Of a DNA stretch of 64,000 bases, positions 1 through 64,000 are shown piece by piece. The notes under the pieces are model-generated. The model was given only the letters and a program-made list of their open reading frames with translations. It did not search any database and was not told the DNA's origin. The stretch comes from an uncultured delta proteobacterium (lineage in GTDB: Bacteria > Myxococcota > Myxococcia > Myxococcales > Myxococcaceae). A program made the position numbers and the translations under genes. The DNA lies in the NCBI GenBank assembly GCA_963771175.1, contig CAVYSY010000054.1:125838-189837 (forward strand), read 5' to 3'. Every line of letters starts with the position of its first letter. Position 1 is the first letter of the stretch.

Positions 1-891
1 GAGGACGACGTGGCGCCGCAGCTCGTGGCGGCCGGCTGTGAGGTGCGCATCTTCCGCTCGCTGCGGGGCACCATCGCCACGCTGGACCTGAAGCGCATCC
101 AGGCGCGGCTGCACCGCAAGATCGTGGTGCGCGATGGCGTGGCCGGCCTCACCGGGGGCTGGGGCATCTGGAAGAGCTGGGAGGGCGACGGGCGCAAGCC
201 GGGCGAGTGGCGCGATGCCAACATCTGGCTCCACGGGCCGGCGGTGCGGGGGATGCAGCTCGCCTTCGCGCAGAACTGGCAGGAGGCCGGTGGAAGCCTG
301 CTCCCACCCGACGTCTTTCCCGAGCCCATCCCCGCCGCGGGCCAGGTGCGTGCCGGCTTCGTCACCCACACGGCCGCGCCCGTGCTCACCAACGCCGAGC
401 GGATGACGCTGCTGGCCATCGCCTCGGCGAAGAAGCGGCTGTGGATCTCCAACTCGTACTTCATCCCCACCGGCCCCATCCAGGACATGCTCATCGCCAA
501 GGTGAAGGCGGGAGTGGACGTGCGGGTGCTCACCCCCGGGCGGCACCACGACATCCCCCCGGTGCACGAGGGCCAGCGCGCCACCTACGCGCGGCTGCTG
601 GAGAACGGCGTGCGCATCTGGGAGTACGAGGTGTCGATGATGCACTCCAAGACCATCCTGGTGGACGAGCGGCTGTCGATGGTGGGCTCGACGAACCTGG
701 ACCCGCTGGCGTTCAGCGCGGAGGAGGGCTCGCTGGTGGTGGACGACCCGGCGCTGGCCGCGCAGCTCGCCCGGGACTTCGAGGAGGACGTCCAGCACTC
801 GGTGGAGATCCGCTGGGACTCGTGGCGTCGGCGCGGCCTCATCAAGCGACTGTCGGAGCGGGTGGCGGTGCTCATCGGCCGATACCTCTGA
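1..891 (+). CDS. Phospholipase D family protein, cardiolipin synthase-like (5' end outside window)
   Basis: Two HKD motifs (HRKIVVRD, HSKTILVD...VGSTNLD); frame is open from base 1. Confidence 0.88.
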   Translation, partial: EDDVAPQLVAAGCEVRIFRSLRGTIATLDLKRIQARLHRKIVVRDGVAGLTGGWGIWKSWEGDGRKPGEWRDANIWLHGPAVRGMQLAFAQNWQEAGGSLLPPDVFPEPIPAAGQVRAGFVTHTAAPVLTNAERMTLLAIASAKKRLWISNSYFIPTGPIQDMLIAKVKAGVDVRVLTPGRHHDIPPVHEGQRATYARLLENGVRIWEYEVSMMHSKTILVDERLSMVGSTNLDPLAFSAEEGSLVVDDPALAAQLARDFEEDVQHSVEIRWDSWRRRGLIKRLSERVAVLIGRYL

Positions 892-996
892 CGCCCGCCC
901 GCCCCGGGGGCCCCGGTTGCTGGCCGGGACATCCTGGCGTACAGGCAGCGGGCGATGATGCCGGGCGCCTTCCAGGGAGCGAGCAGGCGGAACACC

Positions 997-1791
997 ATGC
1001 GTGCGCGGGTGTCCGGGGCCCTCGGCGTCTCGGTGGCACTGCACGTGCTCGGCGCGGTGGCCCTGGGGTGGGGTGCGTCGGAGCCGGAGCGCGTCGTGCC
1101 GGGCCGGCCGCTGGAGGTGCAGCTCGTCTGGCGCGATGCGTCGAGGAGCGGAGTGCCCGGGCCGGCTTCCCCCGAGGCCCCCGCCCCGCGCCCCCCTCCC
1201 GGACGGCGCCAGAAGGGGGGCCGTGCTCGTGTGCAGTCCCCGCCGGAGGTGCATGCCCCCGCGCCTGCTCCGGCGGCGGCCCCGTCCGAGCCGGAGCCCG
1301 AGGCCGTTGCCTCCGAGTCTCCCTCCAGTGGCCCGCTGGCGGCCGTGGAGTCGGTGAACCCGGGGGCTCTGTCGGGACAGGGCGACGAGGGGTCCGCTCC
1401 GTCGGGTCCGTCGGGAGGAGGGGCGTCTCCCGAGGTGCGCTCTCCGGGAGGGGGCACGCCTGGAAGCCGCGCGGGCGGATTGGACTCGGAGCTCGGGGCC
1501 TACCGCGAGCAGCTCTCCCGGCGAGTGACCCGGCAGCGGCGCTATCCCGCACAGGCGGTGCGGCTCGGCCTGGAGGGCACGGTGCTGGTCCGCGTACGTA
1601 TCAACCACGATGGCGCGCTGGCCGCGCCGCCCCGGCTCGAGGGCTCCTCGCGCTTCCGGGTGCTGGACGTCGAGGCCCTGCGCATGGTGGAGGCCGCCGC
1701 GCCTTTCGCGCCCCTTCCCTCGGAGCTGATTCGGGAATCGGCCGAGTTCGTCATCCCGGTGAGCTTCTCCCTGCGCGCCACGGCGGGCTGA
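997..1791 (+). CDS. TonB-family energy transducer
   Basis: N-terminal TM with SVALH, Pro/Ser-rich linker, C-terminal YPAQAVRLGLEGTV...SSRFRVLDVEAL...VIPVSF; start could be 955. Confidence 0.85.
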   Translation: MRARVSGALGVSVALHVLGAVALGWGASEPERVVPGRPLEVQLVWRDASRSGVPGPASPEAPAPRPPPGRRQKGGRARVQSPPEVHAPAPAPAAAPSEPEPEAVASESPSSGPLAAVESVNPGALSGQGDEGSAPSGPSGGGASPEVRSPGGGTPGSRAGGLDSELGAYREQLSRRVTRQRRYPAQAVRLGLEGTVLVRVRINHDGALAAPPRLEGSSRFRVLDVEALRMVEAAAPFAPLPSELIRESAEFVIPVSFSLRATAG

Positions 1792-1932
1792 GCCCTCCCA
1801 CTTCTGGTCCGGGTCGTGGGGGCGATCTCGCCGCCTGCCCACTCACCGGTTAGAGTGCTGGCTTGGTTACGGGGAGGCACCTGGGCTCGGTCTGCGCGTG
1901 TGCTTCCCCAAGCGTCACTGCGGGAGGGCGGT

Positions 1933-2766
1933 ATGGACGGCGCCATGAACAGTCTCAACGGCCTCCTGGCCATCTACCAGGAGGATCGTTTCTTCTATGT
2001 CGGCGTCTGCTCCGCGCTGCTGAGCATCACCGCGTTCCTGGTGTTCGCGCTGCCGTGGACGTGGCTGGCCCACAAGAACCCCGAGTCGCTGAAGAAGTAC
2101 CGGGTGCAGGGCAAGGACTTCCCGGTGCAGCGGTGGTTCAAGCCGTCGCTGCAGCGGTTCGCCTTCAACAACCTGGTGTCCTTCGCGAACCTGATGGTGG
2201 CCTGGCCGCTGATGCGCCTGACGGGCATCCACCTGGGCGAGCTGCCCGCCTGGTACGTCATCGTGGGGCAGATTCTCTTCTTCATCGTCCTGGACGACTT
2301 CCTCTACTACTGGATGCACCGGACGCTGCACACGCCGTGGCTCTACAAGCACGTGCACTCGGTGCACCACCGCATCACCACGCCCTTCGCGCTCACGGGC
2401 AACTACATGCACGTGGTCGAGTTCCTGCTCACCACGACGCTGGTGATGCTGGGGCCCTCGCTGGTGGGGGCGCACGTGGTGACGCTGTGGGCGTGGATTG
2501 TGTTCCGGCAGCTCGAGGCGGCGGACGGGCACTCGGGCTACGACGTGCCGTGGAACCCGGCGCTGCTGTTCCCCTTCTACAAGGGGCCCGTCTACCACGA
2601 CTTCCACCACCGGCGGTTCTTCGGCAACTACGCCGGCTTCTTCGCCTACCTGGACAAGCTCTTCGGCGGCACGTACTCGAAGGGCTACGAGGAGTACCGC
2701 CGGGCGAGGCAGTCGCCGCCCGAGGCCCAACCGCAGCCGCAGGCCGACGCGCCGCCGCAGCCGTAG
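1933..2766 (+). CDS. Sterol desaturase / fatty acid hydroxylase family (ERG25-like)
   Basis: His boxes HRTLH, HSVHH, GHSGY, HDFHH; several TM segments; GGAGG RBS before ATG 1933. Confidence 0.88.
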   Translation: MDGAMNSLNGLLAIYQEDRFFYVGVCSALLSITAFLVFALPWTWLAHKNPESLKKYRVQGKDFPVQRWFKPSLQRFAFNNLVSFANLMVAWPLMRLTGIHLGELPAWYVIVGQILFFIVLDDFLYYWMHRTLHTPWLYKHVHSVHHRITTPFALTGNYMHVVEFLLTTTLVMLGPSLVGAHVVTLWAWIVFRQLEAADGHSGYDVPWNPALLFPFYKGPVYHDFHHRRFFGNYAGFFAYLDKLFGGTYSKGYEEYRRARQSPPEAQPQPQADAPPQP

Positions 2767-2789
2767 CGACGGTCGTTGCAGGCGGAATT

Positions 2790-3236
2790 GGCGGAGAGGC
2801 GGCCACCATCGAGTACGCGGTGGGGGCGCTCGGGGTGACGGACATCGTGTTGTGCGGGCACTCGCACTGCGGGGCGATGACGGGGGTGCTGCAGCCGGAG
2901 ACGCTGACGGACCTGCCGGCGACGCGGACGTGGCTGGAGCACGCCGAGGCCACGAGGCGCCTCCTGATGGAGAACTACGCGGAGCTCACGGGCGAGGATC
3001 GGCTCAACGTGGCCATCCAGGAGAACGTGCTGGTGCAGTTGGAGAACCTGCGCACGCTGCCGGTGGTGGCGGAGCGGCTGGCGGGCGGGCGGTTGCACCT
3101 GCACGGGTGGGTATACAAGATCGAGACCGGGGAGGTGTTCTCGTACGACCCGGGCGACGCGCGGTTTCACGCGCTGGGGCAGTACCAGCCGAAGCCGACG
3201 CAGCCGCACGGCTTCACGTCGCTCCCCGCGATTTGA
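2790..3236 (+). pseudogene. Beta-carbonic anhydrase, 3' fragment only
   Basis: IEYAV...IVLCGHSHCGAM...ENVLVQLENL...LHGWVYKIETGEV present; N-terminal CxDSR zinc ligand and start codon absent. Confidence 0.8.
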
Positions 3237-3256
3237 GCGGAGGCGGATGAACGGGC

Positions 3257-3979
3257 TCAGCGCAGGGGCAGCTCTCGGAAGACCACTCCGTCCAGCTCCA
3301 GCCGCCGTACCGCGTCCACGAATCGCTCGGTGCAGATGAAGGTTGACTCGAAGTCAGCCAGCCGGAAAAGGTCGAGGTCTTCCGGGAGCGAGGCCTCGTC
3401 CAGGATGAGGTCTCCCGGCCGTTTGAAGCCATTTCGGCCGCACTTCATGCACTGGGGCGGGCGGTCTGGCGGCAGGCAGTCAACGTGCAACCAGCCATGC
3501 GGCAGGATTTCCAGCTCCAGAAGCTCTGGCTGCTTCTTCTGGCGGAAGCGCAGTTCCGTGGGGAAGCCTTTCAGCCCCCGGACGCCCTCGGCCTGTAGTT
3601 GCTCCAATGCCTTGCGATGCACTACCGGCATCTCGATGAAATAGAAGAAGAGGGGGCTGAAGGTTCCGGTGGCCGTGCCCACCAGGGGTCCAAATTGAGC
3701 ACCGGGAAGCAGTTGTGCTCCAGGCGGTACGAGTGGACGCACCATCTCGCGCAACCGCACGAATTCGTCGAATGGCTCCGGCCTGGGTTCCTCGAAGGCC
3801 TTGTGCTCGGGCAGGGAGGACAAGTCCACACCCGGAAATGCTGTCGCACTCCCAGCCCAGGTGGCTTTGCACTCCGGGCAGCGGAGTCCGGGGAGTCCAC
3901 CCCACTTGTGCCTGGCCCTGCTGAGGTCGCCCGTGCAGCGCGACTCCTTGGGGTCTTGGGCCCAGTAGAACTTCGTCAT
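3257..3979 (-). CDS. Double-CXXCG motif protein (SitI6-type immunity)
   Basis: CPECK and CMKCG motifs, DLFRL...TERFVDAV tail; directly downstream of a lipoprotein toxin. Confidence 0.85.
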   Translation of the reverse strand: MTKFYWAQDPKESRCTGDLSRARHKWGGLPGLRCPECKATWAGSATAFPGVDLSSLPEHKAFEEPRPEPFDEFVRLREMVRPLVPPGAQLLPGAQFGPLVGTATGTFSPLFFYFIEMPVVHRKALEQLQAEGVRGLKGFPTELRFRQKKQPELLELEILPHGWLHVDCLPPDRPPQCMKCGRNGFKRPGDLILDEASLPEDLDLFRLADFESTFICTERFVDAVRRLELDGVVFRELPLR

Positions 3980-3983
3980 CCCG

Positions 3984-4661
3984 TCATCTCCTGCGGTGGT
4001 AGGGCACGATGGGGCCAGTCAGCTCGAAGCGGAAAATCAGTTCCCCTGCGTGACGGTAGATTTCCTCTGGTGTCGCATTGAGGTTTTCTCTGCGGAACTC
4101 TCTCCAGGCATTGTTCCACAGGCCACCGCTGGGCCCACCACTGTGAATGCGGATATGGGTGTGCTCGGGGATGACGATGGTGAATTGGTGGATGTCCGTC
4201 ACCCCTTGTTCGCGGAACCATCGAGCGAGATCCTGCGCCTGGGGAAAGAGGTGGTGCCGGACCCAACGCCCCGGGGGAAGGACGTATTGCGGAGGCTTTG
4301 GGTCGAAGTGGCGGTTGAAGCGGAAGGTGAGGACGGGCTCGTTGTTGCGCGGCCACCCCCCGGTGTAGCCCCACCATCGGCGCGGAGCAGCGGGGGAGGC
4401 GCCCGTGTAGATGGGCCCGCCGCCCCGGAAGGCCAGCAGCACCTCGCGAGGCACCACCTCCTGACAGCGGAAGAAGCCACACTCATCCCCTTCCTCGCGG
4501 CACAGCAGGACGAGGCTCCGCTCGTCCTCGCAGCCCTCCTCCCACGACTCCACGACCTCTGGCGCTGGCGCACTGCCTTCCTGGAGGGACGCACTCGAGG
4601 TCGCGCATGCGTTCAGGATCGTGCAGAGCAACGCCAGCCAGAGCTTCGATGTGGCTCTCAT
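3984..4661 (-). CDS. TIGR02269-type lipoprotein (SitA6-type polymorphic toxin)
   Basis: Lipobox LNAC, Cys-rich N-region (C...ECGFFRC), HHLFPQ...IHQFT...HIRIH...WNNAW nuclease-like region. Confidence 0.85.
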   Translation of the reverse strand: MRATSKLWLALLCTILNACATSSASLQEGSAPAPEVVESWEEGCEDERSLVLLCREEGDECGFFRCQEVVPREVLLAFRGGGPIYTGASPAAPRRWWGYTGGWPRNNEPVLTFRFNRHFDPKPPQYVLPPGRWVRHHLFPQAQDLARWFREQGVTDIHQFTIVIPEHTHIRIHSGGPSGGLWNNAWREFRRENLNATPEEIYRHAGELIFRFELTGPIVPYHRRR

Positions 4662-4793
4662 GTTCGGCTCCCCCAGTCATGGTCCGGCGATAGCGCCACC
4701 GGGACTCATGACATTGGAGCTCTGGTGGGCACGGGCCTCCAAGCGGCGCACGAGCCCTTCTGTCCTACTGTGTACGTGAACGAAGATGCGCGC

Positions 4794-5040
4794 ATGCGCA
4801 TCGAGCACGTGGCCCTCTGGACCCGGGACATTGAGCGGCTCCGCTCGTTCTACGAGACGTACTTCCAGGCGAGCGCGGGGCCCCGGTACGTCAACGAGCG
4901 CAAGCAGTTCACGTCGTACTTCCTGAGCTTCGCCTCGGGAGCGCGCCCGGAGCTCATGACGAAGCCCCTCGTGGTGGGCGCGAGCGGCGATGCCGACGCC
5001 CCACCCACCGGCTACGCGCACCTGGTGCTCTCCGTATCGA
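4794..5040 (+). pseudogene. VOC/glyoxalase family protein, 3'-truncated
   Basis: MRIEHVALWTRDIERLRSFYETYF...GYAHL, then similarity is lost where the convergent ELWxxDGT gene ends. Confidence 0.72.
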
Positions 5041-5060
5041 ACTCACCGTCTGACCCCCGC

Positions 5061-6542
5061 TCAGCGCTCATCCTCGTAGTGGCGTCCTCGCGGAATCGGG
5101 AGCGCCCACAACTCGGAGCCCGTCCCGGGTGTGCTGGCGGCGAAGAAGATGAATCCGTCCGAGCGCGTGAACTGGCTGGGAGACGAGCTGTCCGGACCCG
5201 GAACGAGGTCCTGCAGCAACCGCGTGCCCTCCGGTGTCCCATCGCTCACCCACGGCTCCTCGCCGTGTGCCTCGTCCCCGGCGGCGAAGACGATGCGGCC
5301 ATCCCCCACCGAAGCGAGGGGCTCGGTGAGACGCTCCTCGCGGATGAGCACCGAAGAGGAGAGCAACCTCGTCCCGTGGCTCTTGCCGTTCGTGACCCAG
5401 AGGTACGTCCGCAACGGCCTGAAGTCGACGGTGGTCCTGAGGGCGAAGAAGAGCTTCCCCTTCGTGACGAGGGGGCGCTCCACGAGGGCGGAGATGAAAT
5501 CCGGATTCGGCGAGGTGATCGCAAGCAACTCCGCCAGGAACACCGGGCGGTGGTGGTGCGAGTCGCCCACCTTCACCTTCAGCAGGTCCACCGTGTTGCG
5601 AGCCGTGTCACGCCTCGTGAAGTAGAGGCGCTCGTTGAACACGATGAAGGGCGTCACCTCCGCGCTCCCGGGGCCAGGCACGAGGTCCGTGATGCGTTTC
5701 GTCCCCCGGGCGGTACCATTCGTCTTCCACAGCTCCCTGCCATGCTCCGGCTCCGTGGCGGCGAAGTAGAGCTCGCCGTCCCCCGGCGTCAGGCCTGACA
5801 CGAACGAGCCGGTGGGTCCGGGGTTGATGTCCTTCACCAGCCGGGTGCCGGCGGCGGTCCCGTCGCTCACCCAGAGTTCCGTGCCGTGCTCCTCGTCCTC
5901 GTAGACGAAGAACAGCTTGCTCCCGAGCGCGGTGGGGCTGCCTCGGAAGCCTTCTCCCAGGTCCAGCACGCGCACCGTGCCCGAGGGCGTGCCGTCACTC
6001 GTCCACAGCTCGGTATGCGGGGAGCCTCCCTCGGGAGTGACGAAGCGGAAGAAGAACAGGGTGTCTCCCACCGCCGTGGGGGCGCCGAAAGGCGAAAAGG
6101 CAATCACGCCCCCGGAGCGCTCCTTCACCCGCCGGGTGCCCGAGGCCGTTCCATCACTCACCCACAACTCATCCACATGGGCGACGAAGAAGAGCTGGTC
6201 CCTCACGACGGTCACCTCGCGGATCCGGTCCAGCACCTCGCCCGTCGAGGGGAGCCGGACGAGGGGGACGGTGCCCGGCGCGGTGCCGTCGCTTCTCCAC
6301 AGCCCGGTCTCTCCCCCGAAGGTGGCCGAGAAGTAGAGCCGCCCCCGGAAGTCCACCAGGTTCTCCGGCTGCTCCGCGGAGTCTGGGATGAGGTCCTTCA
6401 CGAGAAACGCCGGGCCGAGCTCCGGCCTCGGTCTCTTCCACTCCGCGGACACCTCGTCCTGCCGCGAGGGCTCGTCGGTGAGCGGCCCGCCACAGCCCAC
6501 GGATAGCACACCGCTCAACAGTACGACCCACCCCATCCTCAT
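5061..6542 (-). CDS. ELWxxDGT-repeat lipoprotein
   Basis: Repeated (E/G)LW(V/T/R/K)(S/T)(D/N)GT units; lipobox SVGC after hydrophobic leader. Confidence 0.9.
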   Translation of the reverse strand: MRMGWVVLLSGVLSVGCGGPLTDEPSRQDEVSAEWKRPRPELGPAFLVKDLIPDSAEQPENLVDFRGRLYFSATFGGETGLWRSDGTAPGTVPLVRLPSTGEVLDRIREVTVVRDQLFFVAHVDELWVSDGTASGTRRVKERSGGVIAFSPFGAPTAVGDTLFFFRFVTPEGGSPHTELWTSDGTPSGTVRVLDLGEGFRGSPTALGSKLFFVYEDEEHGTELWVSDGTAAGTRLVKDINPGPTGSFVSGLTPGDGELYFAATEPEHGRELWKTNGTARGTKRITDLVPGPGSAEVTPFIVFNERLYFTRRDTARNTVDLLKVKVGDSHHHRPVFLAELLAITSPNPDFISALVERPLVTKGKLFFALRTTVDFRPLRTYLWVTNGKSHGTRLLSSSVLIREERLTEPLASVGDGRIVFAAGDEAHGEEPWVSDGTPEGTRLLQDLVPGPDSSSPSQFTRSDGFIFFAASTPGTGSELWALPIPRGRHYEDER

Positions 6543-6689
6543 GATGACCCCCCTCGTCGATCCGTGAGCCGACCGCGCGGAACGATGGGATGGGCGGGGC
6601 CAGCGCTCCACTGCCCCGGAGAACGAGACCGGGCAGGCTGCCCCCGACCGAAGGGCATACGCCGTGCCTTGCCTGCCCTCCTGCGCGCC

Positions 6690-7106
6690 CTACTGGGGGT
6701 TCGGGTTCCTCAGGAGCTCGAGGTACTTGGGGTCCTCATTCGCGAAGAGCTCCTCGCCACCGTGCTGGCAGGCGCGCGCGAGCTCGTCGATGGCCCGTTC
6801 CCGGTTGCCGAGCTCCAGCTCGCACTGCCCCATCCGCAGGTGGATGAAGGGCGCGGCCGACCCAACGGAGCTGCGCACCGCACCCTGCAACGCGTGCTTC
6901 CCCTCGCTGTACCTCCCGAGCAGGAAGCACATGTCTCCGATGGCGGTGAACACCCGGGCCGCCGCGTCGTGCTCCTCCACGGGCCGGGGGATGAGTGCGA
7001 GGGCCTCGCGGAATCGCAGCAGCGCCGTCGCGAGCTCCCGCTGCTCCGCCATGCGTTCTCCCTCGGAGCACAGCTCGACGATCCTCTCATGACGAGCGTC
7101 ATCCAT
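6690..7106 (-). CDS. Small TPR-repeat protein
   Basis: TPR-like helices (ALLRFREALAL, HLRMGQCELELGNRERAIDELARA). Confidence 0.7.
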   Translation of the reverse strand: MDDARHERIVELCSEGERMAEQRELATALLRFREALALIPRPVEEHDAAARVFTAIGDMCFLLGRYSEGKHALQGAVRSSVGSAAPFIHLRMGQCELELGNRERAIDELARACQHGGEELFANEDPKYLELLRNPNPQ

Positions 7107-7190
7107 ACGGGCGCGGTTCTAGAACAGGTGGAGGGGGCCCAGGTAGTGCTCCGCCCCCGGGCCTTCGCTCCACCGGGGCAATTTGCCCCA

Positions 7191-8476
7191 TCAGCTCCGC
7201 GGGTCCTCTTCTTCCGGTTCCTTCGGCAGCTCGCGCAGGGGAATCAGCCGGCGCAGCAGCGGCCCGCCGTGCTTGAGGCGCGCGATGCGCTGCGAGGGGT
7301 AGATGCCCCGGTGGCCAGTGAGCAGATAGGCCACCGTGGCCACGATGGCGACGTGGGGCAACACGCTCGCCCCGAGCAGCTCCACCGCCATGATGGACAG
7401 CGCGAGCGGGGTGTTGGCCGCGGCGGCGAACATGGCGGCCAGTCCCACCGCGGCCCCATGTCCAGCGGCAGTCCGAGCAGCCGCGCCAGCACGTTGCCGA
7501 GCGCCGCGCCGATGAAGAACAGGGGCGTCACCTCGCCACCGAGGTAGCCCGCGCTCAGGGTGAGGGCGGTGAAGAGCAGCTTCAGGGCGAAGGCGGCCAC
7601 GGGAAGCTCCGGGTCCGTGAAGGACCGGAGGATGGTGGGCACGCCCAGGCCCAGGTACATGTCCGTGCCCACGAGCTGCCACAGTCCCACGAGGAGCGCC
7701 CCGCCCAGCGGCCATGCGCAGCGGCAGCGAGGGCACGTAGCGCTCCCAGGCCTTCTTCATCGCGTGCACCAGTTCCACGAAGACCACGGCCACCAGCGCC
7801 ACGGCTCCGGCGAACAGGAGCCACTTGCCCAGCAGCGGCACCGTGAGCGGCAGGGGCGCGGGCACGGGGTAGGGCGTGTGCTCGATGCCCAGCCCTCGCG
7901 TGACGAGGTCCCCCACCACGGCCGCCACCAGCGAGGGCAGCAGCGCCTCGTAGCTCATGCGGCCGATGACCACCACCTCCAGGCCGAACATCGTCCCGGC
8001 GATGGGCGTGCCGAACACGGAGCCGAAGCCTCCGGCGATGCCAGCGGCGAGCAGCTCGCGGCGGGTGAGCGGACGGCACGCCGAAGCGGTGCGCCACGGC
8101 GTCGGCGAGGCTCCCGCCCATCTGCACGGCGGTGCCCTCGCGGCCGGCGCTGCCACCGAAGAGATGCGTGAGCACCGTGCCCAGCAGCACCATGGGCGCC
8201 ATGCGCAGGGGTATCTGCGCGTCCCCCTCGTGCACGGTGTCGATGACCAGGTTGTTGCCGCCGCGGATGGGCTTGCCCCACCGGTCATAGATGGCGCCGA
8301 GCACCAGCCCGGCCACCGGCAGCGTGAAGACGAGGAAGGTCGTGCTGCTCGCGCAGGTGCGTGGCCCGCTCCAGCAGGTACAGGAAGACGGCCGAGGCGA
8401 TGCCCGCGACGACTCCGACGAGACTTCCGAGGAAGAGCCACTGGATGAACGGTCGGGCGCTGGGGAGCGGGCGCAT
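7191..8476 (-). pseudogene. CLC-family anion transporter, fluoride-exporting CLC-F type; at least 3 frameshifts
   Basis: GNNLV, GREGT, GEVTP and AAAANTP motifs are spread over ORFs 8285-8476, 7582-8316, 7191-8441 and 7244-7690. Confidence 0.82.
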
Positions 8477-8592
8477 GGGTTCAGGTCTCTACATTGACTT
8501 GGCCCCCGAGGACCATGGTCACACGTTCCTCATTACTCTTGACTGGTCCACCGTCTCCCCACCCCGGGGAGCGTTTCCAAGAGGTGTTCCCG

Positions 8593-9853
8593 ATGAACCG
8601 TCATCTCGTGCTCGTCCCGGGTTTTGGTGGGTTCGATGCCCTTGGCACCCTGCGCTACTACGAAGGTGTCACCGGGGTGCTGGGGCGCAACGACTCGCTC
8701 GTGCTGCACTACTTCCCCAACCTGCCCATGGCCAGCGTGAGCACCCGCGCCGAGCAGCTCCTCTCCTACCTCCACGAGCGCTGGCAGCGCCGGGAGATCC
8801 GCGAGGGAGATCAGATCCACCTCGTGGGGCACTCCACCGGCGGGCTCGACATCCGAGCGCTCCTCCTGCGCTACCGCGAGCTGGAGGAGTCTCGGCACAA
8901 GGGCCGCGAGAGCGCCGCGCTGGACGTGCTCGGACACATCCGCTCGGTGCAGTTCCTCTCCGTGCCGCAGCGCGGGACGAACCTCGCGGCCAAGGCGAAC
9001 CAGCCGCTGCTGCGCGCCCTCGTCTACCGCCCCCTCCTGCGCGGCGTCTACGAGACCGCGCGAGGCCTGCGCGAGCACGGTGTCTCCACCTCCAGCCGGC
9101 TCATCCGCCGTGTCCTGCTGCGCAACAAGCGCCTGGAGTCGGCCAACTGGATCGACGCCTTCCTCGATGCCCTGGATGGTTGCTACTCGCGCAAGGGCCC
9201 CTACCAGGGCGCCCTGGCCCGCGCCGCGTACTTCGACCTGCTCCGCTGGCTGCTCCATATGGCCAGTGACACCTCGGCCATCAGCGACCTCAGCCCCCAG
9301 CCTCCCCGTGATGCGCCCCCCAGCCCGGCGCACGTGGACGACCCCGAGCGCGAGCGCCAGTTCCTCGTCGAGCACGACATCCGTTACGCCTCCATCATCA
9401 CCGTGGCTCGGCCCAAGACGGGACAGTGGTTCGACCTCTTCAACCGGCTCCATGCCATCACCGCCTCCTCCCCGGTGCCCCGCCTGGGCCGCGCGCAGGC
9501 CGTGCAGCAGTTGATGGAGCCCAAGTCGGTCCGCATGCTCACGCCGGCCGACAACGATGGTGTCGTCAACACCGTCGCCCAGGTGTGGCCCGACGCGGAC
9601 TCCTGCTACCTCCTCGAGGCCGACCACGGCGACGTCATCGGCCACTTCCAGGCCGACATCGCCGAGGACACGCACGGGGCCTTCCGGCGGTACGACCTGC
9701 TCAACTCGTCCTCCGGCTTCGACGCGCCGGCTTTCGAGGCGCTGTGGCTGCGCATCGCCGCCTTCGCCGAGGGGAAGGCCTACCAGGACGTGCGCCGCAT
9801 GCCCCGCCGCCCGGCATGTGGCCTCGGGGTCCTCCGACAGCGCCCACCCCTAG
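8593..9853 (+). CDS. Alpha/beta hydrolase (lipase-like)
   Basis: VLVPGFGG oxyanion region, GHSTG nucleophile elbow, NDGVV and DHGDVIG; end probably TAG 9851-9853 after a frameshift (as called, the ORF runs to 9975 into the next gene). Confidence 0.78.
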
Positions 9854-9866
9854 CGCGGGCCAGGTG

Positions 9867-12323
9867 TCAGGCGGGCTCGAACGGCAGCTCGACGATGAAG
9901 AGGGCTCCGGCTCCCGGCTGGCTCTCGACGTGGATGTCGCCCCCGAGCGCTTGGACGATGGCTCGGGAGATGTAGAGGCCCAGCCCCAACCCGCCGTACT
10001 GGCGGGTGGAGACCGCCCGCTCGAAACGCCCGAAGATGCGCTCGCGGTCCTTGGCGGCGATTCCGATGCCATGGTCCCGGATGCTCCAGCGCGCCCGCCC
10101 TCCGGATGAGCCGACGTGCAGCTCCACCGGTTTGCCCATGCCATACTTCAGCGCGTTGGTCGTGAGGTTGGTGAGGACCTGATCCAGGCGTGTCCGGTCC
10201 CAGTGCCCGACGGTGGGCCCCTCGTTGGTGACGAGGAGCTGGCAGCCGGCGGTGCTGGCCTGCTCGGAGAAGCGCTCGATCAGCTCCCGCGTCAGCTCCA
10301 CCAGGTCCACCTCCTCCAGTTGCAGGCGGAGCCGGCCGGCGGTGAGGCGGGAGACATCGAGCAGGTCATCGACGAGCTGGGACAGGCGCTTCACCTGTCC
10401 GAGCGCCTTGTCCACCTTCGGGATCAGGTGGGTGGCGGCTCCTCCCTCGCGGGTGGCGGCCAGCGCGCGCTGGAGCGTCTGCAGGTGCAGGGACAGGGGC
10501 GTGAGGGGGGTGTGTAGCTCGTGGGAGGCCACGGAGAGGAACTCCTCTCGCAGGCGTACCGCCTCCTGGGACTGGCGGTAGAGCCGGGCGTTGTCCATGG
10601 CGACCGAGGCGCGTCGGGCGAGTTCCTCGGCGAGCGCCAGCTCGAGTGGGCCGTACTGGAAGCCCGGCGCGCCCGAGACTAGCAGCAGGGCCGCCAGCGT
10701 CTGCCCCGCACGGTGATGGGGAGGGCGATGGCGGTCCTCGTTCCGAGTCGTTGCAGCAACTCCGGGTACTCCGCATCGGAGTTATCGGTGTGGAACAGCG
10801 CCTGGGTGGCCTCGTCCCCGAGGAGTGGTCTGCCGGTGCTCAGCACGCGCGCGGTGGGCTGGAGCATGTTCCAACTCGGAGGGGGGTGCTTCGCCAGCTC
10901 GCGGAGCAGCTCCTGCCGGGCCGGGTCCTGGTGCACCTCGGCCGCGCGGTGGAGCAGGCCCTCGTCATCCACCCTGTCGATGACACACCACTGGCCGAGC
11001 CGGGGAATGGCCAGCCGTGCCACGCGCTCCAGGGTGCCCTTCTCGTCGAGCAGCTCCGCCAGTTGCTCGCTGACGTGGATGAGGAAACGCTGGGCGTCCT
11101 CGGCGCGCTGGCGCGCGGTGATGTCCACGAACGTCGTGACGAGGCCAATCCGCTTGCCTCCCTGGCGAATGGGGTAGGCCCAGCGCTCTGCCGGGAAGCT
11201 CGTGCCGTCCTTGCGCCAGATGACATCCCCCACGTTGTGGTGCTCGGCGCCGGTGTGCAGCGCCTGGAGGACGGGGCACTCGCTCCGGGGGAAGGGCGTG
11301 CCATCCGCATGGGAGTGGTGCCACTGCGTGTGCGCATCCTTGCCCAGCAGCTCGCTCGCGTCCTCGTAGCCGAGCATCTGGAGGGCGGAGCGGTTGACGA
11401 AGGTGCTGAGCCCGTCGAGGTTCACTCCGGTGATGCCCTCCGCGGTCGAGTCGAGCAGCAGTCGGATGCGGGACTCGCTCTCCTCGAGCTGGGTCTGGGT
11501 CGCGCAGAGGCGCTCGCCCATCTCGTCGAAGGCGCGCCCTACCACGGCGAGCTCGTCGTTCCCGGTGAGCCCACTGCGCGCGTCCCAGTCACGCGCGGCG
11601 AAGCGGCGGGCGGTGGTGACCAGCCGGTCCACCCGGCGGGTGAGGACGAAGTGGAAGAAGAGCCAGAGCAGCCCCGCGAGCACCGTGAGCAGGCCACTGC
11701 GCCGCAGCATGATCGCCCACGCCTGCGCCCGTGCCCGCGCCTTGAGGGCGGTGAGGTCCCGCTCGACGGTGAGCAGCCAGACCGTCGGGGGGGTGAGCTG
11801 CCCGGGGGTCGTCGGGCCCATCACCGGGTACCAGGCCACGATGGCCCGGTGGTCCGGGGTGACCTGGACGCTCGAGACGAGGTCCTCGCGGACCCGACGC
11901 AACCGCTGCTCCGCCTCACCGGGGAACAGCTCGGGGTGGAGCTACCCGGGCCTGCCTCCCTATCTCCACGCGCCGGAGCGAGGCGAACACCTGTCCGGTG
12001 TCGTCGATGAGCAGCGCCTTCTTCACGTGCGTATCCGCACCGAGGCCGGCGACCTCCTCCTGGACCCGCTCGGGCTCGCGCAGCCACAGGAGGATCTCCA
12101 GGTGGTCCTGTTTCTCGCCCATGAGTTGGGTGAGCGCCTGGATGGAGTCCTCCTCCACACGGCGGGAGGCGAGGCGCGAGTTCTGCTGCAGGTCGAGGAA
12201 GCCCACCGTGACCGCGAAGGCCAGCAACACCAGCGGGATGGTGATGCGCAGCGGGGGGAGCGGGGGCAGCCTGGGCGGGTTCCCCGGCTGGTTCCCGGCG
12301 CCGCTGCTCCGGGGATGTTTCAT
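9867..12323 (-). CDS. Membrane sensor histidine kinase (TM-HAMP-PAS-GAF-HisKA-HATPase), split by frameshifts near 11940 and 10700
   Basis: HAMP DELAVVGRAFDEM, PAS ...RKDGTSFP, GAF, H-box SHELHTPL, NALKYG, GGLGLGL across three consecutive ORFs. Confidence 0.82.
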
Positions 12324-13289
12324 TCACCGGCTCTCCTGGAGCGCCTCGAGGGGGCGCGCGTCCAGCATCCGCTCGGATTGCACCGGCTTTTGCATCAGCC
12401 CCTCCTTCAGCATGAAACGCTGGAGTTGCCGCGCCAACCCGATGAGAGGCGAGGAGGGCCCCCGTAGCATGATGAGATTCTCCTCCAGGGTGGTCAGCCT
12501 CAGCTTCTCCAACATGGAGGCGAACTCGGAGGGGCTCGTGCCGAGGCGAGGGCTCATCCGGGCCACCGCATCGGCCGGGTGCTCGTCCAGATAGCGCCGG
12601 GCCTGGAACCATCCCTGGAGCAGGTTCTCCACCTGCTCGGGGTTCTTCTCGAGGACTTCCTCGCGCACCACCAGCATGTCCACGATCTCTCCGGGGAGCT
12701 GGCTGCTGTCGAAGAGCTCATGGGCTCCCGCGGCGCGCAGCTCGTCCACGAAGGGCTCGTAGGTGACCACGGCATCCACCTGTCCAGACTCATAGGCGCG
12801 CAGTTGCTGGTCGACGGGGGTCCGGACGATCTGGATGTCCGAGGGCTGGAGCCCCGCCAGCTCCAGGGCCCGGCCGAGCACGTAGATGCTCACCACCAGG
12901 TCTTCCACCGCCACCCGCTTGCCCCGGAGATCCTCCAGCCGCCGCACCTCCGGACGCGCGACGATGGCATCCGCGCCTTGCGAATAGTCGACGATGAGCA
13001 CCACCCGTGGCTCGAGGCCCTGTTGCTGGAGCTGGAGGGCGATATCGAACGTGACGAACACCGCATCGAGCATCCCATTGCGGAACTCGCGGCTGGCCCT
13101 GCCCAGGGTGGTGTACTCCACCAGGCGGATCGAGCCGTCGTCGATGTAGCCGAGGTCCCGCGCGAGGAAGATGGGCTCGCTTCCCGGCCAGAGGAGGGTG
13201 CCAACGCGCAGGGGCTCCTTCTCCTCCTGAAGGCAGGCCGGTATGGCGAGGAGCAGGAGCAGACTGAACACCCGGGTGAGCTTTTGCAC
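12324..13289 (-). CDS. NMT1/SsuA-like substrate-binding lipoprotein
   Basis: Lipobox IPAC; SQGADAIVA, DLRGKRV, DAVVTYEP, PGEIVD motifs; stop abuts the kinase ATG. Confidence 0.85.
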   Translation of the reverse strand: MQKLTRVFSLLLLLAIPACLQEEKEPLRVGTLLWPGSEPIFLARDLGYIDDGSIRLVEYTTLGRASREFRNGMLDAVFVTFDIALQLQQQGLEPRVVLIVDYSQGADAIVARPEVRRLEDLRGKRVAVEDLVVSIYVLGRALELAGLQPSDIQIVRTPVDQQLRAYESGQVDAVVTYEPFVDELRAAGAHELFDSSQLPGEIVDMLVVREEVLEKNPEQVENLLQGWFQARRYLDEHPADAVARMSPRLGTSPSEFASMLEKLRLTTLEENLIMLRGPSSPLIGLARQLQRFMLKEGLMQKPVQSERMLDARPLEALQESR

Positions 13290-13427
13290 GGACCGTCTTC
13301 CTGTGGCGCCTCATCGAACGCTTGGGACGTGGCGGGGCGACAGCAAGCCGGAGCGGGCGCTTCGGGAAGCGGTATCCTGGACGGATGCTCCCGGTTTACG
13401 CTGCCGCGCGTGGCGCGCACCCTTCTC

Positions 13428-13867
13428 ATGCTCGAGGAGTTCCTCCCCTACCGGCTCTCGCTCGCGTCGAACGCGGTGAGCCAGGTGATCGCCCAGGCCT
13501 ACGAGGATCGCTTCGACCTGAAGATGGTCGAGTGGCGCGTGCTCTCGGTGCTCGCCGAGGCCGGTGAGTCGACCCAGCAGACGCTCGTCGGGCTGACGAA
13601 GATGGACAAGGTCTCGGTCAGCCGCGCCGCGCAGGCGCTCGAGAAGAAGAAGCTGCTCCGCCGCCGCACGAGCGACAAGGACGCCCGCTCGCTCCACCTC
13701 TCGCTCACCGCCGAAGGGCTGGTCGCTCTACGAGCGGGTGGTCCCCGCGGCGCGCGCGCTCGAGCACGAGGTGCTCGAGGGCCTCGGCGTCGAAGGAAAT
13801 CGCCGAGCTCAAGGCCGTGCTCCGCAAGCTCGAGGCGGCCGCCGAGCGGGTGCTCTCCCGCCGCTGA
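13428..13867 (+). CDS. MarR-family transcriptional regulator (frameshifted)
   Basis: FLPYRL...EWRVL...MDKVSVSRA...DARSLHLSLTAEG; C-terminus continues in shifted frames to TGA 13865-13867. Confidence 0.8.
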
Positions 13868-13919
13868 TCGTTCGCGGCCGTACACCGCCCGTCCGCGCCG
13901 CACCGCGGCGTTGCGGAAT

Positions 13920-13961
13920 TGGTTACGAAAGTTACCATCGCTTTGGTAACAATCGTTACCA
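13920..13961. promoter_or_regulatory. Tandem palindromic operator boxes upstream of hppD
   Basis: TGGTTAC-gaaa-GTTACCA (13920-13937) and perfect TGGTAAC-aatc-GTTACCA (13944-13961), between marR and hppD. Confidence 0.7.
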
Positions 13962-14008
13962 TCGTTCGCCAAGCGGCGCTCACGCAGCGCCCGAAGGAGT
14001 CGCCGTCA

Positions 14009-15091
14009 ATGAGCACCGCGGAGCAGAACCCGCTCGGGTTGGACGGTTTCGAGTTCGTCGAGTTCACCTCGCCCCGAGCCGGAGAAGATGATCGACCTGT
14101 TCGAGCGGCTCGGCTTCACCGCCTACGCGATGCACCCGACGAAGGACGTCGTCCGCTTCAAGCAGGGCGGCATCAACCTGCTGGTGAACCGCGAGCCGAC
14201 CGGGCCAGGCGGCCGAGTTCCGCAAGGCTGCACGGGCCCTCGGCCAACGGCATGGCGTTCCGCGTCGCCGACGCCGAAGAAGGCCTACGAGCTGCGCGCT
14301 CGAGCGCGGCGCGCAGGCCGGTCGGACCCGAAGCGGGCGCGCTCGGCGACAGCTACGCGATCGCAGGGCATCGGCGGCAGCCTGCTCTATCTCGTCGACC
14401 GTACGGCGCGAAGGGCTCGCTCTACGACGGCTGGGACGCAGATCCCGGGCGCGGACGAGGCGGAGGCGAAGAACTCGGTCGGCCTCGACCTGCTCGACCA
14501 CCTCACCCACAACGTCCGCCGCGGCCAGATGCGCACCTGGTCGAGCTTCTACAACACGCGTCTTCGGCTTCGAGGAGCAGAAGTACTTCGACATCAAGGG
14601 CCAGGCGACCGGCCTGTTCTCGCAGGCGATGATCGCGCCCGACCGCGCCATCCGCATCCCGCTCAACGAGAGCCAGGACGACAAGTCGCAGATCGAGGAG
14701 TTCCTCCGCCAGTACAACGGCGAGGGCATCCAGCACCTCGCGCTGACCACCGACGACATCTACGCGACGGTCGAGAAGCATGCGGGCGCGCGGCGTCGAT
14801 CTTCCAGGACACGATCGAGACCTACTACGAGCTGGTCGACAAGCGCGTGCCCGGCCACGGCGAGGACGTGGCGCGGATGAAGGCAGAACCGCATCCTGAT
14901 CGACGGCAGCAAGGAGGAGGGCCTCCTGCTCCAGATCTTCACCGAGAACCTCTTCGGCCCGATCTTCTTCGAGATCATCCAGCGCAAGGGCAACGAGGGC
15001 TTCGGCAACGGGAACTTCCAGGCGCTGTTCGAGTCGATCGAGCTCGATCAGATCCGCCGCGGCGTCATCAAGGTGATCGACCAAGAAGTAG
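14009..15091 (+). CDS. hppD: 4-hydroxyphenylpyruvate dioxygenase (multiple frameshifts)
   Basis: [49 protein letters not shown]...[21 protein letters not shown] in alternating frames. Confidence 0.88.
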
Positions 15092-15123
15092 CCGTCCGGT
15101 AGCGCAACTCGGGGGAGCACGCG

Positions 15124-16449
15124 ATGACCGGGTACATGCTCGGGATTCGGCAACGAGTTCGCGACCGAGGCCGTCGCCGGCGCGCTTCCGCGAGGGACAG
15201 AACTCGCCGCAGCGGGTTCCGTACGGCCTCTACGCCGAGCAGCTCTCGGGCACGGCGTTCACCGCGCCGCGGCGCGAGAACCGGCGGAGCTGGCTCTACC
15301 GGCTCCGCCCGAGCGCGAGCCACGCCCCGTTCCGCCCGCGTCCCGGAGGGCCTGCTGCGCAGCGGGCCCGTTCACCGAGGCGCCCGCCGACGCCCGAACC
15401 GGCTGCGCTGGAGCCCGCTGCCGCTGCCCGTCCGAGCCGACCGACTTCGTCGAGGGGCTCATCACCTTCGGCGGGAACGGCTCGCCGGCGCATCGGCGCG
15501 GGCGATCGGGCATCCACCTGTACGCTCGCCAACCGGTCGATGACCGACGCGGCGTTCTTCAACGCCGACGGCGAGCTGCTGCTCGTGCCGCAGGCGGGGC
15601 GGCTCGCGCTCGTGCACCGAGCTCGGGCGTGCTCGGGCTCGCGCCGGGCGAGATCGGCGGTCGTCCCGCGCGGCGTGCGCTTCCGGGTCGAGCTGCTCGA
15701 CGGCGCGGCGGTCGGCTACGTCTGCGAGAACTACGGCGCCGCTGTTCCGGCTGCCCGAGCTCGGGCCGATCGGCTCCAACGGGCTCGCCAACCCGCGCGA
15801 CTTCCTCACGCCGGTCGCCGCGTTCGAGGACGTGGAGCGCCCGACGCGGCATCATCCAGAAGTTCCAGGGGCAGGCTCTGGGAGCACCGAGCATCGACCA
15901 CTCGCCGCTCGACGTGGTCGCGTGGCACGGCAACCTCGCGCCGTACAAGTACGACCTCGCGCGCTTCAACACGATCGGCACGGTGAGCTTCGATCACCCG
16001 GATCCGTCGATCTTCACGGTGCTCACCTCGCCGAGCGACATCGCCGGGCATCGCCAACTGCGACTTCGTCATCTTCCCGCCGCGCTGGATGGTGGCCGAG
16101 AACACCTTCCGGCCGCCCTGGTTCCACCGCAACGTGATGAGCGAGTTCATGGGCCTGGTGCACGGGCGCGTACGACGCGAAGGCCGAGGGCTTCGCTGCC
16201 CGGCGGCGCGTCGCTGCACAACTGCATGAGCGGCCACGGCCCGGACCGGCGAGACCTACGAGCGCGCGGTCGTCCGCCGAGCTCGCGCCGCAGAAGATCA
16301 CCAACACGCTCGCGTTCATGTTCGAGACCCGCTGGGTGATTTCCCCGACGCGCTTCGCGATGGAGACGCCCGCCCTGCAGCGCGACTACGACGCCTGCTG
16401 GTCGGATTTTCCGAAGGCCCGGTTGCCCATGACGGAAGGGAAGCGGTGA
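15124..16449 (+). CDS. hmgA: Homogentisate 1,2-dioxygenase (multiple frameshifts)
   Basis: [74 protein letters not shown] overlaps next GTG. Confidence 0.88.
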
Positions 16450-17459
16450 AGCTCGCCTCGTTGAAGTCGGGAAGGGATGGTCGGCTGGTCGTCGTGTCGG
16501 ACGACCTGACCGGGTACACGGATGCCACGGCCATCGCGCCGACGCTGCAGCGTGCGCTCGACGAGTGGGACCGGTGCGGCCCGCGCCTGCGGGAGTTGTC
16601 CGACGCGCTCGAGCGTGGCCAGGCCCCGCGCCAGCCCTTCGTCGAGGCGGAGTGCGCCTCCCCGTTGCCTCGCGCCTACCAGTGGGCGGATGGCTCGGCG
16701 TACGTGAACCACGTCGCGCTGGTCCGCAAGGCCCGCAAGGCGGAGATGCCCGAGAGCTTCTGGACCGACCCGCTCATGTACCAGGGCGGCTCCGACATCT
16801 TCCTCGCGCCGCACGAGCCCATCCCCCTCGCGGACGAGGCCTGGGGCTGTGACCTGGAAGGCGAGGTCGCGGTCATCACCGGAGACGTGCGCCAGGGCGC
16901 CACGCGCGAGGAGGCGCTGGCGGCGATCCGGCTCGTGCTGCTGGTGAACGACGTGTCGCTGCGCAACCTCATCCCCGGGGAGCTCGCGAAGGGGTTCGGG
17001 TTCTTCCAATCCAAGCCCTCCTCCGCCTTCTCTCCAGTGGCGGTGACGCCGGAGTCGCTCGGCGGCGCGTGGCGCGAGGGCAAGCTGCACCTGCCCCTGC
17101 GCGTGTCGCTGAATGGAGAGCCCTTCGGGCGGGCGAACGCGGGCGTGGACATGACCTTCGACTTCGGGACGCTCGTCGCGCACGCCGCGAAGACGCGCGA
17201 CCTGGGCGCGGGCACCATCATCGGCTCCGGCACCGTGTCCAACCGTGACTCCGAGGGCGGCCCGGGCAAGCCCATCCGCGACGGCGGGCTCGGCTACTCC
17301 TGCCTCGCGGAGCTCCGCACCGTCGAGACCCTCCTGTCCGGTGCGCCGAAGACGCCCTTCCTCCGCCGCGGGGACCGGGTGCGTATCGAGATGTTCGATG
17401 AGGCGGGCCGCTCCATCTTCGGCTCCATCGAGCAGGTCGTCGCGGAGCCGCGTCGGTGA
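16446..17459 (+). CDS. Fumarylacetoacetate hydrolase family protein
   Basis: PLPRAYQWADGSAY, MYQGGSD, DLEGE, NDVSLR, GSGTVSN; coupled to hmgA. Confidence 0.9.
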   Translation: MKLASLKSGRDGRLVVVSDDLTGYTDATAIAPTLQRALDEWDRCGPRLRELSDALERGQAPRQPFVEAECASPLPRAYQWADGSAYVNHVALVRKARKAEMPESFWTDPLMYQGGSDIFLAPHEPIPLADEAWGCDLEGEVAVITGDVRQGATREEALAAIRLVLLVNDVSLRNLIPGELAKGFGFFQSKPSSAFSPVAVTPESLGGAWREGKLHLPLRVSLNGEPFGRANAGVDMTFDFGTLVAHAAKTRDLGAGTIIGSGTVSNRDSEGGPGKPIRDGGLGYSCLAELRTVETLLSGAPKTPFLRRGDRVRIEMFDEAGRSIFGSIEQVVAEPRR

Positions 17460-17821
17460 GTGAAGGGCGCGTGCGCGTCTATGCGACGCCACCGGGGGTG
17501 ACGCTCTGCACGCTCGACGCGCTCGCGTCCCCCGGGGCGCGCAACTTCGTGCTGCAGATCGACGAGGCTTTCTTCCACGGCTTCCTGGTGCGCGAGGGCG
17601 AGCAGGTCCACGGATACGTGGACCGCTGCCCCCATCAGGGGTTGCCGCTCGCGCAGCAGCTCGACCACTACCTGACGCCCGACGGCTCGCTCATCGCGTG
17701 CTCCTGGCACGGGGCGCTGTTCCGTCCGAACGACGGTCTGTGCGTGGGCGGCCCCTGCTCCGGACAGCGGCTGACGCCCTGGCCGGTGACGGTCGAGAAT
17801 GGCCTGGTGAAGACGGCCTGA
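17456..17821 (+). CDS. Rieske 2Fe-2S ferredoxin
   Basis: CPH...CSWHG Rieske ligands; GTGA overlap with the upstream gene. Confidence 0.88.
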   Translation: MSEGRVRVYATPPGVTLCTLDALASPGARNFVLQIDEAFFHGFLVREGEQVHGYVDRCPHQGLPLAQQLDHYLTPDGSLIACSWHGALFRPNDGLCVGGPCSGQRLTPWPVTVENGLVKTA

Positions 17822-17832
17822 GCGGCGCCGGC

Positions 17833-18159
17833 TCAGCCCGGTGGGGGCTGGGCCGCGGGGGCGGGGTGACGGACGGCCCGACGCAGCTCGTCTCCTTCGA
17901 GCATCACCTCGTCCACGTAGCACCAGCCCCAGTCCTCTCCCGGCTCGAACGAGCGGATGATGGGATGGCCCGTGGCGTGGAAGTGCCTCGTCGCATGGCG
18001 GTTGGGGGACGAGTCACAGCAGCCCACATGCCCGCACTCCAGGCACAGGCGCAGGTGGACCCACCCCGCTCCGATTCGCAGGCAGTCCTCGCACCCGTCC
18101 GTGGTGCTCGGGCGGACGTCGCGGATGGCATCCTGGTGGGTGCAGCCAGAGGTGTCCAT
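17833..18159 (-). CDS. UBP-type zinc finger protein
   Basis: CTH...CEDC...HLRLCLECGHVGCCDSS...HATRH...WGWCYVD. Confidence 0.88.
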   Translation of the reverse strand: MDTSGCTHQDAIRDVRPSTTDGCEDCLRIGAGWVHLRLCLECGHVGCCDSSPNRHATRHFHATGHPIIRSFEPGEDWGWCYVDEVMLEGDELRRAVRHPAPAAQPPPG

Positions 18160-18423
18160 GATGGCGGCTCCTTTCCGTCCTCACGGTAGGTACTCGCCTG
18201 GGGTCATGGGGAGAGGCGCAGCCCGAGCAGTGAGCGACCCGCCGGCCCTTGCTCGCCGAGCAGTGTGGCGTGCCTCATTGAGCTGTGAGGTTGAGTTTAC
18301 CCACTCTGGGTGCCTGAAGACTCGGCGAGCAAGCCCGAAACGGGGCTCTCGCGCTCTGCGGTGCCCGCCGGGTTTCAGGCATACTCGTGCGATAGGGGCC
18401 CACCCGGGGAGAGCGCCCTTCGC

Positions 18424-20327
18424 ATGCCGAGTACGTCCACCAGTGTCGCGGAAGTGCGAAGAGCCGGGAGGCGGGAGTCTCCATGGTGGGGTGCATCGCG
18501 TGCGGGCGTATCGTCCTGGATGCTGGCGCGCCTGGACGCGTTCATCTCCGAGCCCCTACGCCAGTCCTCCGCCGAGGAGCTCAACCGCTGCCGGATGCTG
18601 GTGGGCGCCAACCTCATCCTGCTGCTGATGTACGTGCTGTTCCTGCTCTACGCGCCGCGGCTGCCGTCGCCCTGGTCGCTGGGCAGCATCGCCGTGGTGA
18701 GCGTGGTGGGCTTCATGGGCTCGCTGGGGATGCTGCGCCGGGCGAGCTCCTCGCGCGGCCCGGCGGTGCTGCTGTGCACCGTCTTCACGGTGGGATTCCT
18801 GGGCTTCGCGGTGAGCTCGCACGATGTGAACGCGGCCGTGCACCCCGTGTGCGTGCTGATTCCCGTGGCGTTCGTCTACCTGCTGGGAGCCAAGGGGAGC
18901 CTGCCCTTCGTCCTGGTGGTCAGCCTGTGCGTGGGCGTGCTGCTGCCGCTGTATTACGGCTTGCTGGTGGGCGACTGGCTGCGCTGCATCTTCACCGCCA
19001 TCGTCCTGGTGGGGGTCTGGGCGCTGAGCTGGTTGCTGCTCGCCTCCAGGGACCAGACGAGCGCGGCGCTCGAGCGGGCGCTGCGCACGCTGCGCGACAG
19101 CGAGCGCAAGCTGATGAGCCTGCTGGAGAACACCGAGGACATCGTCTGCTCGTTGGATGCCGAGGGGCGGCTCATCGCGGCCAACCCGGCGCTCAAGGAG
19201 GCCTACTTCGAGATCATCGGGGCGCACGTGCAGGCCGGGGAGCCGCTCTTCCCGGAGGTTGCCCCCGAGTCCCTGCGTCGGCGCTGGGACGCGTGCGCCC
19301 GGCAGGTGCTCACGGGACGGCGGGTGCGCTTCGAGGCCTCGCCCTCGAAGCTGAGGCAGCCGCGGGTGCTGGACATCTCCGTCAACCCGGTCTGCGACAC
19401 GGATGGCCGCGTGGTGGGGATGACCGTCTTCGGGCGGGACATCACCGACCGCAAGGACGCCGAGGCGCGGCTGGGGGAGATGCACCGCAGCCTGCTGGAC
19501 GTGTCGCGCCAGGCGGGCATGGCGGAGATGGCCACCGGGGTGCTGCACAACGTGGGCAACGCGCTCAACAGCGTGAACGTGTCGGTCAACCTCCTGGCCG
19601 AGCGGCTCCAGCAGTCGCGGGTGCAGGGGCTGCGCAAGGCCACGAGCCTGCTGGCCGAGCATGCCGCCAACCTCGCCACCTTCCTCGAGGGGGATGTGCG
19701 GGGCAGGCAGCTACCGTCCTACCTCCAGGCGCTCTCGGGGCAGCTCGCCACCGAGCGCGACGAGTTGTTGGAGGAGGTGTACACGCTGCAGAAGAGCGTG
19801 GAGCACATCAAGTCCGTGGTGAGCATGCAGCAGGCGCACGCGCGCTTCTCGGGAATGGTGGAGCGGCTGGAGGTGACGCCGCTGCTCGACGACGCGCTGC
19901 GGTTGCACTCCGAGTCCTTCGCGCGCCTGGGCATCGAGGTGCGGCGCGAGTACAACGAGGTGCCCCTGGTGCGATTGGATCGGCACAAGCTGCTGCAGAT
20001 TCTGCTCAACCTGCTGAGCAACGCGCGCCACGCTCTGCTGGAGAGCGGGCGGCCGGACAAACTCCTCACCATCCGGGTGGAGAGCACCGTCACCCAGCGG
20101 CTGCGCATCACCGTCGCGGATAATGGGGTAGGCATCGCGCAGGAGGACGCGCCGCGCCTGTTCACCCAGGGCTTCACGACGAAGAAGGACGGACACGGGT
20201 TCGGTTTGCACATCAGTGCACTGGCAGCGGCGGAGATGGATGCGTTCCTCTCCTGCACGAGCGAAGGCCGCGGCCAGGGTGCTACGTTTACGATTGATCT
20301 GCCCGTCGCGGGCGAGGAGAGCAGGGC

Positions 20328-20331
<4 letters not shown>
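18424..20331 (+). CDS. Membrane PAS sensor histidine kinase
   Basis: About 5-6 TMs, PAS/PAC (...GRDITDRK), H-box [20 protein letters not shown]...GHGFGL; start uncertain (18310-18520). Confidence 0.85.
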
Positions 20332-21680
<1,349 letters not shown>

Positions 21681-21689
21681 CGAGGGCGC

Positions 21690-22185
21690 ATGACGCTCTC
21701 CATCCGTCCCGCCAGACCCGAGGACGCGCCCGCGCTGGGCCGCATGGGCGCGGCGCTCGTCCGCCTGCACCACTCCTATGACTCCGAGCGTTTCATGACG
21801 CCCGGGGAGGACCTGGAGTCCGGCTACCGCTGGTGGCTGTCGCGGGAGCTGAAGCGGGAGGGGGCGGTGGTGCTGGTGGCCGAGCGGGACGGCGCGGTGG
21901 TGGGCTACGCGTACGCCACCGTGGAGGGGCACGACTGGAACGCGCTGCTCGACGAGCACGGCGAGCTGCATGACCTCTGGGTGGACGAGTCGGTGCGAGG
22001 CACGGGCGTGGGAGGGCTGCTCGCCGAGGAGCTGGTGCGGCGGCTCAAGGCCCAGGGCGTCCCTCGTGTCATCCTGATGGCGGCGTCGCGCAACGAGGCG
22101 GCGCGGCGGCTCTTCGAGCGGCTGGGCTGGCGCCCCACCATGGTGGAGATGACGCGCGAGGTGGACGGCTCCGACGGAGGAGTAG
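21690..22185 (+). CDS. GNAT acetyltransferase
   Basis: [34 protein letters not shown]; real stop probably TAG 22183-22185 after a frameshift (called ORF runs to 22370). Confidence 0.78.
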
Positions 22186-22336
22186 TCCTCGCGCTGTGCC
22201 GGGAAGTGGACGCTCCCGGGCGGTGGGTGGTGGGCGGACGACACGCTGCCCTGGAGTCGGAGACGAGCGACCCGGGCGTGCCCGTAGCGTCCCTCGCCCC
22301 GGGCAGCCCCCGCCCGGCTCGACGCGGAGGAGCGCC

Positions 22337-24449
22337 TTGTCCCAACCCCTGCACCGCCGGACCCTCTTGAAGTGCATTGTCGCCGTGGCGGCGAGCACCG
22401 CCCTCGGCTGCCCCGAGGATGAGCCACCCGAGGAGGAGGGGCGTGCGTTCTTCCCCCAGTCGCTGGCCTCGGGAGACCCGCGCCACGACAGCGTGGTGCT
22501 GTGGACGCGCGCGGTGGACCCCGAGCGCCCGGACGAGGACGTCGAGCTCCTCCTCGAGGTGGCCACGGATGCGGGGTTCGAGAACCGCGTGCTGGAGCTG
22601 ACGGGGCTGCGCACCACCTCGGCGCACGACCACACCCTCAAGGTGAAGGTGCGGAACCTCCAGCCGGGGACGCGCTACTTCTACCGCTTCGTCATCGAGA
22701 GGGAGGGCAAGCGGTTCGTGTCCCAGCTGGGCCGCACCCGCACCGCTCCGGCGCCCGACGCGGACGTGTCCGTGCGCTTCGTCGTGGCCAACTGCCAGGA
22801 CTTCCGCGGGCGCTACTACAACTCCTGGCAGCGCCTGGTGCAGCTCGACGAGGACCTCGACTTCATCGTGTTCCTCGGGGACTACATCTACGAGTCCGAC
22901 TCCGAGGTCGTTCCCTCGCCGGACCCCGCGCGCAACGTGCGCTTCACCGACCCGGGCTCGGCGCAGCGTCGGGACCTGAGCGGCGGACGCTCGGAGCTCG
23001 TCGCCAACTCGGTGTCCAACTACCGGGACCTCTACCGCACCTACCGCTCGGACCCGTTCCTCCAGCAGGCGCACGAGCGCTACCCGTTCATCGTCGTCTG
23101 GGATGACCACGAGTTCTCCAACGACTGCTGGGACGCGCATGCCACGTACACCGACGGGCGCACCGACGAGTTCCAGCCCGACCGGCGGCGCAACGCGGAG
23201 CTGGCCTTCTTCGAGTATCTGCCCATCGACCCCACGGACGCGCCCCCGGGCGTCATCGACGTGGACGGCGAGCCCCGTTACCCGGACACGCGCATCTGGC
23301 GCGACTTCGTCTTCGGCGGCCACCTGCGGCTGCTCGTCACGGACTACCGCACCTACCGGCCGGACCACCTCATCCCCGAGGACGCCTACCCCGCGACGGT
23401 GGCCATGAACGCGGCGGTGCTGGCCTCGCTCGGGGCCACCGCGGCCTTCTCGGCCGACACCTTCGCCTACGTGAACATCGACGAGTTCCCGCGCGCAGAA
23501 GGCGGTGCTGCAGGGGGCGTACGTGCTGCTGGCGGTGGCGGCGGGGCTGACGGCCGCGGATGCGGCGGCGCGGGCCGAGGCGGTCGTGCGGGGCAACCTC
23601 GCGCTGGCCTACGTCAACCCGGTGCTGCTGGCGGCGGCGCAGCTGGGGGCCGAGCCCATCGAGCCAACGGGCACGCCTCGCGGGCTGGCCTTCGTGCACA
23701 TGGGGAAGCAGGACCTCTTCACGAGCCTGGGCTCGCGCTACGTGGTCATCAAGGACACCTTCGACGTGTACGCGGCGTGGCGCTACGCCACCTCGGGGCG
23801 GGAGGCCGAGGACGCGCTGGGCGAGGCCCAGGAGGCCTGGCTGCTGGAGTCGGCGCTCGGCCCCGAGACGTGGAAGGTGGTGGTGAGCTCGGTGTCCACC
23901 ACGTCGATGATCTGGGACCTGCGAGCCAAGGCGGACGTGGAGCCGGCCTCGGTGCGCAACCGCTACTACTTCAGCGTGGACCAGTGGGACGGCTTCCCCG
24001 ACAAGCGGCGCGAGCTGATGACCACCCTGCGCGACAGCACCGGGGGCCGAGTCCTCTTCGTCTCGGGGGACATCCACGCGTCCTTCGCGTCGGTGGAGCA
24101 CGGATTGCCGGCCCTCACCGCGCCCGCCATTTCCTCCTCGGCCGTCCAGGAGGAGGCCGGGGTGGCGGTGACGGCGGCGGGCTTTCCTCCCGGCTCGGCC
24201 GTGTTCCGCTACGTCGTCACCGAGCAGGAGGCCACCTTCCGAGAGGGCAACCCGGGCATCGCCTTCGTGGATACCGACTCGCACGGATTCACGGTGGTGG
24301 AGGTGCGCCCCGAGGAGGCTCTCGCCTCGTACCACCTCATCCCCCTCAGTGAGATTCGGACGAGCTACGCGGACCGGCCCGAGGACCTGGCGGCGGCCTT
24401 CTCCCGCCGCGACTTCCTCGTCCGGCCCGGCATCATCCCCGTGGCGTGA
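22337..24449 (+). CDS. phoD: PhoD alkaline phosphatase family Tat lipoprotein (frameshift near 23490)
   Basis: TTG start after GGAGG; RRTLLK Tat motif and ALGC lipobox; ASGDP, VVLWTR, GDYIYE, WDDHE, DQWDGF, SGDIH. Confidence 0.85.
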
Positions 24450-24456
24450 GCCGCGT

Positions 24457-25206
24457 TCAGGCCGCCATCGCCAGGCGGGGCTCCTGCTCCGCCCGCCGCG
24501 GCTGGGGCTCCCGCGCCGTCGCCTTCACCGCCTTCGTCACCACGTAGATGTAGAGGCAGTCGAACAGGAAGATGGAGAGGCACAGGAAGGTGAGGAAGTT
24601 CAGCCCGCCGAGCCAGTCCTGCGTCATGCCAATCACGTAGTGGCACTCGATGGAGGTGCCCAGCGTGCCGAGCATCTTGCACCACGCCGCGGGCACCGAC
24701 AGCCCGCGCCCGCCCTGGTGCCGGCGCGACCAGGCGAAGAAGAGGAAGGTGACGCTCATGACGAGGTTCACCATGAACGCGCCCATCAGGCCCAGCAGGT
24801 CGTGGTACTGGACGTAGAAGGCATACAGGCCGGAGATGGAGAGCATCACCGTGCCGGCGATGATGGCGTGGAAGTTCCGTTGAATCTCCGGAATGGTCTG
24901 CAGCTCCCGGCCGTAGCGCACCAGCTGGTAGACGATGACCAGGTCCACGAAGAACCACACCCGGTCGAAGAAATGCCAGAGCGGCACCGGATTGGGGATG
25001 ACCCACGAGGCCAGGAACTCCCAGGACAGGTTCATGCAGATGGCCACCATGGGCAGGCCGTAGGACTTGTCCTTGAAGCTCTGCCGGATGATGAAGACGT
25101 AGGCCAGAATCCAGAAGACGCAGCCGAGCTCCCCGATGATGTTGAACCAGGCGAACGGGTCGAACGGTCCGCCGCGAACGTGCTCGCTGGAAAAGGTCGG
25201 ATGCAT
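24457..25206 (-). CDS. PaxB/Pyr4-like transmembrane terpene cyclase family protein
   Basis: About 7 TMs; W..AY...I...FKDKSYGLP..A.C.NLSWE and late FDCLY acidic motif; AWCKMLGT. Confidence 0.72.
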   Translation of the reverse strand: MHPTFSSEHVRGGPFDPFAWFNIIGELGCVFWILAYVFIIRQSFKDKSYGLPMVAICMNLSWEFLASWVIPNPVPLWHFFDRVWFFVDLVIVYQLVRYGRELQTIPEIQRNFHAIIAGTVMLSISGLYAFYVQYHDLLGLMGAFMVNLVMSVTFLFFAWSRRHQGGRGLSVPAAWCKMLGTLGTSIECHYVIGMTQDWLGGLNFLTFLCLSIFLFDCLYIYVVTKAVKATAREPQPRRAEQEPRLAMAA

Positions 25207-25208
25207 GG

Positions 25209-26405
25209 TCAGGCCACCTTCTGGTTGGAAGCGGTCTTGCGGTCCACCGAGCGCGTACCCGGCTTGAGGCGCCACAGGTCCTGCAGCTGGTCCGGGATGT
25301 GGAAGGGCGTGCGCTGGCCTCCGCGCTCCACCAGCAGCATCCCCTCGACAATGTCCTTGCTGACGAAGCGCAGCAGCCTCGCGGCGACGAAGGTGTTGTC
25401 ACCCACCCAGTCCACCACCTCGCTGATGCCCTTGATGGCGTGAGGGATGATGACCGTCCAGTCCGGACGGGGCACCTCCAGCAGCTCCGCCACGTTGACC
25501 CCCTGCCACTGGTCCTGGTCCAGGAAGAAGTGGACCATGCTCGCCGGCAGCCCATCCAGGAGGTCCGGCGTGAGCTGCTGGAAGCCCTCGATGAGGGCGG
25601 CCGTCATGGCCACGCCCTCCTTCGAGTACGCCACCTGCCGCTTGCGGATGAGGAAGGTGAGCTCGCGGGCCTCGGCCATGTCGGCCGGAATCAGCCGCTC
25701 GTCCACGCCGATGATGCGCCCCACCGCCCCCCATACGTAGAGCCACGCCTCCTGCTGCTCGGGGGTCAGGTCGATGCGGAGCGCCCTCATGCCCTCGAGC
25801 ACCACGAAGGCGAACGTCATCAGCGTGCCGGCCAGGTCCTCCTGGTTGATGGGCTGGCCCAGCTCCTGCTCGTCCCAGGGCTTGTTCGGGTCGTGGCGGA
25901 TCAGATAGCGGATGGCCGCGTGCATCAGCCGCACCTTCTGTGTGGTGCGCACGCCCCGGCCGTCGGGCTCCATGCCGCCCTCGGTCATCACGTCCACCAC
26001 CATCTGCGCCGTCTCGAAGACGCGGCGGATGAAGCGCTTCTGCAGGAAACCGGTGCGGTGGAGCACCTGCACGCCCTTGCGCGCTGCGTAGGACGCCGGC
26101 AGCGAGTAGAAGCCGAGGACGAGCATCACCTCGGGACCGAACAGCTCGAAGAGCTCCTGGCCCTGGCGCAGCTTCTCGGCGTCCAGCCGGGGCACGTCCG
26201 CCTGCGTCCGGGCGAGGTACTCCACCACGTAGGGCGGCAGCTTGTCGGAGGGCAGGTCGTCGTTCTCGACCAGGGTCCGCATCAGCTGGTTGACCGCGTC
26301 TACCTGTCCCTCGGTGAACAGTCTTTCGATGACGGCATCGGCGAGCGGATCCCTCTTCGTCCGCATCTCGTCCATGAAGTCGTGAGTCCAGTGGCTCGGC
26401 GACAT
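25209..26405 (-). CDS. MpaB/latex-clearing-protein (DUF2236) heme oxygenase family
   Basis: DPLADAVI, SLPASY, RRVFET, KVRLMHAAIR, W...GQPINQEDLAGT. Confidence 0.85.
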   Translation of the reverse strand: MSPSHWTHDFMDEMRTKRDPLADAVIERLFTEGQVDAVNQLMRTLVENDDLPSDKLPPYVVEYLARTQADVPRLDAEKLRQGQELFELFGPEVMLVLGFYSLPASYAARKGVQVLHRTGFLQKRFIRRVFETAQMVVDVMTEGGMEPDGRGVRTTQKVRLMHAAIRYLIRHDPNKPWDEQELGQPINQEDLAGTLMTFAFVVLEGMRALRIDLTPEQQEAWLYVWGAVGRIIGVDERLIPADMAEARELTFLIRKRQVAYSKEGVAMTAALIEGFQQLTPDLLDGLPASMVHFFLDQDQWQGVNVAELLEVPRPDWTVIIPHAIKGISEVVDWVGDNTFVAARLLRFVSKDIVEGMLLVERGGQRTPFHIPDQLQDLWRLKPGTRSVDRKTASNQKVA

Positions 26406-26498
26406 GATGTTCTCTCCCCCCGCGGAGCGGCTCGGAGTGCTTCCCGAGTCCGTGACCATGAATTGTAGTCAGGGCATTCCGGCTGGCTGTGAATCGCT

Positions 26499-29400
26499 TC
26501 ACATGCCCAGCGCTTTGAGTGCCTTTTCAGGTTGGACGTCCGCCGGACGCTCCAACGCGTCGAGTGCCTGCAGCGAGCCCGTCGCACCCAGGCGCTCGAA
26601 GATGCGGCGGGCGTGGGCGAGGTGCGTGGCGCGGAGGGCGGAGTCCTGGGTGCGGCGGGCCAGCTCGTAGTGGGCGAGGCCCTCGTCGGTGGGCATGCGC
26701 AGGTCGCTCGCGTGGCCGAGCGCGCGCTGCCACAACGTCCGGGCGCGCTCGGGGCGGCCCTCCAGCCAGGCCCAGGTGCCCTCGAGGCGGGCGGCACGGC
26801 TGAGGGCGACGGGGTAGAGCCGGCTCACCTTGCGCAGCACCCGGAGGGACGCGAGAGCCAGGGCCCGGGCCTCCTGGGGGTCGGCTCCGCTGTCGCGTGC
26901 GTCCTCCCAGAGCGCCAGGCACGCCTCCACCAGCGCGGTGATGGAGGTGAGGTCCGACCACACCACCAGTGGGCGACGGCGCAACATGCCCAGCGCCTCG
27001 CGCGCGTGGGTCCGCACCTTGGCCCGCTGGCCCGCGCGCCAGGAGACGAGCGCCGCGTTGCAGTGGTAGCGCAGCACGGCGAGCGGGTCCGCCCACGCCA
27101 CCACCGCCTCCGCCTCGCGCAGCCGTGCCACCGCCTCGTCCAGCCGCCCCAGTTGCAGCAGCGTGGGCGCCATCTCCGTGAGGGCCCACATCGCGTGGAT
27201 GATGTTGGAGGCCTCGTTCGCCACCCGCAGCATGGACTCGCGCACGTACTGCGCGGCGCCTGGCTCGCGCGCCATCTCCAGCCCCATGCCCAGCACCTCC
27301 AGGCCGGTGCACATGGTGGACCGGTCGTTGATGTGGCTGGCCGCCGAGATGCCCTGCTCCACCAGGGCGAGGCCTTCCTCCCAGCGCCCGAAGGTGACGT
27401 GGTAGGCGCCCTGGACGACGTGGGCGTGGGCCGGGCGTGCGTCCGGTGCGGTGGTGACGCGGCGGAAGTACCGCTGCGCCAGCCCGTGCATCCGCCCCAG
27501 GCCCGCCATGTAGCCCAGCGCGTTGTAGGCGAGGGCGGCGGAGGTGTAGTGGCGCGTCGCCTCGGCGTGGTTGACGGCGACGAAGTTGGAGGTGAGGTGC
27601 TCCACCAGCCGGTCCGCGAAGAAGGCGTGCTCGGACAGGGTGCTGAAGATGCTGGAGACGAGGTTGAACCGCTCCCGCTCCTGGGGCGTGCCCGGCGCCG
27701 GCAGCCAGCGTCCCAGCGCCATGCGCGACACGTGCCGCACCAGCTCCCATCCCAGCCGGGCGCTCCAGCCCCATCGACTGGTGGGCCGCCTCCGTCCGAG
27801 CAGGCGCAGCGCGCTGTCGCAGTGGCTCAGACTGCGCTCCGTGTCTCCGAGGATGAAGTACGCGTGGCCGAGCCGCGCGTTCCACCGGGCACGGCGCAGG
27901 GCGTCCACCTGCTCGGCGCCGCTCGTGGCGGCCTCCTGGGCCTGGAGGAGGAAGGCGACGGTCTCCGCGTGGGCTCCGCGCGAGAAGGCGGCATCCGCGG
28001 CCTGCTCCAGGTGGTCCAGCGCCCGCTCGGGCTCCTCCGCCAGCCGCCAGTGGTGCGCCAGCAGGGGTTGGAGCTGCTCGCCGTGCTCCTCCTGCTCGCG
28101 CTCGTGGAGCAGGGCCACGGCCCGATGCAGCTCCCGGCGCTGGGAGAAGGACATCAGGTGGTAGGCCGCCTCCTGCACGAGGACATGCTTGAAGGCATAC
28201 ACCGGGTCGGAGGGGCCCTCCTCCCGCTGCACCAGGCCCCGCCGCTCCAGCTCGACGAGCTGCTCCGGCAGCGTGGCCCGGTCCGCCTCCACCGGGTGCA
28301 CGGCGCGCAGCAGCTCGAAGGGGAAGGTGCGGCCGAGCACGCTGGCCACCTTGAGGGTGAGCTGCTGCTGCGGCGTGAGGCGGTCGATGCGGCTGGTGAG
28401 CAGGCCCTGGATGGTGCCGGGCAAGTCCAGCGCCATCCGCTTCACCGAGGGCTCCACCAGCCGGCACTCGCCGCCCGCGATGACGAGGTGGCCGGCGTCG
28501 CGCAGGGCACAGGCCAGCTCCTCGCTGAAGAAGGGGTGGCCCTCGGCCCGGTCGCGGATGAGGTTGGCCACCGGCGAGGGCAGGGTGCGCACCCCGAGCC
28601 GCTGGCGCACCAGCGCCATCACCTCCTCGTACGGCATGCGCTCCAACGTCAGGTGTACCGTGCCGGGGGCGTCGCGGAGCTGGCGGTACTCGGCGGTGGC
28701 GGCCTCGCCCGGGGGGCGCGTGGAGAGCACCAGCAGCAGCCGCTTCACCCGCCGCTGTACGGCCTGCACCAGCTCCCACGAGGAGGAGTCCATCCAGTGC
28801 GCGTCGTCCAGCACCACCACGCGCGGGCGCTCCCGGGTGGCCTCGTCGAGCAGTTGCACCAGCAGCTCGCGCGTGTTGGCGCCGCGCAGGGGGCCGGACA
28901 TCTGCCGCACCACCTCGCTCTCGGGCAGCTCCACCGGCAGCACCCCGTTGAGCAGCGGCGCCCAGGCCTCGCGCTCGGGCCGGGTGCGCAGCCTCGCGAG
29001 CAGTCGCTCGATGCGGAGGGCCTCGTCCTTCAGCTCGTTCAGCTCCAGCAGTCGCGCGAGCACGGGGCGCCAGGCGTGGTAGGCCGAGGAACTCTCCACC
29101 GCGGTGCCCGCGCCGATGGCCGAGGAGAGCCCGGCGGCCTCGGCCTGCGCGAGCAGTTCCTCCACCAGCACGGACTTGCCGATGCCGGCCTCGCCCTCGA
29201 GGAGCACCGTGCCGCCCACGCCTCGCTCCGCGAGGCCCCGCGCCACCGTGGCCAGCCGGGTGCGCTCCTGCTGGCGGCCCACCACCCGCGTGCCCCGCGC
29301 CGCCGTCTCCGCGCCCTCGGTCCCCACCTCGGGGCGGAACACCGGCACCGGCTGCGTTATCCCCTTCATCTTCAGGGGCGCGAGCGTCTCGAAGCGCTGC

Positions 29401-30611
29401 TTCGCGGAGGCCTGCCGCAGCGTGGTGGTGTCACAGAGGACGTCGTCCACCGCCGCCTGCATGAGCCGCGCGGCGAGGTTCACCGTGTGGCCCACCATCA
29501 CGTACTCACGCCGCGTGGCCCCGCCCGTGGTGCCGCAGAAGACGCGCCCGGTGGTCAGGCCGAGTCGGAACGTCAACCCCAGCTCCCGCAGCGCGGTGCG
29601 CAGGTCGAGCGCCGTCTGCACCGCCCGCGTCGCGTCGTCCTCGTGCGACAGCGGCGGCAGCCCGAAGGCCGCCACCATCACCACGCCCTTGTCGTCCACC
29701 ACCACCTGGTTGGCGCTGCCCCCATAGTGGAAGAGGACGGACTGGATGGTGCGCAGGGCGCGCTGCAGCTCCTCGGGTCGCTGGCCGGCGGCGAAGTCCC
29801 TCGCGCCCAGGTTGATGAACAGCACCGTGACGGTGCGGAACTCGGACAGCCACTGGCCGTGCCCGGCCTCCAGCCGGTGGGACACCACCTTCGGCAGGTA
29901 GGCGCGCAGCACCGGCTCCAGCCCCGGCCGCAGCTCCAGCGAGCGCACCTCCGGCAGGGGCAGGGGCTCCAGTGCCACCAGCTTCCAGCCCGCCTCGCCC
30001 CGGGGCTCGCCCTGGGCCACCCCGCCGAGTCGCCGCCACGCGTGGGGGCCGAGGATGATGTCTCCCGGCTGCGCCGAGTGCTCGGCCTGGGCCATCTCCA
30101 GCAGCGGCTCGCCCGAGGCCAGGAAGTCCCAGCGTCCCCGCTCGCCGCCCACGTCCGAGAGCTGCACCGGCCCGGCGCCGATGCCCACCTTCAGCCGCAG
30201 CCGCACCCCGTCCACCGGCTCGGCGCCCTCGACGAGTGCCTGCGCCGCCTGGGCGCACTGGGCGGCCAGTCGCACCGCGCGAGGCAGCTCCTCCTCGGAG
30301 TCCACGGGCCACAGCACCACCATCGCGTCCCCGGCGAAGCGCAGCGCGTCCCCACCATGGGCCAGCAGGGTGTCGAGAAGTTGTGAGAAGCAGGCGTCGA
30401 GGATGCCGCGCAGGCGCTCGGCGCCGGAGGGGCCGCTGTGGTCCAGCGCCTCGGCCATGGCGGTGAAGCCCGTCAGGTCGGCGAAGAGCACCGCGCCATG
30501 CTGCTCGCGCCGGGCCCCCTCGCGTGGGCGGGAGTCATCCTCCAGGAGGGCACGGACGAGCGAGCCGGGCAGGAACGCCGCCAGTGCGTGCAGCCTCGAT
30601 GGGGAACTCAT
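26499..30611 (-). CDS. Soluble adenylyl-cyclase-like protein: two class III cyclase domains + P-loop NTPase + TPR-like region
   Basis: FADLTGFT/FAGDA, DDKG, RREY..VG..VNLAARLM, Walker A GEAGIGKS, LDDAHWMD, GHPFF; start taken at MSSPSRL. Confidence 0.88.
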   Translation of the reverse strand: MSSPSRLHALAAFLPGSLVRALLEDDSRPREGARREQHGAVLFADLTGFTAMAEALDHSGPSGAERLRGILDACFSQLLDTLLAHGGDALRFAGDAMVVLWPVDSEEELPRAVRLAAQCAQAAQALVEGAEPVDGVRLRLKVGIGAGPVQLSDVGGERGRWDFLASGEPLLEMAQAEHSAQPGDIILGPHAWRRLGGVAQGEPRGEAGWKLVALEPLPLPEVRSLELRPGLEPVLRAYLPKVVSHRLEAGHGQWLSEFRTVTVLFINLGARDFAAGQRPEELQRALRTIQSVLFHYGGSANQVVVDDKGVVMVAAFGLPPLSHEDDATRAVQTALDLRTALRELGLTFRLGLTTGRVFCGTTGGATRREYVMVGHTVNLAARLMQAAVDDVLCDTTTLRQASAKQRFETLAPLKMKGITQPVPVFRPEVGTEGAETAARGTRVVGRQQERTRLATVARGLAERGVGGTVLLEGEAGIGKSVLVEELLAQAEAAGLSSAIGAGTAVESSSAYHAWRPVLARLLELNELKDEALRIERLLARLRTRPEREAWAPLLNGVLPVELPESEVVRQMSGPLRGANTRELLVQLLDEATRERPRVVVLDDAHWMDSSSWELVQAVQRRVKRLLLVLSTRPPGEAATAEYRQLRDAPGTVHLTLERMPYEEVMALVRQRLGVRTLPSPVANLIRDRAEGHPFFSEELACALRDAGHLVIAGGECRLVEPSVKRMALDLPGTIQGLLTSRIDRLTPQQQLTLKVASVLGRTFPFELLRAVHPVEADRATLPEQLVELERRGLVQREEGPSDPVYAFKHVLVQEAAYHLMSFSQRRELHRAVALLHEREQEEHGEQLQPLLAHHWRLAEEPERALDHLEQAADAAFSRGAHAETVAFLLQAQEAATSGAEQVDALRRARWNARLGHAYFILGDTERSLSHCDSALRLLGRRRPTSRWGWSARLGWELVRHVSRMALGRWLPAPGTPQERERFNLVSSIFSTLSEHAFFADRLVEHLTSNFVAVNHAEATRHYTSAALAYNALGYMAGLGRMHGLAQRYFRRVTTAPDARPAHAHVVQGAYHVTFGRWEEGLALVEQGISAASHINDRSTMCTGLEVLGMGLEMAREPGAAQYVRESMLRVANEASNIIHAMWALTEMAPTLLQLGRLDEAVARLREAEAVVAWADPLAVLRYHCNAALVSWRAGQRAKVRTHAREALGMLRRRPLVVWSDLTSITALVEACLALWEDARDSGADPQEARALALASLRVLRKVSRLYPVALSRAARLEGTWAWLEGRPERARTLWQRALGHASDLRMPTDEGLAHYELARRTQDSALRATHLAHARRIFERLGATGSLQALDALERPADVQPEKALKALGM

Positions 30612-30747
30612 GCCGGGTATGCGCACCGCCAGGAGATGGCCGGGGGGGCGGGGCGTCCCTTCGTAGCAGATGCCGCCGGACCCGGCCACCTCCGGGGAGG
30701 CGCCCGAGGAGCAGGCGAGCAGGCGGGCCCCTCCGTGCATGCTCGGC

Positions 30748-31347
30748 CTATGCGTGCGCGCGCGGTTTACGCCCCGTGTGGATGCCGTCCAGGATGACGC
30801 CCAGCATGCGGGGGAAGAGCTGCTCCGCGGACAGCTCCAGCTCGGCCAGGACGTCCGGCCGGAGGAGCTGGTCCACCAGGGTGAGCACCATGCGGAGGAC
30901 GAGGCGGGGCTCCACGTCCGCGCGGAAGGCACCGGCCTTCACCCCGGCCGCGAGGAGCGAGCCGAAGCGGGCCTGCACCGACTCGCGGCGGAGCTCCAGC
31001 AGCCGCTGCCAGAGGTTGGGCGCGTCCCGCTGGAAGTCTCGGAGCACCGAGGCGGCGCTCGCGTAGCGGCCCGTCAGCGTTCGGATGAAGTGCTGCAGGC
31101 GCTCGCCGAAGTCGAGCCGCTCGTCTCCGATGATGCCGTCGAGCTCCGCGCCAATCCGGGCGAAGCTGGCCGTGAGGGCGGCCTCGCCCAGCTCCTCCTT
31201 GCTGGAGAAGTGCCGGTAGAGCGTCTTCTTGCTCATCCGCAGCTCGGTGGCGAGGTCATCCATCGTCACGCGCGAGTAGCCGTGGGTGAGGAAGAACTGC
31301 TCCGCCTTCTCCAGGATGCGCGTGCGCGCCTCGTCCGCTTCGCTCAC
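30748..31347 (-). CDS. TetR-family transcriptional regulator
   Basis: RILEKA...GYSRVTMDDLA...SKKTLYRHFSSKEEL; GTG overlaps the P450 stop. Confidence 0.9.
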   Translation of the reverse strand: MSEADEARTRILEKAEQFFLTHGYSRVTMDDLATELRMSKKTLYRHFSSKEELGEAALTASFARIGAELDGIIGDERLDFGERLQHFIRTLTGRYASAASVLRDFQRDAPNLWQRLLELRRESVQARFGSLLAAGVKAGAFRADVEPRLVLRMVLTLVDQLLRPDVLAELELSAEQLFPRMLGVILDGIHTGRKPRAHA

Positions 31348-32687
31348 GCGAGGGCTCCGTGACGCGGCCCCTCGTACACCAGCTCCACGCCGCCCGCCGG
31401 GCCGAGCGTGATGTTGCGGCGCACCGGGCGCTCCGGCTTGTCGCTCGCGAGCGAGAAGCGGTGGGTGGCCAGCAGCGTGCCCAGGACGATGCGCATCTCG
31501 GACTGGGCGAAGGCCGCGCCGATGCAGCGCCGCGCCCCGCCGCCGAAGGGCAGGTACTCGAAGGGGGAGAACTTCCGCTCGAGGAAGCGCTCGGGCCGGA
31601 AGCGCTCGGGCTCGGGGTAGCGCTCGGGGTCGTGGTGGGCGAGCCAGATGGACACCATGATGCCGGTGCCGGGGGCGAGCTCGCGCCCGCGCAGGGTGAA
31701 GGGGGCGAGGGTGCGGCGGCCGATCGCCACCACCACCGGATGCAGGCGCAGGGCCTCGTCGCACACCGCGGCCAGGTAGGGCAGCTTCGCGAGCGCCTCC
31801 GGCTCGGGCACCGGGCCGAGCGGGGCCAGCTCCGCCAGCAGGCGCGTGAGCGTCTCGGGCTCGCGGTGCAGGTGGTAGAGCGCCCAGGCCATGCCGATGG
31901 CCGTGGTCTCGTGACCGGCGATGAGCAGGGTGCGCAGCTCGTCCTTGAGCTCCGAGTCCGTCATGGGCTGGCCCTCCTCGTCCCGCGCCGCGAGCAGCAG
32001 GCTGAGGATGTCGGTGTGGCCCTCCTCGTGCCCGCGCCGGTTCGCCAGCTCCGCCGTCAGCAACTGGTCCAGCTCCGCCACATGGCGCTGGAAGCGCGCC
32101 CACGGGCCCACTCCGCCGAAGGAGCGCCGCAGCGGCACCGCCATCATCAACAGCGGCGTGTAGGATTCGAGGTAGGCCACCAGGACCTCGCGGTAGCGCC
32201 GCACGCGCTCGGGCTCCTCGATGCCGAAGACGGCGCGGATGATGACCTCCAGGGAGATGTCCTGGGTCATGCCCTGGGCGCGGAAGGTGCTGCCCGGACG
32301 CAGGTCGCTGGCCGTGCGCAGGGTGAGCTCCCGCATGAGCTGCCCATAGGCGCGCATGCGCTCGCCGTGGAAGGGAGGCATGAGGAGCTTGCGCTCGCGC
32401 TTGTGGCGCTGCCCGCCCATCAGGAGCAGCGAGTTGTCGCCCACGGCGGGCGCCAGGGGGAGCTGGCCGAGTGGATCGAAGAGGGCCGGGTCCGCGCTGA
32501 AGACCTCCCGGATGCCCTCGGGGTCGCCGGTGATGACCACGTTGCCCACCGGGAGGGGCAGGGTGAACGGGTCTCCGTAGCGCGAGCGGCACTCGCGGAA
32601 CACGCCGGAGGGATTGCGGAGGAAGCGGAACGTCTGCAGCGGGGTGATGCGGGGCCCGGGCGGCAGCAGCGGGGTGGCCGTGGACAT
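31344..32687 (-). CDS. Cytochrome P450
   Basis: PPGP, AGHETT, EALR, PERF, FGGGARRCIG; GGAGG RBS. Confidence 0.95.
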   Translation of the reverse strand: MSTATPLLPPGPRITPLQTFRFLRNPSGVFRECRSRYGDPFTLPLPVGNVVITGDPEGIREVFSADPALFDPLGQLPLAPAVGDNSLLLMGGQRHKRERKLLMPPFHGERMRAYGQLMRELTLRTASDLRPGSTFRAQGMTQDISLEVIIRAVFGIEEPERVRRYREVLVAYLESYTPLLMMAVPLRRSFGGVGPWARFQRHVAELDQLLTAELANRRGHEEGHTDILSLLLAARDEEGQPMTDSELKDELRTLLIAGHETTAIGMAWALYHLHREPETLTRLLAELAPLGPVPEPEALAKLPYLAAVCDEALRLHPVVVAIGRRTLAPFTLRGRELAPGTGIMVSIWLAHHDPERYPEPERFRPERFLERKFSPFEYLPFGGGARRCIGAAFAQSEMRIVLGTLLATHRFSLASDKPERPVRRNITLGPAGGVELVYEGPRHGALA

Positions 32688-32716
32688 GGAGCGTCCTCCT
32701 CGGAGGGTAACAGCGG

Positions 32717-32755
32717 TGGAAACCGAGGAAACTCTAGGCGTTTCCAAAGTTTCCA
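32717..32755. promoter_or_regulatory. Nested inverted repeat, probable TetR operator
   Basis: TGGAAAC-cga-GGAAAC-tctaggc-GTTTCC-aaa-GTTTCCA, 30 bp upstream of the P450 ATG. Confidence 0.68.
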
Positions 32756-32799
32756 GCAACCCGTGGCTGAGCGCGGAGCCCTGGCCGTGGAGTCCACGT

Positions 32800-33890
32800 C
32801 AGCGTGAGTCTGACTTGCCCGCTCGGGCTAACCTGCTTGTGTGCGCGATGACCAGGGCTCTGTTGGCAGTGCCTTCGTCTGCGCTCGGCACTCAGTCGAG
32901 CTGGCCCAAGCTTCACGGGCTCGGAACAGACCCAGTGACTGGACGTAGATGGCAGGCTCGATGACACGCGGATTCTTAATCGAGGAATCATCGCCTCGAC
33001 AGGCAGCCAATGAAAGCAGTCCGTGTCGGCCGGCTCAGGTGCTATGCTCTCCGACAGGACCTTGCCGCATAGTGATCTTCCTCGCGGTTCAGAGCGTGGG
33101 GTCTGGAGGTAACTAGATGCACATGCCAGGGGCATGTGGCCGATAGATAGTCGGCCGAATGCTCGTTGATGCTTGGCCAAGTGAATGAGCACCTACACTC
33201 CAGGAGTCTGGGAAGCGGGCTAGGTAGAGTGCTTGCATCCGAATTAGGGTGCGTTCGCGAAGTCCAACTCACATGAACTCACCGCACACGAAGATTGCAG
33301 CACTTCAGTCCACCGCCACGCTCAAAAGACGATTGGCGAGGCTCGAGTATCGCCGGTCGGAGGACCTTGAGAGTGTTCAGATGATTATGCCGCTCAAGAG
33401 CAGGCTGTCGGGCTTTTTGCGAATGATCTGCACTGAAGGTTGATGCGTTAAAGGTCTTTTACGGCGTGCGCGTCAGTGCCGTTCTTTGATGTCGATGTCA
33501 GCGAAGGATTCCGCACCTCTGCAGGCTTTGATGCCGTCCCATTAATGACCTGCGTGCATCGAAGACGAAGAACTCTCCAGGGTATATCCAAGCGAGTCCA
33601 GGCTCGGGCATCAATCCACCGAGTTTCCCGATGGCCGCCATGACTGAAGCCGGTCTGCCACGCAGGCGAGTACCTCTCATTCACCGACACGAAGGAATGA
33701 ACTACCAGCGTAGGCGTCTCTGTTGAGGGGTGCTCGACGCCCTCTCTACTTCAGCCAAGCTCGCGCTACCGCAGGCCAGTGGCTCTGTCGGCGAACTCTT
33801 GGAGGCAGATGATACGCGCTTCGCTGTCTCGATTAGAGGGCTGGTTGGGGCTGCCATGGCGCTAAAACCTTGTTGTACGAGAGTGCGCGA
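32800..33890. other. Low-GC segment without a credible ORF
   Basis: Two hand-counted lines give 52% and 57% GC against 72% for a line inside the RT; only short ORFs without myxobacterial GC3 bias. Confidence 0.6.
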
Positions 33891-35319
33891 TGCGGGTTAC
33901 GCTCCGCGCCTCCAGCGCGGCGAGCCGCTCCAGGAACGCGCGGCCCTTCGCCGGGTCCGTCATGTGGATGAAGGCGGCCATGCCCTTGAGCTGGTCGAGC
34001 GTCTCGCCCTCCTTGCCCGGCTTGCCCTTCTCCCGGTTGTGCAGCGCCGCTCGCAACTGGCGCACCACCTCGCGCGGCACTCGCGCCCCGGGCTGGCCCT
34101 TCGCGGCCTCGTTCACCACCAGCCCCGTCACCGCCTGCCGGTTCCCCGGCTTCATCACCCGCGTCTTGTCCGGATGCACCCGGAAGCCCTCGGCCTCCAG
34201 CACCCGCTCCACCCGGGCGATCAGCACCGCCACCGGCGCCTCCGGCTTCGTCTTGCTCTTGCGCCAGGAGAACGTCAGGTCATCCGCGTAGCGCGTGTAC
34301 GTGAAGCCCAATCGCCTCGACAGCGCCGACAGCCGCTTGTCCAGGCGCAGGCACAGCGCGTTGGTGATTCCCGGAGACGTCGGCGCCCCCTGCGGCAGCG
34401 CTCGCGGGCCCTTCGCCACGTACAGCGTCTTGCCTCGGAACTGCACCACCTCGCGCGGCGCCTCCGTGGCCATCAGCGCCAGCAGCGTCGCCGTGTTCTC
34501 CGGCAGCCCGCCCTTGCGCAACACGCCCTTCACCCGCCGCCACGTCACCGAGGGGAAGAAGTCCTTGATGTCCATCTTCACCAATACGTCCGCGCCCTTG
34601 TGCGCCAGCGCGTTGGTGACGATGGACCGCCCCGCCACGAAGCCGTGCGCCGCCCCGTGCACCGGCAGCCGCTCCACCACGTTCGCCAGCACCCAGCGCT
34701 GCGCCGCCTTCAGCTCCTTCTTCGGCGCGGTGATGGTCCGCTTCCCTCCGTCCCGCTTGGGAATCTCCCAGCTGACGTAGTGCGTCCCCGTGTCCACCTC
34801 CCGGTGGTAGGCGAACCAGCGCAGCCTCGCCACGCTCAGCCCCAGCGCCTTCGACAGCGACTGCGCCGACTCCAGCTCCGGCAGCTCGTTCGCCTTCGCC
34901 CGCTCCTCGCGGTCCTTCAGGTCGAACGCGTCCGGACCCGCCGCCTCGCTCCAGTGCACCCCCGCGCCCAGGTGGTTGATGTGCGTGGTGCGCCACGCCT
35001 CCCACGCCAGGCGCTCCAGCGCGCGGCGCTCGGCGGCCTCGGCCTTCTTCTTCTCCTTCCAGGCCGCCTTCTCCTTCTCGGAGAGCTCGCTGACGTCCTC
35101 GTGCTCGGGCGCGAGCCCCTTGGCCTTCAGCTCGGCGTCGACCCACGCCTCCTTGCCACCGGCCTCCTCAATCGCCTTCCAGCGGGCCAGCCGCGCCTGC
35201 TCCTCGCGCTGGCGCACCTCGCGCTGGGCCACCACGTTGGCCGAGGCGGGCGCCGGGGCGGGGGAGGACACCACCGCGGGGGCCGCGGCGGGGACGAACG
35301 TCTCGAGCTTCGCGGTCAT
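33862..35319 (-). CDS. ret: Retron reverse transcriptase, Mx162/Sa163-like
   Basis: IPKRDG, AHGF, NALAH (region X NAxxH), DIKDFF, LPQGAPTSP, YADD, VTG (region Y); long N-terminal extension; RBS GAGGTG. Confidence 0.96.
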   Translation of the reverse strand: MTAKLETFVPAAAPAVVSSPAPAPASANVVAQREVRQREEQARLARWKAIEEAGGKEAWVDAELKAKGLAPEHEDVSELSEKEKAAWKEKKKAEAAERRALERLAWEAWRTTHINHLGAGVHWSEAAGPDAFDLKDREERAKANELPELESAQSLSKALGLSVARLRWFAYHREVDTGTHYVSWEIPKRDGGKRTITAPKKELKAAQRWVLANVVERLPVHGAAHGFVAGRSIVTNALAHKGADVLVKMDIKDFFPSVTWRRVKGVLRKGGLPENTATLLALMATEAPREVVQFRGKTLYVAKGPRALPQGAPTSPGITNALCLRLDKRLSALSRRLGFTYTRYADDLTFSWRKSKTKPEAPVAVLIARVERVLEAEGFRVHPDKTRVMKPGNRQAVTGLVVNEAAKGQPGARVPREVVRQLRAALHNREKGKPGKEGETLDQLKGMAAFIHMTDPAKGRAFLERLAALEARSVTRIAHSRTTRF

Positions 35320-35405
35320 CGAGGCACCTCGGAATGGCGAGCGGGCTTCATCCGGGGCGGGGCAGCACGGCGCGAGCGGTCGAGGGAGGCCTGGAACAAC
35401 ACCAC

Positions 35406-35567
35406 CTGCTCACCTGGGGCACGGTAGCCTCACCGGCTCTCCCCGGTAGAGGGGTCTAGGCCCCTTGGGGAAACGGCGGTTGCGTCGTTGGCTCAGCTCC
35501 CCGAGGGGCCTAGACCCCTCTACCGGGAGAGAGCCAAGAACAGGCTACCTTGCGGAGAGTGTCCAGC
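35406..35567 (+). other. msd: msd: predicted msDNA (~162 nt; the + strand equals the cDNA)
   Basis: GGTAGCCT/AGGCTACC base stem plus ~37-bp stem 35435-35471/35498-35535; ends (CACCTGGGGCACGGTAGCC, CCTTGCGGAGAGTGTCC) match Mx162 msDNA as I recall it. Confidence 0.85.
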
Positions 35568-35637
35568 ATTGCATCCAGAGCGGCGCAGCGCCGCTCCCGC
35601 GCTCGAGGCGCTGAGGCTGATGCTTTTCCGGACCTCT
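35560..35637 (-). ncRNA. msr: msr RNA with predicted branching G at 35617
   Basis: AGAGGUCCGGAAAAGCAUCAG with the G directly after the stem; hairpins at 35599-35611 and 35578-35596; 3' end overlaps the msd 3' end. Confidence 0.82.
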
Positions 35638-35766
35638 CTCGACCGCTCGCGCTACCTGGCGCGTCTGCCGTGCTTCGTCGCGTCCGCCCCTCCCGGCCGC
35701 GAGGAGCGCGACCGGACAACCGTTGGGATTTCTACACCATCCTGGAAGCCGAGTCGATGAACGGCG

Positions 35767-36498
35767 TCATTCATTCCAGGGGCGCAGCGGGGTGAGGAGG
35801 CCGGCCTGGGCGAGGCGCTCGGACACGTCGCGGGCCAGCTCCACGTGGGCGGGGTTGGTGGCGGTGAAGCGCTCGGGGGTGAGGATGACGAGCGTGCCCT
35901 TGTCCTCGACGGGCTCGACGTGGACGGGGGAAGGCAGGGGGGGCAGCGGGCCGCGGCGGTGGGAGAAGTACATGAGCCAGCCGACGAAGGCGCCGGCATC
36001 GGCGGATTCCGGTGCCATCATTCTCCGAAGCTCGTGGGAGGTGGTGACGCCCCATTCGGGTTCGAAGGCCATGGCCATGGCGCGCAGTATCCGGGCGAGC
36101 ACGGGGGCCTGGAGCACGCGCTCCCTGGCGGGGCCTTCCTCCGGCGGGTCGAACAGGCACAAGTTGGAGACCCAGACGGATGCATCACCACAGAGGAACG
36201 ACATGGTGCTTGCTGCCTCATCGGTCTTCCCATTCCAGCCGCTCAGCGAGAAGCCCTCGTCGGCGAAGCGCCCCTCCTTTTGCGCTTGCTGGTTGAATAC
36301 TCTCGCGAGACTCGCCGCATCGGATTCAATGCGATGCTTCAGCGCCTCCTCGAGGGTCCGGCCTTTTCTGAACCAGTGAGTGAGGCTCGGGTCGCATGAG
36401 GCCAGCAGGCGAAAGAAGGACTCGGCACGCTGAGCACAGGCCTCGGCCGACTCTCGCCGCGCCAGCCAGTAGGCTCCAACATAATAGGTTTCTTGCAT
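35767..36498 (-). CDS. Imm52-family immunity protein
   Basis: METYY.GAYW..R.ES...CA, GFSLSGWN, VGWLMY, PLPSPVHVEPVEDKGTLVILTPERFTA.NP.H; follows a REase toxin. Confidence 0.88.
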   Translation of the reverse strand: MQETYYVGAYWLARRESAEACAQRAESFFRLLASCDPSLTHWFRKGRTLEEALKHRIESDAASLARVFNQQAQKEGRFADEGFSLSGWNGKTDEAASTMSFLCGDASVWVSNLCLFDPPEEGPARERVLQAPVLARILRAMAMAFEPEWGVTTSHELRRMMAPESADAGAFVGWLMYFSHRRGPLPPLPSPVHVEPVEDKGTLVILTPERFTATNPAHVELARDVSERLAQAGLLTPLRPWNE

Positions 36499-36507
36499 GC
36501 TGCGTCC

Positions 36508-37885
36508 TCACTGTGCTGGCGGGGGGAAGACCTTGATACGGCCGCGGCTCTGTTTCTCGAGCAGATCTCGCATGACGTCTGCTACCTCGCGCTCGGCGAA
36601 ATGCCACTGGATGGGAGTCCCATTGGCTGCTCTGAGCTGTCGCTGGGCCTGTGTCGAGCATCTCCTCGACGCCTTCGAACCACGGCTTGCCGTGCATCTT
36701 CTTGAGCAGTTCCCGGTAGCCGGGTCCCTTGACCTCCAGGAGCACGCCGTTCTTGAAGCCGTCGAAGTCCACGAAGTCCCTGGGCCCTGGCCCGGTGCGG
36801 ACGCGGTAGACCCAGCCCTCGGGAGCGCCCGTTACCTCGGTTTGATAGCGCCGCGAATCCTCGGACATGCTCTCCGTCTTCTGCTCCCATTGGCCGGGTC
36901 CCGCGGGGGTCGGTGGCCATGAGCCGAGAGCGCTGGCCGGGTTGTTGCCTTGCGCCATGAAGACGATGGAGACCGATGCGGCACCGGCCCCCACCGCTGC
37001 GGTCGTGGCTCCGGCCGGCACCGTCAGCTCACGCACGACCAGTGCACCCCGGGCCGACACGGTGAGCACCGGAAGTCGCGAGGCCGAGGCCATCCGAGGT
37101 CCCACCGTGGCCGCACCGCCCTGGAGCGTCAGCAGGTGCGTGGCCAGTCGCGCGGCCTCGCGAGTCTGGTCCTCCAGGTTCATCGCCCCATAGCGGGCGA
37201 AGTACTCGGGGGAGTGGGCAATGAGGCCAGCCACCGCCGAGGGCAGTTGGGCCAGTCCTTCCAGGGTTCGCGCTGGTTCGGTGATGAAGGCCGCCAGGCC
37301 GCGCGCCATCTCCTCCAGTGCGTCCTCCGCGCCCAACAGCGCGGCGGTGGCGGGGTCTCGTCCCAGGGGCCGTTCGCCGACGGGAAGCCCTTGTTTCCGC
37401 AGGGCCTCGTCCACGGCGTAGAAGACGCCACCCTCGTCGAAGTGGAAGGCGCCCACGCGCATGCGCTGCACGTACAGCTCACCCTGGTGGAGGCTGGGGT
37501 GGCCCAGGTTGGCCACGGGCTTCCCGGTGAGCGCCACGGCGCAGTAGCCATCCGGGCGAACCACCACCAGCCGGCGGAAGCGCTCGGTGCGGGCGAGCAG
37601 CTCGGCGTAGGGCAGGGGCTGTCCGGTGGCGAGGGTCTCGCGTACCAGGCGGGCCAGCGCGGTGCGGGGCGCGAAGGTCCGAAGAGTGGCGGGGCTCTCC
37701 AGCAGGCCACGCCAGAGGGACCGGGCCTTGTCCGGGGTGAGGGACTGGCCCGGAGTCAGGTGGACGGACTCCGGAAGGCCGGAGTGCCGCAGGAGCACCT
37801 GGAGCTCATCCGCCTCGGCGGCGAGGGCACCAGAGGCCAGCAACAGCACGGCGGCCAGGAGCGCGGCGGGGGTTGGAAACCTCAT
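36508..37885 (-). CDS. Polymorphic toxin with C-terminal Tox-REase-5 domain (frameshift near 36652)
   Basis: GPGQW...ESMS..SRRYQ..VTG, DFDGF...LLEVKGPGY; shifted frame reads QAQRQLRAANGTPIQWHFAE...PPPAQ* (TGA 36508-36510); signal peptide, RBS GGAG. Confidence 0.85.
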
Positions 37886-37941
37886 GGCTCCATGCTGGCA
37901 GGTGCCACGTACAACAGCCACACTGCCGACCCTGCCTCTTC

Positions 37942-39543
37942 TCAGGCCTCCTCGAGGAGGAGGCGGCCGCAGCGGTCGCCAATCATCATCGAGGGGGCGT
38001 TGGTGTTGCCCGAGGTGACAAAGGGCATGATGGCGGCGCTCGCCAACCGCAGGCCCTTGACGCCACGCACGCGCAGCCGCGGGTCCACCACGGCCAGGTC
38101 ATCCGTGCCCATCTTGCACGTGCCCACCGAGTGGAAGTCGGCTTCGGAGTACTGCCGCAGGGCCTCCACCAACTGCGCATCGCTGGCGATGCTCGGGCCG
38201 GGGGTGTGCTCCACGTCCTCCACCCAGTCGCGCAGGCCCGGCGCGCCCAGCAGCTCGCGGACGAGCTTGTAACCCTCGAGTTGATGGGCGACGTCCTCGT
38301 CCGTGCCCAGGAAGTTCGGCTCGATGATGGGGCTGTCCCCGTGGTCCGCCGAGCGCAGCTTCACGGTGCCTCGGCTCGTCGGGTGCAGGTTGATGAGGCC
38401 GAAGGCCAGCGCCTCGGAGGGGTAGGAGCCCCAGCCGTAGCGCATGTAATACGTCTGCACCTGGAACTTCGGGCTTCCCTCCTGCGGACCGTTGCCCACG
38501 AAGAGGTTCACGTCCATGGTCGTGGTATGGGAGGCGGGCTCGGGTTGCCGCAGCTTCCTCACCGCCACCGAGACGAGGTGGTCGTGCAGGTTCTTCCCCA
38601 CTCCTGGCACGTTGGCCACCACGGGAATGCCATGGGGCGCGAGCTCCTCCGGAGCGCCAATGCCCGAGAGCATCAGCAGGTGGGGCGTCTGGATGGTGCC
38701 CGCGCAGACGATGACCTCGCGACTGGCCTGCACCGACATCTCCCCGCCGTCGCTGTCGAGGATGACGCGGTCGAGCTTCTTCGAGTCATCGAAGACGAGG
38801 CGCTTCACCCGGGCGTTCATCATCAGCGTGAGCCGGGGGTTGGCCAGGTGCTGTGAAACGAAGGCGGAGAAGGCGTCCTGGCGGAGGCCGTCCACCACGT
38901 TGAGCTGGGTATAGGTGACGCCCAGTTGGTTGTCGCCGTTGTAGTCCGCGTTGAAGGGGTAGCCGAGGTTGACCGCTGCCTGGACGATGGCTTGGGACAG
39001 CCCGTGTTGCGCGGTCAGCGCGTTCGAGGGACGGATGGGTCCGCTCAGGGCCTGGAACGAGGGCTGGACGCTCGCGAAGTCCCAGCCGGTGCACCCGGCG
39101 GCGGCCCAGCCGTTGTAGTCGGCCTTGTTGCCGAGCACCCAGACCATGCCGTTGATGGAGCTGCTGCCGCCGAGCACCTTGCCGCAGGAGTAGGACTGGG
39201 GCTTGCCATTCAGCGCGGCCTGCGGCTCGGACTTGTAGGCCCAGTCTGTCGCGGAGCCCGGCTGCGTCATTTTCCAGGACTGGGTGAAGTCCCTGACCTC
39301 AGGGAGCTCGTTCGTGCCTCCGGCTTCGATGAGGAGCACGCGGGCCTTCGAATCATTGAGGAGCCTGGCCGCCAGCGTACAGCCCGCAGAGCCGGCGCCG
39401 ATGATGATGTAGTCGTACTCCTTGGAGTCCGAGCACCCGATGAGCGTGGGCATCGCGAGCGCGGCACCCGAGAGGCCGAGGAGCTTCAGAAGCTCGCGAC
39501 GGGAGTACCTGCCAGCTGCTGCCTTCTGGAGGAGAGCCTTCAT
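37942..39543 (-). CDS. GMC oxidoreductase, Tat-exported lipoprotein
   Basis: SRRELLK Tat motif, LIGC lipobox, YDYIIIGAGSAG, GKVLGGSSSIN, GKNLHDH, FHSVGTC, GNTNAP. Confidence 0.92.
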   Translation of the reverse strand: MKALLQKAAAGRYSRRELLKLLGLSGAALAMPTLIGCSDSKEYDYIIIGAGSAGCTLAARLLNDSKARVLLIEAGGTNELPEVRDFTQSWKMTQPGSATDWAYKSEPQAALNGKPQSYSCGKVLGGSSSINGMVWVLGNKADYNGWAAAGCTGWDFASVQPSFQALSGPIRPSNALTAQHGLSQAIVQAAVNLGYPFNADYNGDNQLGVTYTQLNVVDGLRQDAFSAFVSQHLANPRLTLMMNARVKRLVFDDSKKLDRVILDSDGGEMSVQASREVIVCAGTIQTPHLLMLSGIGAPEELAPHGIPVVANVPGVGKNLHDHLVSVAVRKLRQPEPASHTTTMDVNLFVGNGPQEGSPKFQVQTYYMRYGWGSYPSEALAFGLINLHPTSRGTVKLRSADHGDSPIIEPNFLGTDEDVAHQLEGYKLVRELLGAPGLRDWVEDVEHTPGPSIASDAQLVEALRQYSEADFHSVGTCKMGTDDLAVVDPRLRVRGVKGLRLASAAIMPFVTSGNTNAPSMMIGDRCGRLLLEEA

Positions 39544-39645
39544 GAATGTCTGTCTTTGTTATGGGGTCGAGGGCCGGGAAGGGTGTCCTCTCCGGCGCCC
39601 CGCTTCATAACGGACCGCGAACGTGCTGGCGACTCGTTCCGCCGG

Positions 39646-41490
39646 CTACACCGCCCCGCCCACCGAGTCGATGAAGCCCTCGGCGGCCAGGGACTCCAGG
39701 CGCGCGAAGTACGTCGTACGCGCCTCGGAGTCCGTGTCGAACCACAGCCGCTGGTGGCGCTGCTCGCCCAGGCGCGGGCCCCACTCGACGGACACCAGCT
39801 TGCCGTCCAGCGATACCCGGTACACCTGCTCCTGGCCGGACTCGTCGCGCCGCACGTACGAGCGCGTCTCCGCGCGGATGAGCGCCCGTCCCTTCGGCGT
39901 CTGCCGCAGCGCCTCCTCCTGCGCCCTCTGCCGCGCGTACGCCAGCCGCAAGGCAATCATGTGCTCGCACGGGCCCTCGCGCAGCCCCGAGCGCCGGTAG
40001 TGCGGGCAGCCGCAGCTCGCCTCGCGCACCCGGCCCTCCAAATCCAGCAGGAAGCCGGGGAAGAAGCTGCGCACCGCCTCGCGGTCCACCACCTCGCCGC
40101 TCAGTCGAGTGCCCACTCCCACCACGTCGTGCACCTTGGTGAGCTTCACCTCGCCCGCCCCCGCGCCGCCGTCGCCCAGCAGCCGGTGCGCCCGCTCCTC
40201 GCGCTCGTTGCCGTAGCGGATGACGGCCTCGTCCACCGGCGTGGAGAGCAGCTCGCGCGGCCGGTACGTCCCCTTGGCGATGTCATAGAGCACTCGCCCG
40301 CGCAGGCACTCGAGCTGCAGCGCCCCGCGCACCGCGTCCTTCGGCGCGTCCGTGCCCGAGGCGAGCGCCTCGAACGTCTGGGGGCCCTCCTTGCGCAGCC
40401 GGTTGCGCAGCTTCTCCGCGAGCCCGTCCGGCACCGCGCGCGGCATGAGCGCATCGAAGGCCGCCGCGCTGGACCAGCCGCTCTCCGTCCACCCGGTGAG
40501 CGCCAGCGTCAGCGTGGCCGGCCCGAGGTCGATGACCCAGAACACCGGCAGGCCCGGCCCGAGCATCTGCACGCGCACGCCCTGCGCGTGGGGCAGCAGG
40601 CGCGCGAGGGCCGCCAGCCGCTGCCGTCCGAAGGTGCGCACCACCGCGGGCGTGCTGCCCTGGTACTTCGGCCCGTGGCACTCCAGCACCAGCTCCCATG
40701 GCTCCACCACCAGCCGGGGCTGCGCGCCGGGGACGAGCTCGAAGCGCAGCGCGCGCGGGGCCTTCTTCGCCTTCCGGGTGCGCAGCGCGAAGAGCAGGTT
40801 GTACAAATCAATCGGCGCCAGCGTGCAGGTGCTCGCCGGCAGGGTGGCGGCGGACTGCACCTGGAGGAAGCCGCGCAGCCACGCGTGGGGCACCTCCACG
40901 TTGCGCGGGGCGCGGGACTCGGCGGCGCGCGCGGGCAGGGCCACGTGGGCCTCCAGCGACACCGGCACGTAGGTGCGCAGCCGGTCCACCTTGGCCAGCA
41001 GGTCCGCCGGCACGTCCAGGAAGGTGGAACCGTGCGCGGCCTCGCGGCCCTCGAAGAGCGAGTTGTCGAAGGACAGGCGCGCATAGGCGCTCTCGTCGCG
41101 GGAGAACACCTCCAGCGACACCTGGTCCGGGTCCACGGTGAGGACCGGGTCCAACACCGCGTCCGCCTTCTGCTCGCCCTCCAGGGACTGCTCCAGGAAG
41201 GCCTTCTGCGCCTCCCAGATTTGAGCGGTGGCGCGCTTGCCCTGCTTCATCAGGTAGGCGAGGTACGCGGTGCGGTCCTTGCCCCGGTAGCGCAAGTCGC
41301 TGGCGAGGATGCCGAGCATCGCGGCGAGCGAGTCCCGGAAGAGCGCGGGCTCGCGCACCCGGCCGCGTACGCCCACGGTGCCCCGCGAGCCCTCCAGGGC
41401 CAGCAGGACGTGTGAGGCATTGGCGCCGGCGTCCACGTCACTCGTGGTGGCGTAGCGCAGCTCGACGGCGTGGTGGGTGGCGGTGCTCAC
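39646..41490 (-). CDS. SWIM zinc finger + C-terminal WGR-like domain protein (retron-associated)
   Basis: GTG start overlapping the upstream TGA; DPVLTV..D...EVFS.DESAY N-domain, SWIM CGC-x11-PCEH, then YRVSLDG..V..EWG...AEGF WGR-like tail. Confidence 0.85.
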   Translation of the reverse strand: MSTATHHAVELRYATTSDVDAGANASHVLLALEGSRGTVGVRGRVREPALFRDSLAAMLGILASDLRYRGKDRTAYLAYLMKQGKRATAQIWEAQKAFLEQSLEGEQKADAVLDPVLTVDPDQVSLEVFSRDESAYARLSFDNSLFEGREAAHGSTFLDVPADLLAKVDRLRTYVPVSLEAHVALPARAAESRAPRNVEVPHAWLRGFLQVQSAATLPASTCTLAPIDLYNLLFALRTRKAKKAPRALRFELVPGAQPRLVVEPWELVLECHGPKYQGSTPAVVRTFGRQRLAALARLLPHAQGVRVQMLGPGLPVFWVIDLGPATLTLALTGWTESGWSSAAAFDALMPRAVPDGLAEKLRNRLRKEGPQTFEALASGTDAPKDAVRGALQLECLRGRVLYDIAKGTYRPRELLSTPVDEAVIRYGNEREERAHRLLGDGGAGAGEVKLTKVHDVVGVGTRLSGEVVDREAVRSFFPGFLLDLEGRVREASCGCPHYRRSGLREGPCEHMIALRLAYARQRAQEEALRQTPKGRALIRAETRSYVRRDESGQEQVYRVSLDGKLVSVEWGPRLGEQRHQRLWFDTDSEARTTYFARLESLAAEGFIDSVGGAV

Positions 41491-44400
41491 GGCTGGCTCC
41501 CTTCCTTCCGGGCGCGCTCGGCGGCGCGGAGGGCTCGTTTGTGGGCGCGGTAGGCGGCCTTCCGCAGCTCCACGGATTGCGTCTTGTCGAAGGCCTGCGC
41601 GCGCAGCACCTCGGCGGCGTCGGAGCCACCGAGCCGGCCCAGCGCGGCCCACACATCCTGCCGCACCGTCTCGTCCTTGTGCGTGGCGAGCGGGCGCAGC
41701 GGCTCCATCTGCTTGTCGGCCAGCAGCGAGGGCAGCGCCAGGCGGCGGGCCTCGTCCGTGGCGAGCTGCTTCGGCGTGCGCACCGCCACACCCGTGGCGC
41801 TCGTGGCCACCGGGTCGAACGGCTGCACCGCCAGGGCCCAGTCCGCGGCGCGCTCGGGGGCGAGGCGGGCCAGGGCGGTGGCGGCGGCCTCGCGCACCTG
41901 CGCGTCCGGGTCCGACAGCGCGGGGCGCAGGGGCTCGGGGGCGGCGTTCAGTCGGTCCAGCGCGCGCGCCGCTTCGAGGCGCACCCCGGCCGGAGCCTTG
42001 GCCTCTCCACCCTGGAGGATGTCCTTGGCGGCCTTGGCCAGCTCCGCGACACCCAGCCGCGAGCCCGCCCACAGCAGCCGCTCCCAGGCGCTGGCCACGG
42101 GGGCCCGCTTGGGGCCGGGCGTGGAGGCCCACTCGGACGCGGTGCGCCGCTCGGCGTTCATGATGGCTCGGCCCAGCGTGACACGGTCGTCCGCGGACCA
42201 GCCCCGGGAGGACTCCTCCTCTCCGGTGCGCGCGCCCACCAGCCAGGCCGCCTCCTCGCGCGCGGCGGGCTTCTCGTGGCCGAGCAGCATCGCCAGCGCC
42301 CCGGCGGGCAGCGACGCGCGCCGCACCAGCCCTCGACGCAGCCGCTGCCGCAGCTCCTCCGAGTCCAGCGTGGCCAGACGCGGCAGGAGCTGCATCGGGT
42401 CCGCCTCGGTGGCGAGGTAGCTGGCGGCCGGCTCGGAGATGTCCTCCTGCTCGCTGTTCACCGCGAGCAGCTCCACCCGGACGCGCTCCTTGGGGAACAG
42501 CGCGTCGAGCGCCTTGCGCGCCTCGGTGCGCAGCTCGTCGTCCCACTCGTCCAGCGCGTGCGCCAGAGCGCCCTCGGCCGCCGTGTCTCCGAGCTTGCCG
42601 AGCTCCTGTGCCGCGGTGATGCGCACCTCGTTGTCGGTGTCGTCGTCGCGCAGCAGCGTCTCCAGCCGCGAGCGCGCCCGCTCGCCGCCGATGTAGCGCA
42701 GGCCCCGGACACCCGCCTGTTGCAGCGCGGTGTCCTTGGCCTCCAGCGCGGCGAGCTCCACCTTCTCCTCGGCGCGGTGGCGATCCTCTCCCTCGGGCAG
42801 CTTCGCGGCGAGCCGGCCCAGGCCCTCGAGCGCGGCGGCCACCATGCTCTGCTCCACCGGGGCCTCGGGCGTGCCACCGGCGGCCACCTGCTCCAGCTCG
42901 GGCAGGGCGCGCGCGTCACCCAGCGTGCCGAGCGCCAGCAGCGCCCGCTCGCGGTCTCCCTCCTCGCCCGCGCGCACGTACAGCAGCAGCGGGCGCAGGG
43001 CGCTCGTCAGGCCGCGCGAGGCCACGCCCTCGGCGGCGGGCAGCATCAGCTCGCGAGTACCGCCGCGCAGCACCTCCTCCAGCGGCTCCACCTTCGCGCC
43101 CTTGTGCATGACGCGCGAGGCGTAGCGGGCCACCGACTCCATGCGCACCGTCACGTCCCGGTCCGCGAAGAGGCCGGCGAGCAGCTCGTCCTGGCCCACG
43201 TCGTCGCCCTGCTCCAGCTCGGTGGCGGCGGCCTTGCGCACCATCGGGTCCGGACTGCGCACGGCCGAGCGGAGGAAGCGCACCGCCAGGGCCGCGTCGC
43301 GCTTCCGCTCGCCCTTCTCGTCCTTCTCGGGCGCGGTGGCCACGTCCATGGCGGCGCTCACGCAGGCCAGGCGCACCGGGTGGGCCTCGTCGTCGAGCTG
43401 CCGCGCCAGGGGCTCCAGCGCCTCGGGTCGGCGGGTGCGGCCGAGGAACTTCACCAGGGCGAGGCGCTCGGTCAGCTCCGTCGCGGTGCGCAGTCGGGCG
43501 GCGAGCGCGCCCACGGCGGCGACGGAGCCGAGTCGGGCCAGCGCCTCCTGCGCGCGGTTCACGACGGTGGCGTTCTCCGAGCGCAGGAAGGCGGCGAGCA
43601 CCTCCACGGCCCGGTCATCCGCGCGCATGGCCAGCAGCTCGGCGGCGCGCAGACGCAGGTCCTCGTGCTCGCTGCCCATGGCGCGGCCGAGGGCCTCGGT
43701 GACGCGCGAGTCATTGGCACCGGCGAGCCGCTCGATGACACCCACGCGCAGGTCCGCGTGCTCGCTGCCGAGCGCGGCCAGCAGGGGCTCCAGGCTGCCC
43801 GGCGGGCTGAGGCGCTCCAGCAGCTCGAAGGCGTACTTGCGCACGTCGGCCAGGGGCGAGTTGAGGGCGGCGGTGATGCGGCCCTTCGCGGACTCCCCGC
43901 GGGTGGCGAGCTCATCCAGCGCGGCGCGCGCCACGTCCGGGGAGAGCGAGGCCAGGGCGAGCGCCAGCGGCTCGTCGGAGCCGGCGGGGTAGAGCTCCTT
44001 GAGGCCGGCGAGGGCCGCCTTGCGCACGAGCTGGTGCGGGTCCTCCAGGGCGCGCAGCAGGGCGGCCACGGCGGCGGGGGTGCCGGCATGGCCCTCCAGG
44101 GTGAGCTTCACCACGCGGTCCACGGCGTCGCGGCGCACGCGGTGGCCCTCGTCATCTCCGGCGGACACCTGCCGCAGCAGGCCCACGTAGGCGCCGAAGG
44201 CGAGCCGGCGCAGGTGCTGCTTCTCGGCGGAGACGAGCGCCTCGGGCGAGGGCTCGGCGGTGGCGGCCTTGCCGGTGGCGGTGGAGAAGAGGCGGCGCAG
44301 CCAGTTGCGCGCGGGCTTCTCCGACACGGGCTTCGCCTGGGGCGTCGTCTCGGGCTTCCAGGGCGCCTCCAGCGAGCGCGGGCGGGCCACCTTCGCGGCC

Positions 44401-47400
44401 TCGCGGAAGTAGTCGAGCGGCTTGTGGCGCAGTTGCAGCACCTGGGCGGCGGCGTAGCGCTGCTCGGGCACGTCGCTGGCGAGCGCCTCGGCGAGCCCCA
44501 CCATGCGGCGGGCGCGCTCGTCCTCGGCGGGCCAGTCCTTCATGTCGCCGGCCTTCTCGGGCCGGGGCGGCTGCAGCACCTCCACCAGGTGGGCGTGGGA
44601 GGCCTCGGTCTCGGTGCGCAGCTCCAGCGCGCGGGCCGCGGCGTAGCGCACCTCGGGACGGCCACTGGAGAGGGCGCTGGTGAGCAGGTCGGGCGGCTCG
44701 CCCCGGCGCGAGGCGCGCAAGTCCCGGGCGAGGATGATGGCGAAGACGGTCTCCTGCACCTCGCGGGACTTGTCCTCCAGGCCGTGCAGCAGGCCGCTGT
44801 CCCCGTCCGGCCCGAGCGCCGCGAAGGAGAGGATGGCGCCGATGCGGATGGGCTCGTGCTCGTGGCGCAGGTTGCCGGTGAGGACGGGCAGGGCGCGGAT
44901 GTCACCGAGGCGCGACAGGCCATCCGCGGCCCACGAGCGCACCGCCACGTCCGCGTGGCCGAGCGCGTCGAGCAGGTAGCCCTCGTCTCCCCGGCGGCTG
45001 GCGGTGGCGAGACCGCGGGCGGCCTGCTCGCGCACCTCGCTGGCCTCGTCCTTGAGGAGGGTGGTGGCGAAGAAGGACAGCAGCCGGCGCGAGCCGAGCG
45101 TGGCCAGGGCGCTCGCGGCGCGGTGGCGCAGCGGAGCGAGGAAGGCCGGGGGCCAGATGCGCTGCAGCTCCTTGTCGGTGAGGAGGTTGCGCATCGGCTC
45201 GATGATGTCCTCGGCACCCCGAGCGGCGAGCAGCTCGGCCGCGCGCACCTTCAGCGGCAGCTCGCTGGAGCCGAGCCCCGCGAGCAGCGGGCCGTTCTCC
45301 TCCTTGATGAGCTTGTCGAGCGCCTCGATGGCGGCGAGGTACACCACCGGCTCCTCGGCGAGCAGCAGCTTGAGGAGCGGCGAGCGCATCGTCTCGGCGG
45401 GGGCCTGGGTGGCGTTCTTCGCGGCCAGGGCGCGCAGCGAGGCGAGGGCGGTGTCCATGGCCGCGAGGTGCGGCTCGGGCTTCTCCTTGCCCACGTGCTT
45501 CACCCACGCCTCGTAGGCGGCCTGGGCCACGCCGGCATCGCGGTCACCCACGGTCTTCTTCAGCCGCTCGAGCGCCCAGTCCTCCTTGATGCGGGCGGCG
45601 AGCTCATCCACGGCGCGGCGGCGCAGGTCCGGGAAGCGGCCGGCGAGGGCGCGGTCGATGGCCTCCTGGGGGTTCTTCTCGTTCCAGGCCCAGAGGGTGC
45701 GGAAGGCCTCGTCGCGCACCTTGGCGGACTCGTCCTCCAGGGCGTCGCCGAGCAGGTGCACGGCGTTCTCGGAGCGCTTGCCCGAGAGCTTCACCAGCCG
45801 GTCGAGGCCGCGGACGCGCACGTCCTCGTGGGCCGAGCGCAGGGCGGCCTCGGCGCTGGAGAGGGGAGACTCGCCGGCATCGAGCGTCACCACCGCGTCG
45901 AGGGCGGTGGCGCGCACGTCCGCGTTCTCGTCATCCAGCATCCACACGAGGCGCTCGCGGGCGCGGGCGTCCTGGAGGGCGCGGAGGGCCTCGGCGGCCT
46001 GCCGGCGGATGGCGGCATCGGGCTCGCGGGAGAGCTGCAGCAGGGCACCCAGCGCCCGGGCATCCCCGAGCTGCGCGAGGCCCCGGGCGCCGCGCACGGC
46101 GGTGTCCGGAGTGCGGCAGGCCATGGCGGCGAGCAGCGGCTCCAGGCTGGCCTCGGCGAGGGGCTCGCCGGCCTTGCCGGTGGCGGGCAGGGCCTCGCGA
46201 GCGGCACGGGCCTCGTCGTCGGTGGGGCGGGCGCGGCGGGTGAGGCGCCGGGCGACGTCCAGGGCGGCGCGAGCGAAGTCCGCGTCCTTCTCCTCCAGCA
46301 CGTGGGCGAGGGGCCGGCGCTCCAGCACGCGCACGGTGAAGGCCACGCGGCGCACGTCGGCATCCGCGTCATCGAGGGCACGCGCCACCAGGGGCTGCAA
46401 CTGCGGCGAGCCCAGCCAGCCGGCACCGGCGGCGCGGATGAGCACCTCGACGCGCAGGTGGGCGGGGCCGCGCTCGAAGGCCGTCTTCAACGGCTCGGTG
46501 CTGTCCTTGGGGGACACCTGCACCAGCACGTCCAGCGCGGTGACGCCCACGGTGGCGTCCGCGTCCGTCAGCTTGCTGGCGATGAGGCCCGGCACCAGCG
46601 GAGAGGTTCCACCGAGCGAGGCCAGCGCCCGCAGGCCGGCGATGCGCGTGTCCGGGTAGCGCGAGTCCAACGCGGCGCGCGGGGCGGCCAGCGGGGACTC
46701 CTTCTCCAGCGCGGTGAGGGCCCACAGCGCGGCGACGCGCACCAGCGTGTTGTCATCGTCCAGCCGCTCGCGGAGCTTCGCGCGGGCGCCGACGCGGCCG
46801 TGCTTGCCCAGCTCCTCGGCGGCCAGCTTGCGCACCTCGTGCTCACGGTCCGCGGAGAGCACGGAGAGGACGAAGTCGAGCGCCTCGGGCTCCTCCAGCG
46901 CGGCGGCCTCGCGCACGGCGGCCTCGCGCTTGGGTCGGTTGGCCCGGCGGGCCTCGTCCAGCAGGTCGAAGCCGTGGGCGAACGAGGTGGCATCGGTGGA
47001 GGGCTTGCCCTCGGTGTCCAGCTCGAAGCGGCGCACCGTGCGGTCCTCGCCGCCCACGTAGAGGAGGCCGAGCTGCACCTTGGCCTGCCGCGAGCTCACC
47101 GGCGGAGCGAAGGCGAGGGCATGCACGGGCTTGCTGCCGCACTCCAGCGTGCGCGGCTTGCGGCGATCTTCCAGTCGCCACGCCTTCACCTTGCCATCGC
47201 TGCCGGCGGAGAAGATGCGGTCCGAGGCCTCCTCGCCGCGCTCGGGCGTGGGAGTCGGGGGGAAGAGGAGGGCGAGCACGGAGCCGGCATGGCCGGAGTC
47301 CTTGTCCCCGCGGACCTCGGACTCGACGGCGCCCACGAGGTACCAGATGCGCAGCTTGCCATCGTCCCCGGCGGACACGAGGCGCCCGTCGCGCGGGGTG

Positions 47401-47951
47401 AAGGCGAGCGCCCGCACCGCGCCCTCGTGGCCGGGCATGTCGCGCCGGGCCCCGTTGGCGAGGGTGAAGGAGCGCACCACCGAGTCATCACCCGCACAGG
47501 CGGCATAGGTGCCGGTGGGGTCCACCGCGACGGCGCGCAGGGGCTGCGGCGAGGCCTGCCACTCGTGTACGCGCTTGCCCTTGCCGAGCTCCCAGGCGCG
47601 CAGGAAACCATCCATGCCCACGGTGAAGGCGCGGGTGCCGTCCGGATTCACGGCGACGGCGGTGCAGGCGCCAGTGTGGGCGTCCTTCACCTCGCGCTGC
47701 ACGGCTCCGTCCCCGAGCGCGCCGATGCGCACGGCGCCATCCGCGCAGGCGGCGACCCAGCTCTCGCCGGCGAGGGCGAGCCCCAGGACGGCGGCGGGAA
47801 GCTCCACGCTCCAGGCCACCTTGTTGGTGGAGGGCTCGTAGGCGGTGAGGCGGCTGCTGGCCGAAGCGCGAGCGCCTCCGACGAGCAGCAGGCGCGCATT
47901 GGCGGCGAGCGCGCGGACCTTTTCGTAATGGCCGATGGCGAGTGTAGCCAT
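41487..47951 (-). CDS. Giant WD40 beta-propeller + HEAT-repeat protein (2154 aa)
   Basis: N-terminal GH...SAGDDGKLRIW-type repeats, then dozens of D.D..VR..A..AL HEAT units. Confidence 0.92.
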   Translation of the reverse strand: MATLAIGHYEKVRALAANARLLLVGGARASASSRLTAYEPSTNKVAWSVELPAAVLGLALAGESWVAACADGAVRIGALGDGAVQREVKDAHTGACTAVAVNPDGTRAFTVGMDGFLRAWELGKGKRVHEWQASPQPLRAVAVDPTGTYAACAGDDSVVRSFTLANGARRDMPGHEGAVRALAFTPRDGRLVSAGDDGKLRIWYLVGAVESEVRGDKDSGHAGSVLALLFPPTPTPERGEEASDRIFSAGSDGKVKAWRLEDRRKPRTLECGSKPVHALAFAPPVSSRQAKVQLGLLYVGGEDRTVRRFELDTEGKPSTDATSFAHGFDLLDEARRANRPKREAAVREAAALEEPEALDFVLSVLSADREHEVRKLAAEELGKHGRVGARAKLRERLDDDNTLVRVAALWALTALEKESPLAAPRAALDSRYPDTRIAGLRALASLGGTSPLVPGLIASKLTDADATVGVTALDVLVQVSPKDSTEPLKTAFERGPAHLRVEVLIRAAGAGWLGSPQLQPLVARALDDADADVRRVAFTVRVLERRPLAHVLEEKDADFARAALDVARRLTRRARPTDDEARAAREALPATGKAGEPLAEASLEPLLAAMACRTPDTAVRGARGLAQLGDARALGALLQLSREPDAAIRRQAAEALRALQDARARERLVWMLDDENADVRATALDAVVTLDAGESPLSSAEAALRSAHEDVRVRGLDRLVKLSGKRSENAVHLLGDALEDESAKVRDEAFRTLWAWNEKNPQEAIDRALAGRFPDLRRRAVDELAARIKEDWALERLKKTVGDRDAGVAQAAYEAWVKHVGKEKPEPHLAAMDTALASLRALAAKNATQAPAETMRSPLLKLLLAEEPVVYLAAIEALDKLIKEENGPLLAGLGSSELPLKVRAAELLAARGAEDIIEPMRNLLTDKELQRIWPPAFLAPLRHRAASALATLGSRRLLSFFATTLLKDEASEVREQAARGLATASRRGDEGYLLDALGHADVAVRSWAADGLSRLGDIRALPVLTGNLRHEHEPIRIGAILSFAALGPDGDSGLLHGLEDKSREVQETVFAIILARDLRASRRGEPPDLLTSALSSGRPEVRYAAARALELRTETEASHAHLVEVLQPPRPEKAGDMKDWPAEDERARRMVGLAEALASDVPEQRYAAAQVLQLRHKPLDYFREAAKVARPRSLEAPWKPETTPQAKPVSEKPARNWLRRLFSTATGKAATAEPSPEALVSAEKQHLRRLAFGAYVGLLRQVSAGDDEGHRVRRDAVDRVVKLTLEGHAGTPAAVAALLRALEDPHQLVRKAALAGLKELYPAGSDEPLALALASLSPDVARAALDELATRGESAKGRITAALNSPLADVRKYAFELLERLSPPGSLEPLLAALGSEHADLRVGVIERLAGANDSRVTEALGRAMGSEHEDLRLRAAELLAMRADDRAVEVLAAFLRSENATVVNRAQEALARLGSVAAVGALAARLRTATELTERLALVKFLGRTRRPEALEPLARQLDDEAHPVRLACVSAAMDVATAPEKDEKGERKRDAALAVRFLRSAVRSPDPMVRKAAATELEQGDDVGQDELLAGLFADRDVTVRMESVARYASRVMHKGAKVEPLEEVLRGGTRELMLPAAEGVASRGLTSALRPLLLYVRAGEEGDRERALLALGTLGDARALPELEQVAAGGTPEAPVEQSMVAAALEGLGRLAAKLPEGEDRHRAEEKVELAALEAKDTALQQAGVRGLRYIGGERARSRLETLLRDDDTDNEVRITAAQELGKLGDTAAEGALAHALDEWDDELRTEARKALDALFPKERVRVELLAVNSEQEDISEPAASYLATEADPMQLLPRLATLDSEELRQRLRRGLVRRASLPAGALAMLLGHEKPAAREEAAWLVGARTGEEESSRGWSADDRVTLGRAIMNAERRTASEWASTPGPKRAPVASAWERLLWAGSRLGVAELAKAAKDILQGGEAKAPAGVRLEAARALDRLNAAPEPLRPALSDPDAQVREAAATALARLAPERAADWALAVQPFDPVATSATGVAVRTPKQLATDEARRLALPSLLADKQMEPLRPLATHKDETVRQDVWAALGRLGGSDAAEVLRAQAFDKTQSVELRKAAYRAHKRALRAAERARKEGSQP

Positions 47952-48024
47952 GCGTCAGAATCCTCCGGACGGAGGGGTTTAGCACAGGTGAACAGCGGGG
48001 AGATTGAAGGGCAGTCGTGGCCCG

Positions 48025-48216
48025 GTGCGACTCACCGCCGGGTGGCTTCATCGGTTGAGCAGGCTTGCGCTCCTGTTGTTGCTCACGGGATGCGCCGCAC
48101 AGCTCCCCTCCAGGGCTCCTCGGTGGTACGGACAGAGCAGTCCTGTCTCCGCTCAGGGCTTGCCGGCTACGGCGAGCGGTGGACTGCGAACCGTCGAGAT
48201 CGACTTCGTGCCCTGA
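48025..48216 (+). pseudogene. Internally deleted lipoprotein (toxin-like) remnant
   Basis: Intact signal peptide and lipobox LLLLTGC, then only ~40 residues ending VEIDFVP*; 17 bp before an immunity-like gene. Confidence 0.55.
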
Positions 48217-48233
48217 CAAGTGAGACCCAACCG

Positions 48234-48962
48234 ATGACCAAGAACATGAAGGGCTTGCTCCTGGAGGACCGCTGGGCACCCATCACGTCGGAACTGGGAT
48301 TCCTGGAGATGGGTGCGGAGCATGCCGCTCGCGCCTTCGCGGCGTGGCAGGCAGGGCTGCATGCGCCCCGTGGCATTGCCGTGGAGGTGCGCCCGGTCTC
48401 GGGCACGCTGGAGCAAGCCCTCTCCTCCCTGCTGCCCCTGACCAGTCCGGAGAGTCGGCGGGATCTCTTCATTCCGACACGCAGCCCCTGGACGGCGTAC
48501 GTTGAAAACGGGTGGGGCGGGACCGATGCCGGGAGCGTCATGTCCTATATGGCCCGGACGCTGGGCTGCCGGGGCATGCGAGTGGTCGCGGTGCCCCACA
48601 CCCTGCGCAAGGACAAGGGCCGTTATGGGGCCGTGATGTTCGAGCTGTACGGACCCAAGGAGACGGACTGGCTCAACTACCTGCGCACCCTCTATGTCTC
48701 CAACGATGGAGGCCACTGGGTCTTCGGCCAGTCCGGTGAGCCCTTCCCCTTCGAGAAGCTGGAGCGGTACCAGGCGCGCAAGGTGAGGGACCGCTTCACC
48801 TTCGAGATGCTCAAGGAGTACCTGCACCACCTGGGGCTGTCTCCCTTCCAGGAGGACTTCTACCTGCCCCAGGGCGCTCCCGCCTGGCTCGTGGAGAAAA
48901 CGGGGACCTTCGTCCCCGCTCAGAAGGAGTACACCCTCGCTCAGGCCCGAGAGAGCTTCTGA
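48234..48962 (+). CDS. Hypothetical protein, probable orphan immunity protein
   Basis: 242-aa ORF with normal codon bias (LLLEDRWAPITSELGFLE...NDGGHWVF.QSGEPFPFE); on the opposite strand between two retron-associated genes. Confidence 0.7.
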   Translation: MTKNMKGLLLEDRWAPITSELGFLEMGAEHAARAFAAWQAGLHAPRGIAVEVRPVSGTLEQALSSLLPLTSPESRRDLFIPTRSPWTAYVENGWGGTDAGSVMSYMARTLGCRGMRVVAVPHTLRKDKGRYGAVMFELYGPKETDWLNYLRTLYVSNDGGHWVFGQSGEPFPFEKLERYQARKVRDRFTFEMLKEYLHHLGLSPFQEDFYLPQGAPAWLVEKTGTFVPAQKEYTLAQARESF

Positions 48963-48971
48963 CGCCTGGTG

Positions 48972-51692
48972 TCAGAGCCCTCCGAGTTCCACGCTGGGGT
49001 GCGCCGAGCGCAGCCTCACCAGCGATGCCAGGCAGCTCTGCCACTCGCCCTTCGCCATCGAGCCGGTGAACTCACCGAGCACGGGCGCCACCACACGGGC
49101 GAAGCTCTCGTCTTCCAGTCCCAGGTCCCTCACCAGCTCAATCACGCGGCGCTTGGCCTCGCTGGCCGGGAGCCTGCGCGCCACCACGCCCTCGCGGGCC
49201 TCCTTGGAGCGCCCCGGGGGCAGGCCGAAGAGCATGCGGCGCAGGAAGGAGCGCAGGGCCTCCACGTTGGCGAAGCGCTCGGTGGCGGCCACGGGGGACT
49301 CCTTGGCGCCCGAGGGCTTCCACCCCTCCGGCAGGTGCAGCGGCCGGTGCTTCTCCCACAGGAGGCGGATGGCGAAGAGGCCCACCTCGCGGTCGGCGCT
49401 CTCCATCAGCCACGCGAGGCGCTCGGGCCCACCCAGGCGCGCGTAGTGGCGGCGGATGAGCTCCACGGCCACCTCGCGCGTGGAGCGCTTGGTGCTCTCG
49501 GAGAGGGTGAACACCTTCACCGGGTCCAACTCGTCCGGGGTGAGGGTGCGGCGCTTGTCGGCGCCCTCCTCGCCCGCGTCGAGCAGGGCGTCATAGGCGA
49601 GGTTGCGCACTTCCTTGGCGTTGGCCTCGGCGAGCTCGTACACGCGGGTGTGCCAGCCCCAGGCGCGCAGCTCCACGCGCGTCACCGCGAGGGCGAAGTG
49701 GCGCACGTCGTCGCGGGCGTCGAAGAGGGCGGGCCACAGGCGCTCGGGGGTGTACGCGTTGCGAGGCGCCTTGGGCTTGAGCTGGAAGGACTTGGACTCG
49801 GGCTGCTCGGGGCCGATGACGGGGTGGTGGCAGCGCAGGTACGTCTGCGCGAAGGCGCGCACGGGGGCGGGCTGCTTCGCGCCGAGCGCCAGCTCGAAGA
49901 GGCGCGCCAGGCCCGCGGTGGCGTCGCCGGACTCGCTGAAGTCGGCGGGCACCACGTTCTCCAGCAGGTAGCGGTGGGCGAACTCGTGCAGCGTGGGGTC
50001 CGCGCGCCGGGCGAGCGCCAGCAGCCACGGAATGCCCACGTCCCGAGGCGCGAAGAGCTTGCGGTTGCCCAGCAGCTTCAGCGCCACCTCGCGGAACTTC
50101 GCGTTGAAGACGAGCCCCTTCACGCGCTCCACGTCCAGGCCGGGCAGCGCGTCCGCCTCGGTGAGCCAGTCGGAGATGGTGTCGCCGAAGCTCGGGTGGA
50201 TGGAGCGGTCGAGCAGCCAGTCGGCGCCGATGTCCGCGGGCTTGAAGCCCTTGAGCGAGTCGAGGGCCAGCTCCTCCACGTCGCTGCCGTAGGACTCCAG
50301 GCGCTCGTCATCGAGGAGGGCCTTCCAGAAGGCGGGGGGCAGCTCGCCCTTGCCGTACTTGGACTTGAGGTAGCGCAGCGCCCACTCGGTCTGCTCCTCG
50401 TCGCCGAAGAGCATGTCGAAGAGGAACTTCTGGGGGAGCTCGGAGCGGTCGAAGCTCTGCTCCAGGGCCTTGGCGGCGAACTTCGCGGTGGGCTTGTGGA
50501 CGAGCAGCCGGCCGAGGAAGTCCGGGCCGAGCTCGCGCGGGTCCCTCTTCTCCAGCACGGCGGCGGCGTAGGCCTTCACGTCGTTGTGGTCGCCCTCGAG
50601 CAGCTCGGCGAGGCGCTCGACGGGGAGGTCCTGCGCGTGGGCGCGGGCGTACTCGATGGCGTAGGCGCGCGCCTTGTTGCTCTCGGAGACGAGCAGGGCG
50701 AGCACCGCCTCGTGCAGCCCGAGCGCGCGCAGCTTGCCCTGGTGGAACTCGGGCGAGCCCTGGAGGGTCTCGATGAGGAACTCGTGGGCGCTGGCGAGCG
50801 GGCGGCGGGCGAGCCGGTCCAACCAGGCGGGGGTGACGTTGCCGCGGAGGGCGTCGGGGAAGTCCTTGCGCAGGCCCTGGATGGCGAAGCGGGCGGCGGG
50901 GTCCGACAGGCAGGTGTCGAGCAGCCGCATGAGCGGATCCGCCGAGCGCTTCCACGCCTCGGTGAAGGCGCGCTTCTTCACCATGTCGCTGGGGGGCTCG
51001 ATGGGGAAGGTGTTGGCGGAGTAGTTGCCCGTCTCGTGGGACCAGAGGTGGTTGGAGACCCAGCACGAGCGCCACGAGGTGTCGGGCTCGTAGTGGCGGA
51101 GCACCTCGATGGCGAACTGGGGGTAGAGCTCGGGGACGGACTGGCCGAGCTGGCGCAGGTAGCGCCACGCGCGCCGCTGGAGGTAGGTGAGGGTGCCCCG
51201 GGAGACCTCGCGGGAGCGGTGGCCGGAGCGCTCGGTGTCGAAGCGCCAGGCGAGGACGCCGAACATCTCGGCGTCATGGCGCTCCTCGGCGAGCTTGTAG
51301 ATGCGCTTGAGGCCGCCCCAGAGGCCGAAGCGGAGGTCCGCCTCGCGAGCGAGCTGGAAGAGGGCGGCGCGGGAGGCGCTGGTGTTGCGCTCGTAGAGGG
51401 CGACGAGCAGGTCGGCGAGGGCGAAGCGCGAGGGGAGCGGGACGTCCTTCTGGGCGAGGTAGCGCTGCCAGGCGTCGCGAGCGCCGGAGTGGCGGGCCTC
51501 GGCGGAGTGGCGGGACTGGGCCTGGGAGAGGAGGGAGCGGAGCCCGTCGAAGGTGAGGGCGCCCTGGGGGAGGGAGCCGGGCGTCTTGTCGGGCTGCTCG
51601 AGGAAGGCCAGCACGGCCTCCGCCAGGTCGGGCGCTTCCGCCCGTGACAACCGCTCCAGGTCCGCTGTCGTCAGCTCGTCGCTCGTAGCCAT
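48972..51692 (-). CDS. Large alpha-helical (ARM/HEAT-like) protein, 906 aa
   Basis: Helical repeats throughout (DARDDVRHFA, SADREVGLFA); co-oriented with the WD40-HEAT, SWIM and RT genes. Confidence 0.8.
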   Translation of the reverse strand: MATSDELTTADLERLSRAEAPDLAEAVLAFLEQPDKTPGSLPQGALTFDGLRSLLSQAQSRHSAEARHSGARDAWQRYLAQKDVPLPSRFALADLLVALYERNTSASRAALFQLAREADLRFGLWGGLKRIYKLAEERHDAEMFGVLAWRFDTERSGHRSREVSRGTLTYLQRRAWRYLRQLGQSVPELYPQFAIEVLRHYEPDTSWRSCWVSNHLWSHETGNYSANTFPIEPPSDMVKKRAFTEAWKRSADPLMRLLDTCLSDPAARFAIQGLRKDFPDALRGNVTPAWLDRLARRPLASAHEFLIETLQGSPEFHQGKLRALGLHEAVLALLVSESNKARAYAIEYARAHAQDLPVERLAELLEGDHNDVKAYAAAVLEKRDPRELGPDFLGRLLVHKPTAKFAAKALEQSFDRSELPQKFLFDMLFGDEEQTEWALRYLKSKYGKGELPPAFWKALLDDERLESYGSDVEELALDSLKGFKPADIGADWLLDRSIHPSFGDTISDWLTEADALPGLDVERVKGLVFNAKFREVALKLLGNRKLFAPRDVGIPWLLALARRADPTLHEFAHRYLLENVVPADFSESGDATAGLARLFELALGAKQPAPVRAFAQTYLRCHHPVIGPEQPESKSFQLKPKAPRNAYTPERLWPALFDARDDVRHFALAVTRVELRAWGWHTRVYELAEANAKEVRNLAYDALLDAGEEGADKRRTLTPDELDPVKVFTLSESTKRSTREVAVELIRRHYARLGGPERLAWLMESADREVGLFAIRLLWEKHRPLHLPEGWKPSGAKESPVAATERFANVEALRSFLRRMLFGLPPGRSKEAREGVVARRLPASEAKRRVIELVRDLGLEDESFARVVAPVLGEFTGSMAKGEWQSCLASLVRLRSAHPSVELGGL

Positions 51693-51983
51693 CGAGCGGA
51701 GGGATTTACCACAGGTGCACAGTGGGGTGGGCGTGCCGAGGCGCGCGGAGTGCTACCCGCCGGTAGTGGGTATGCCTGTGCGGCGCCCGGTATCATCGCC
51801 ACCCACGACGGAGTCTCCCCAGGCCGCTCGTAGTGAGCTGCCAGCGACGCCAGCGCGGCAGGTCTCCGCTCGAGGGCCACGGCGGGGCGCGTGGCGTTGA
51901 GGTCGATGCGCTGGGGTCCAGCATGTGGACTGGGGACGGGCCGGGGCCTGAGGTGTAGAAGAGGGGCGAGAGGAGGCACTCGC

Positions 51984-52797
51984 ATGGCGGACGCGAAGCG
52001 CGGGGAGGACGGGAGGCTGGGACCGTATCGGCTCGGCAGGCGGCACGGGAGCAAGAACCCGGAGCTGGAGGAGCTGGGTCGGCTCTACGAGGCGCACAAC
52101 GTGCACACGGACGCGTCGGCGCTGGTGCTGGTGCCGGCCCCGGGCGTGTGCGAGGAGCCCGAGGAGGACTGGAAGGTGCGCGTCACGGCCCAGGCCCGGC
52201 CTCCCTGCGTGGCGGTGGAGGTGGAGCAGGCGCCGGCCTCGGGAGAGCTGGCGGGGCTGGCGGGGCTGTTCGAGGTGCTCACCCGCATGATGGAGCGGAT
52301 GGAGTGGAGCGACGAAGCGCGCCGTCACCTGACGCGCGAGCCGGAGGGGAGGCTGAAGCGGTGGGCCGCGGGCGCGCGCCGGGTGCTGGGGTGGGGGGCG
52401 CAGTACGGAATCGAGCTGAGCGTCGCGGTCCTGATACTGCTGTTGGTAGGGGCGCACCTGCTGGCCTACATCGAGAGCCAGCGGGGCGAGCAGTACGAGG
52501 CCGCCGGGGTGGCCGTGCAGGCCGAGGAGGAGGGCCGTGCGCCTACGATGGTGGACACGGGACGACATGGGTCCGGCGGTCATCGCCTATCCCCTGCCAG
52601 CAAAGCCTTTCAGCGATCAGGCGAAGGCGCCGTGCAAGTCCAACCTGCACGAGGTGGAGTTCGACGGCGGCTGCTGGTTGGAACTCGCAGTGCGTCCGCC
52701 GTGCGGGGAGAACTACGCCGAGTATCAAGGCAAGTGCTACGTGCCGGTCTCGGCGCGCTCGCGGAAGCCGCGTGAGCCGCAGTCCATCCACCCGTGA
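51984..52797 (+). CDS. Myxobacterial membrane protein with kinase-associated Cys-rich C-terminal domain (frameshift near 52560)
   Basis: GRLGPYRLG...LGRLYEAHNVHT N-terminus, one TM, PLPAKPF..Q.KAPC...GGCW...PPC...YQGKCYVPV tail. Confidence 0.7.
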
Positions 52798-52868
52798 GTC
52801 AGGCGGCAACCGGGCCGCTGAACTTTCGATGTAGGCCCTCGGCGGTTTCACCGCGATGGAGTGCACTG

Positions 52869-53329
52869 ATGCTTCACCACGAGAATGAACCCATTGCGCT
52901 TCCCCCCGAGAAGCTCCCGCTCGCCCAGCGCATCCACCGGCAGGTCGAGGCGGCGGCCGATGTCCGGGACGCCAGGCGCCAAGCGCCCCTTCTCGTCCTG
53001 CCGAACGGCGGCCAGGTGGAGTTGCCGGAAGAGGTGACCGCGCTGCTGCGAGACCTCTTCGAGGCCCTTGCTGATGGCGAGGCTGTCAGCATCGTGCCTC
53101 TACACCGAGAGCTCAGCACGCAGGAGGCAGCCGACCTGCTCAACATTCGCGCCAGGGCCTCGTCAACTTGCTCGAGGCCGGGAAGCTGCCCTTCCACGAG
53201 CACAACAAGCATCGGCGCATTCGTGCCGCGGATCTGCTTCGCTATAAGCGGCAGCGAGACGAGGAGCGTGCAGAGGCACTGCGCGCGCTCACTCAGCTCA
53301 GCGAAGAGGCCGGCGACTACTTCGGCTAA
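52869..53329 (+). pseudogene. Excisionase-type HTH antitoxin (frameshift near 53150)
   Basis: ELSTQEAADLLN then LVNLLEAGKLPF...HRRIRAADLLRYK...ALTQLSEE...FG* in the next frame. Confidence 0.78.
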
Positions 53330-53450
53330 GCCCTCCGAAGTAAGTCCGTGCAGGAGGCGGCCGCCGGACGCGCGCTCGCGCAAGTGGTCCGATGGTCGGA
53401 CCATCTCGTGACGAGTGCGGCCGGGAGGCCGGCAGGTCCCGGCGGACAGA

Positions 53451-53525
53451 GGACCCTCCGGGCTCGGTCTGGAGAAACCTGTCCGACTGTCGGACAGGTT
53501 TTGGAAAAGCGCAGCCGGGAGGCCG
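53451..53525. repeat. Palindromic dispersed repeat, copy 1
   Basis: Core AAACCTGTCCGAC-T-GTCGGACAGGTTT (53475-53501); ~75 bp similar to the reverse complement of 62281-62355. Confidence 0.9.
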
Positions 53526-53569
53526 ACGTTTCTCGAGGGTCGTGCTGGCCTGCGCGCGGGGCGGAGACG

Positions 53570-53764
53570 CTGGTGCTGTTCGTCGTCGACCTTTCGCCAC
53601 GCAAGATGCTCGAGGTGCTCCGCAAGCAGGCCGCTGACAAGAAGAATCCGCCGCTCACGCTCGAGCAGCTTCTCGACGGCCTTGCCTGGTCGGTACCCGG
53701 CTTCATCAAGGACGTTCGCGACTACCTCACCCTGCTCGACGCGAAGCCTGGCGCCAGCGCCTGA
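53570..53764 (+). pseudogene. C-terminal remnant of a PIN-domain toxin
   Basis: DLSP..MLEVLRKQAADKKNPPLTLEQLLDGL...VPGF resembles tails of PIN toxins paired with excisionase-HTH antitoxins; catalytic N-terminus missing. Confidence 0.6.
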
Positions 53765-54035
53765 AACCTCCGGCCCATCATTCCTCGATGGCTTTCCCTC
53801 AAGAGGGCGTATCCGTCGGGCGCCGGGTGGCCAACCGCTCGGCCCACTCGCTCTCCAGAGCCCTATCGGCACCGGCGGTGAGGGGCGCCGCAGGGCGAGA
53901 CGCCGTGCGGTACACGGCTGCTGCAGTGGCTTCGACCAGCAGGGGCGCCACGATGAACAACCAGAGCTGGCTCAATCCATGGCCAACCTCACCCGGCATG
54001 GCGGTTTCCCGCTCGTCGCCCACCCGCTTGTCGAA

Positions 54036-54665
<630 letters not shown>

Positions 54666-55241
54666 ACAAGCAGTATCGAGGTGACCTCAAGAGTTGGCAA
54701 GCGCGGCCCAGCATGAAAGGTTGTCTACTGGCGGCGCCCGAGTTCGGCGAGCAGGGAGGCCTCCGCTCACCTCCTGCGTCGAGGCCTCTCAATACCTGGA
54801 GGCGGCGCCATTCGGCATGGTTCTCCAACCCGCTGGAGGAGCCGTCCGAGGTGCGACTCCCCCATGAGCTCATCTGCCCGAGGCCTACCGTAAGTCTTAC
54901 CGACTCCAGGGCCGAAGCTGCCCACTGTTGCTCGCTAAAGCCTTGAAATGACGCGCGGTCCTCCTGGGGTCATTGCTGGCACGCGGGATGCTCTCTCCCT
55001 GTCTCGTGAAGGCGGCAGGGCAGGACGGGCGGAACGGTGAAGGGCGGTGGGTGGGTCGGGGTTGGGTAGGGCAAGGCTGCACGGGGTAGTGGGTCTTCGG
55101 GGCGGTGGGGGGTTGGGGGGTGGCACGTCGGGGAGGGGCCGTGGGGGCGGCTCCTCCCCGATGTCTTTTCGAGTTCCGATCTCATCGGAGCGCTGGAGCC
55201 CGGTAACCTGCGCCCACCTCGTTCCCGCCGGGTCCGCCCCC

Positions 55242-56018
55242 ATGCTCCAGCACCTGCTCCGCCTCTCCAGGCACTCACCCCCGGTCGAGATGGAGACCGT
55301 TCGGAGGGAGCAGCTCTCGGAGACGCTCATCCGGGAACTGCACGCGGTCGCCAACGCCTTGATGGCCGAGGACCTGGAGCACTTCCACGTGCATGCGCAG
55401 GCCAATGACCTCGTCCACGTCTTCCGCCGCACGGACACGCGGAGCATCGTCGGCTTCCAGTTCTGGAGGACGGCGTCCATCGGGGTGCCCGGGGGCCGCG
55501 TCATTCTCGGAGGCAAGCTGCGAATCCTTCCCGAGTTCCGGAATCGAGGCCTGCACCTGCTCTCCGGCCTGACGTTCTTCCTCCAGGACAAGCTGCGGCA
55601 TCCGCGGAGCCGGCACTACCGCCTGTCCATCGCCAGCCTGTTCGGCTTCGTGTCCATCACCGAGGCCCTGGCCCGCTATCACCTCTTCGAGCCCCAGCAG
55701 CGCACCGGGGAACTGGGTGCCCTCCGCGAGGCCTTCCTCGCCCTGGCCGAGGAGAGCCACTTCCGTGTCGACGAGGAGCGCGGCCTCTTCTTCGTCGACA
55801 TCTTCATGAAGCCCGAGACGCTGGGTCGCTACTCGCCCGACTATTTCGACAGACCCGCGGCCAGGGCCTACGCCGCGGTCAATCCGGAGTTCCGGAGCAA
55901 CGGCAGCTACGTCGGCTTCTGGTTCCGCTTCACTCCCGACAACCTGGCGTCGTTGGCGAGCGCCACCCTGCGCAAGCTGCTGCGGAGCCCGGGCGCCGGT
56001 GCGCGGACCGAGCGCTGA
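55242..56018 (+). CDS. Hypothetical protein, possibly GNAT-fold
   Basis: Good codon bias; IVGF and ILPEFRNRGL resemble a GNAT acetyl-CoA-binding motif. Confidence 0.65.
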   Translation: MLQHLLRLSRHSPPVEMETVRREQLSETLIRELHAVANALMAEDLEHFHVHAQANDLVHVFRRTDTRSIVGFQFWRTASIGVPGGRVILGGKLRILPEFRNRGLHLLSGLTFFLQDKLRHPRSRHYRLSIASLFGFVSITEALARYHLFEPQQRTGELGALREAFLALAEESHFRVDEERGLFFVDIFMKPETLGRYSPDYFDRPAARAYAAVNPEFRSNGSYVGFWFRFTPDNLASLASATLRKLLRSPGAGARTER

Positions 56019-56027
56019 GGGTCATCG

Positions 56028-56801
56028 TCAGGGCGCGGAGGACATGGACGCCGAGGCCTTCGCGGCGGTGCCGGCGGGCACCATGTTCGAGTAGCGCGCC
56101 GTAATCCGCAGGTACTTCTTGTAGAAGAGGAAGCCGCCCTCGGCGTCGACGTGGAGGGTGTCGAGCACCTGTCCCACGCCGGGCCAGGCGCGGAAGTCCA
56201 TGCGCACGTCCACGCGGTCCGCCATGTTGGGCAGCTCCGAGGGGCTGTAGCTCAGGCGGATGAGCTGGCCGGTGCTCGGGTCCACGAGCGCCTCGCCCTT
56301 GTGGAGCGAGGGGGACTTGTCGTCGGAGCGGGGCTCGAAGCGCAGGCGCATTCGGTTGGGCTCCTTGGGGTCCGGGCCCGCCAGTGAGAAACGGTGCTGC
56401 GTGAGGTACGAGGCGGCGAAGGGCAGGTTCACCGAGTTGAACTCCGTGCGCACCTGTCCCTTGCGCTGGCGCTCCTCGAGGTCCTTGCGCATGGCCTCGG
56501 TGGTGTCCTGGCCGTCCTTGCGCGCCTGGAGCAGCTCGCGGTGCTGCTGGCCATCCTTCACCGTGACTTTGTCCACCCGCTCCTGGGTGTGCTTCACGTT
56601 GCCGTCCCCGTCGAGCTCCTCCATGCGCAGGGTGATGGTCACCTCGGACACCTTGCCGGTGAAGAGGTCCTCCATGCCCCACGTCGTCTCACCCAGGCGC
56701 CGGGCGAGCGTGTCCGCATCCACGGCGGAGGTGGACCTCCCCTGTGCCTGAACAGGTAGGGAAAAGAGCAGGAGACTCACCAGGGTGAGCGCGCGAGACA
56801 T
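56028..56801 (-). CDS. Secreted hypothetical protein
   Basis: Signal peptide MSRALTLVSLLLFSLPVQA; beta-rich body; RBS GGAG. Confidence 0.72.
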   Translation of the reverse strand: MSRALTLVSLLLFSLPVQAQGRSTSAVDADTLARRLGETTWGMEDLFTGKVSEVTITLRMEELDGDGNVKHTQERVDKVTVKDGQQHRELLQARKDGQDTTEAMRKDLEERQRKGQVRTEFNSVNLPFAASYLTQHRFSLAGPDPKEPNRMRLRFEPRSDDKSPSLHKGEALVDPSTGQLIRLSYSPSELPNMADRVDVRMDFRAWPGVGQVLDTLHVDAEGGFLFYKKYLRITARYSNMVPAGTAAKASASMSSAP

Positions 56802-57022
56802 GGATGGCTCCTGGACGAGGCCGTGGGCGCGGCGCGGGCGCGCAAGATGCACCATGCCGCGCGCGAGCGAAAGGGTGCAGTTCAAACGAGTTGCCCTCCA
56901 CTTCACCAGGGTGGGGGTCGAGCCCCTGTCCGTCCGGTCCCAGTCGGTCCGGGCGCCTCCCATGTTCCTACATCCCGGGAGAGCGCCTTCTCTCACCTCC
57001 CCATGCACACGCGGTGCTGTGC

Positions 57023-57484
57023 CTACGTGGGGAAGCCAGCCGCGTCCTCCGGGGAGGTGTACTGGGGAGGCGGCAGCTGGACGCCCCGGCGCTTCCAGGC
57101 ACGCGCGGCGGCGAGGCACCAGCCGGTGACGAGCACGCCCTCGGCCACGGCATCCAGCAGGTACACGGGAGAAATGCGCTGGGGCGAGTAGATGACGTCC
57201 GCCGCCGCGAGCGAGGCGGCGCTGCCAGCGGCCAGCAACATGACCTCGGGACTGGGGCGGCGGCGCAGGCCGGCGGTCAGCAGCGTGCCGCCGATGACGG
57301 CGATGAGCGCGCCGACCGTCTTCACCAGCCAGCCCTCTGGCTTGGGGCCCGTCACCGCCTCGAAGCTGCGCAGGTGGACGAGGGGCCACACCCCGGTGCC
57401 CATGTAGAAGACGCCCTGGGCCACGGCCAGGCCGGAGGCCAGGGGGTCGGCTCGCTCCGACTTCAGCTCCTCGATTGCCTCCAT
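57023..57484 (-). CDS. Small membrane protein
   Basis: Four hydrophobic segments; TGVWPLVHLRSFEAVTGPK..WLVKTVG...ISPVYLLDA; GGAGG RBS. Confidence 0.72.
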   Translation of the reverse strand: MEAIEELKSERADPLASGLAVAQGVFYMGTGVWPLVHLRSFEAVTGPKPEGWLVKTVGALIAVIGGTLLTAGLRRRPSPEVMLLAAGSAASLAAADVIYSPQRISPVYLLDAVAEGVLVTGWCLAAARAWKRRGVQLPPPQYTSPEDAAGFPT

Positions 57485-57593
57485 GTGCTCCTCCGGTGAT
57501 TCCTGGAGGAACAAGATGGGGACGCCCACTGGGAATGGCTTGCCTGCCTGCTCTCCATTCGGGTCGACTGCCTTCCCACACGAGGAGGGGGAT

Positions 57594-58535
57594 ATGCGTA
57601 CGAATCCGAAGGGACGGAGTGGGGCCGTGGGTCTCGCGGGAGTGGTCGTCGCCTGGCTGGGCTGCGGGATGGTCACCGGCTGCGCGGGCACCCGGGGCGC
57701 ACAGCCGGTCGCGAGCGAGGAGACCCGCGCCGCCGTCGCGAACGCGCCCGTGACGATTTCACTCCAGCCCTACCGGACGCGGCTGCGCACCGTCACCGTG
57801 AAGGTCGGCGCGGAGACGGGGACCTTCATGCTGGACACGGCGGGCGGGCTCTCGCTGTTCACGCCGACGTTCGCCAAGAAGGTGGGGTGTGAGCCGTGGG
57901 GGCGCATCACCGGCTTCCACATGATGGGCGACCGGCTCGATTCGCCGCAGTGCAATGACGTGCGCCTCGAGGTGGCGGGCCTCTCGCTGCAAGCGCCGGT
58001 GGTCGCGGTGCTCGACATCATGTCGTTCTTCCCCAAGGACGCCGAGCCACTCGACGGCGTGCTCGCCCTGGATGCCTTCGCGGGGCAGGTGCTCACGTTG
58101 GACGTCGGCAACAACCAGGTGATTGTCGAGACCCCGGAGAGTCTGGCCGAGCGCACCCGGACGATGCGCGAGGGGCAGGCCCGGATTGCCCGGGAGGTGC
58201 AGGGGGCGGCCCTGAGCGTCTTCACGGCGGCACGCACGCCGAAGGGGCTCGCGTGGTTCGAGCTCGACTCGGGCAACGGTGGGACGTTCCTGATGTCCCG
58301 GCACGTCGCCCCGACGTTGGGGTTGGACCCGAAGGTGGAGCAGACCCAGCCCGCGCGCTTCGAGCTGGTGGGCGGGGTGCCCGTCGAGGGCGACTTCCAT
58401 GTGCCGGAGATGATCATCGACGGGAACCTGGGGATGCCGTTCCTGTCGAAGTGGCTCGTCACGCTGGACCTGGCGCGTGCGCGCGTATGGTTCCAGCCCG
58501 GCGGCACGGCCGGGGCCGCTCCCTCCGCTCGATAG
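57594..58535 (+). CDS. Two-domain retropepsin-like aspartyl protease lipoprotein
   Basis: Lipobox VTGC; FMLDTAG...DGVLA and ELDSGN...DGNLGMPFL; strong RBS. Confidence 0.8.
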   Translation: MRTNPKGRSGAVGLAGVVVAWLGCGMVTGCAGTRGAQPVASEETRAAVANAPVTISLQPYRTRLRTVTVKVGAETGTFMLDTAGGLSLFTPTFAKKVGCEPWGRITGFHMMGDRLDSPQCNDVRLEVAGLSLQAPVVAVLDIMSFFPKDAEPLDGVLALDAFAGQVLTLDVGNNQVIVETPESLAERTRTMREGQARIAREVQGAALSVFTAARTPKGLAWFELDSGNGGTFLMSRHVAPTLGLDPKVEQTQPARFELVGGVPVEGDFHVPEMIIDGNLGMPFLSKWLVTLDLARARVWFQPGGTAGAAPSAR

Positions 58536-58630
58536 GGGGCAGGAGCAGCAGCCGGGCCTCCCGGCTCGGTGTCTGCCGAGGGAGAGGCGTCCCTACATTG
58601 ACCATGAATTCTCATGGCAGGGGACGAGTC

Positions 58631-59791
58631 ATGCATTTCTCCAGACGGCATCGGCACTCCATCCAGTGCATTCTCCCTCCGTACCTGCTCCGGGCGATTG
58701 CGACGAACGGCTCGCCCGCCCAGCGTGCGAGGGCCTTGCAGACGCTGGCCATCGACAACACCTTCCGGGCCCTGAGGCTCTCGGCGGGCAGCATGTTCCC
58801 CAAGACCGCCACCCGGGGGCCGGCCATGATGATGGCCGAGTCGCAGCGGCAGCGGATCATCTACGACATGAAGAACCAGGAGACCTTGCCTGGGACGGTG
58901 GTGCGGACCGAGGGGATGGAGGAGCCCACGGGTGACGCCGCGGTCGACGAGGCCTATGTCGGCCTGGGAGCGACCTATGACTTCTATCTGGACGTCCTCG
59001 GGCGCAACTCCATTGATGGCAGCGGAATGCCGCTCCATGCGCATGTCCATTACGGGCAGGGCTACAACAACGCCTTCTGGGACGGGCAGCGCATGGTGTT
59101 CGGCGACGGGGATGGCGATCTCTTCAACCGCTTCACCATCGACCAGGTCGTCATCGGGCACGAGCTCACGCACGGGGTGACCGAGCTGGAGGGCCCGCTG
59201 TGGTACTTCCGTCAGGCGGGTGCGCTCAACGAGTCGCTCTCCGACGTCTTCGGCTCCCTGGTGAAGCAGAAGTTCCTGGGGCAGACGGCGGACGAGGCGG
59301 ACTGGCTCGTCGGCGCGGGACTCTTCACCGCCAATGTCCAGGGCAAGGCGCTGCGCTCCATGAAGGAGCCGGGCACGGCCTTCGATGATCCCGTGCTGGG
59401 GAAGGACCCCCAACCCGGGCACATGCGCGGCTACGTCAGGACCTGGGAGGACAACGGGGGCGTGCACATCAACTCCGGCATCCCCAATCGGGCCTTCTAC
59501 CTGGTGGCCACGCGCCTCGGGGGTTATGCGTGGGAGAAGGCGGGCCGCATCTGGTACGAGGCGCTTCGAGAGCCGAGGCTCAAGCCCGACACCAACTTCC
59601 TCGAGTTCGCGCGCATCACCGTGATGGCCGCCAACCGCCTCTACGGCGCGGGAGGCAAGGAGGAGTCCATCGTCCAGGACGCCTGGGGAGAGGTGGGCCT
59701 CAAGGTCTCTCGGGAGAAGGTCGCCGAGCAGGTCTGGGCCCCCGTCGCCGGCCAACCGGCACCGGAAGCGGGCCGCAGGCCCAGGGCGTGA
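58631..59791 (+). CDS. Protealysin-like M4 metalloprotease
   Basis: Short propeptide CILPPYLL, NNAFW, HELTH, GALNES, GGVHINSG; no signal peptide. Confidence 0.93.
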   Translation: MHFSRRHRHSIQCILPPYLLRAIATNGSPAQRARALQTLAIDNTFRALRLSAGSMFPKTATRGPAMMMAESQRQRIIYDMKNQETLPGTVVRTEGMEEPTGDAAVDEAYVGLGATYDFYLDVLGRNSIDGSGMPLHAHVHYGQGYNNAFWDGQRMVFGDGDGDLFNRFTIDQVVIGHELTHGVTELEGPLWYFRQAGALNESLSDVFGSLVKQKFLGQTADEADWLVGAGLFTANVQGKALRSMKEPGTAFDDPVLGKDPQPGHMRGYVRTWEDNGGVHINSGIPNRAFYLVATRLGGYAWEKAGRIWYEALREPRLKPDTNFLEFARITVMAANRLYGAGGKEESIVQDAWGEVGLKVSREKVAEQVWAPVAGQPAPEAGRRPRA

Positions 59792-59795
59792 AGCG

Positions 59796-60128
59796 ATGCG
59801 CATCGAGCTCAAACGAGAGGGCGGCCTCGCGTTCTTCCCGGGCCTCGCCAGGCCCCGGACGGTGGAGCTGCAAGCCCTCCCCGCGGAGCAGGCGGAGGCG
59901 CTCGAGCGGAGTGTGCAAGAGGCCCATTTCTTCGAGCAGCCTCCAGTCGTGGGGGCCGCTTCCGCGGGAGGTGCGGATCGTACCCGCTACCTCGTCACGG
60001 TCGAGGAGGGCGAGCGGAAGCACTCGGTCCTGCTCACCGAGCCCGTGGAGGATCCCCATCTGCGCTCCCTCCTGGGGCTCCTGAAGCAGGTGGAGCTGGA
60101 GCAGCGCCGCGCGGGACGCAGCGCCTAG
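59796..60128 (+). CDS. Emfourin-type M4 protease inhibitor
   Basis: MRIELKREGGLAFFPGL...GADR..Y.VTVE; 4 bp downstream of the protease gene. Confidence 0.88.
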   Translation: MRIELKREGGLAFFPGLARPRTVELQALPAEQAEALERSVQEAHFFEQPPVVGAASAGGADRTRYLVTVEEGERKHSVLLTEPVEDPHLRSLLGLLKQVELEQRRAGRSA

Positions 60129-60148
60129 CGGGATGGGGGTCCAGGCTC

Positions 60149-61989
60149 CTAGGGCCTGGCCAGCACCTGGAGGGGGTTGGCGGCGTCGAGCTGGACGTCG
60201 TCGAGGAGGCGGAGCGCGAGGATGTGAGACCCCGCGAGCCGTCCGGCCACCACGGGAAGCACCGTATCGCCGTAGACGAGGTAGTTGGCGCCCGCGAAGA
60301 AGCGGGGCTGGTCCGCCGCGTCGGTGGTCACATACACGCGCGCCGGGGCGCCGGCCGGGAGCTGGTCCACGGCGGACTGATGGGTCATGAGGAATACGCC
60401 CAGCTCCCCCGCGCCCTCGGGCCGGCCCGGCTTCACCGCGGCGAGCGGCATCCCCACGAGGCTCCCGTCCGGCTGGGCGAGGAAGAGCTGCTTGTAGAGC
60501 GAGGAGTCCGCGAGGTCCGGGAACACCTGCAGGTCCGGCTTCGGCAGGCCGGGGCGCTGGCCGAAGAGGTGGACCGAGGTCACCCAGCGGGTGGAGAAAT
60601 TCGTCCGCTCGCACTCCCCCTCGCGGACGCTCTCGCCCACCGTCTCGGCAGAGACGCCCGTGTCGTCCACGGCGTAGAGGCGGACGACGGTCCGGCACTT
60701 GTCCCGCCCGGCGGCCTGCTTGAACTCGAGCGGCGAGAGCACCCACACGCCTCCGCCCCGCTTGGGGTGGATGGCAATCGCTCCCGCCGACGACACGGTC
60801 GGCATCCAGTCCTGACTCTCGTAGAGCGAGGCGAGCGGCAGGAGGCCACGGCGGCTCCAGGTGCTCGCGGCCCCGTCGGCCTGCCGCTCGGCCACCACGA
60901 GGCCCCCGAAGGCCCGGTAGGCGACGTAGAGCCGGCCCCGCTCGTCGACGGTGATGGAGCCGGGGTCGTCGACCTCCTCGCCCGGCGCCGTCACGGGCTC
61001 ATGGCCGAAGTCGGTGCCCGTCCAGGAGGAGAGCCAGAGCGCGCTGTTCATCTCGAAGGTGAAGAACGGATAGCCGCGGGAGTCGACGGTGAGCAGGTAG
61101 TCGCCTCGCACCGCGCCGGAGATGTGGCTGACCCTGGGGCGGAGCGCGAGGCCAGACGTCTGGGGCGCGGCGGGTCGCAGCGTCCCGGCGGTGGGCGGAC
61201 CCAGGGGATGGTCATCCACGCGCACCTCCACCACGCGCAGCACGTCCCCCACGCGGACCTGCACCTTCGCCGTGCCCTGGGCCTGCGCGGAGAGGGTGAG
61301 CCCGTCGCCCTCCACGCGGACGATGTCCGGATTGAGCGACGTCAGCGTCGCCTGGAGATGGGATGGCTTGCCGACGATGCGGTTGGACTCGGCGACGGGT
61401 CCCGGGAACACCGCGAGGGGCCGTCTCTCTCCGAGGCCGAGGCGCACCTCGGCGGGAGGCAGCGCGACGTCGACGGGCGTGTTTCCGTAGAACACCACCG
61501 GGAAGGGCCCGAGCGTATTGGGCTCTCCCGTCGCGATGCCGCTCGTCGGGTCCACCGACTGGACGCGGCAGCCAATCCCGGGGATGTACGCATACGTGGA
61601 GGAGCGCAGCCGCAGCCGCTCGCGTCCGGGCTCGGGCGTCTCGCGGATCGCCTGGACGTTCGCCATGCCATCGAACGGACCGCCCCACGCGAACTGGTAG
61701 TCCTTCGCGAGCGAGCCGTCGGCGAGGCGCAGCTCCACTTCGAGCACGAACTCCTGGTCGACAGGCACCCGGCTCCACTCGTAGGGCGTGGTGGGCGCGG
61801 AGACGGGGACGATGCGGGCAGCTCGGAGATGGGCGGGTTCTCCGAGTCGAAGAGGTCGTTCAAGCCACAGGCGGTGGCTCCCACGCCCGCCACCAGGAGC
61901 AGCGCGAGCGTGAGGGCCGCGCGTGCCGCCGCGTGCCGCGGAGGCTGGGCCTGGAGGAGAGGGAGGGCGCGGGGGTGAAGTCGTTTCAT
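60149..61989 (-). CDS. Lipoprotein with Ig-like domain (frameshift near 61780)
   Basis: Leader MKRLHP...ATAC lipobox in one frame joins the 539-aa ORF; SLNPDIVRV.GDG.....QGTAKVQV is Big_2-like. Confidence 0.65.
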
Positions 61990-62071
61990 GGAGGGGCGCG
62001 GGTCGTGAAGGGCGTGTGGTGTTTCGTCGAGTATTCGACGCGTGTGCGGCCCTTCACAACATGAAGCTCGC

Positions 62072-62277
62072 CCCCGGAGAGTCTGGCCGAGCGCACCCGG
62101 ACGATGCGCGAGGGGCAGGCGCGGCTCGGCCGGGAGGTGCATGTGCCGGAGATGAGCATCGACGGGAACCTGGGGATGCCGTTCCTGTCGAAGTGGCTCG
62201 TCATGCTGGACCTGGCGCGCTCGCGCGTGTGGTTCCAGCCCGGCGGCACGGGCGGGGATGCTCCCTCCACCCGATGA
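62072..62277 (+). pseudogene. Partial, internally deleted duplicate of the aspartyl protease 3' end
   Basis: Near-identical to 58132-58201 joined to 58400-58535. Confidence 0.88.
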
Positions 62278-62280
62278 CCG

Positions 62281-62355
62281 CGACCTCCCGGCCGCGCTTT
62301 TGAAAAACCTGTCCGACAGTCGGACAGGTTTCTTCGGAACGAGCCCGGAGGGTCC
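62281..62355. repeat. Palindromic dispersed repeat, copy 2 (inverted relative to copy 1)
   Basis: Core AAACCTGTCCGAC-A-GTCGGACAGGTTT (62305-62331). Confidence 0.9.
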
Positions 62356-62410
62356 CCCGGGCGGGGTGTCAGATGCGGCTTTCAATGCAAAACCGGATAG
62401 AGTCGAATTC

Positions 62411-63967
62411 ATGCGCCGCTTCGCTCTCTGGATGTCGTGTCTGCTGGTTCTGTCAGGCTGCATGGGCCCCGGGGAGCTCCCATCCGAGGCCGGAGCGGTG
62501 ACCTCCTCGCTGGTGAACGACGGCTACTGGGCAGGCGTCACCAAGAGCTTCCCGCGAACTCCGACCGGGCACGTGGTGGGCATCTGCCGGCACAACAGCT
62601 ACGTGGACACCGAATCGGGCTCCTCACTCAACCTCTCGAGGACGACCGCGAAGCTGAAGCTCGCCATCGATGCCGATGCCGACCTGCTCGAGCTCGACAT
62701 CAAGGAGGAGGGCGGGCGGGTGTACGTCGACCATGAGGACAATGGTCAGACCAACGGGGCACTCCTGGCGGAGGTGCTGGACTTCGCGCCGCTTCAGTCC
62801 GATGACGCGGTGCTCTTCATCGAGCTCAAGGAGACGACCACGCACCAGAGCCTCGCCCGCCAGGTGCTGGAACTGCTCCGGGCCCGCAGGACCTGGTACG
62901 CGCGCGCGGGGCGCCCCGTCATCATCCGCAGCTTCCACTCCCTGCGCGGCAATCTCGCCGCGGTGCAGTCCCTCCTTCCCGAGTACCCGGACCTCAGCCC
63001 CTACATCCGGCTGCACGTCCTGTTCTCCGGAAACCAGACCGCCAACATGGCCGCCTACCACGGGCTCATCCAGGAGGCGGACGCGCAGGGGTGGCAGGGA
63101 ATCGAGTTCCCCTACACGGACGACAACATCCTGTCGAAGATTGCCTATGCGAAGTCGCTCGGGCTGAGCGTCTCGCTGTGGACCATTCCGTCCAGCTTCG
63201 GCGAGGTCTTCCTGTCGAACCTGCGCGAGGAGGTGGAGGCCTTCGTCGTCGAGTATGACGTGGCGAGGGCACGGGCTGTCGTCTCCGACGCCAACCAGCT
63301 TCTCTATCTGAACGTCTGGAACCAGCCCCATCCGGCGACGAACATCCACTACCGCCGCAGCGGCGCCATGACCTACGCGGTGCCGGTCAACGTCGCGGGA
63401 GCACCGGCCACGATGACGGACGGCCCGGGAGAGGACCGGTATGGAACCTCGCTGCTTTTCTCCGCGCCCTCCGCGCAATCCCTGCCCTTCTACGATGCGG
63501 ACACGGCCGCCGGGCAGGGCTACTTCGTGAGCGCGTATGTCAATTTCGACGACTTGCTGACCAGCTGCCCGGGAGGCGCCAGCAGTTGCACGATGGCCCT
63601 CCTGAACAAGTCGGAGGCCAGCGGGTTCGCCCTCGAGCTGTTCCGCTCCAGCACGGGCACGCGCCTGCTGCGCTTCGGCGTCCACGTGGGCGGTGACTAC
63701 CAGTACGCCACGGCGCCGCTCGACGGCCTCAATGACACCGATGGCTACCTCATCACCGGAGCCTACGATGGAAACGGTCAGGTCTGGCTCTGGGTGGACA
63801 ACAGCACCTCGGGCACCACGCCCGCGGGCCCCTTCACGGGGGGGGTGCAGAACACGAACATCCCCGTGACGGCCGGCGCGGATCCGCAGGCCAGCGGCGG
63901 CCCGCGCTTCTTCCAGAGTGGCAAGGTGCAGATGCTCCAGGTGCTGCGCTGGGCCGACCACCCGTAG
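62411..63967 (+). CDS. Lipoprotein: GDPD/PLC-like phosphodiesterase barrel + LamG/ConA-like domain
   Basis: Lipobox LSGC; HNSY, ADLLELDI, VDHE, FIELKE, SLWT; C-terminal ITGAYDG...LWVD lectin-like pattern. Confidence 0.75.
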   Translation: MRRFALWMSCLLVLSGCMGPGELPSEAGAVTSSLVNDGYWAGVTKSFPRTPTGHVVGICRHNSYVDTESGSSLNLSRTTAKLKLAIDADADLLELDIKEEGGRVYVDHEDNGQTNGALLAEVLDFAPLQSDDAVLFIELKETTTHQSLARQVLELLRARRTWYARAGRPVIIRSFHSLRGNLAAVQSLLPEYPDLSPYIRLHVLFSGNQTANMAAYHGLIQEADAQGWQGIEFPYTDDNILSKIAYAKSLGLSVSLWTIPSSFGEVFLSNLREEVEAFVVEYDVARARAVVSDANQLLYLNVWNQPHPATNIHYRRSGAMTYAVPVNVAGAPATMTDGPGEDRYGTSLLFSAPSAQSLPFYDADTAAGQGYFVSAYVNFDDLLTSCPGGASSCTMALLNKSEASGFALELFRSSTGTRLLRFGVHVGGDYQYATAPLDGLNDTDGYLITGAYDGNGQVWLWVDNSTSGTTPAGPFTGGVQNTNIPVTAGADPQASGGPRFFQSGKVQMLQVLRWADHP

Positions 63968-64000
63968 CACGGCGGGCCCGGCTCGGGGTCAGAGGCGAAA

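Follow-up and report, generated by a model that had tools for sequence, protein, structure and literature searches.

Characterised defence retrons (e.g., Eco1/Ec86, Eco7/Ec78, Eco8, Eco2 and the type IX retron Kva2) are described as combinations of a reverse transcriptase (RT), an msr-msd RNA and co-inherited accessory proteins, in which msDNA presumably acts as the sensor and recognisable enzymes (nucleases, ATPases, glycosidase-like domains) act as effectors. Many E. coli and Vibrio retrons are horizontally transferred or prophage-associated according to Simon 2019. Type XIII was defined by Mestre 2020 (PMC7736814) for Mx162, Mx65, Sa163 and Ne144, and the part list given there, which includes a variant with two HEAT/ARM genes, matches that of the locus described here. 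Our literature search found no experimental work on type XIII retrons. The locus is a further representative of an already catalogued system. It shares the general composition of the characterised defence retrons; unlike in these, however, the RT is the sole detectable enzyme, and the partners (3,674 residues in total) consist of scaffold and DNA-binding modules and are inherited vertically.

The window (the whole analysed stretch of 64,000 nucleotides) almost certainly carries the Archangium orthologue of the myxobacterial Mx162-type retron, type XIII sensu Mestre et al. 2020. This locus comprises an msr-msd/RT cassette and three accessory genes in the order HEAT/ARM (906 aa), WD40-HEAT (2154 aa) and SWIM (614 aa), a three-gene module that is ancestral. 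Each of the four retron proteins (RT, SWIM protein and the two solenoids) has a match among the PADLOC type XIII models; as these models were derived from the same family, their scores indicate membership and not function. A sequence-only reading had listed five parts, all of which are indeed present at their positions on the minus strand, and had correctly named type XIII as their class, in line with the PADLOC models and with the description in Mestre 2020 (PMC7736814). Its "large operon" holds for the common orientation of the five parts but not for their contiguity, as 3.9 kb of unrelated cargo and a 1,020-nt spacer interrupt them; three co-oriented cargo genes between the SWIM gene and msr-msd (for a GMC oxidoreductase, a Tox-REase-5 toxin and Imm52) had been overlooked. 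For comparison, 80 SWIM-centred loci across Myxococcota (two classes) were surveyed. In the M. xanthus loci L020 and L021 the gene order is as in the window, with 72-73% identity for the RT and 80-81% for the SWIM protein.

The msr-msd gene (35370-35652, minus strand) has a stable fold, an nhmmer match and strong covariation. Two 35-nt arms, a1 (35618-35652) and a2 (35370-35404), form a stem, and the putative priming G (35617) lies within a CAGC, the priming context described for Mx162 and Sa163 (Simon 2019), with which the window also shares the ncRNA core. The fold has a z-score of -10.5, none of 100 shuffles being equally stable, and nhmmer matched 35372-35650 of the window with an E-value of 1e-79. 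Compensatory changes were found in 53 of 94 pairs; 93.2% of the cells are paired, versus 80.1% in shuffles (0/500 reach the observed value) and 41-47% when slid. A homologue is present in 70 of the 80 loci, and an invariant 16-nt msd motif in 69 of them (once in the window versus 0.02 expected). Within the long msd hairpin (35419-35553), the distal stem arms (35498-35527 and 35442-35471) vary freely; their sequence differs from that of Mx162/Sa163 and is still paired. The RT gene (33862-35319, minus strand) encodes a 485-aa protein of the Mx162 type (PADLOC RT_XIII, 1.4e-160; Pfam RVT_1, 8e-23) with a long N-terminal extension, as in the RT_XIII clade members Retron-Mxa1 (Mx162, Myxococcus xanthus) and Retron-Sau1 (Sa163). 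It possesses the catalytic YADD (residues 344-347; 34279-34290) as well as the VTG and NALAH motifs and is 70-76% identical to the RTs of Myxococcus and Corallococcus loci.

The first accessory gene (48972-51692, minus strand) encodes the 906-aa HEAT/ARM solenoid protein. It matches PADLOC HEAT-ARM_XIII PDLC02921 end to end (E=0, residues 6-902 of 906), and a Pfam search returned no family for it; the gene is present in 56 of the 63 loci having at least 9.5 kb of upstream sequence. The protein also matches PADLOC WGR_XIII in part (model positions 209-624 of 973, 3.7e-46). It therefore resembles the solenoid part of the WGR-HEAT/ARM variety of type XIII (Mestre cluster 216_1), with which the SWIM partner is shared as well, but it lacks the N-terminal WGR part of the model; in the Myxococcota form it is instead the SWIM protein that ends in a predicted WGR-like domain. 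The second accessory gene (41487-47951, minus strand) encodes the 2154-aa protein with WD40 and β-propeller matches (Pfam, residues ~14-283) and with HEAT repeats (HEAT_2, 3e-89, 14 stretches), and PADLOC HEAT-ARM_XIII PDLC02919 covers residues 1-2150 (E=0). Both genes correspond to the two-HEAT/ARM-gene variant described for Mx162/Sa163 (PMC7736814), which likewise has a SWIM partner similar to cluster 114_1. Unlike in Mx162/Sa163, the solenoid genes of the window are separated by the spacer of 1,020 nt (47952-48971), which is variable among lineages: similar DNA (78-97% identity) was found only in the Archangium loci L001, L003, L044 and L046, and the junction measures 7-45 nt in many other genera. 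The spacer contains no convincing open reading frame, and its ORFs have no Pfam match.

A further difference from Mx162/Sa163 is the 3.9-kb insertion between the SWIM gene and msr-msd. In the ancestral layout msr-msd lies within the ~400 nt that separate the SWIM stop codon from the start of the RT gene. The block in the window carries genes for a GMC-family FAD oxidoreductase (37942-39543; Pfam GMC_oxred_N and GMC_oxred_C), a Tox-REase-5 polymorphic-toxin-like protein (36326-37921; Pfam 7.5e-7; PADLOC candidate PDC-M17A, 6.6e-134) and an Imm52 immunity protein (35767-36498; Pfam 6.5e-90; PDC-M17B, 1.9e-103), all on the minus strand. Behind Imm52, at the edge of the block, a relic of the SWIM 3'-end is found (FIDSASRMV-stop; 35732-35761, minus strand), which aligns to the true SWIM 3'-ends both in the window and in L002, L003, L005, L008 and L044, and the DNA past it corresponds to the sequence after the SWIM stop codon in L002. 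This duplicated SWIM sequence, the absence of the cargo from most loci (the oxidoreductase, by tblastn, occurs in 0/80 related loci) and its lower GC3 (0.91 for the oxidoreductase, 0.77 for Tox-REase-5 and 0.82 for Imm52 versus 0.95-0.97 in the retron genes) mark the block as a later, Archangium-specific insertion placed exactly at the SWIM 3'-end. All retron parts have stayed intact.

One could ask whether the Tox-REase-5/Imm52 pair is the real effector module of the retron, with the solenoid and SWIM genes as bystanders. Immediately upstream of msr-msd and co-oriented with it, the pair contains a toxin domain of the restriction-endonuclease fold and matches the PADLOC candidate PDC-M17. Its distribution contradicts such a role: the toxin gene was found in three of the 80 loci (L005, L006 and L008) and Imm52 in five (the same three, L044 and L046), all of them Archangium, whereas the RT cassette directly follows the SWIM gene in 60 loci. 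Together with the GC3 values and the SWIM relic, which marks the pair as inserted, this makes the proposal very improbable; as Tox-REase-5 has its own immunity gene, the pair is a self-contained module. The SWIM/msr junction of Archangium gathers candidate defence cargo (PDC-M17; an HEC-01A/AbiLi-like ATPase in L008).

The third accessory gene (39646-41490, minus strand) encodes the 614-aa SWIM protein (PADLOC SWIM_XIII, 9e-159; Mestre cluster 114_1); its GTG start overlaps the TGA stop of the WD40-HEAT gene as GTGA. The protein was earlier called "SWIM/WGR-like". Its SWIM zinc finger CxCx12CxH (C493, C495, C508, H510; 39961-40014) is present and invariant in A1, with a Pfam SWIM score of 18.3 bits, under the cut-off of 19.6. 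The WGR label has no HMM support (no Pfam WGR or PADLOC WGR_XIII match at E<=10 in the C-terminus, and the SWIM_XIII model stops at residue ~521, ahead of this domain) and draws on weaker evidence. The candidate domain (39661-39879), with an EWGPR motif, is predicted to have a β-β-β-β-α fold; the AlphaFold2 model of residues 345-614 has a pLDDT of 92, and the best domain-level structural match is 2ra8 (rmsd 1.4 Å over 68 columns), with no PARP WGR among the 50 Foldseek matches listed for the C-terminal model. JGI annotation names two homologues of the SWIM protein as WGR proteins. Many members of the SWIM family (~550 aa) lack this C-terminal domain, and other relatives carry a true WGR (P0164, 3e-18) or BRCT (P0170, 1e-15) domain. 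In these bona fide modules the family resembles PARP-type DNA-break sensors (published abstracts report that the PARP2 WGR recognises 5'-phosphorylated DNA breaks); unlike PARP, the SWIM protein has no ADP-ribosyltransferase domain, and its own WGR-like domain is missed by Pfam WGR.

The ~335 N-terminal residues of the SWIM protein (40486-41490) are predicted to resemble PCNA and other sliding clamps and not a DDE transposase, a structural assignment that is new here. The full-length AlphaFold2 model is moderately confident (pLDDT 74.2, pTM 0.58, 12-sequence alignment). In the PDB, Foldseek returned at least 423 matches at E<=1e-3 for this region (best E 4.8e-7; TM by target 0.45-0.64), the best 50 of which are all PCNA, clamp or 9-1-1 entries, with superpositions of 7-12 Å rmsd. 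In BFVD there were 77 matches at E<=1e-3, with PCNA, DnaN and processivity factors of herpesviruses at the top. The predicted fold thus resembles that of PCNA/DnaN clamps and viral processivity factors. Unlike clamps, the region shows no sequence-level match (6-16% identity among the matches listed), shares its polypeptide with winged-helix, SWIM and WGR-like modules and has no clamp loader nearby; sliding clamps are not known to have an invariant acidic residue such as E127. All 58 sampled family members have this residue, which bears on a different proposal. Mestre 2020 (PMC7736814) reads the SWIM protein as a transposase-derived DEDE enzyme, reports the motif Dx7[D]x4Ex30-32Dx37E and groups type XIII with nuclease-associated retrons, and the protein might then be a nuclease effector restrained by RT-msDNA like other retron toxins. 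Acidic residues are also common at positions 114 (52/58), 122 (51/58) and 159 (50/58), but at E199, where the motif ends, just 30 of 58 sequences have an acidic residue, and the motif-bearing region is modelled as a PCNA-like clamp fold, with no transposase or RNase H-like entries among the 50 matches listed per library (PDB, BFVD). Furthermore, Pfam, NCBIfam and PADLOC gave no nuclease or transposase family match, and sequence search matched no solved nuclease. We therefore consider a nuclease effector unlikely. Pfam, PADLOC and further domain and fold scans revealed neither a toxic nor a catalytic effector domain in the three partners, so that the earlier remark that they show no obvious toxic catalytic motif holds.

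Type XIII identity, a later cargo insertion and a mechanism built on the SWIM protein and the solenoids together probably explain the locus best; the mechanism as a whole is tentative. The RT would make an Mx162-like msDNA of ~160 nt, and the SWIM protein, which is predicted to consist of nucleic-acid-reading modules only (PCNA-like clamp fold, winged helix, SWIM finger and WGR-like domain), would grip its hairpin and ends. The GTGA coupling may set a fixed ratio of SWIM to WD40-HEAT protein, and both could assemble with the 906-aa solenoid into a large scaffold that surrounds RT-msDNA. If the msDNA is damaged or captured, or if the solenoids bind a foreign protein, the DNA-binding module may be set free and could then act on replicating DNA. 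The output would more likely be stoichiometric (binding or blocking) than enzymatic.

The RT, WD40-HEAT and msr-msd sequences recur beside the SWIM gene in most loci of the survey, which confirms the co-occurrence of the partner genes with the RT expected from the single window. Of the 70 loci having at least 2 kb downstream, 67 have the RT after the SWIM gene and co-oriented with it (gap of at most 700 nt in 60), and the WD40-HEAT gene precedes the SWIM gene in 65 of the 65 loci having at least 6.6 kb upstream; the 56/63 loci with the 906-aa gene complete the picture. In L055, L056, L069, L070 and L078, where the RT starts 31-36 nt after the SWIM gene, the search for an msr-msd homologue was negative; L001 and L007 have no RT and no msr-msd within 10 kb downstream of the SWIM gene. 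A chance adjacency of the retron cassette and three unrelated large genes, which the 3.9-kb distance and the unrelated genes between the parts of the window might suggest, has a negligible probability: it is refuted by the order and strand kept in these 67/70 loci from two classes of Myxococcota, by the correlated divergence of the four proteins and by Mestre 2020 (PMC7736814), an independent study that started from the RT and arrived at the same association.

Sequence comparison shows that the ncRNA and the four proteins are inherited vertically and in synteny as one set. Pairwise distances of the four retron proteins correlate with r = 0.96-0.995 (38 loci and the window), their trees have 25-26 of 36 splits in common, and the split between Sorangium/Chondromyces-type and Myxococcus/Archangium-type loci is recovered in every tree; dN/dS is 0.11-0.59. 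The same gene order occurs in loci titled Archangium, Hyalangium, Myxococcus, Corallococcus, Pyxidicoccus, Sorangium, Chondromyces and Labilithrix, SWIM proteins from the 80 loci show 58-96% identity, and 27-28 loci of Myxococcus, Corallococcus and Pyxidicoccus have conserved downstream flanks. These features, and modules (clamp, BRCT and WGR) that typically belong to proteins of replication and repair, favour a domesticated cellular machine with a core function in Myxococcota (e.g., surveillance of DNA structure, replication or repair, or regulation), in which the msDNA/RT/SWIM/solenoid set would share ancestry alone with defence retrons. Mestre 2020 (PMC7736814) likewise suggests domestication, giving a correlation with 16S of 0.78; vertical inheritance, and msDNA in 27/28 myxobacterial strains, are cited by Simon 2019. 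By contrast, the characterised retron types named in published abstracts and listings all act in phage defence, the candidate defence cargo at the Archangium junction points the same way, and type XIII RTs reported from Bacillota, Planctomycetota and Bacteroidota as well (PMC13712802) suggest some mobility. We regard domestication as a possibility to be taken seriously, though as the less likely one. Vertical inheritance, conserved flanks and purifying selection at the retron locus are unusual for defence islands, and strictly vertical inheritance with conserved flanks fits a domesticated cellular role in myxobacteria at least as well as defence.

The minus strand of the window carries eight genes and one ncRNA gene between positions 33862 and 51692. 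In the direction of transcription, these include genes for a 906-aa HEAT/ARM solenoid protein (48972-51692), a 2154-aa protein with WD40 and HEAT repeats (41487-47951, separated from the former by a 1,020-nt spacer at 47952-48971), a 614-aa SWIM protein (39646-41490), a GMC-family oxidoreductase (37942-39543), a Tox-REase-5 protein (36326-37921), an Imm52 protein (35767-36498), the msr-msd (~35370-35652) and a 485-aa reverse transcriptase (RT; 33862-35319). The stop codon of the WD40-HEAT gene and the start codon of the SWIM gene overlap in the tetranucleotide GTGA; on the evidence of this overlap, the SWIM gene is translationally coupled to its upstream neighbor. The RT is intact and possesses YADD, VTG and NALAH motifs, which are hallmarks of retron RTs. 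The sequence-only reading had listed five parts, i.e., the three partner proteins, msr-msd and RT. All of them are indeed present, and what the list left out is 3.9 kb of genes between the parts (those for the oxidoreductase, Tox-REase-5 and Imm52 proteins). The accompanying phrase 'embedded in a large operon' does not hold for this genome, as these other genes are interposed. The nearest relatives of the window are Archangium and Vitiosangium genomes (95-96% identity of the SWIM protein). The GC content is 63-76% per 2-kb block, and scans of the region 33700-52200 for promoters (0 promoter-like sites) and terminators (4 terminator-like sites vs 5.0 expected) are uninformative in such GC-rich DNA.

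The retron is a representative of the known type XIII, the architecture of which is already published and included in defence-finder databases. The PADLOC model RT_XIII matched the RT with an E-value of 1.4e-160 (533 bits; 302 bits for the runner-up model), SWIM_XIII matched the SWIM protein (9e-159), and HEAT-ARM_XIII matched both solenoids end to end (E=0). As PADLOC already recognises the locus, no new kind of system is added here. The RT is 70-76% identical to Myxococcus and Corallococcus RTs and has an N-terminal extension like the one described for myxococcal RTs. According to Mestre et al. 2020 (PMC7736814), type XIII corresponds to RT clade 10 (including Mx162, Mx65, Sa163 and Ne144), the partner protein of which (cluster 114_1) combines a winged helix with a C-terminal SWIM finger CxCx12CxH; the SWIM gene is preceded by one or two HEAT/ARM genes, clusters 259_1 and 1688_1 in the two-gene variant. 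SWIM is listed again as the recurrent type XIII partner in a 2026 survey (PMC13712802). The SWIM finger CxCx12CxH is invariant, and residues ~357-411 of the SWIM protein are modeled as a helix-helix-helix-strand-strand segment; winged-helix regulators are among the best Foldseek matches of the C-terminal model. The two HEAT/ARM genes of the window fit the two-gene variant by description. The sequence-only reading had placed the locus with type XIII, and the PADLOC models as well as the definition of Mestre et al. 2020 bear this out. Literature searches found no paper with experimental work on type XIII, and none demonstrating a function for the Mx162 msDNA, the first retron product seen (in 1984; Simon 2019).

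The msr-msd is located upstream of the RT gene. Its a1/a2 arms of 35 nt (35618-35652 and 35370-35404, 83% complementary) enclose a 135-nt hairpin (35419-35553), the distal arms of which are 97% complementary. The fold of the 301-nt region reaches -202 kcal/mol (z = -10.5), and 0 of 100 shuffled sequences were equally stable. A G at 35617, directly 3' of the end of the a1 arm, stands in CAGC, the priming context given for Mx162 and Sa163 in the review of Simon et al. 2019, where the Mx162 msd and msr are listed with 162 and 71 nt, respectively. An alignment of 21 orthologous regions gave a consensus structure of 94 pairs, 53 of them with compensatory changes, along with long invariant blocks; 93.2% of cells were paired, vs 80.1% after column shuffles (0 of 500 reached 93.2%) and 41-47% when the partners were slid. 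Hardly any variation is seen in the msr hairpins or at the base of the msd stem, and the distal msd stem varies freely in sequence with its pairing kept. The template is thus structured and conserved, and with its a1/a2 stem, priming G, msr hairpins and long msd hairpin it corresponds to type XIII in these parts. Judging from the intact YADD RT and the ncRNA, the retron probably produces msDNA. No Rfam family was found in the whole window at gathering score; miRNA-hairpin models, which matched the msd hairpin below threshold in a relaxed search, were rejected as responses to a generic long hairpin without homology. Comparison of the msd hairpin with 50,697 phage records gave no match and, therefore, no sign of a spacer-like target.

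A profile search with the SWIM protein in contigs of one genome per species revealed 379 relatives, from which the best 80 loci (numbered L001 onwards) were retained with 10-kb flanks and searched with the proteins of the window by tblastn. The RT gene is downstream on the same strand in 67 of the 70 loci having at least 2 kb of downstream sequence (with a gap of ≤700 nt in 60), and the WD40-HEAT gene is directly upstream of the SWIM gene in all 65 loci having at least 6.6 kb upstream. The gene for the 906-aa protein was found in 56 of the 63 loci having at least 9.5 kb upstream; the other seven may have it beyond the flank. The RT is missing from three Archangium loci. In one of them (L004), there is a msr-msd match at the contig end, and another (L001) carries the same large cargo as L046, where the RT is displaced by 8.5 kb, so that only the third (L007) looks like a possible RT loss. 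The msr-msd was detected in 70 of the 80 loci with an nhmmer profile, and an invariant 16-nt msd motif in 69. Pairwise distances of the four proteins correlate with r = 0.96-0.995 (in the window and in 38 loci where all four are close to full length), their trees have 25-26 of 36 splits in common, and every tree separates Sorangium/Chondromyces-type from Myxococcus/Archangium-type loci. As relatedness by itself gives such distance correlations, they speak for co-inheritance and not for contact. The five parts are one co-inherited unit across Myxococcota, and the co-occurrence of the three partners with the RT, on which the sequence-only reading had staked its proposal, holds across these genomes. 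The dN/dS values of 0.11-0.59 (lowest for SWIM) are a rough sign of purifying selection, since the extreme GC3 bias depresses dS. One record titled Comamonas sp. KCTC 72670 (L024) contains a complete retron locus resembling those of Myxococcus (SWIM 80%, RT 71%); this assembly may be mislabelled or mixed.

In some genomes, two copies of msr-msd are present, either in tandem before the RT gene (e.g., L010, 11922-12197 and 12302-12577; L012, 11894-12169 and 12222-12496) or with one copy after it (L060, 11947-12222 and 13911-14186); paired copies were also found in L049 and L052. The cores of the duplicates are near-identical; their distal msd arms are unalignable between copies, each being self-complementary. 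In five loci of one Polyangiales-type group (L055, L056, L069, L070, L078), the RT gene starts 31-36 nt past the SWIM gene, and neither a msr-msd homologue nor a convincing long hairpin was found in the DNA retrieved per locus; an inverted-repeat search in L055, L069 and L078 also gave no convincing msr-msd.

The genes that flank the locus downstream are kept in 27-28 loci of Myxococcus, Corallococcus and Pyxidicoccus, which makes it a stable chromosomal site. For type XIII, Mestre et al. 2020 (PMC7736814) report co-evolution, with a correlation of 0.78 with 16S, and consider a possible non-defence role. A domesticated role of the system instead of defence is, on these grounds, possible rather than probable in our estimation. 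Among the neighbors of the retron in the window, the gene at 26499-30932 (minus strand) encodes a 1477-aa protein that combines adenylate/guanylate cyclase, AAA_16 (STAND-like) and TPR domains and has weak matches to PycC (Pycsar cyclase); this downstream neighbor is kept in the Archangium loci L003, L005, L008 and L044. Furthermore, there are genes for a Uma2-family putative restriction endonuclease matching the PADLOC candidate PDC-S03 (54036-54665, minus strand) and, unrelated to the retron, for a protealysin-like M4 protease of the thermolysin type and, next to it downstream, its Emfourin-family inhibitor (58253-60128, plus strand).

The block between the SWIM gene and msr-msd has a narrow distribution: the GMC gene was found by tblastn in none of the 80 loci, the toxin gene in three (L005, L006, L008) and the Imm52 gene in five (the same three, L044 and L046), all of them Archangium. 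Directly after the Imm52 stop codon, a 30-nt relic (35732-35761) comprises the last nine codons and the stop codon of a SWIM gene, and the DNA past this relic matches the DNA past the SWIM stop codon in L002. GC3 is 0.77-0.91 in the cargo vs 0.95-0.97 in the retron genes. Taken together, these features show that the block was inserted at the 3' end of the SWIM gene with a short duplication. Note that, by the listed coordinates, the toxin ORF extends 173 nt past the start of the Imm52 gene (36326-36498). Relatives of the toxin align only up to its residue ~423; the true end may be earlier than listed, or the ORF may have been prolonged by chance, as GC-rich DNA is poor in stop codons. Other Archangium genomes have varied cargo at the same position, making the SWIM/msr junction an insertion hotspot at which candidate defence cargo collects. 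In L008, genes for an ABC-type ATPase (PADLOC models HEC-01A, AbiLi, AriA) and a 224-aa partner (11858-13679) adjoin the Tox-REase-5/Imm52 pair (PADLOC candidate PDC-M17). In L046 (11880-18890) and L001 (15060-21508), the junction contains a divergently oriented VWA_CoxE - DUF5682 - AAA_5 (MoxR-like) cluster, which also encodes 535-aa and 191-aa proteins without an assigned family; kinship of the 535-aa protein with the SWIM protein was considered and dropped (hhalign probability 0.6%). As the junction tolerates insertions, expression of the RT cassette is probably possible apart from that of the accessory operon; the hotspot also suggests a separate promoter for msr-msd/RT. The junction between the two solenoid genes is variable as well: they are only 7-45 nt apart in many genera, as against 1-3.4 kb in Archangium and ~1 kb in loci of the M. 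xanthus group.

The N-terminal part of the SWIM protein (residues 1-335) has no Pfam match at E≤10, and in the protein atlas it falls into unnamed or SWIM clusters only. An AlphaFold2 model of the protein from a 12-sequence alignment was of moderate confidence (pLDDT 74.2, pTM 0.58). In a Foldseek search with this model, the best 50 of at least 423 PDB matches with E≤1e-3 were all PCNA, sliding clamps or 9-1-1 subunits (best E 4.8e-7, probability 1.00, TM by target 0.45-0.64 over ~270-350 columns). Among 77 viral models (BFVD) matched at E≤1e-3, the top named ones were PCNA, DnaN and herpesvirus processivity factors. The N-terminus is thus predicted to have a two- or three-domain clamp fold. 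A profile search of PDB sequences revealed no homology to clamps, its one match (E 0.8) being due to chance; we therefore speak of a clamp-like fold and do not count the region among the clamp family. Our literature search found no paper joining retrons with clamp-like proteins. Mestre et al. read a 'DEDE' motif of the same region as transposase-derived, and a SWIM protein acting as the nuclease effector would agree with this. However, an RNase H-like fold derived from DDE/DEDE (Mutator/IS256-like) transposases was rejected, as the fold searches give clamps, with no transposase among the best 50 matches in either structure library. Furthermore, E127 is the only 'DEDE' position without variation in a sample of 58 sequences, 30 of which have an acidic residue at the last position. 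The clamp matches and the incomplete conservation of the motif make us doubt the nuclease, which we regard as unlikely, some catalysis being still imaginable.

The C-terminal part (residues 345-614) was modeled from 39 sequences with higher scores (pLDDT 92.0, pTM 0.77) and consists of a winged-helix-like segment, a β-rich module with the SWIM finger and a terminal β-β-β-β-α domain. Foldseek gave four matches at E≤1e-3, DasR winged-helix regulators and 2ra8. The latter, which we take to be a WGR protein, is the best local match of the terminal domain (rmsd 1.4 Å over 68 columns). Matches to the single-strand binders Whirly and PUR-alpha had probabilities of 0.6-0.87, and no PARP WGR was among the best 50 matches. 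The terminal domain bears an EWGPR motif, and two homologues (P0078, P0112) are labelled 'WGR domain protein' by JGI; Pfam WGR (PF05406) and PADLOC WGR_XIII did not match it at E≤10, and the C-terminal 95 aa matched PDB sequences only with E>0.7. The SWIM family comprises 1,254 representatives at E≤1e-3, and many members of ~550 aa have no C-terminal domain. One relative (P0164; hhalign E 1e-78 vs the SWIM family) possesses a true Pfam WGR (3e-18), flanked by the winged helix on one side and the SWIM finger on the other, and another (P0170) a C-terminal BRCT domain (1e-15). The WGR and BRCT of these proteins are DNA-damage-sensor modules.

The WGR_XIII model matches the 906-aa protein with its solenoid part and not with its WGR end. 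No WGR-bearing relatives of this protein were found, the 120 matches listed being all near-full-length Myxococcota orthologues with at least 52% identity; in the protein atlas, it forms clusters of its own, with leads (<0.9) to DUF4132/DUF5724 and HEAT+WGR clusters. The occurrence of a WGR-type module on either partner, depending on the lineage, hints that the two partners may work together. Besides the RT, no enzymes are evident among the retron partners.

How these parts might act together can be sketched as follows. The RT would make Mx162-like msDNA, and the SWIM protein would bind it by means of the clamp-like, winged-helix, SWIM and putative WGR-like modules. Both solenoids and the WD40 propeller would provide a scaffold or a sensor surface, and once the msDNA or the scaffold is disturbed, a DNA-binding activity with a stoichiometric effect would be set free. 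This mechanism as a whole is put forward tentatively, its being correct throughout seeming possible rather than probable. A more far-reaching proposal, to which we give little credence as yet, is that type XIII retrons are clamp-based nucleoprotein machines for DNA surveillance and not toxin-antitoxin suicide modules. A PCNA-like SWIM protein, fused to readers of DNA ends or structures (winged helix, SWIM, WGR-like; BRCT or true WGR in relatives), would ride on or grip the msDNA hairpin, caged by ~3,000 residues of HEAT/WD40 scaffold. Such a device would have been inherited vertically since before the split of Myxococcia and Polyangia, and its output would be a stoichiometric block of replication or of foreign DNA. 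The distal msd stem would be free to vary and could be duplicated into alternative versions. What is added here to the published type XIII is the clamp-like fold, the relatives bearing WGR or BRCT and the insertion-tolerant junction. If the SWIM protein does act as a clamp on msDNA, type XIII would work unlike every retron characterised so far.
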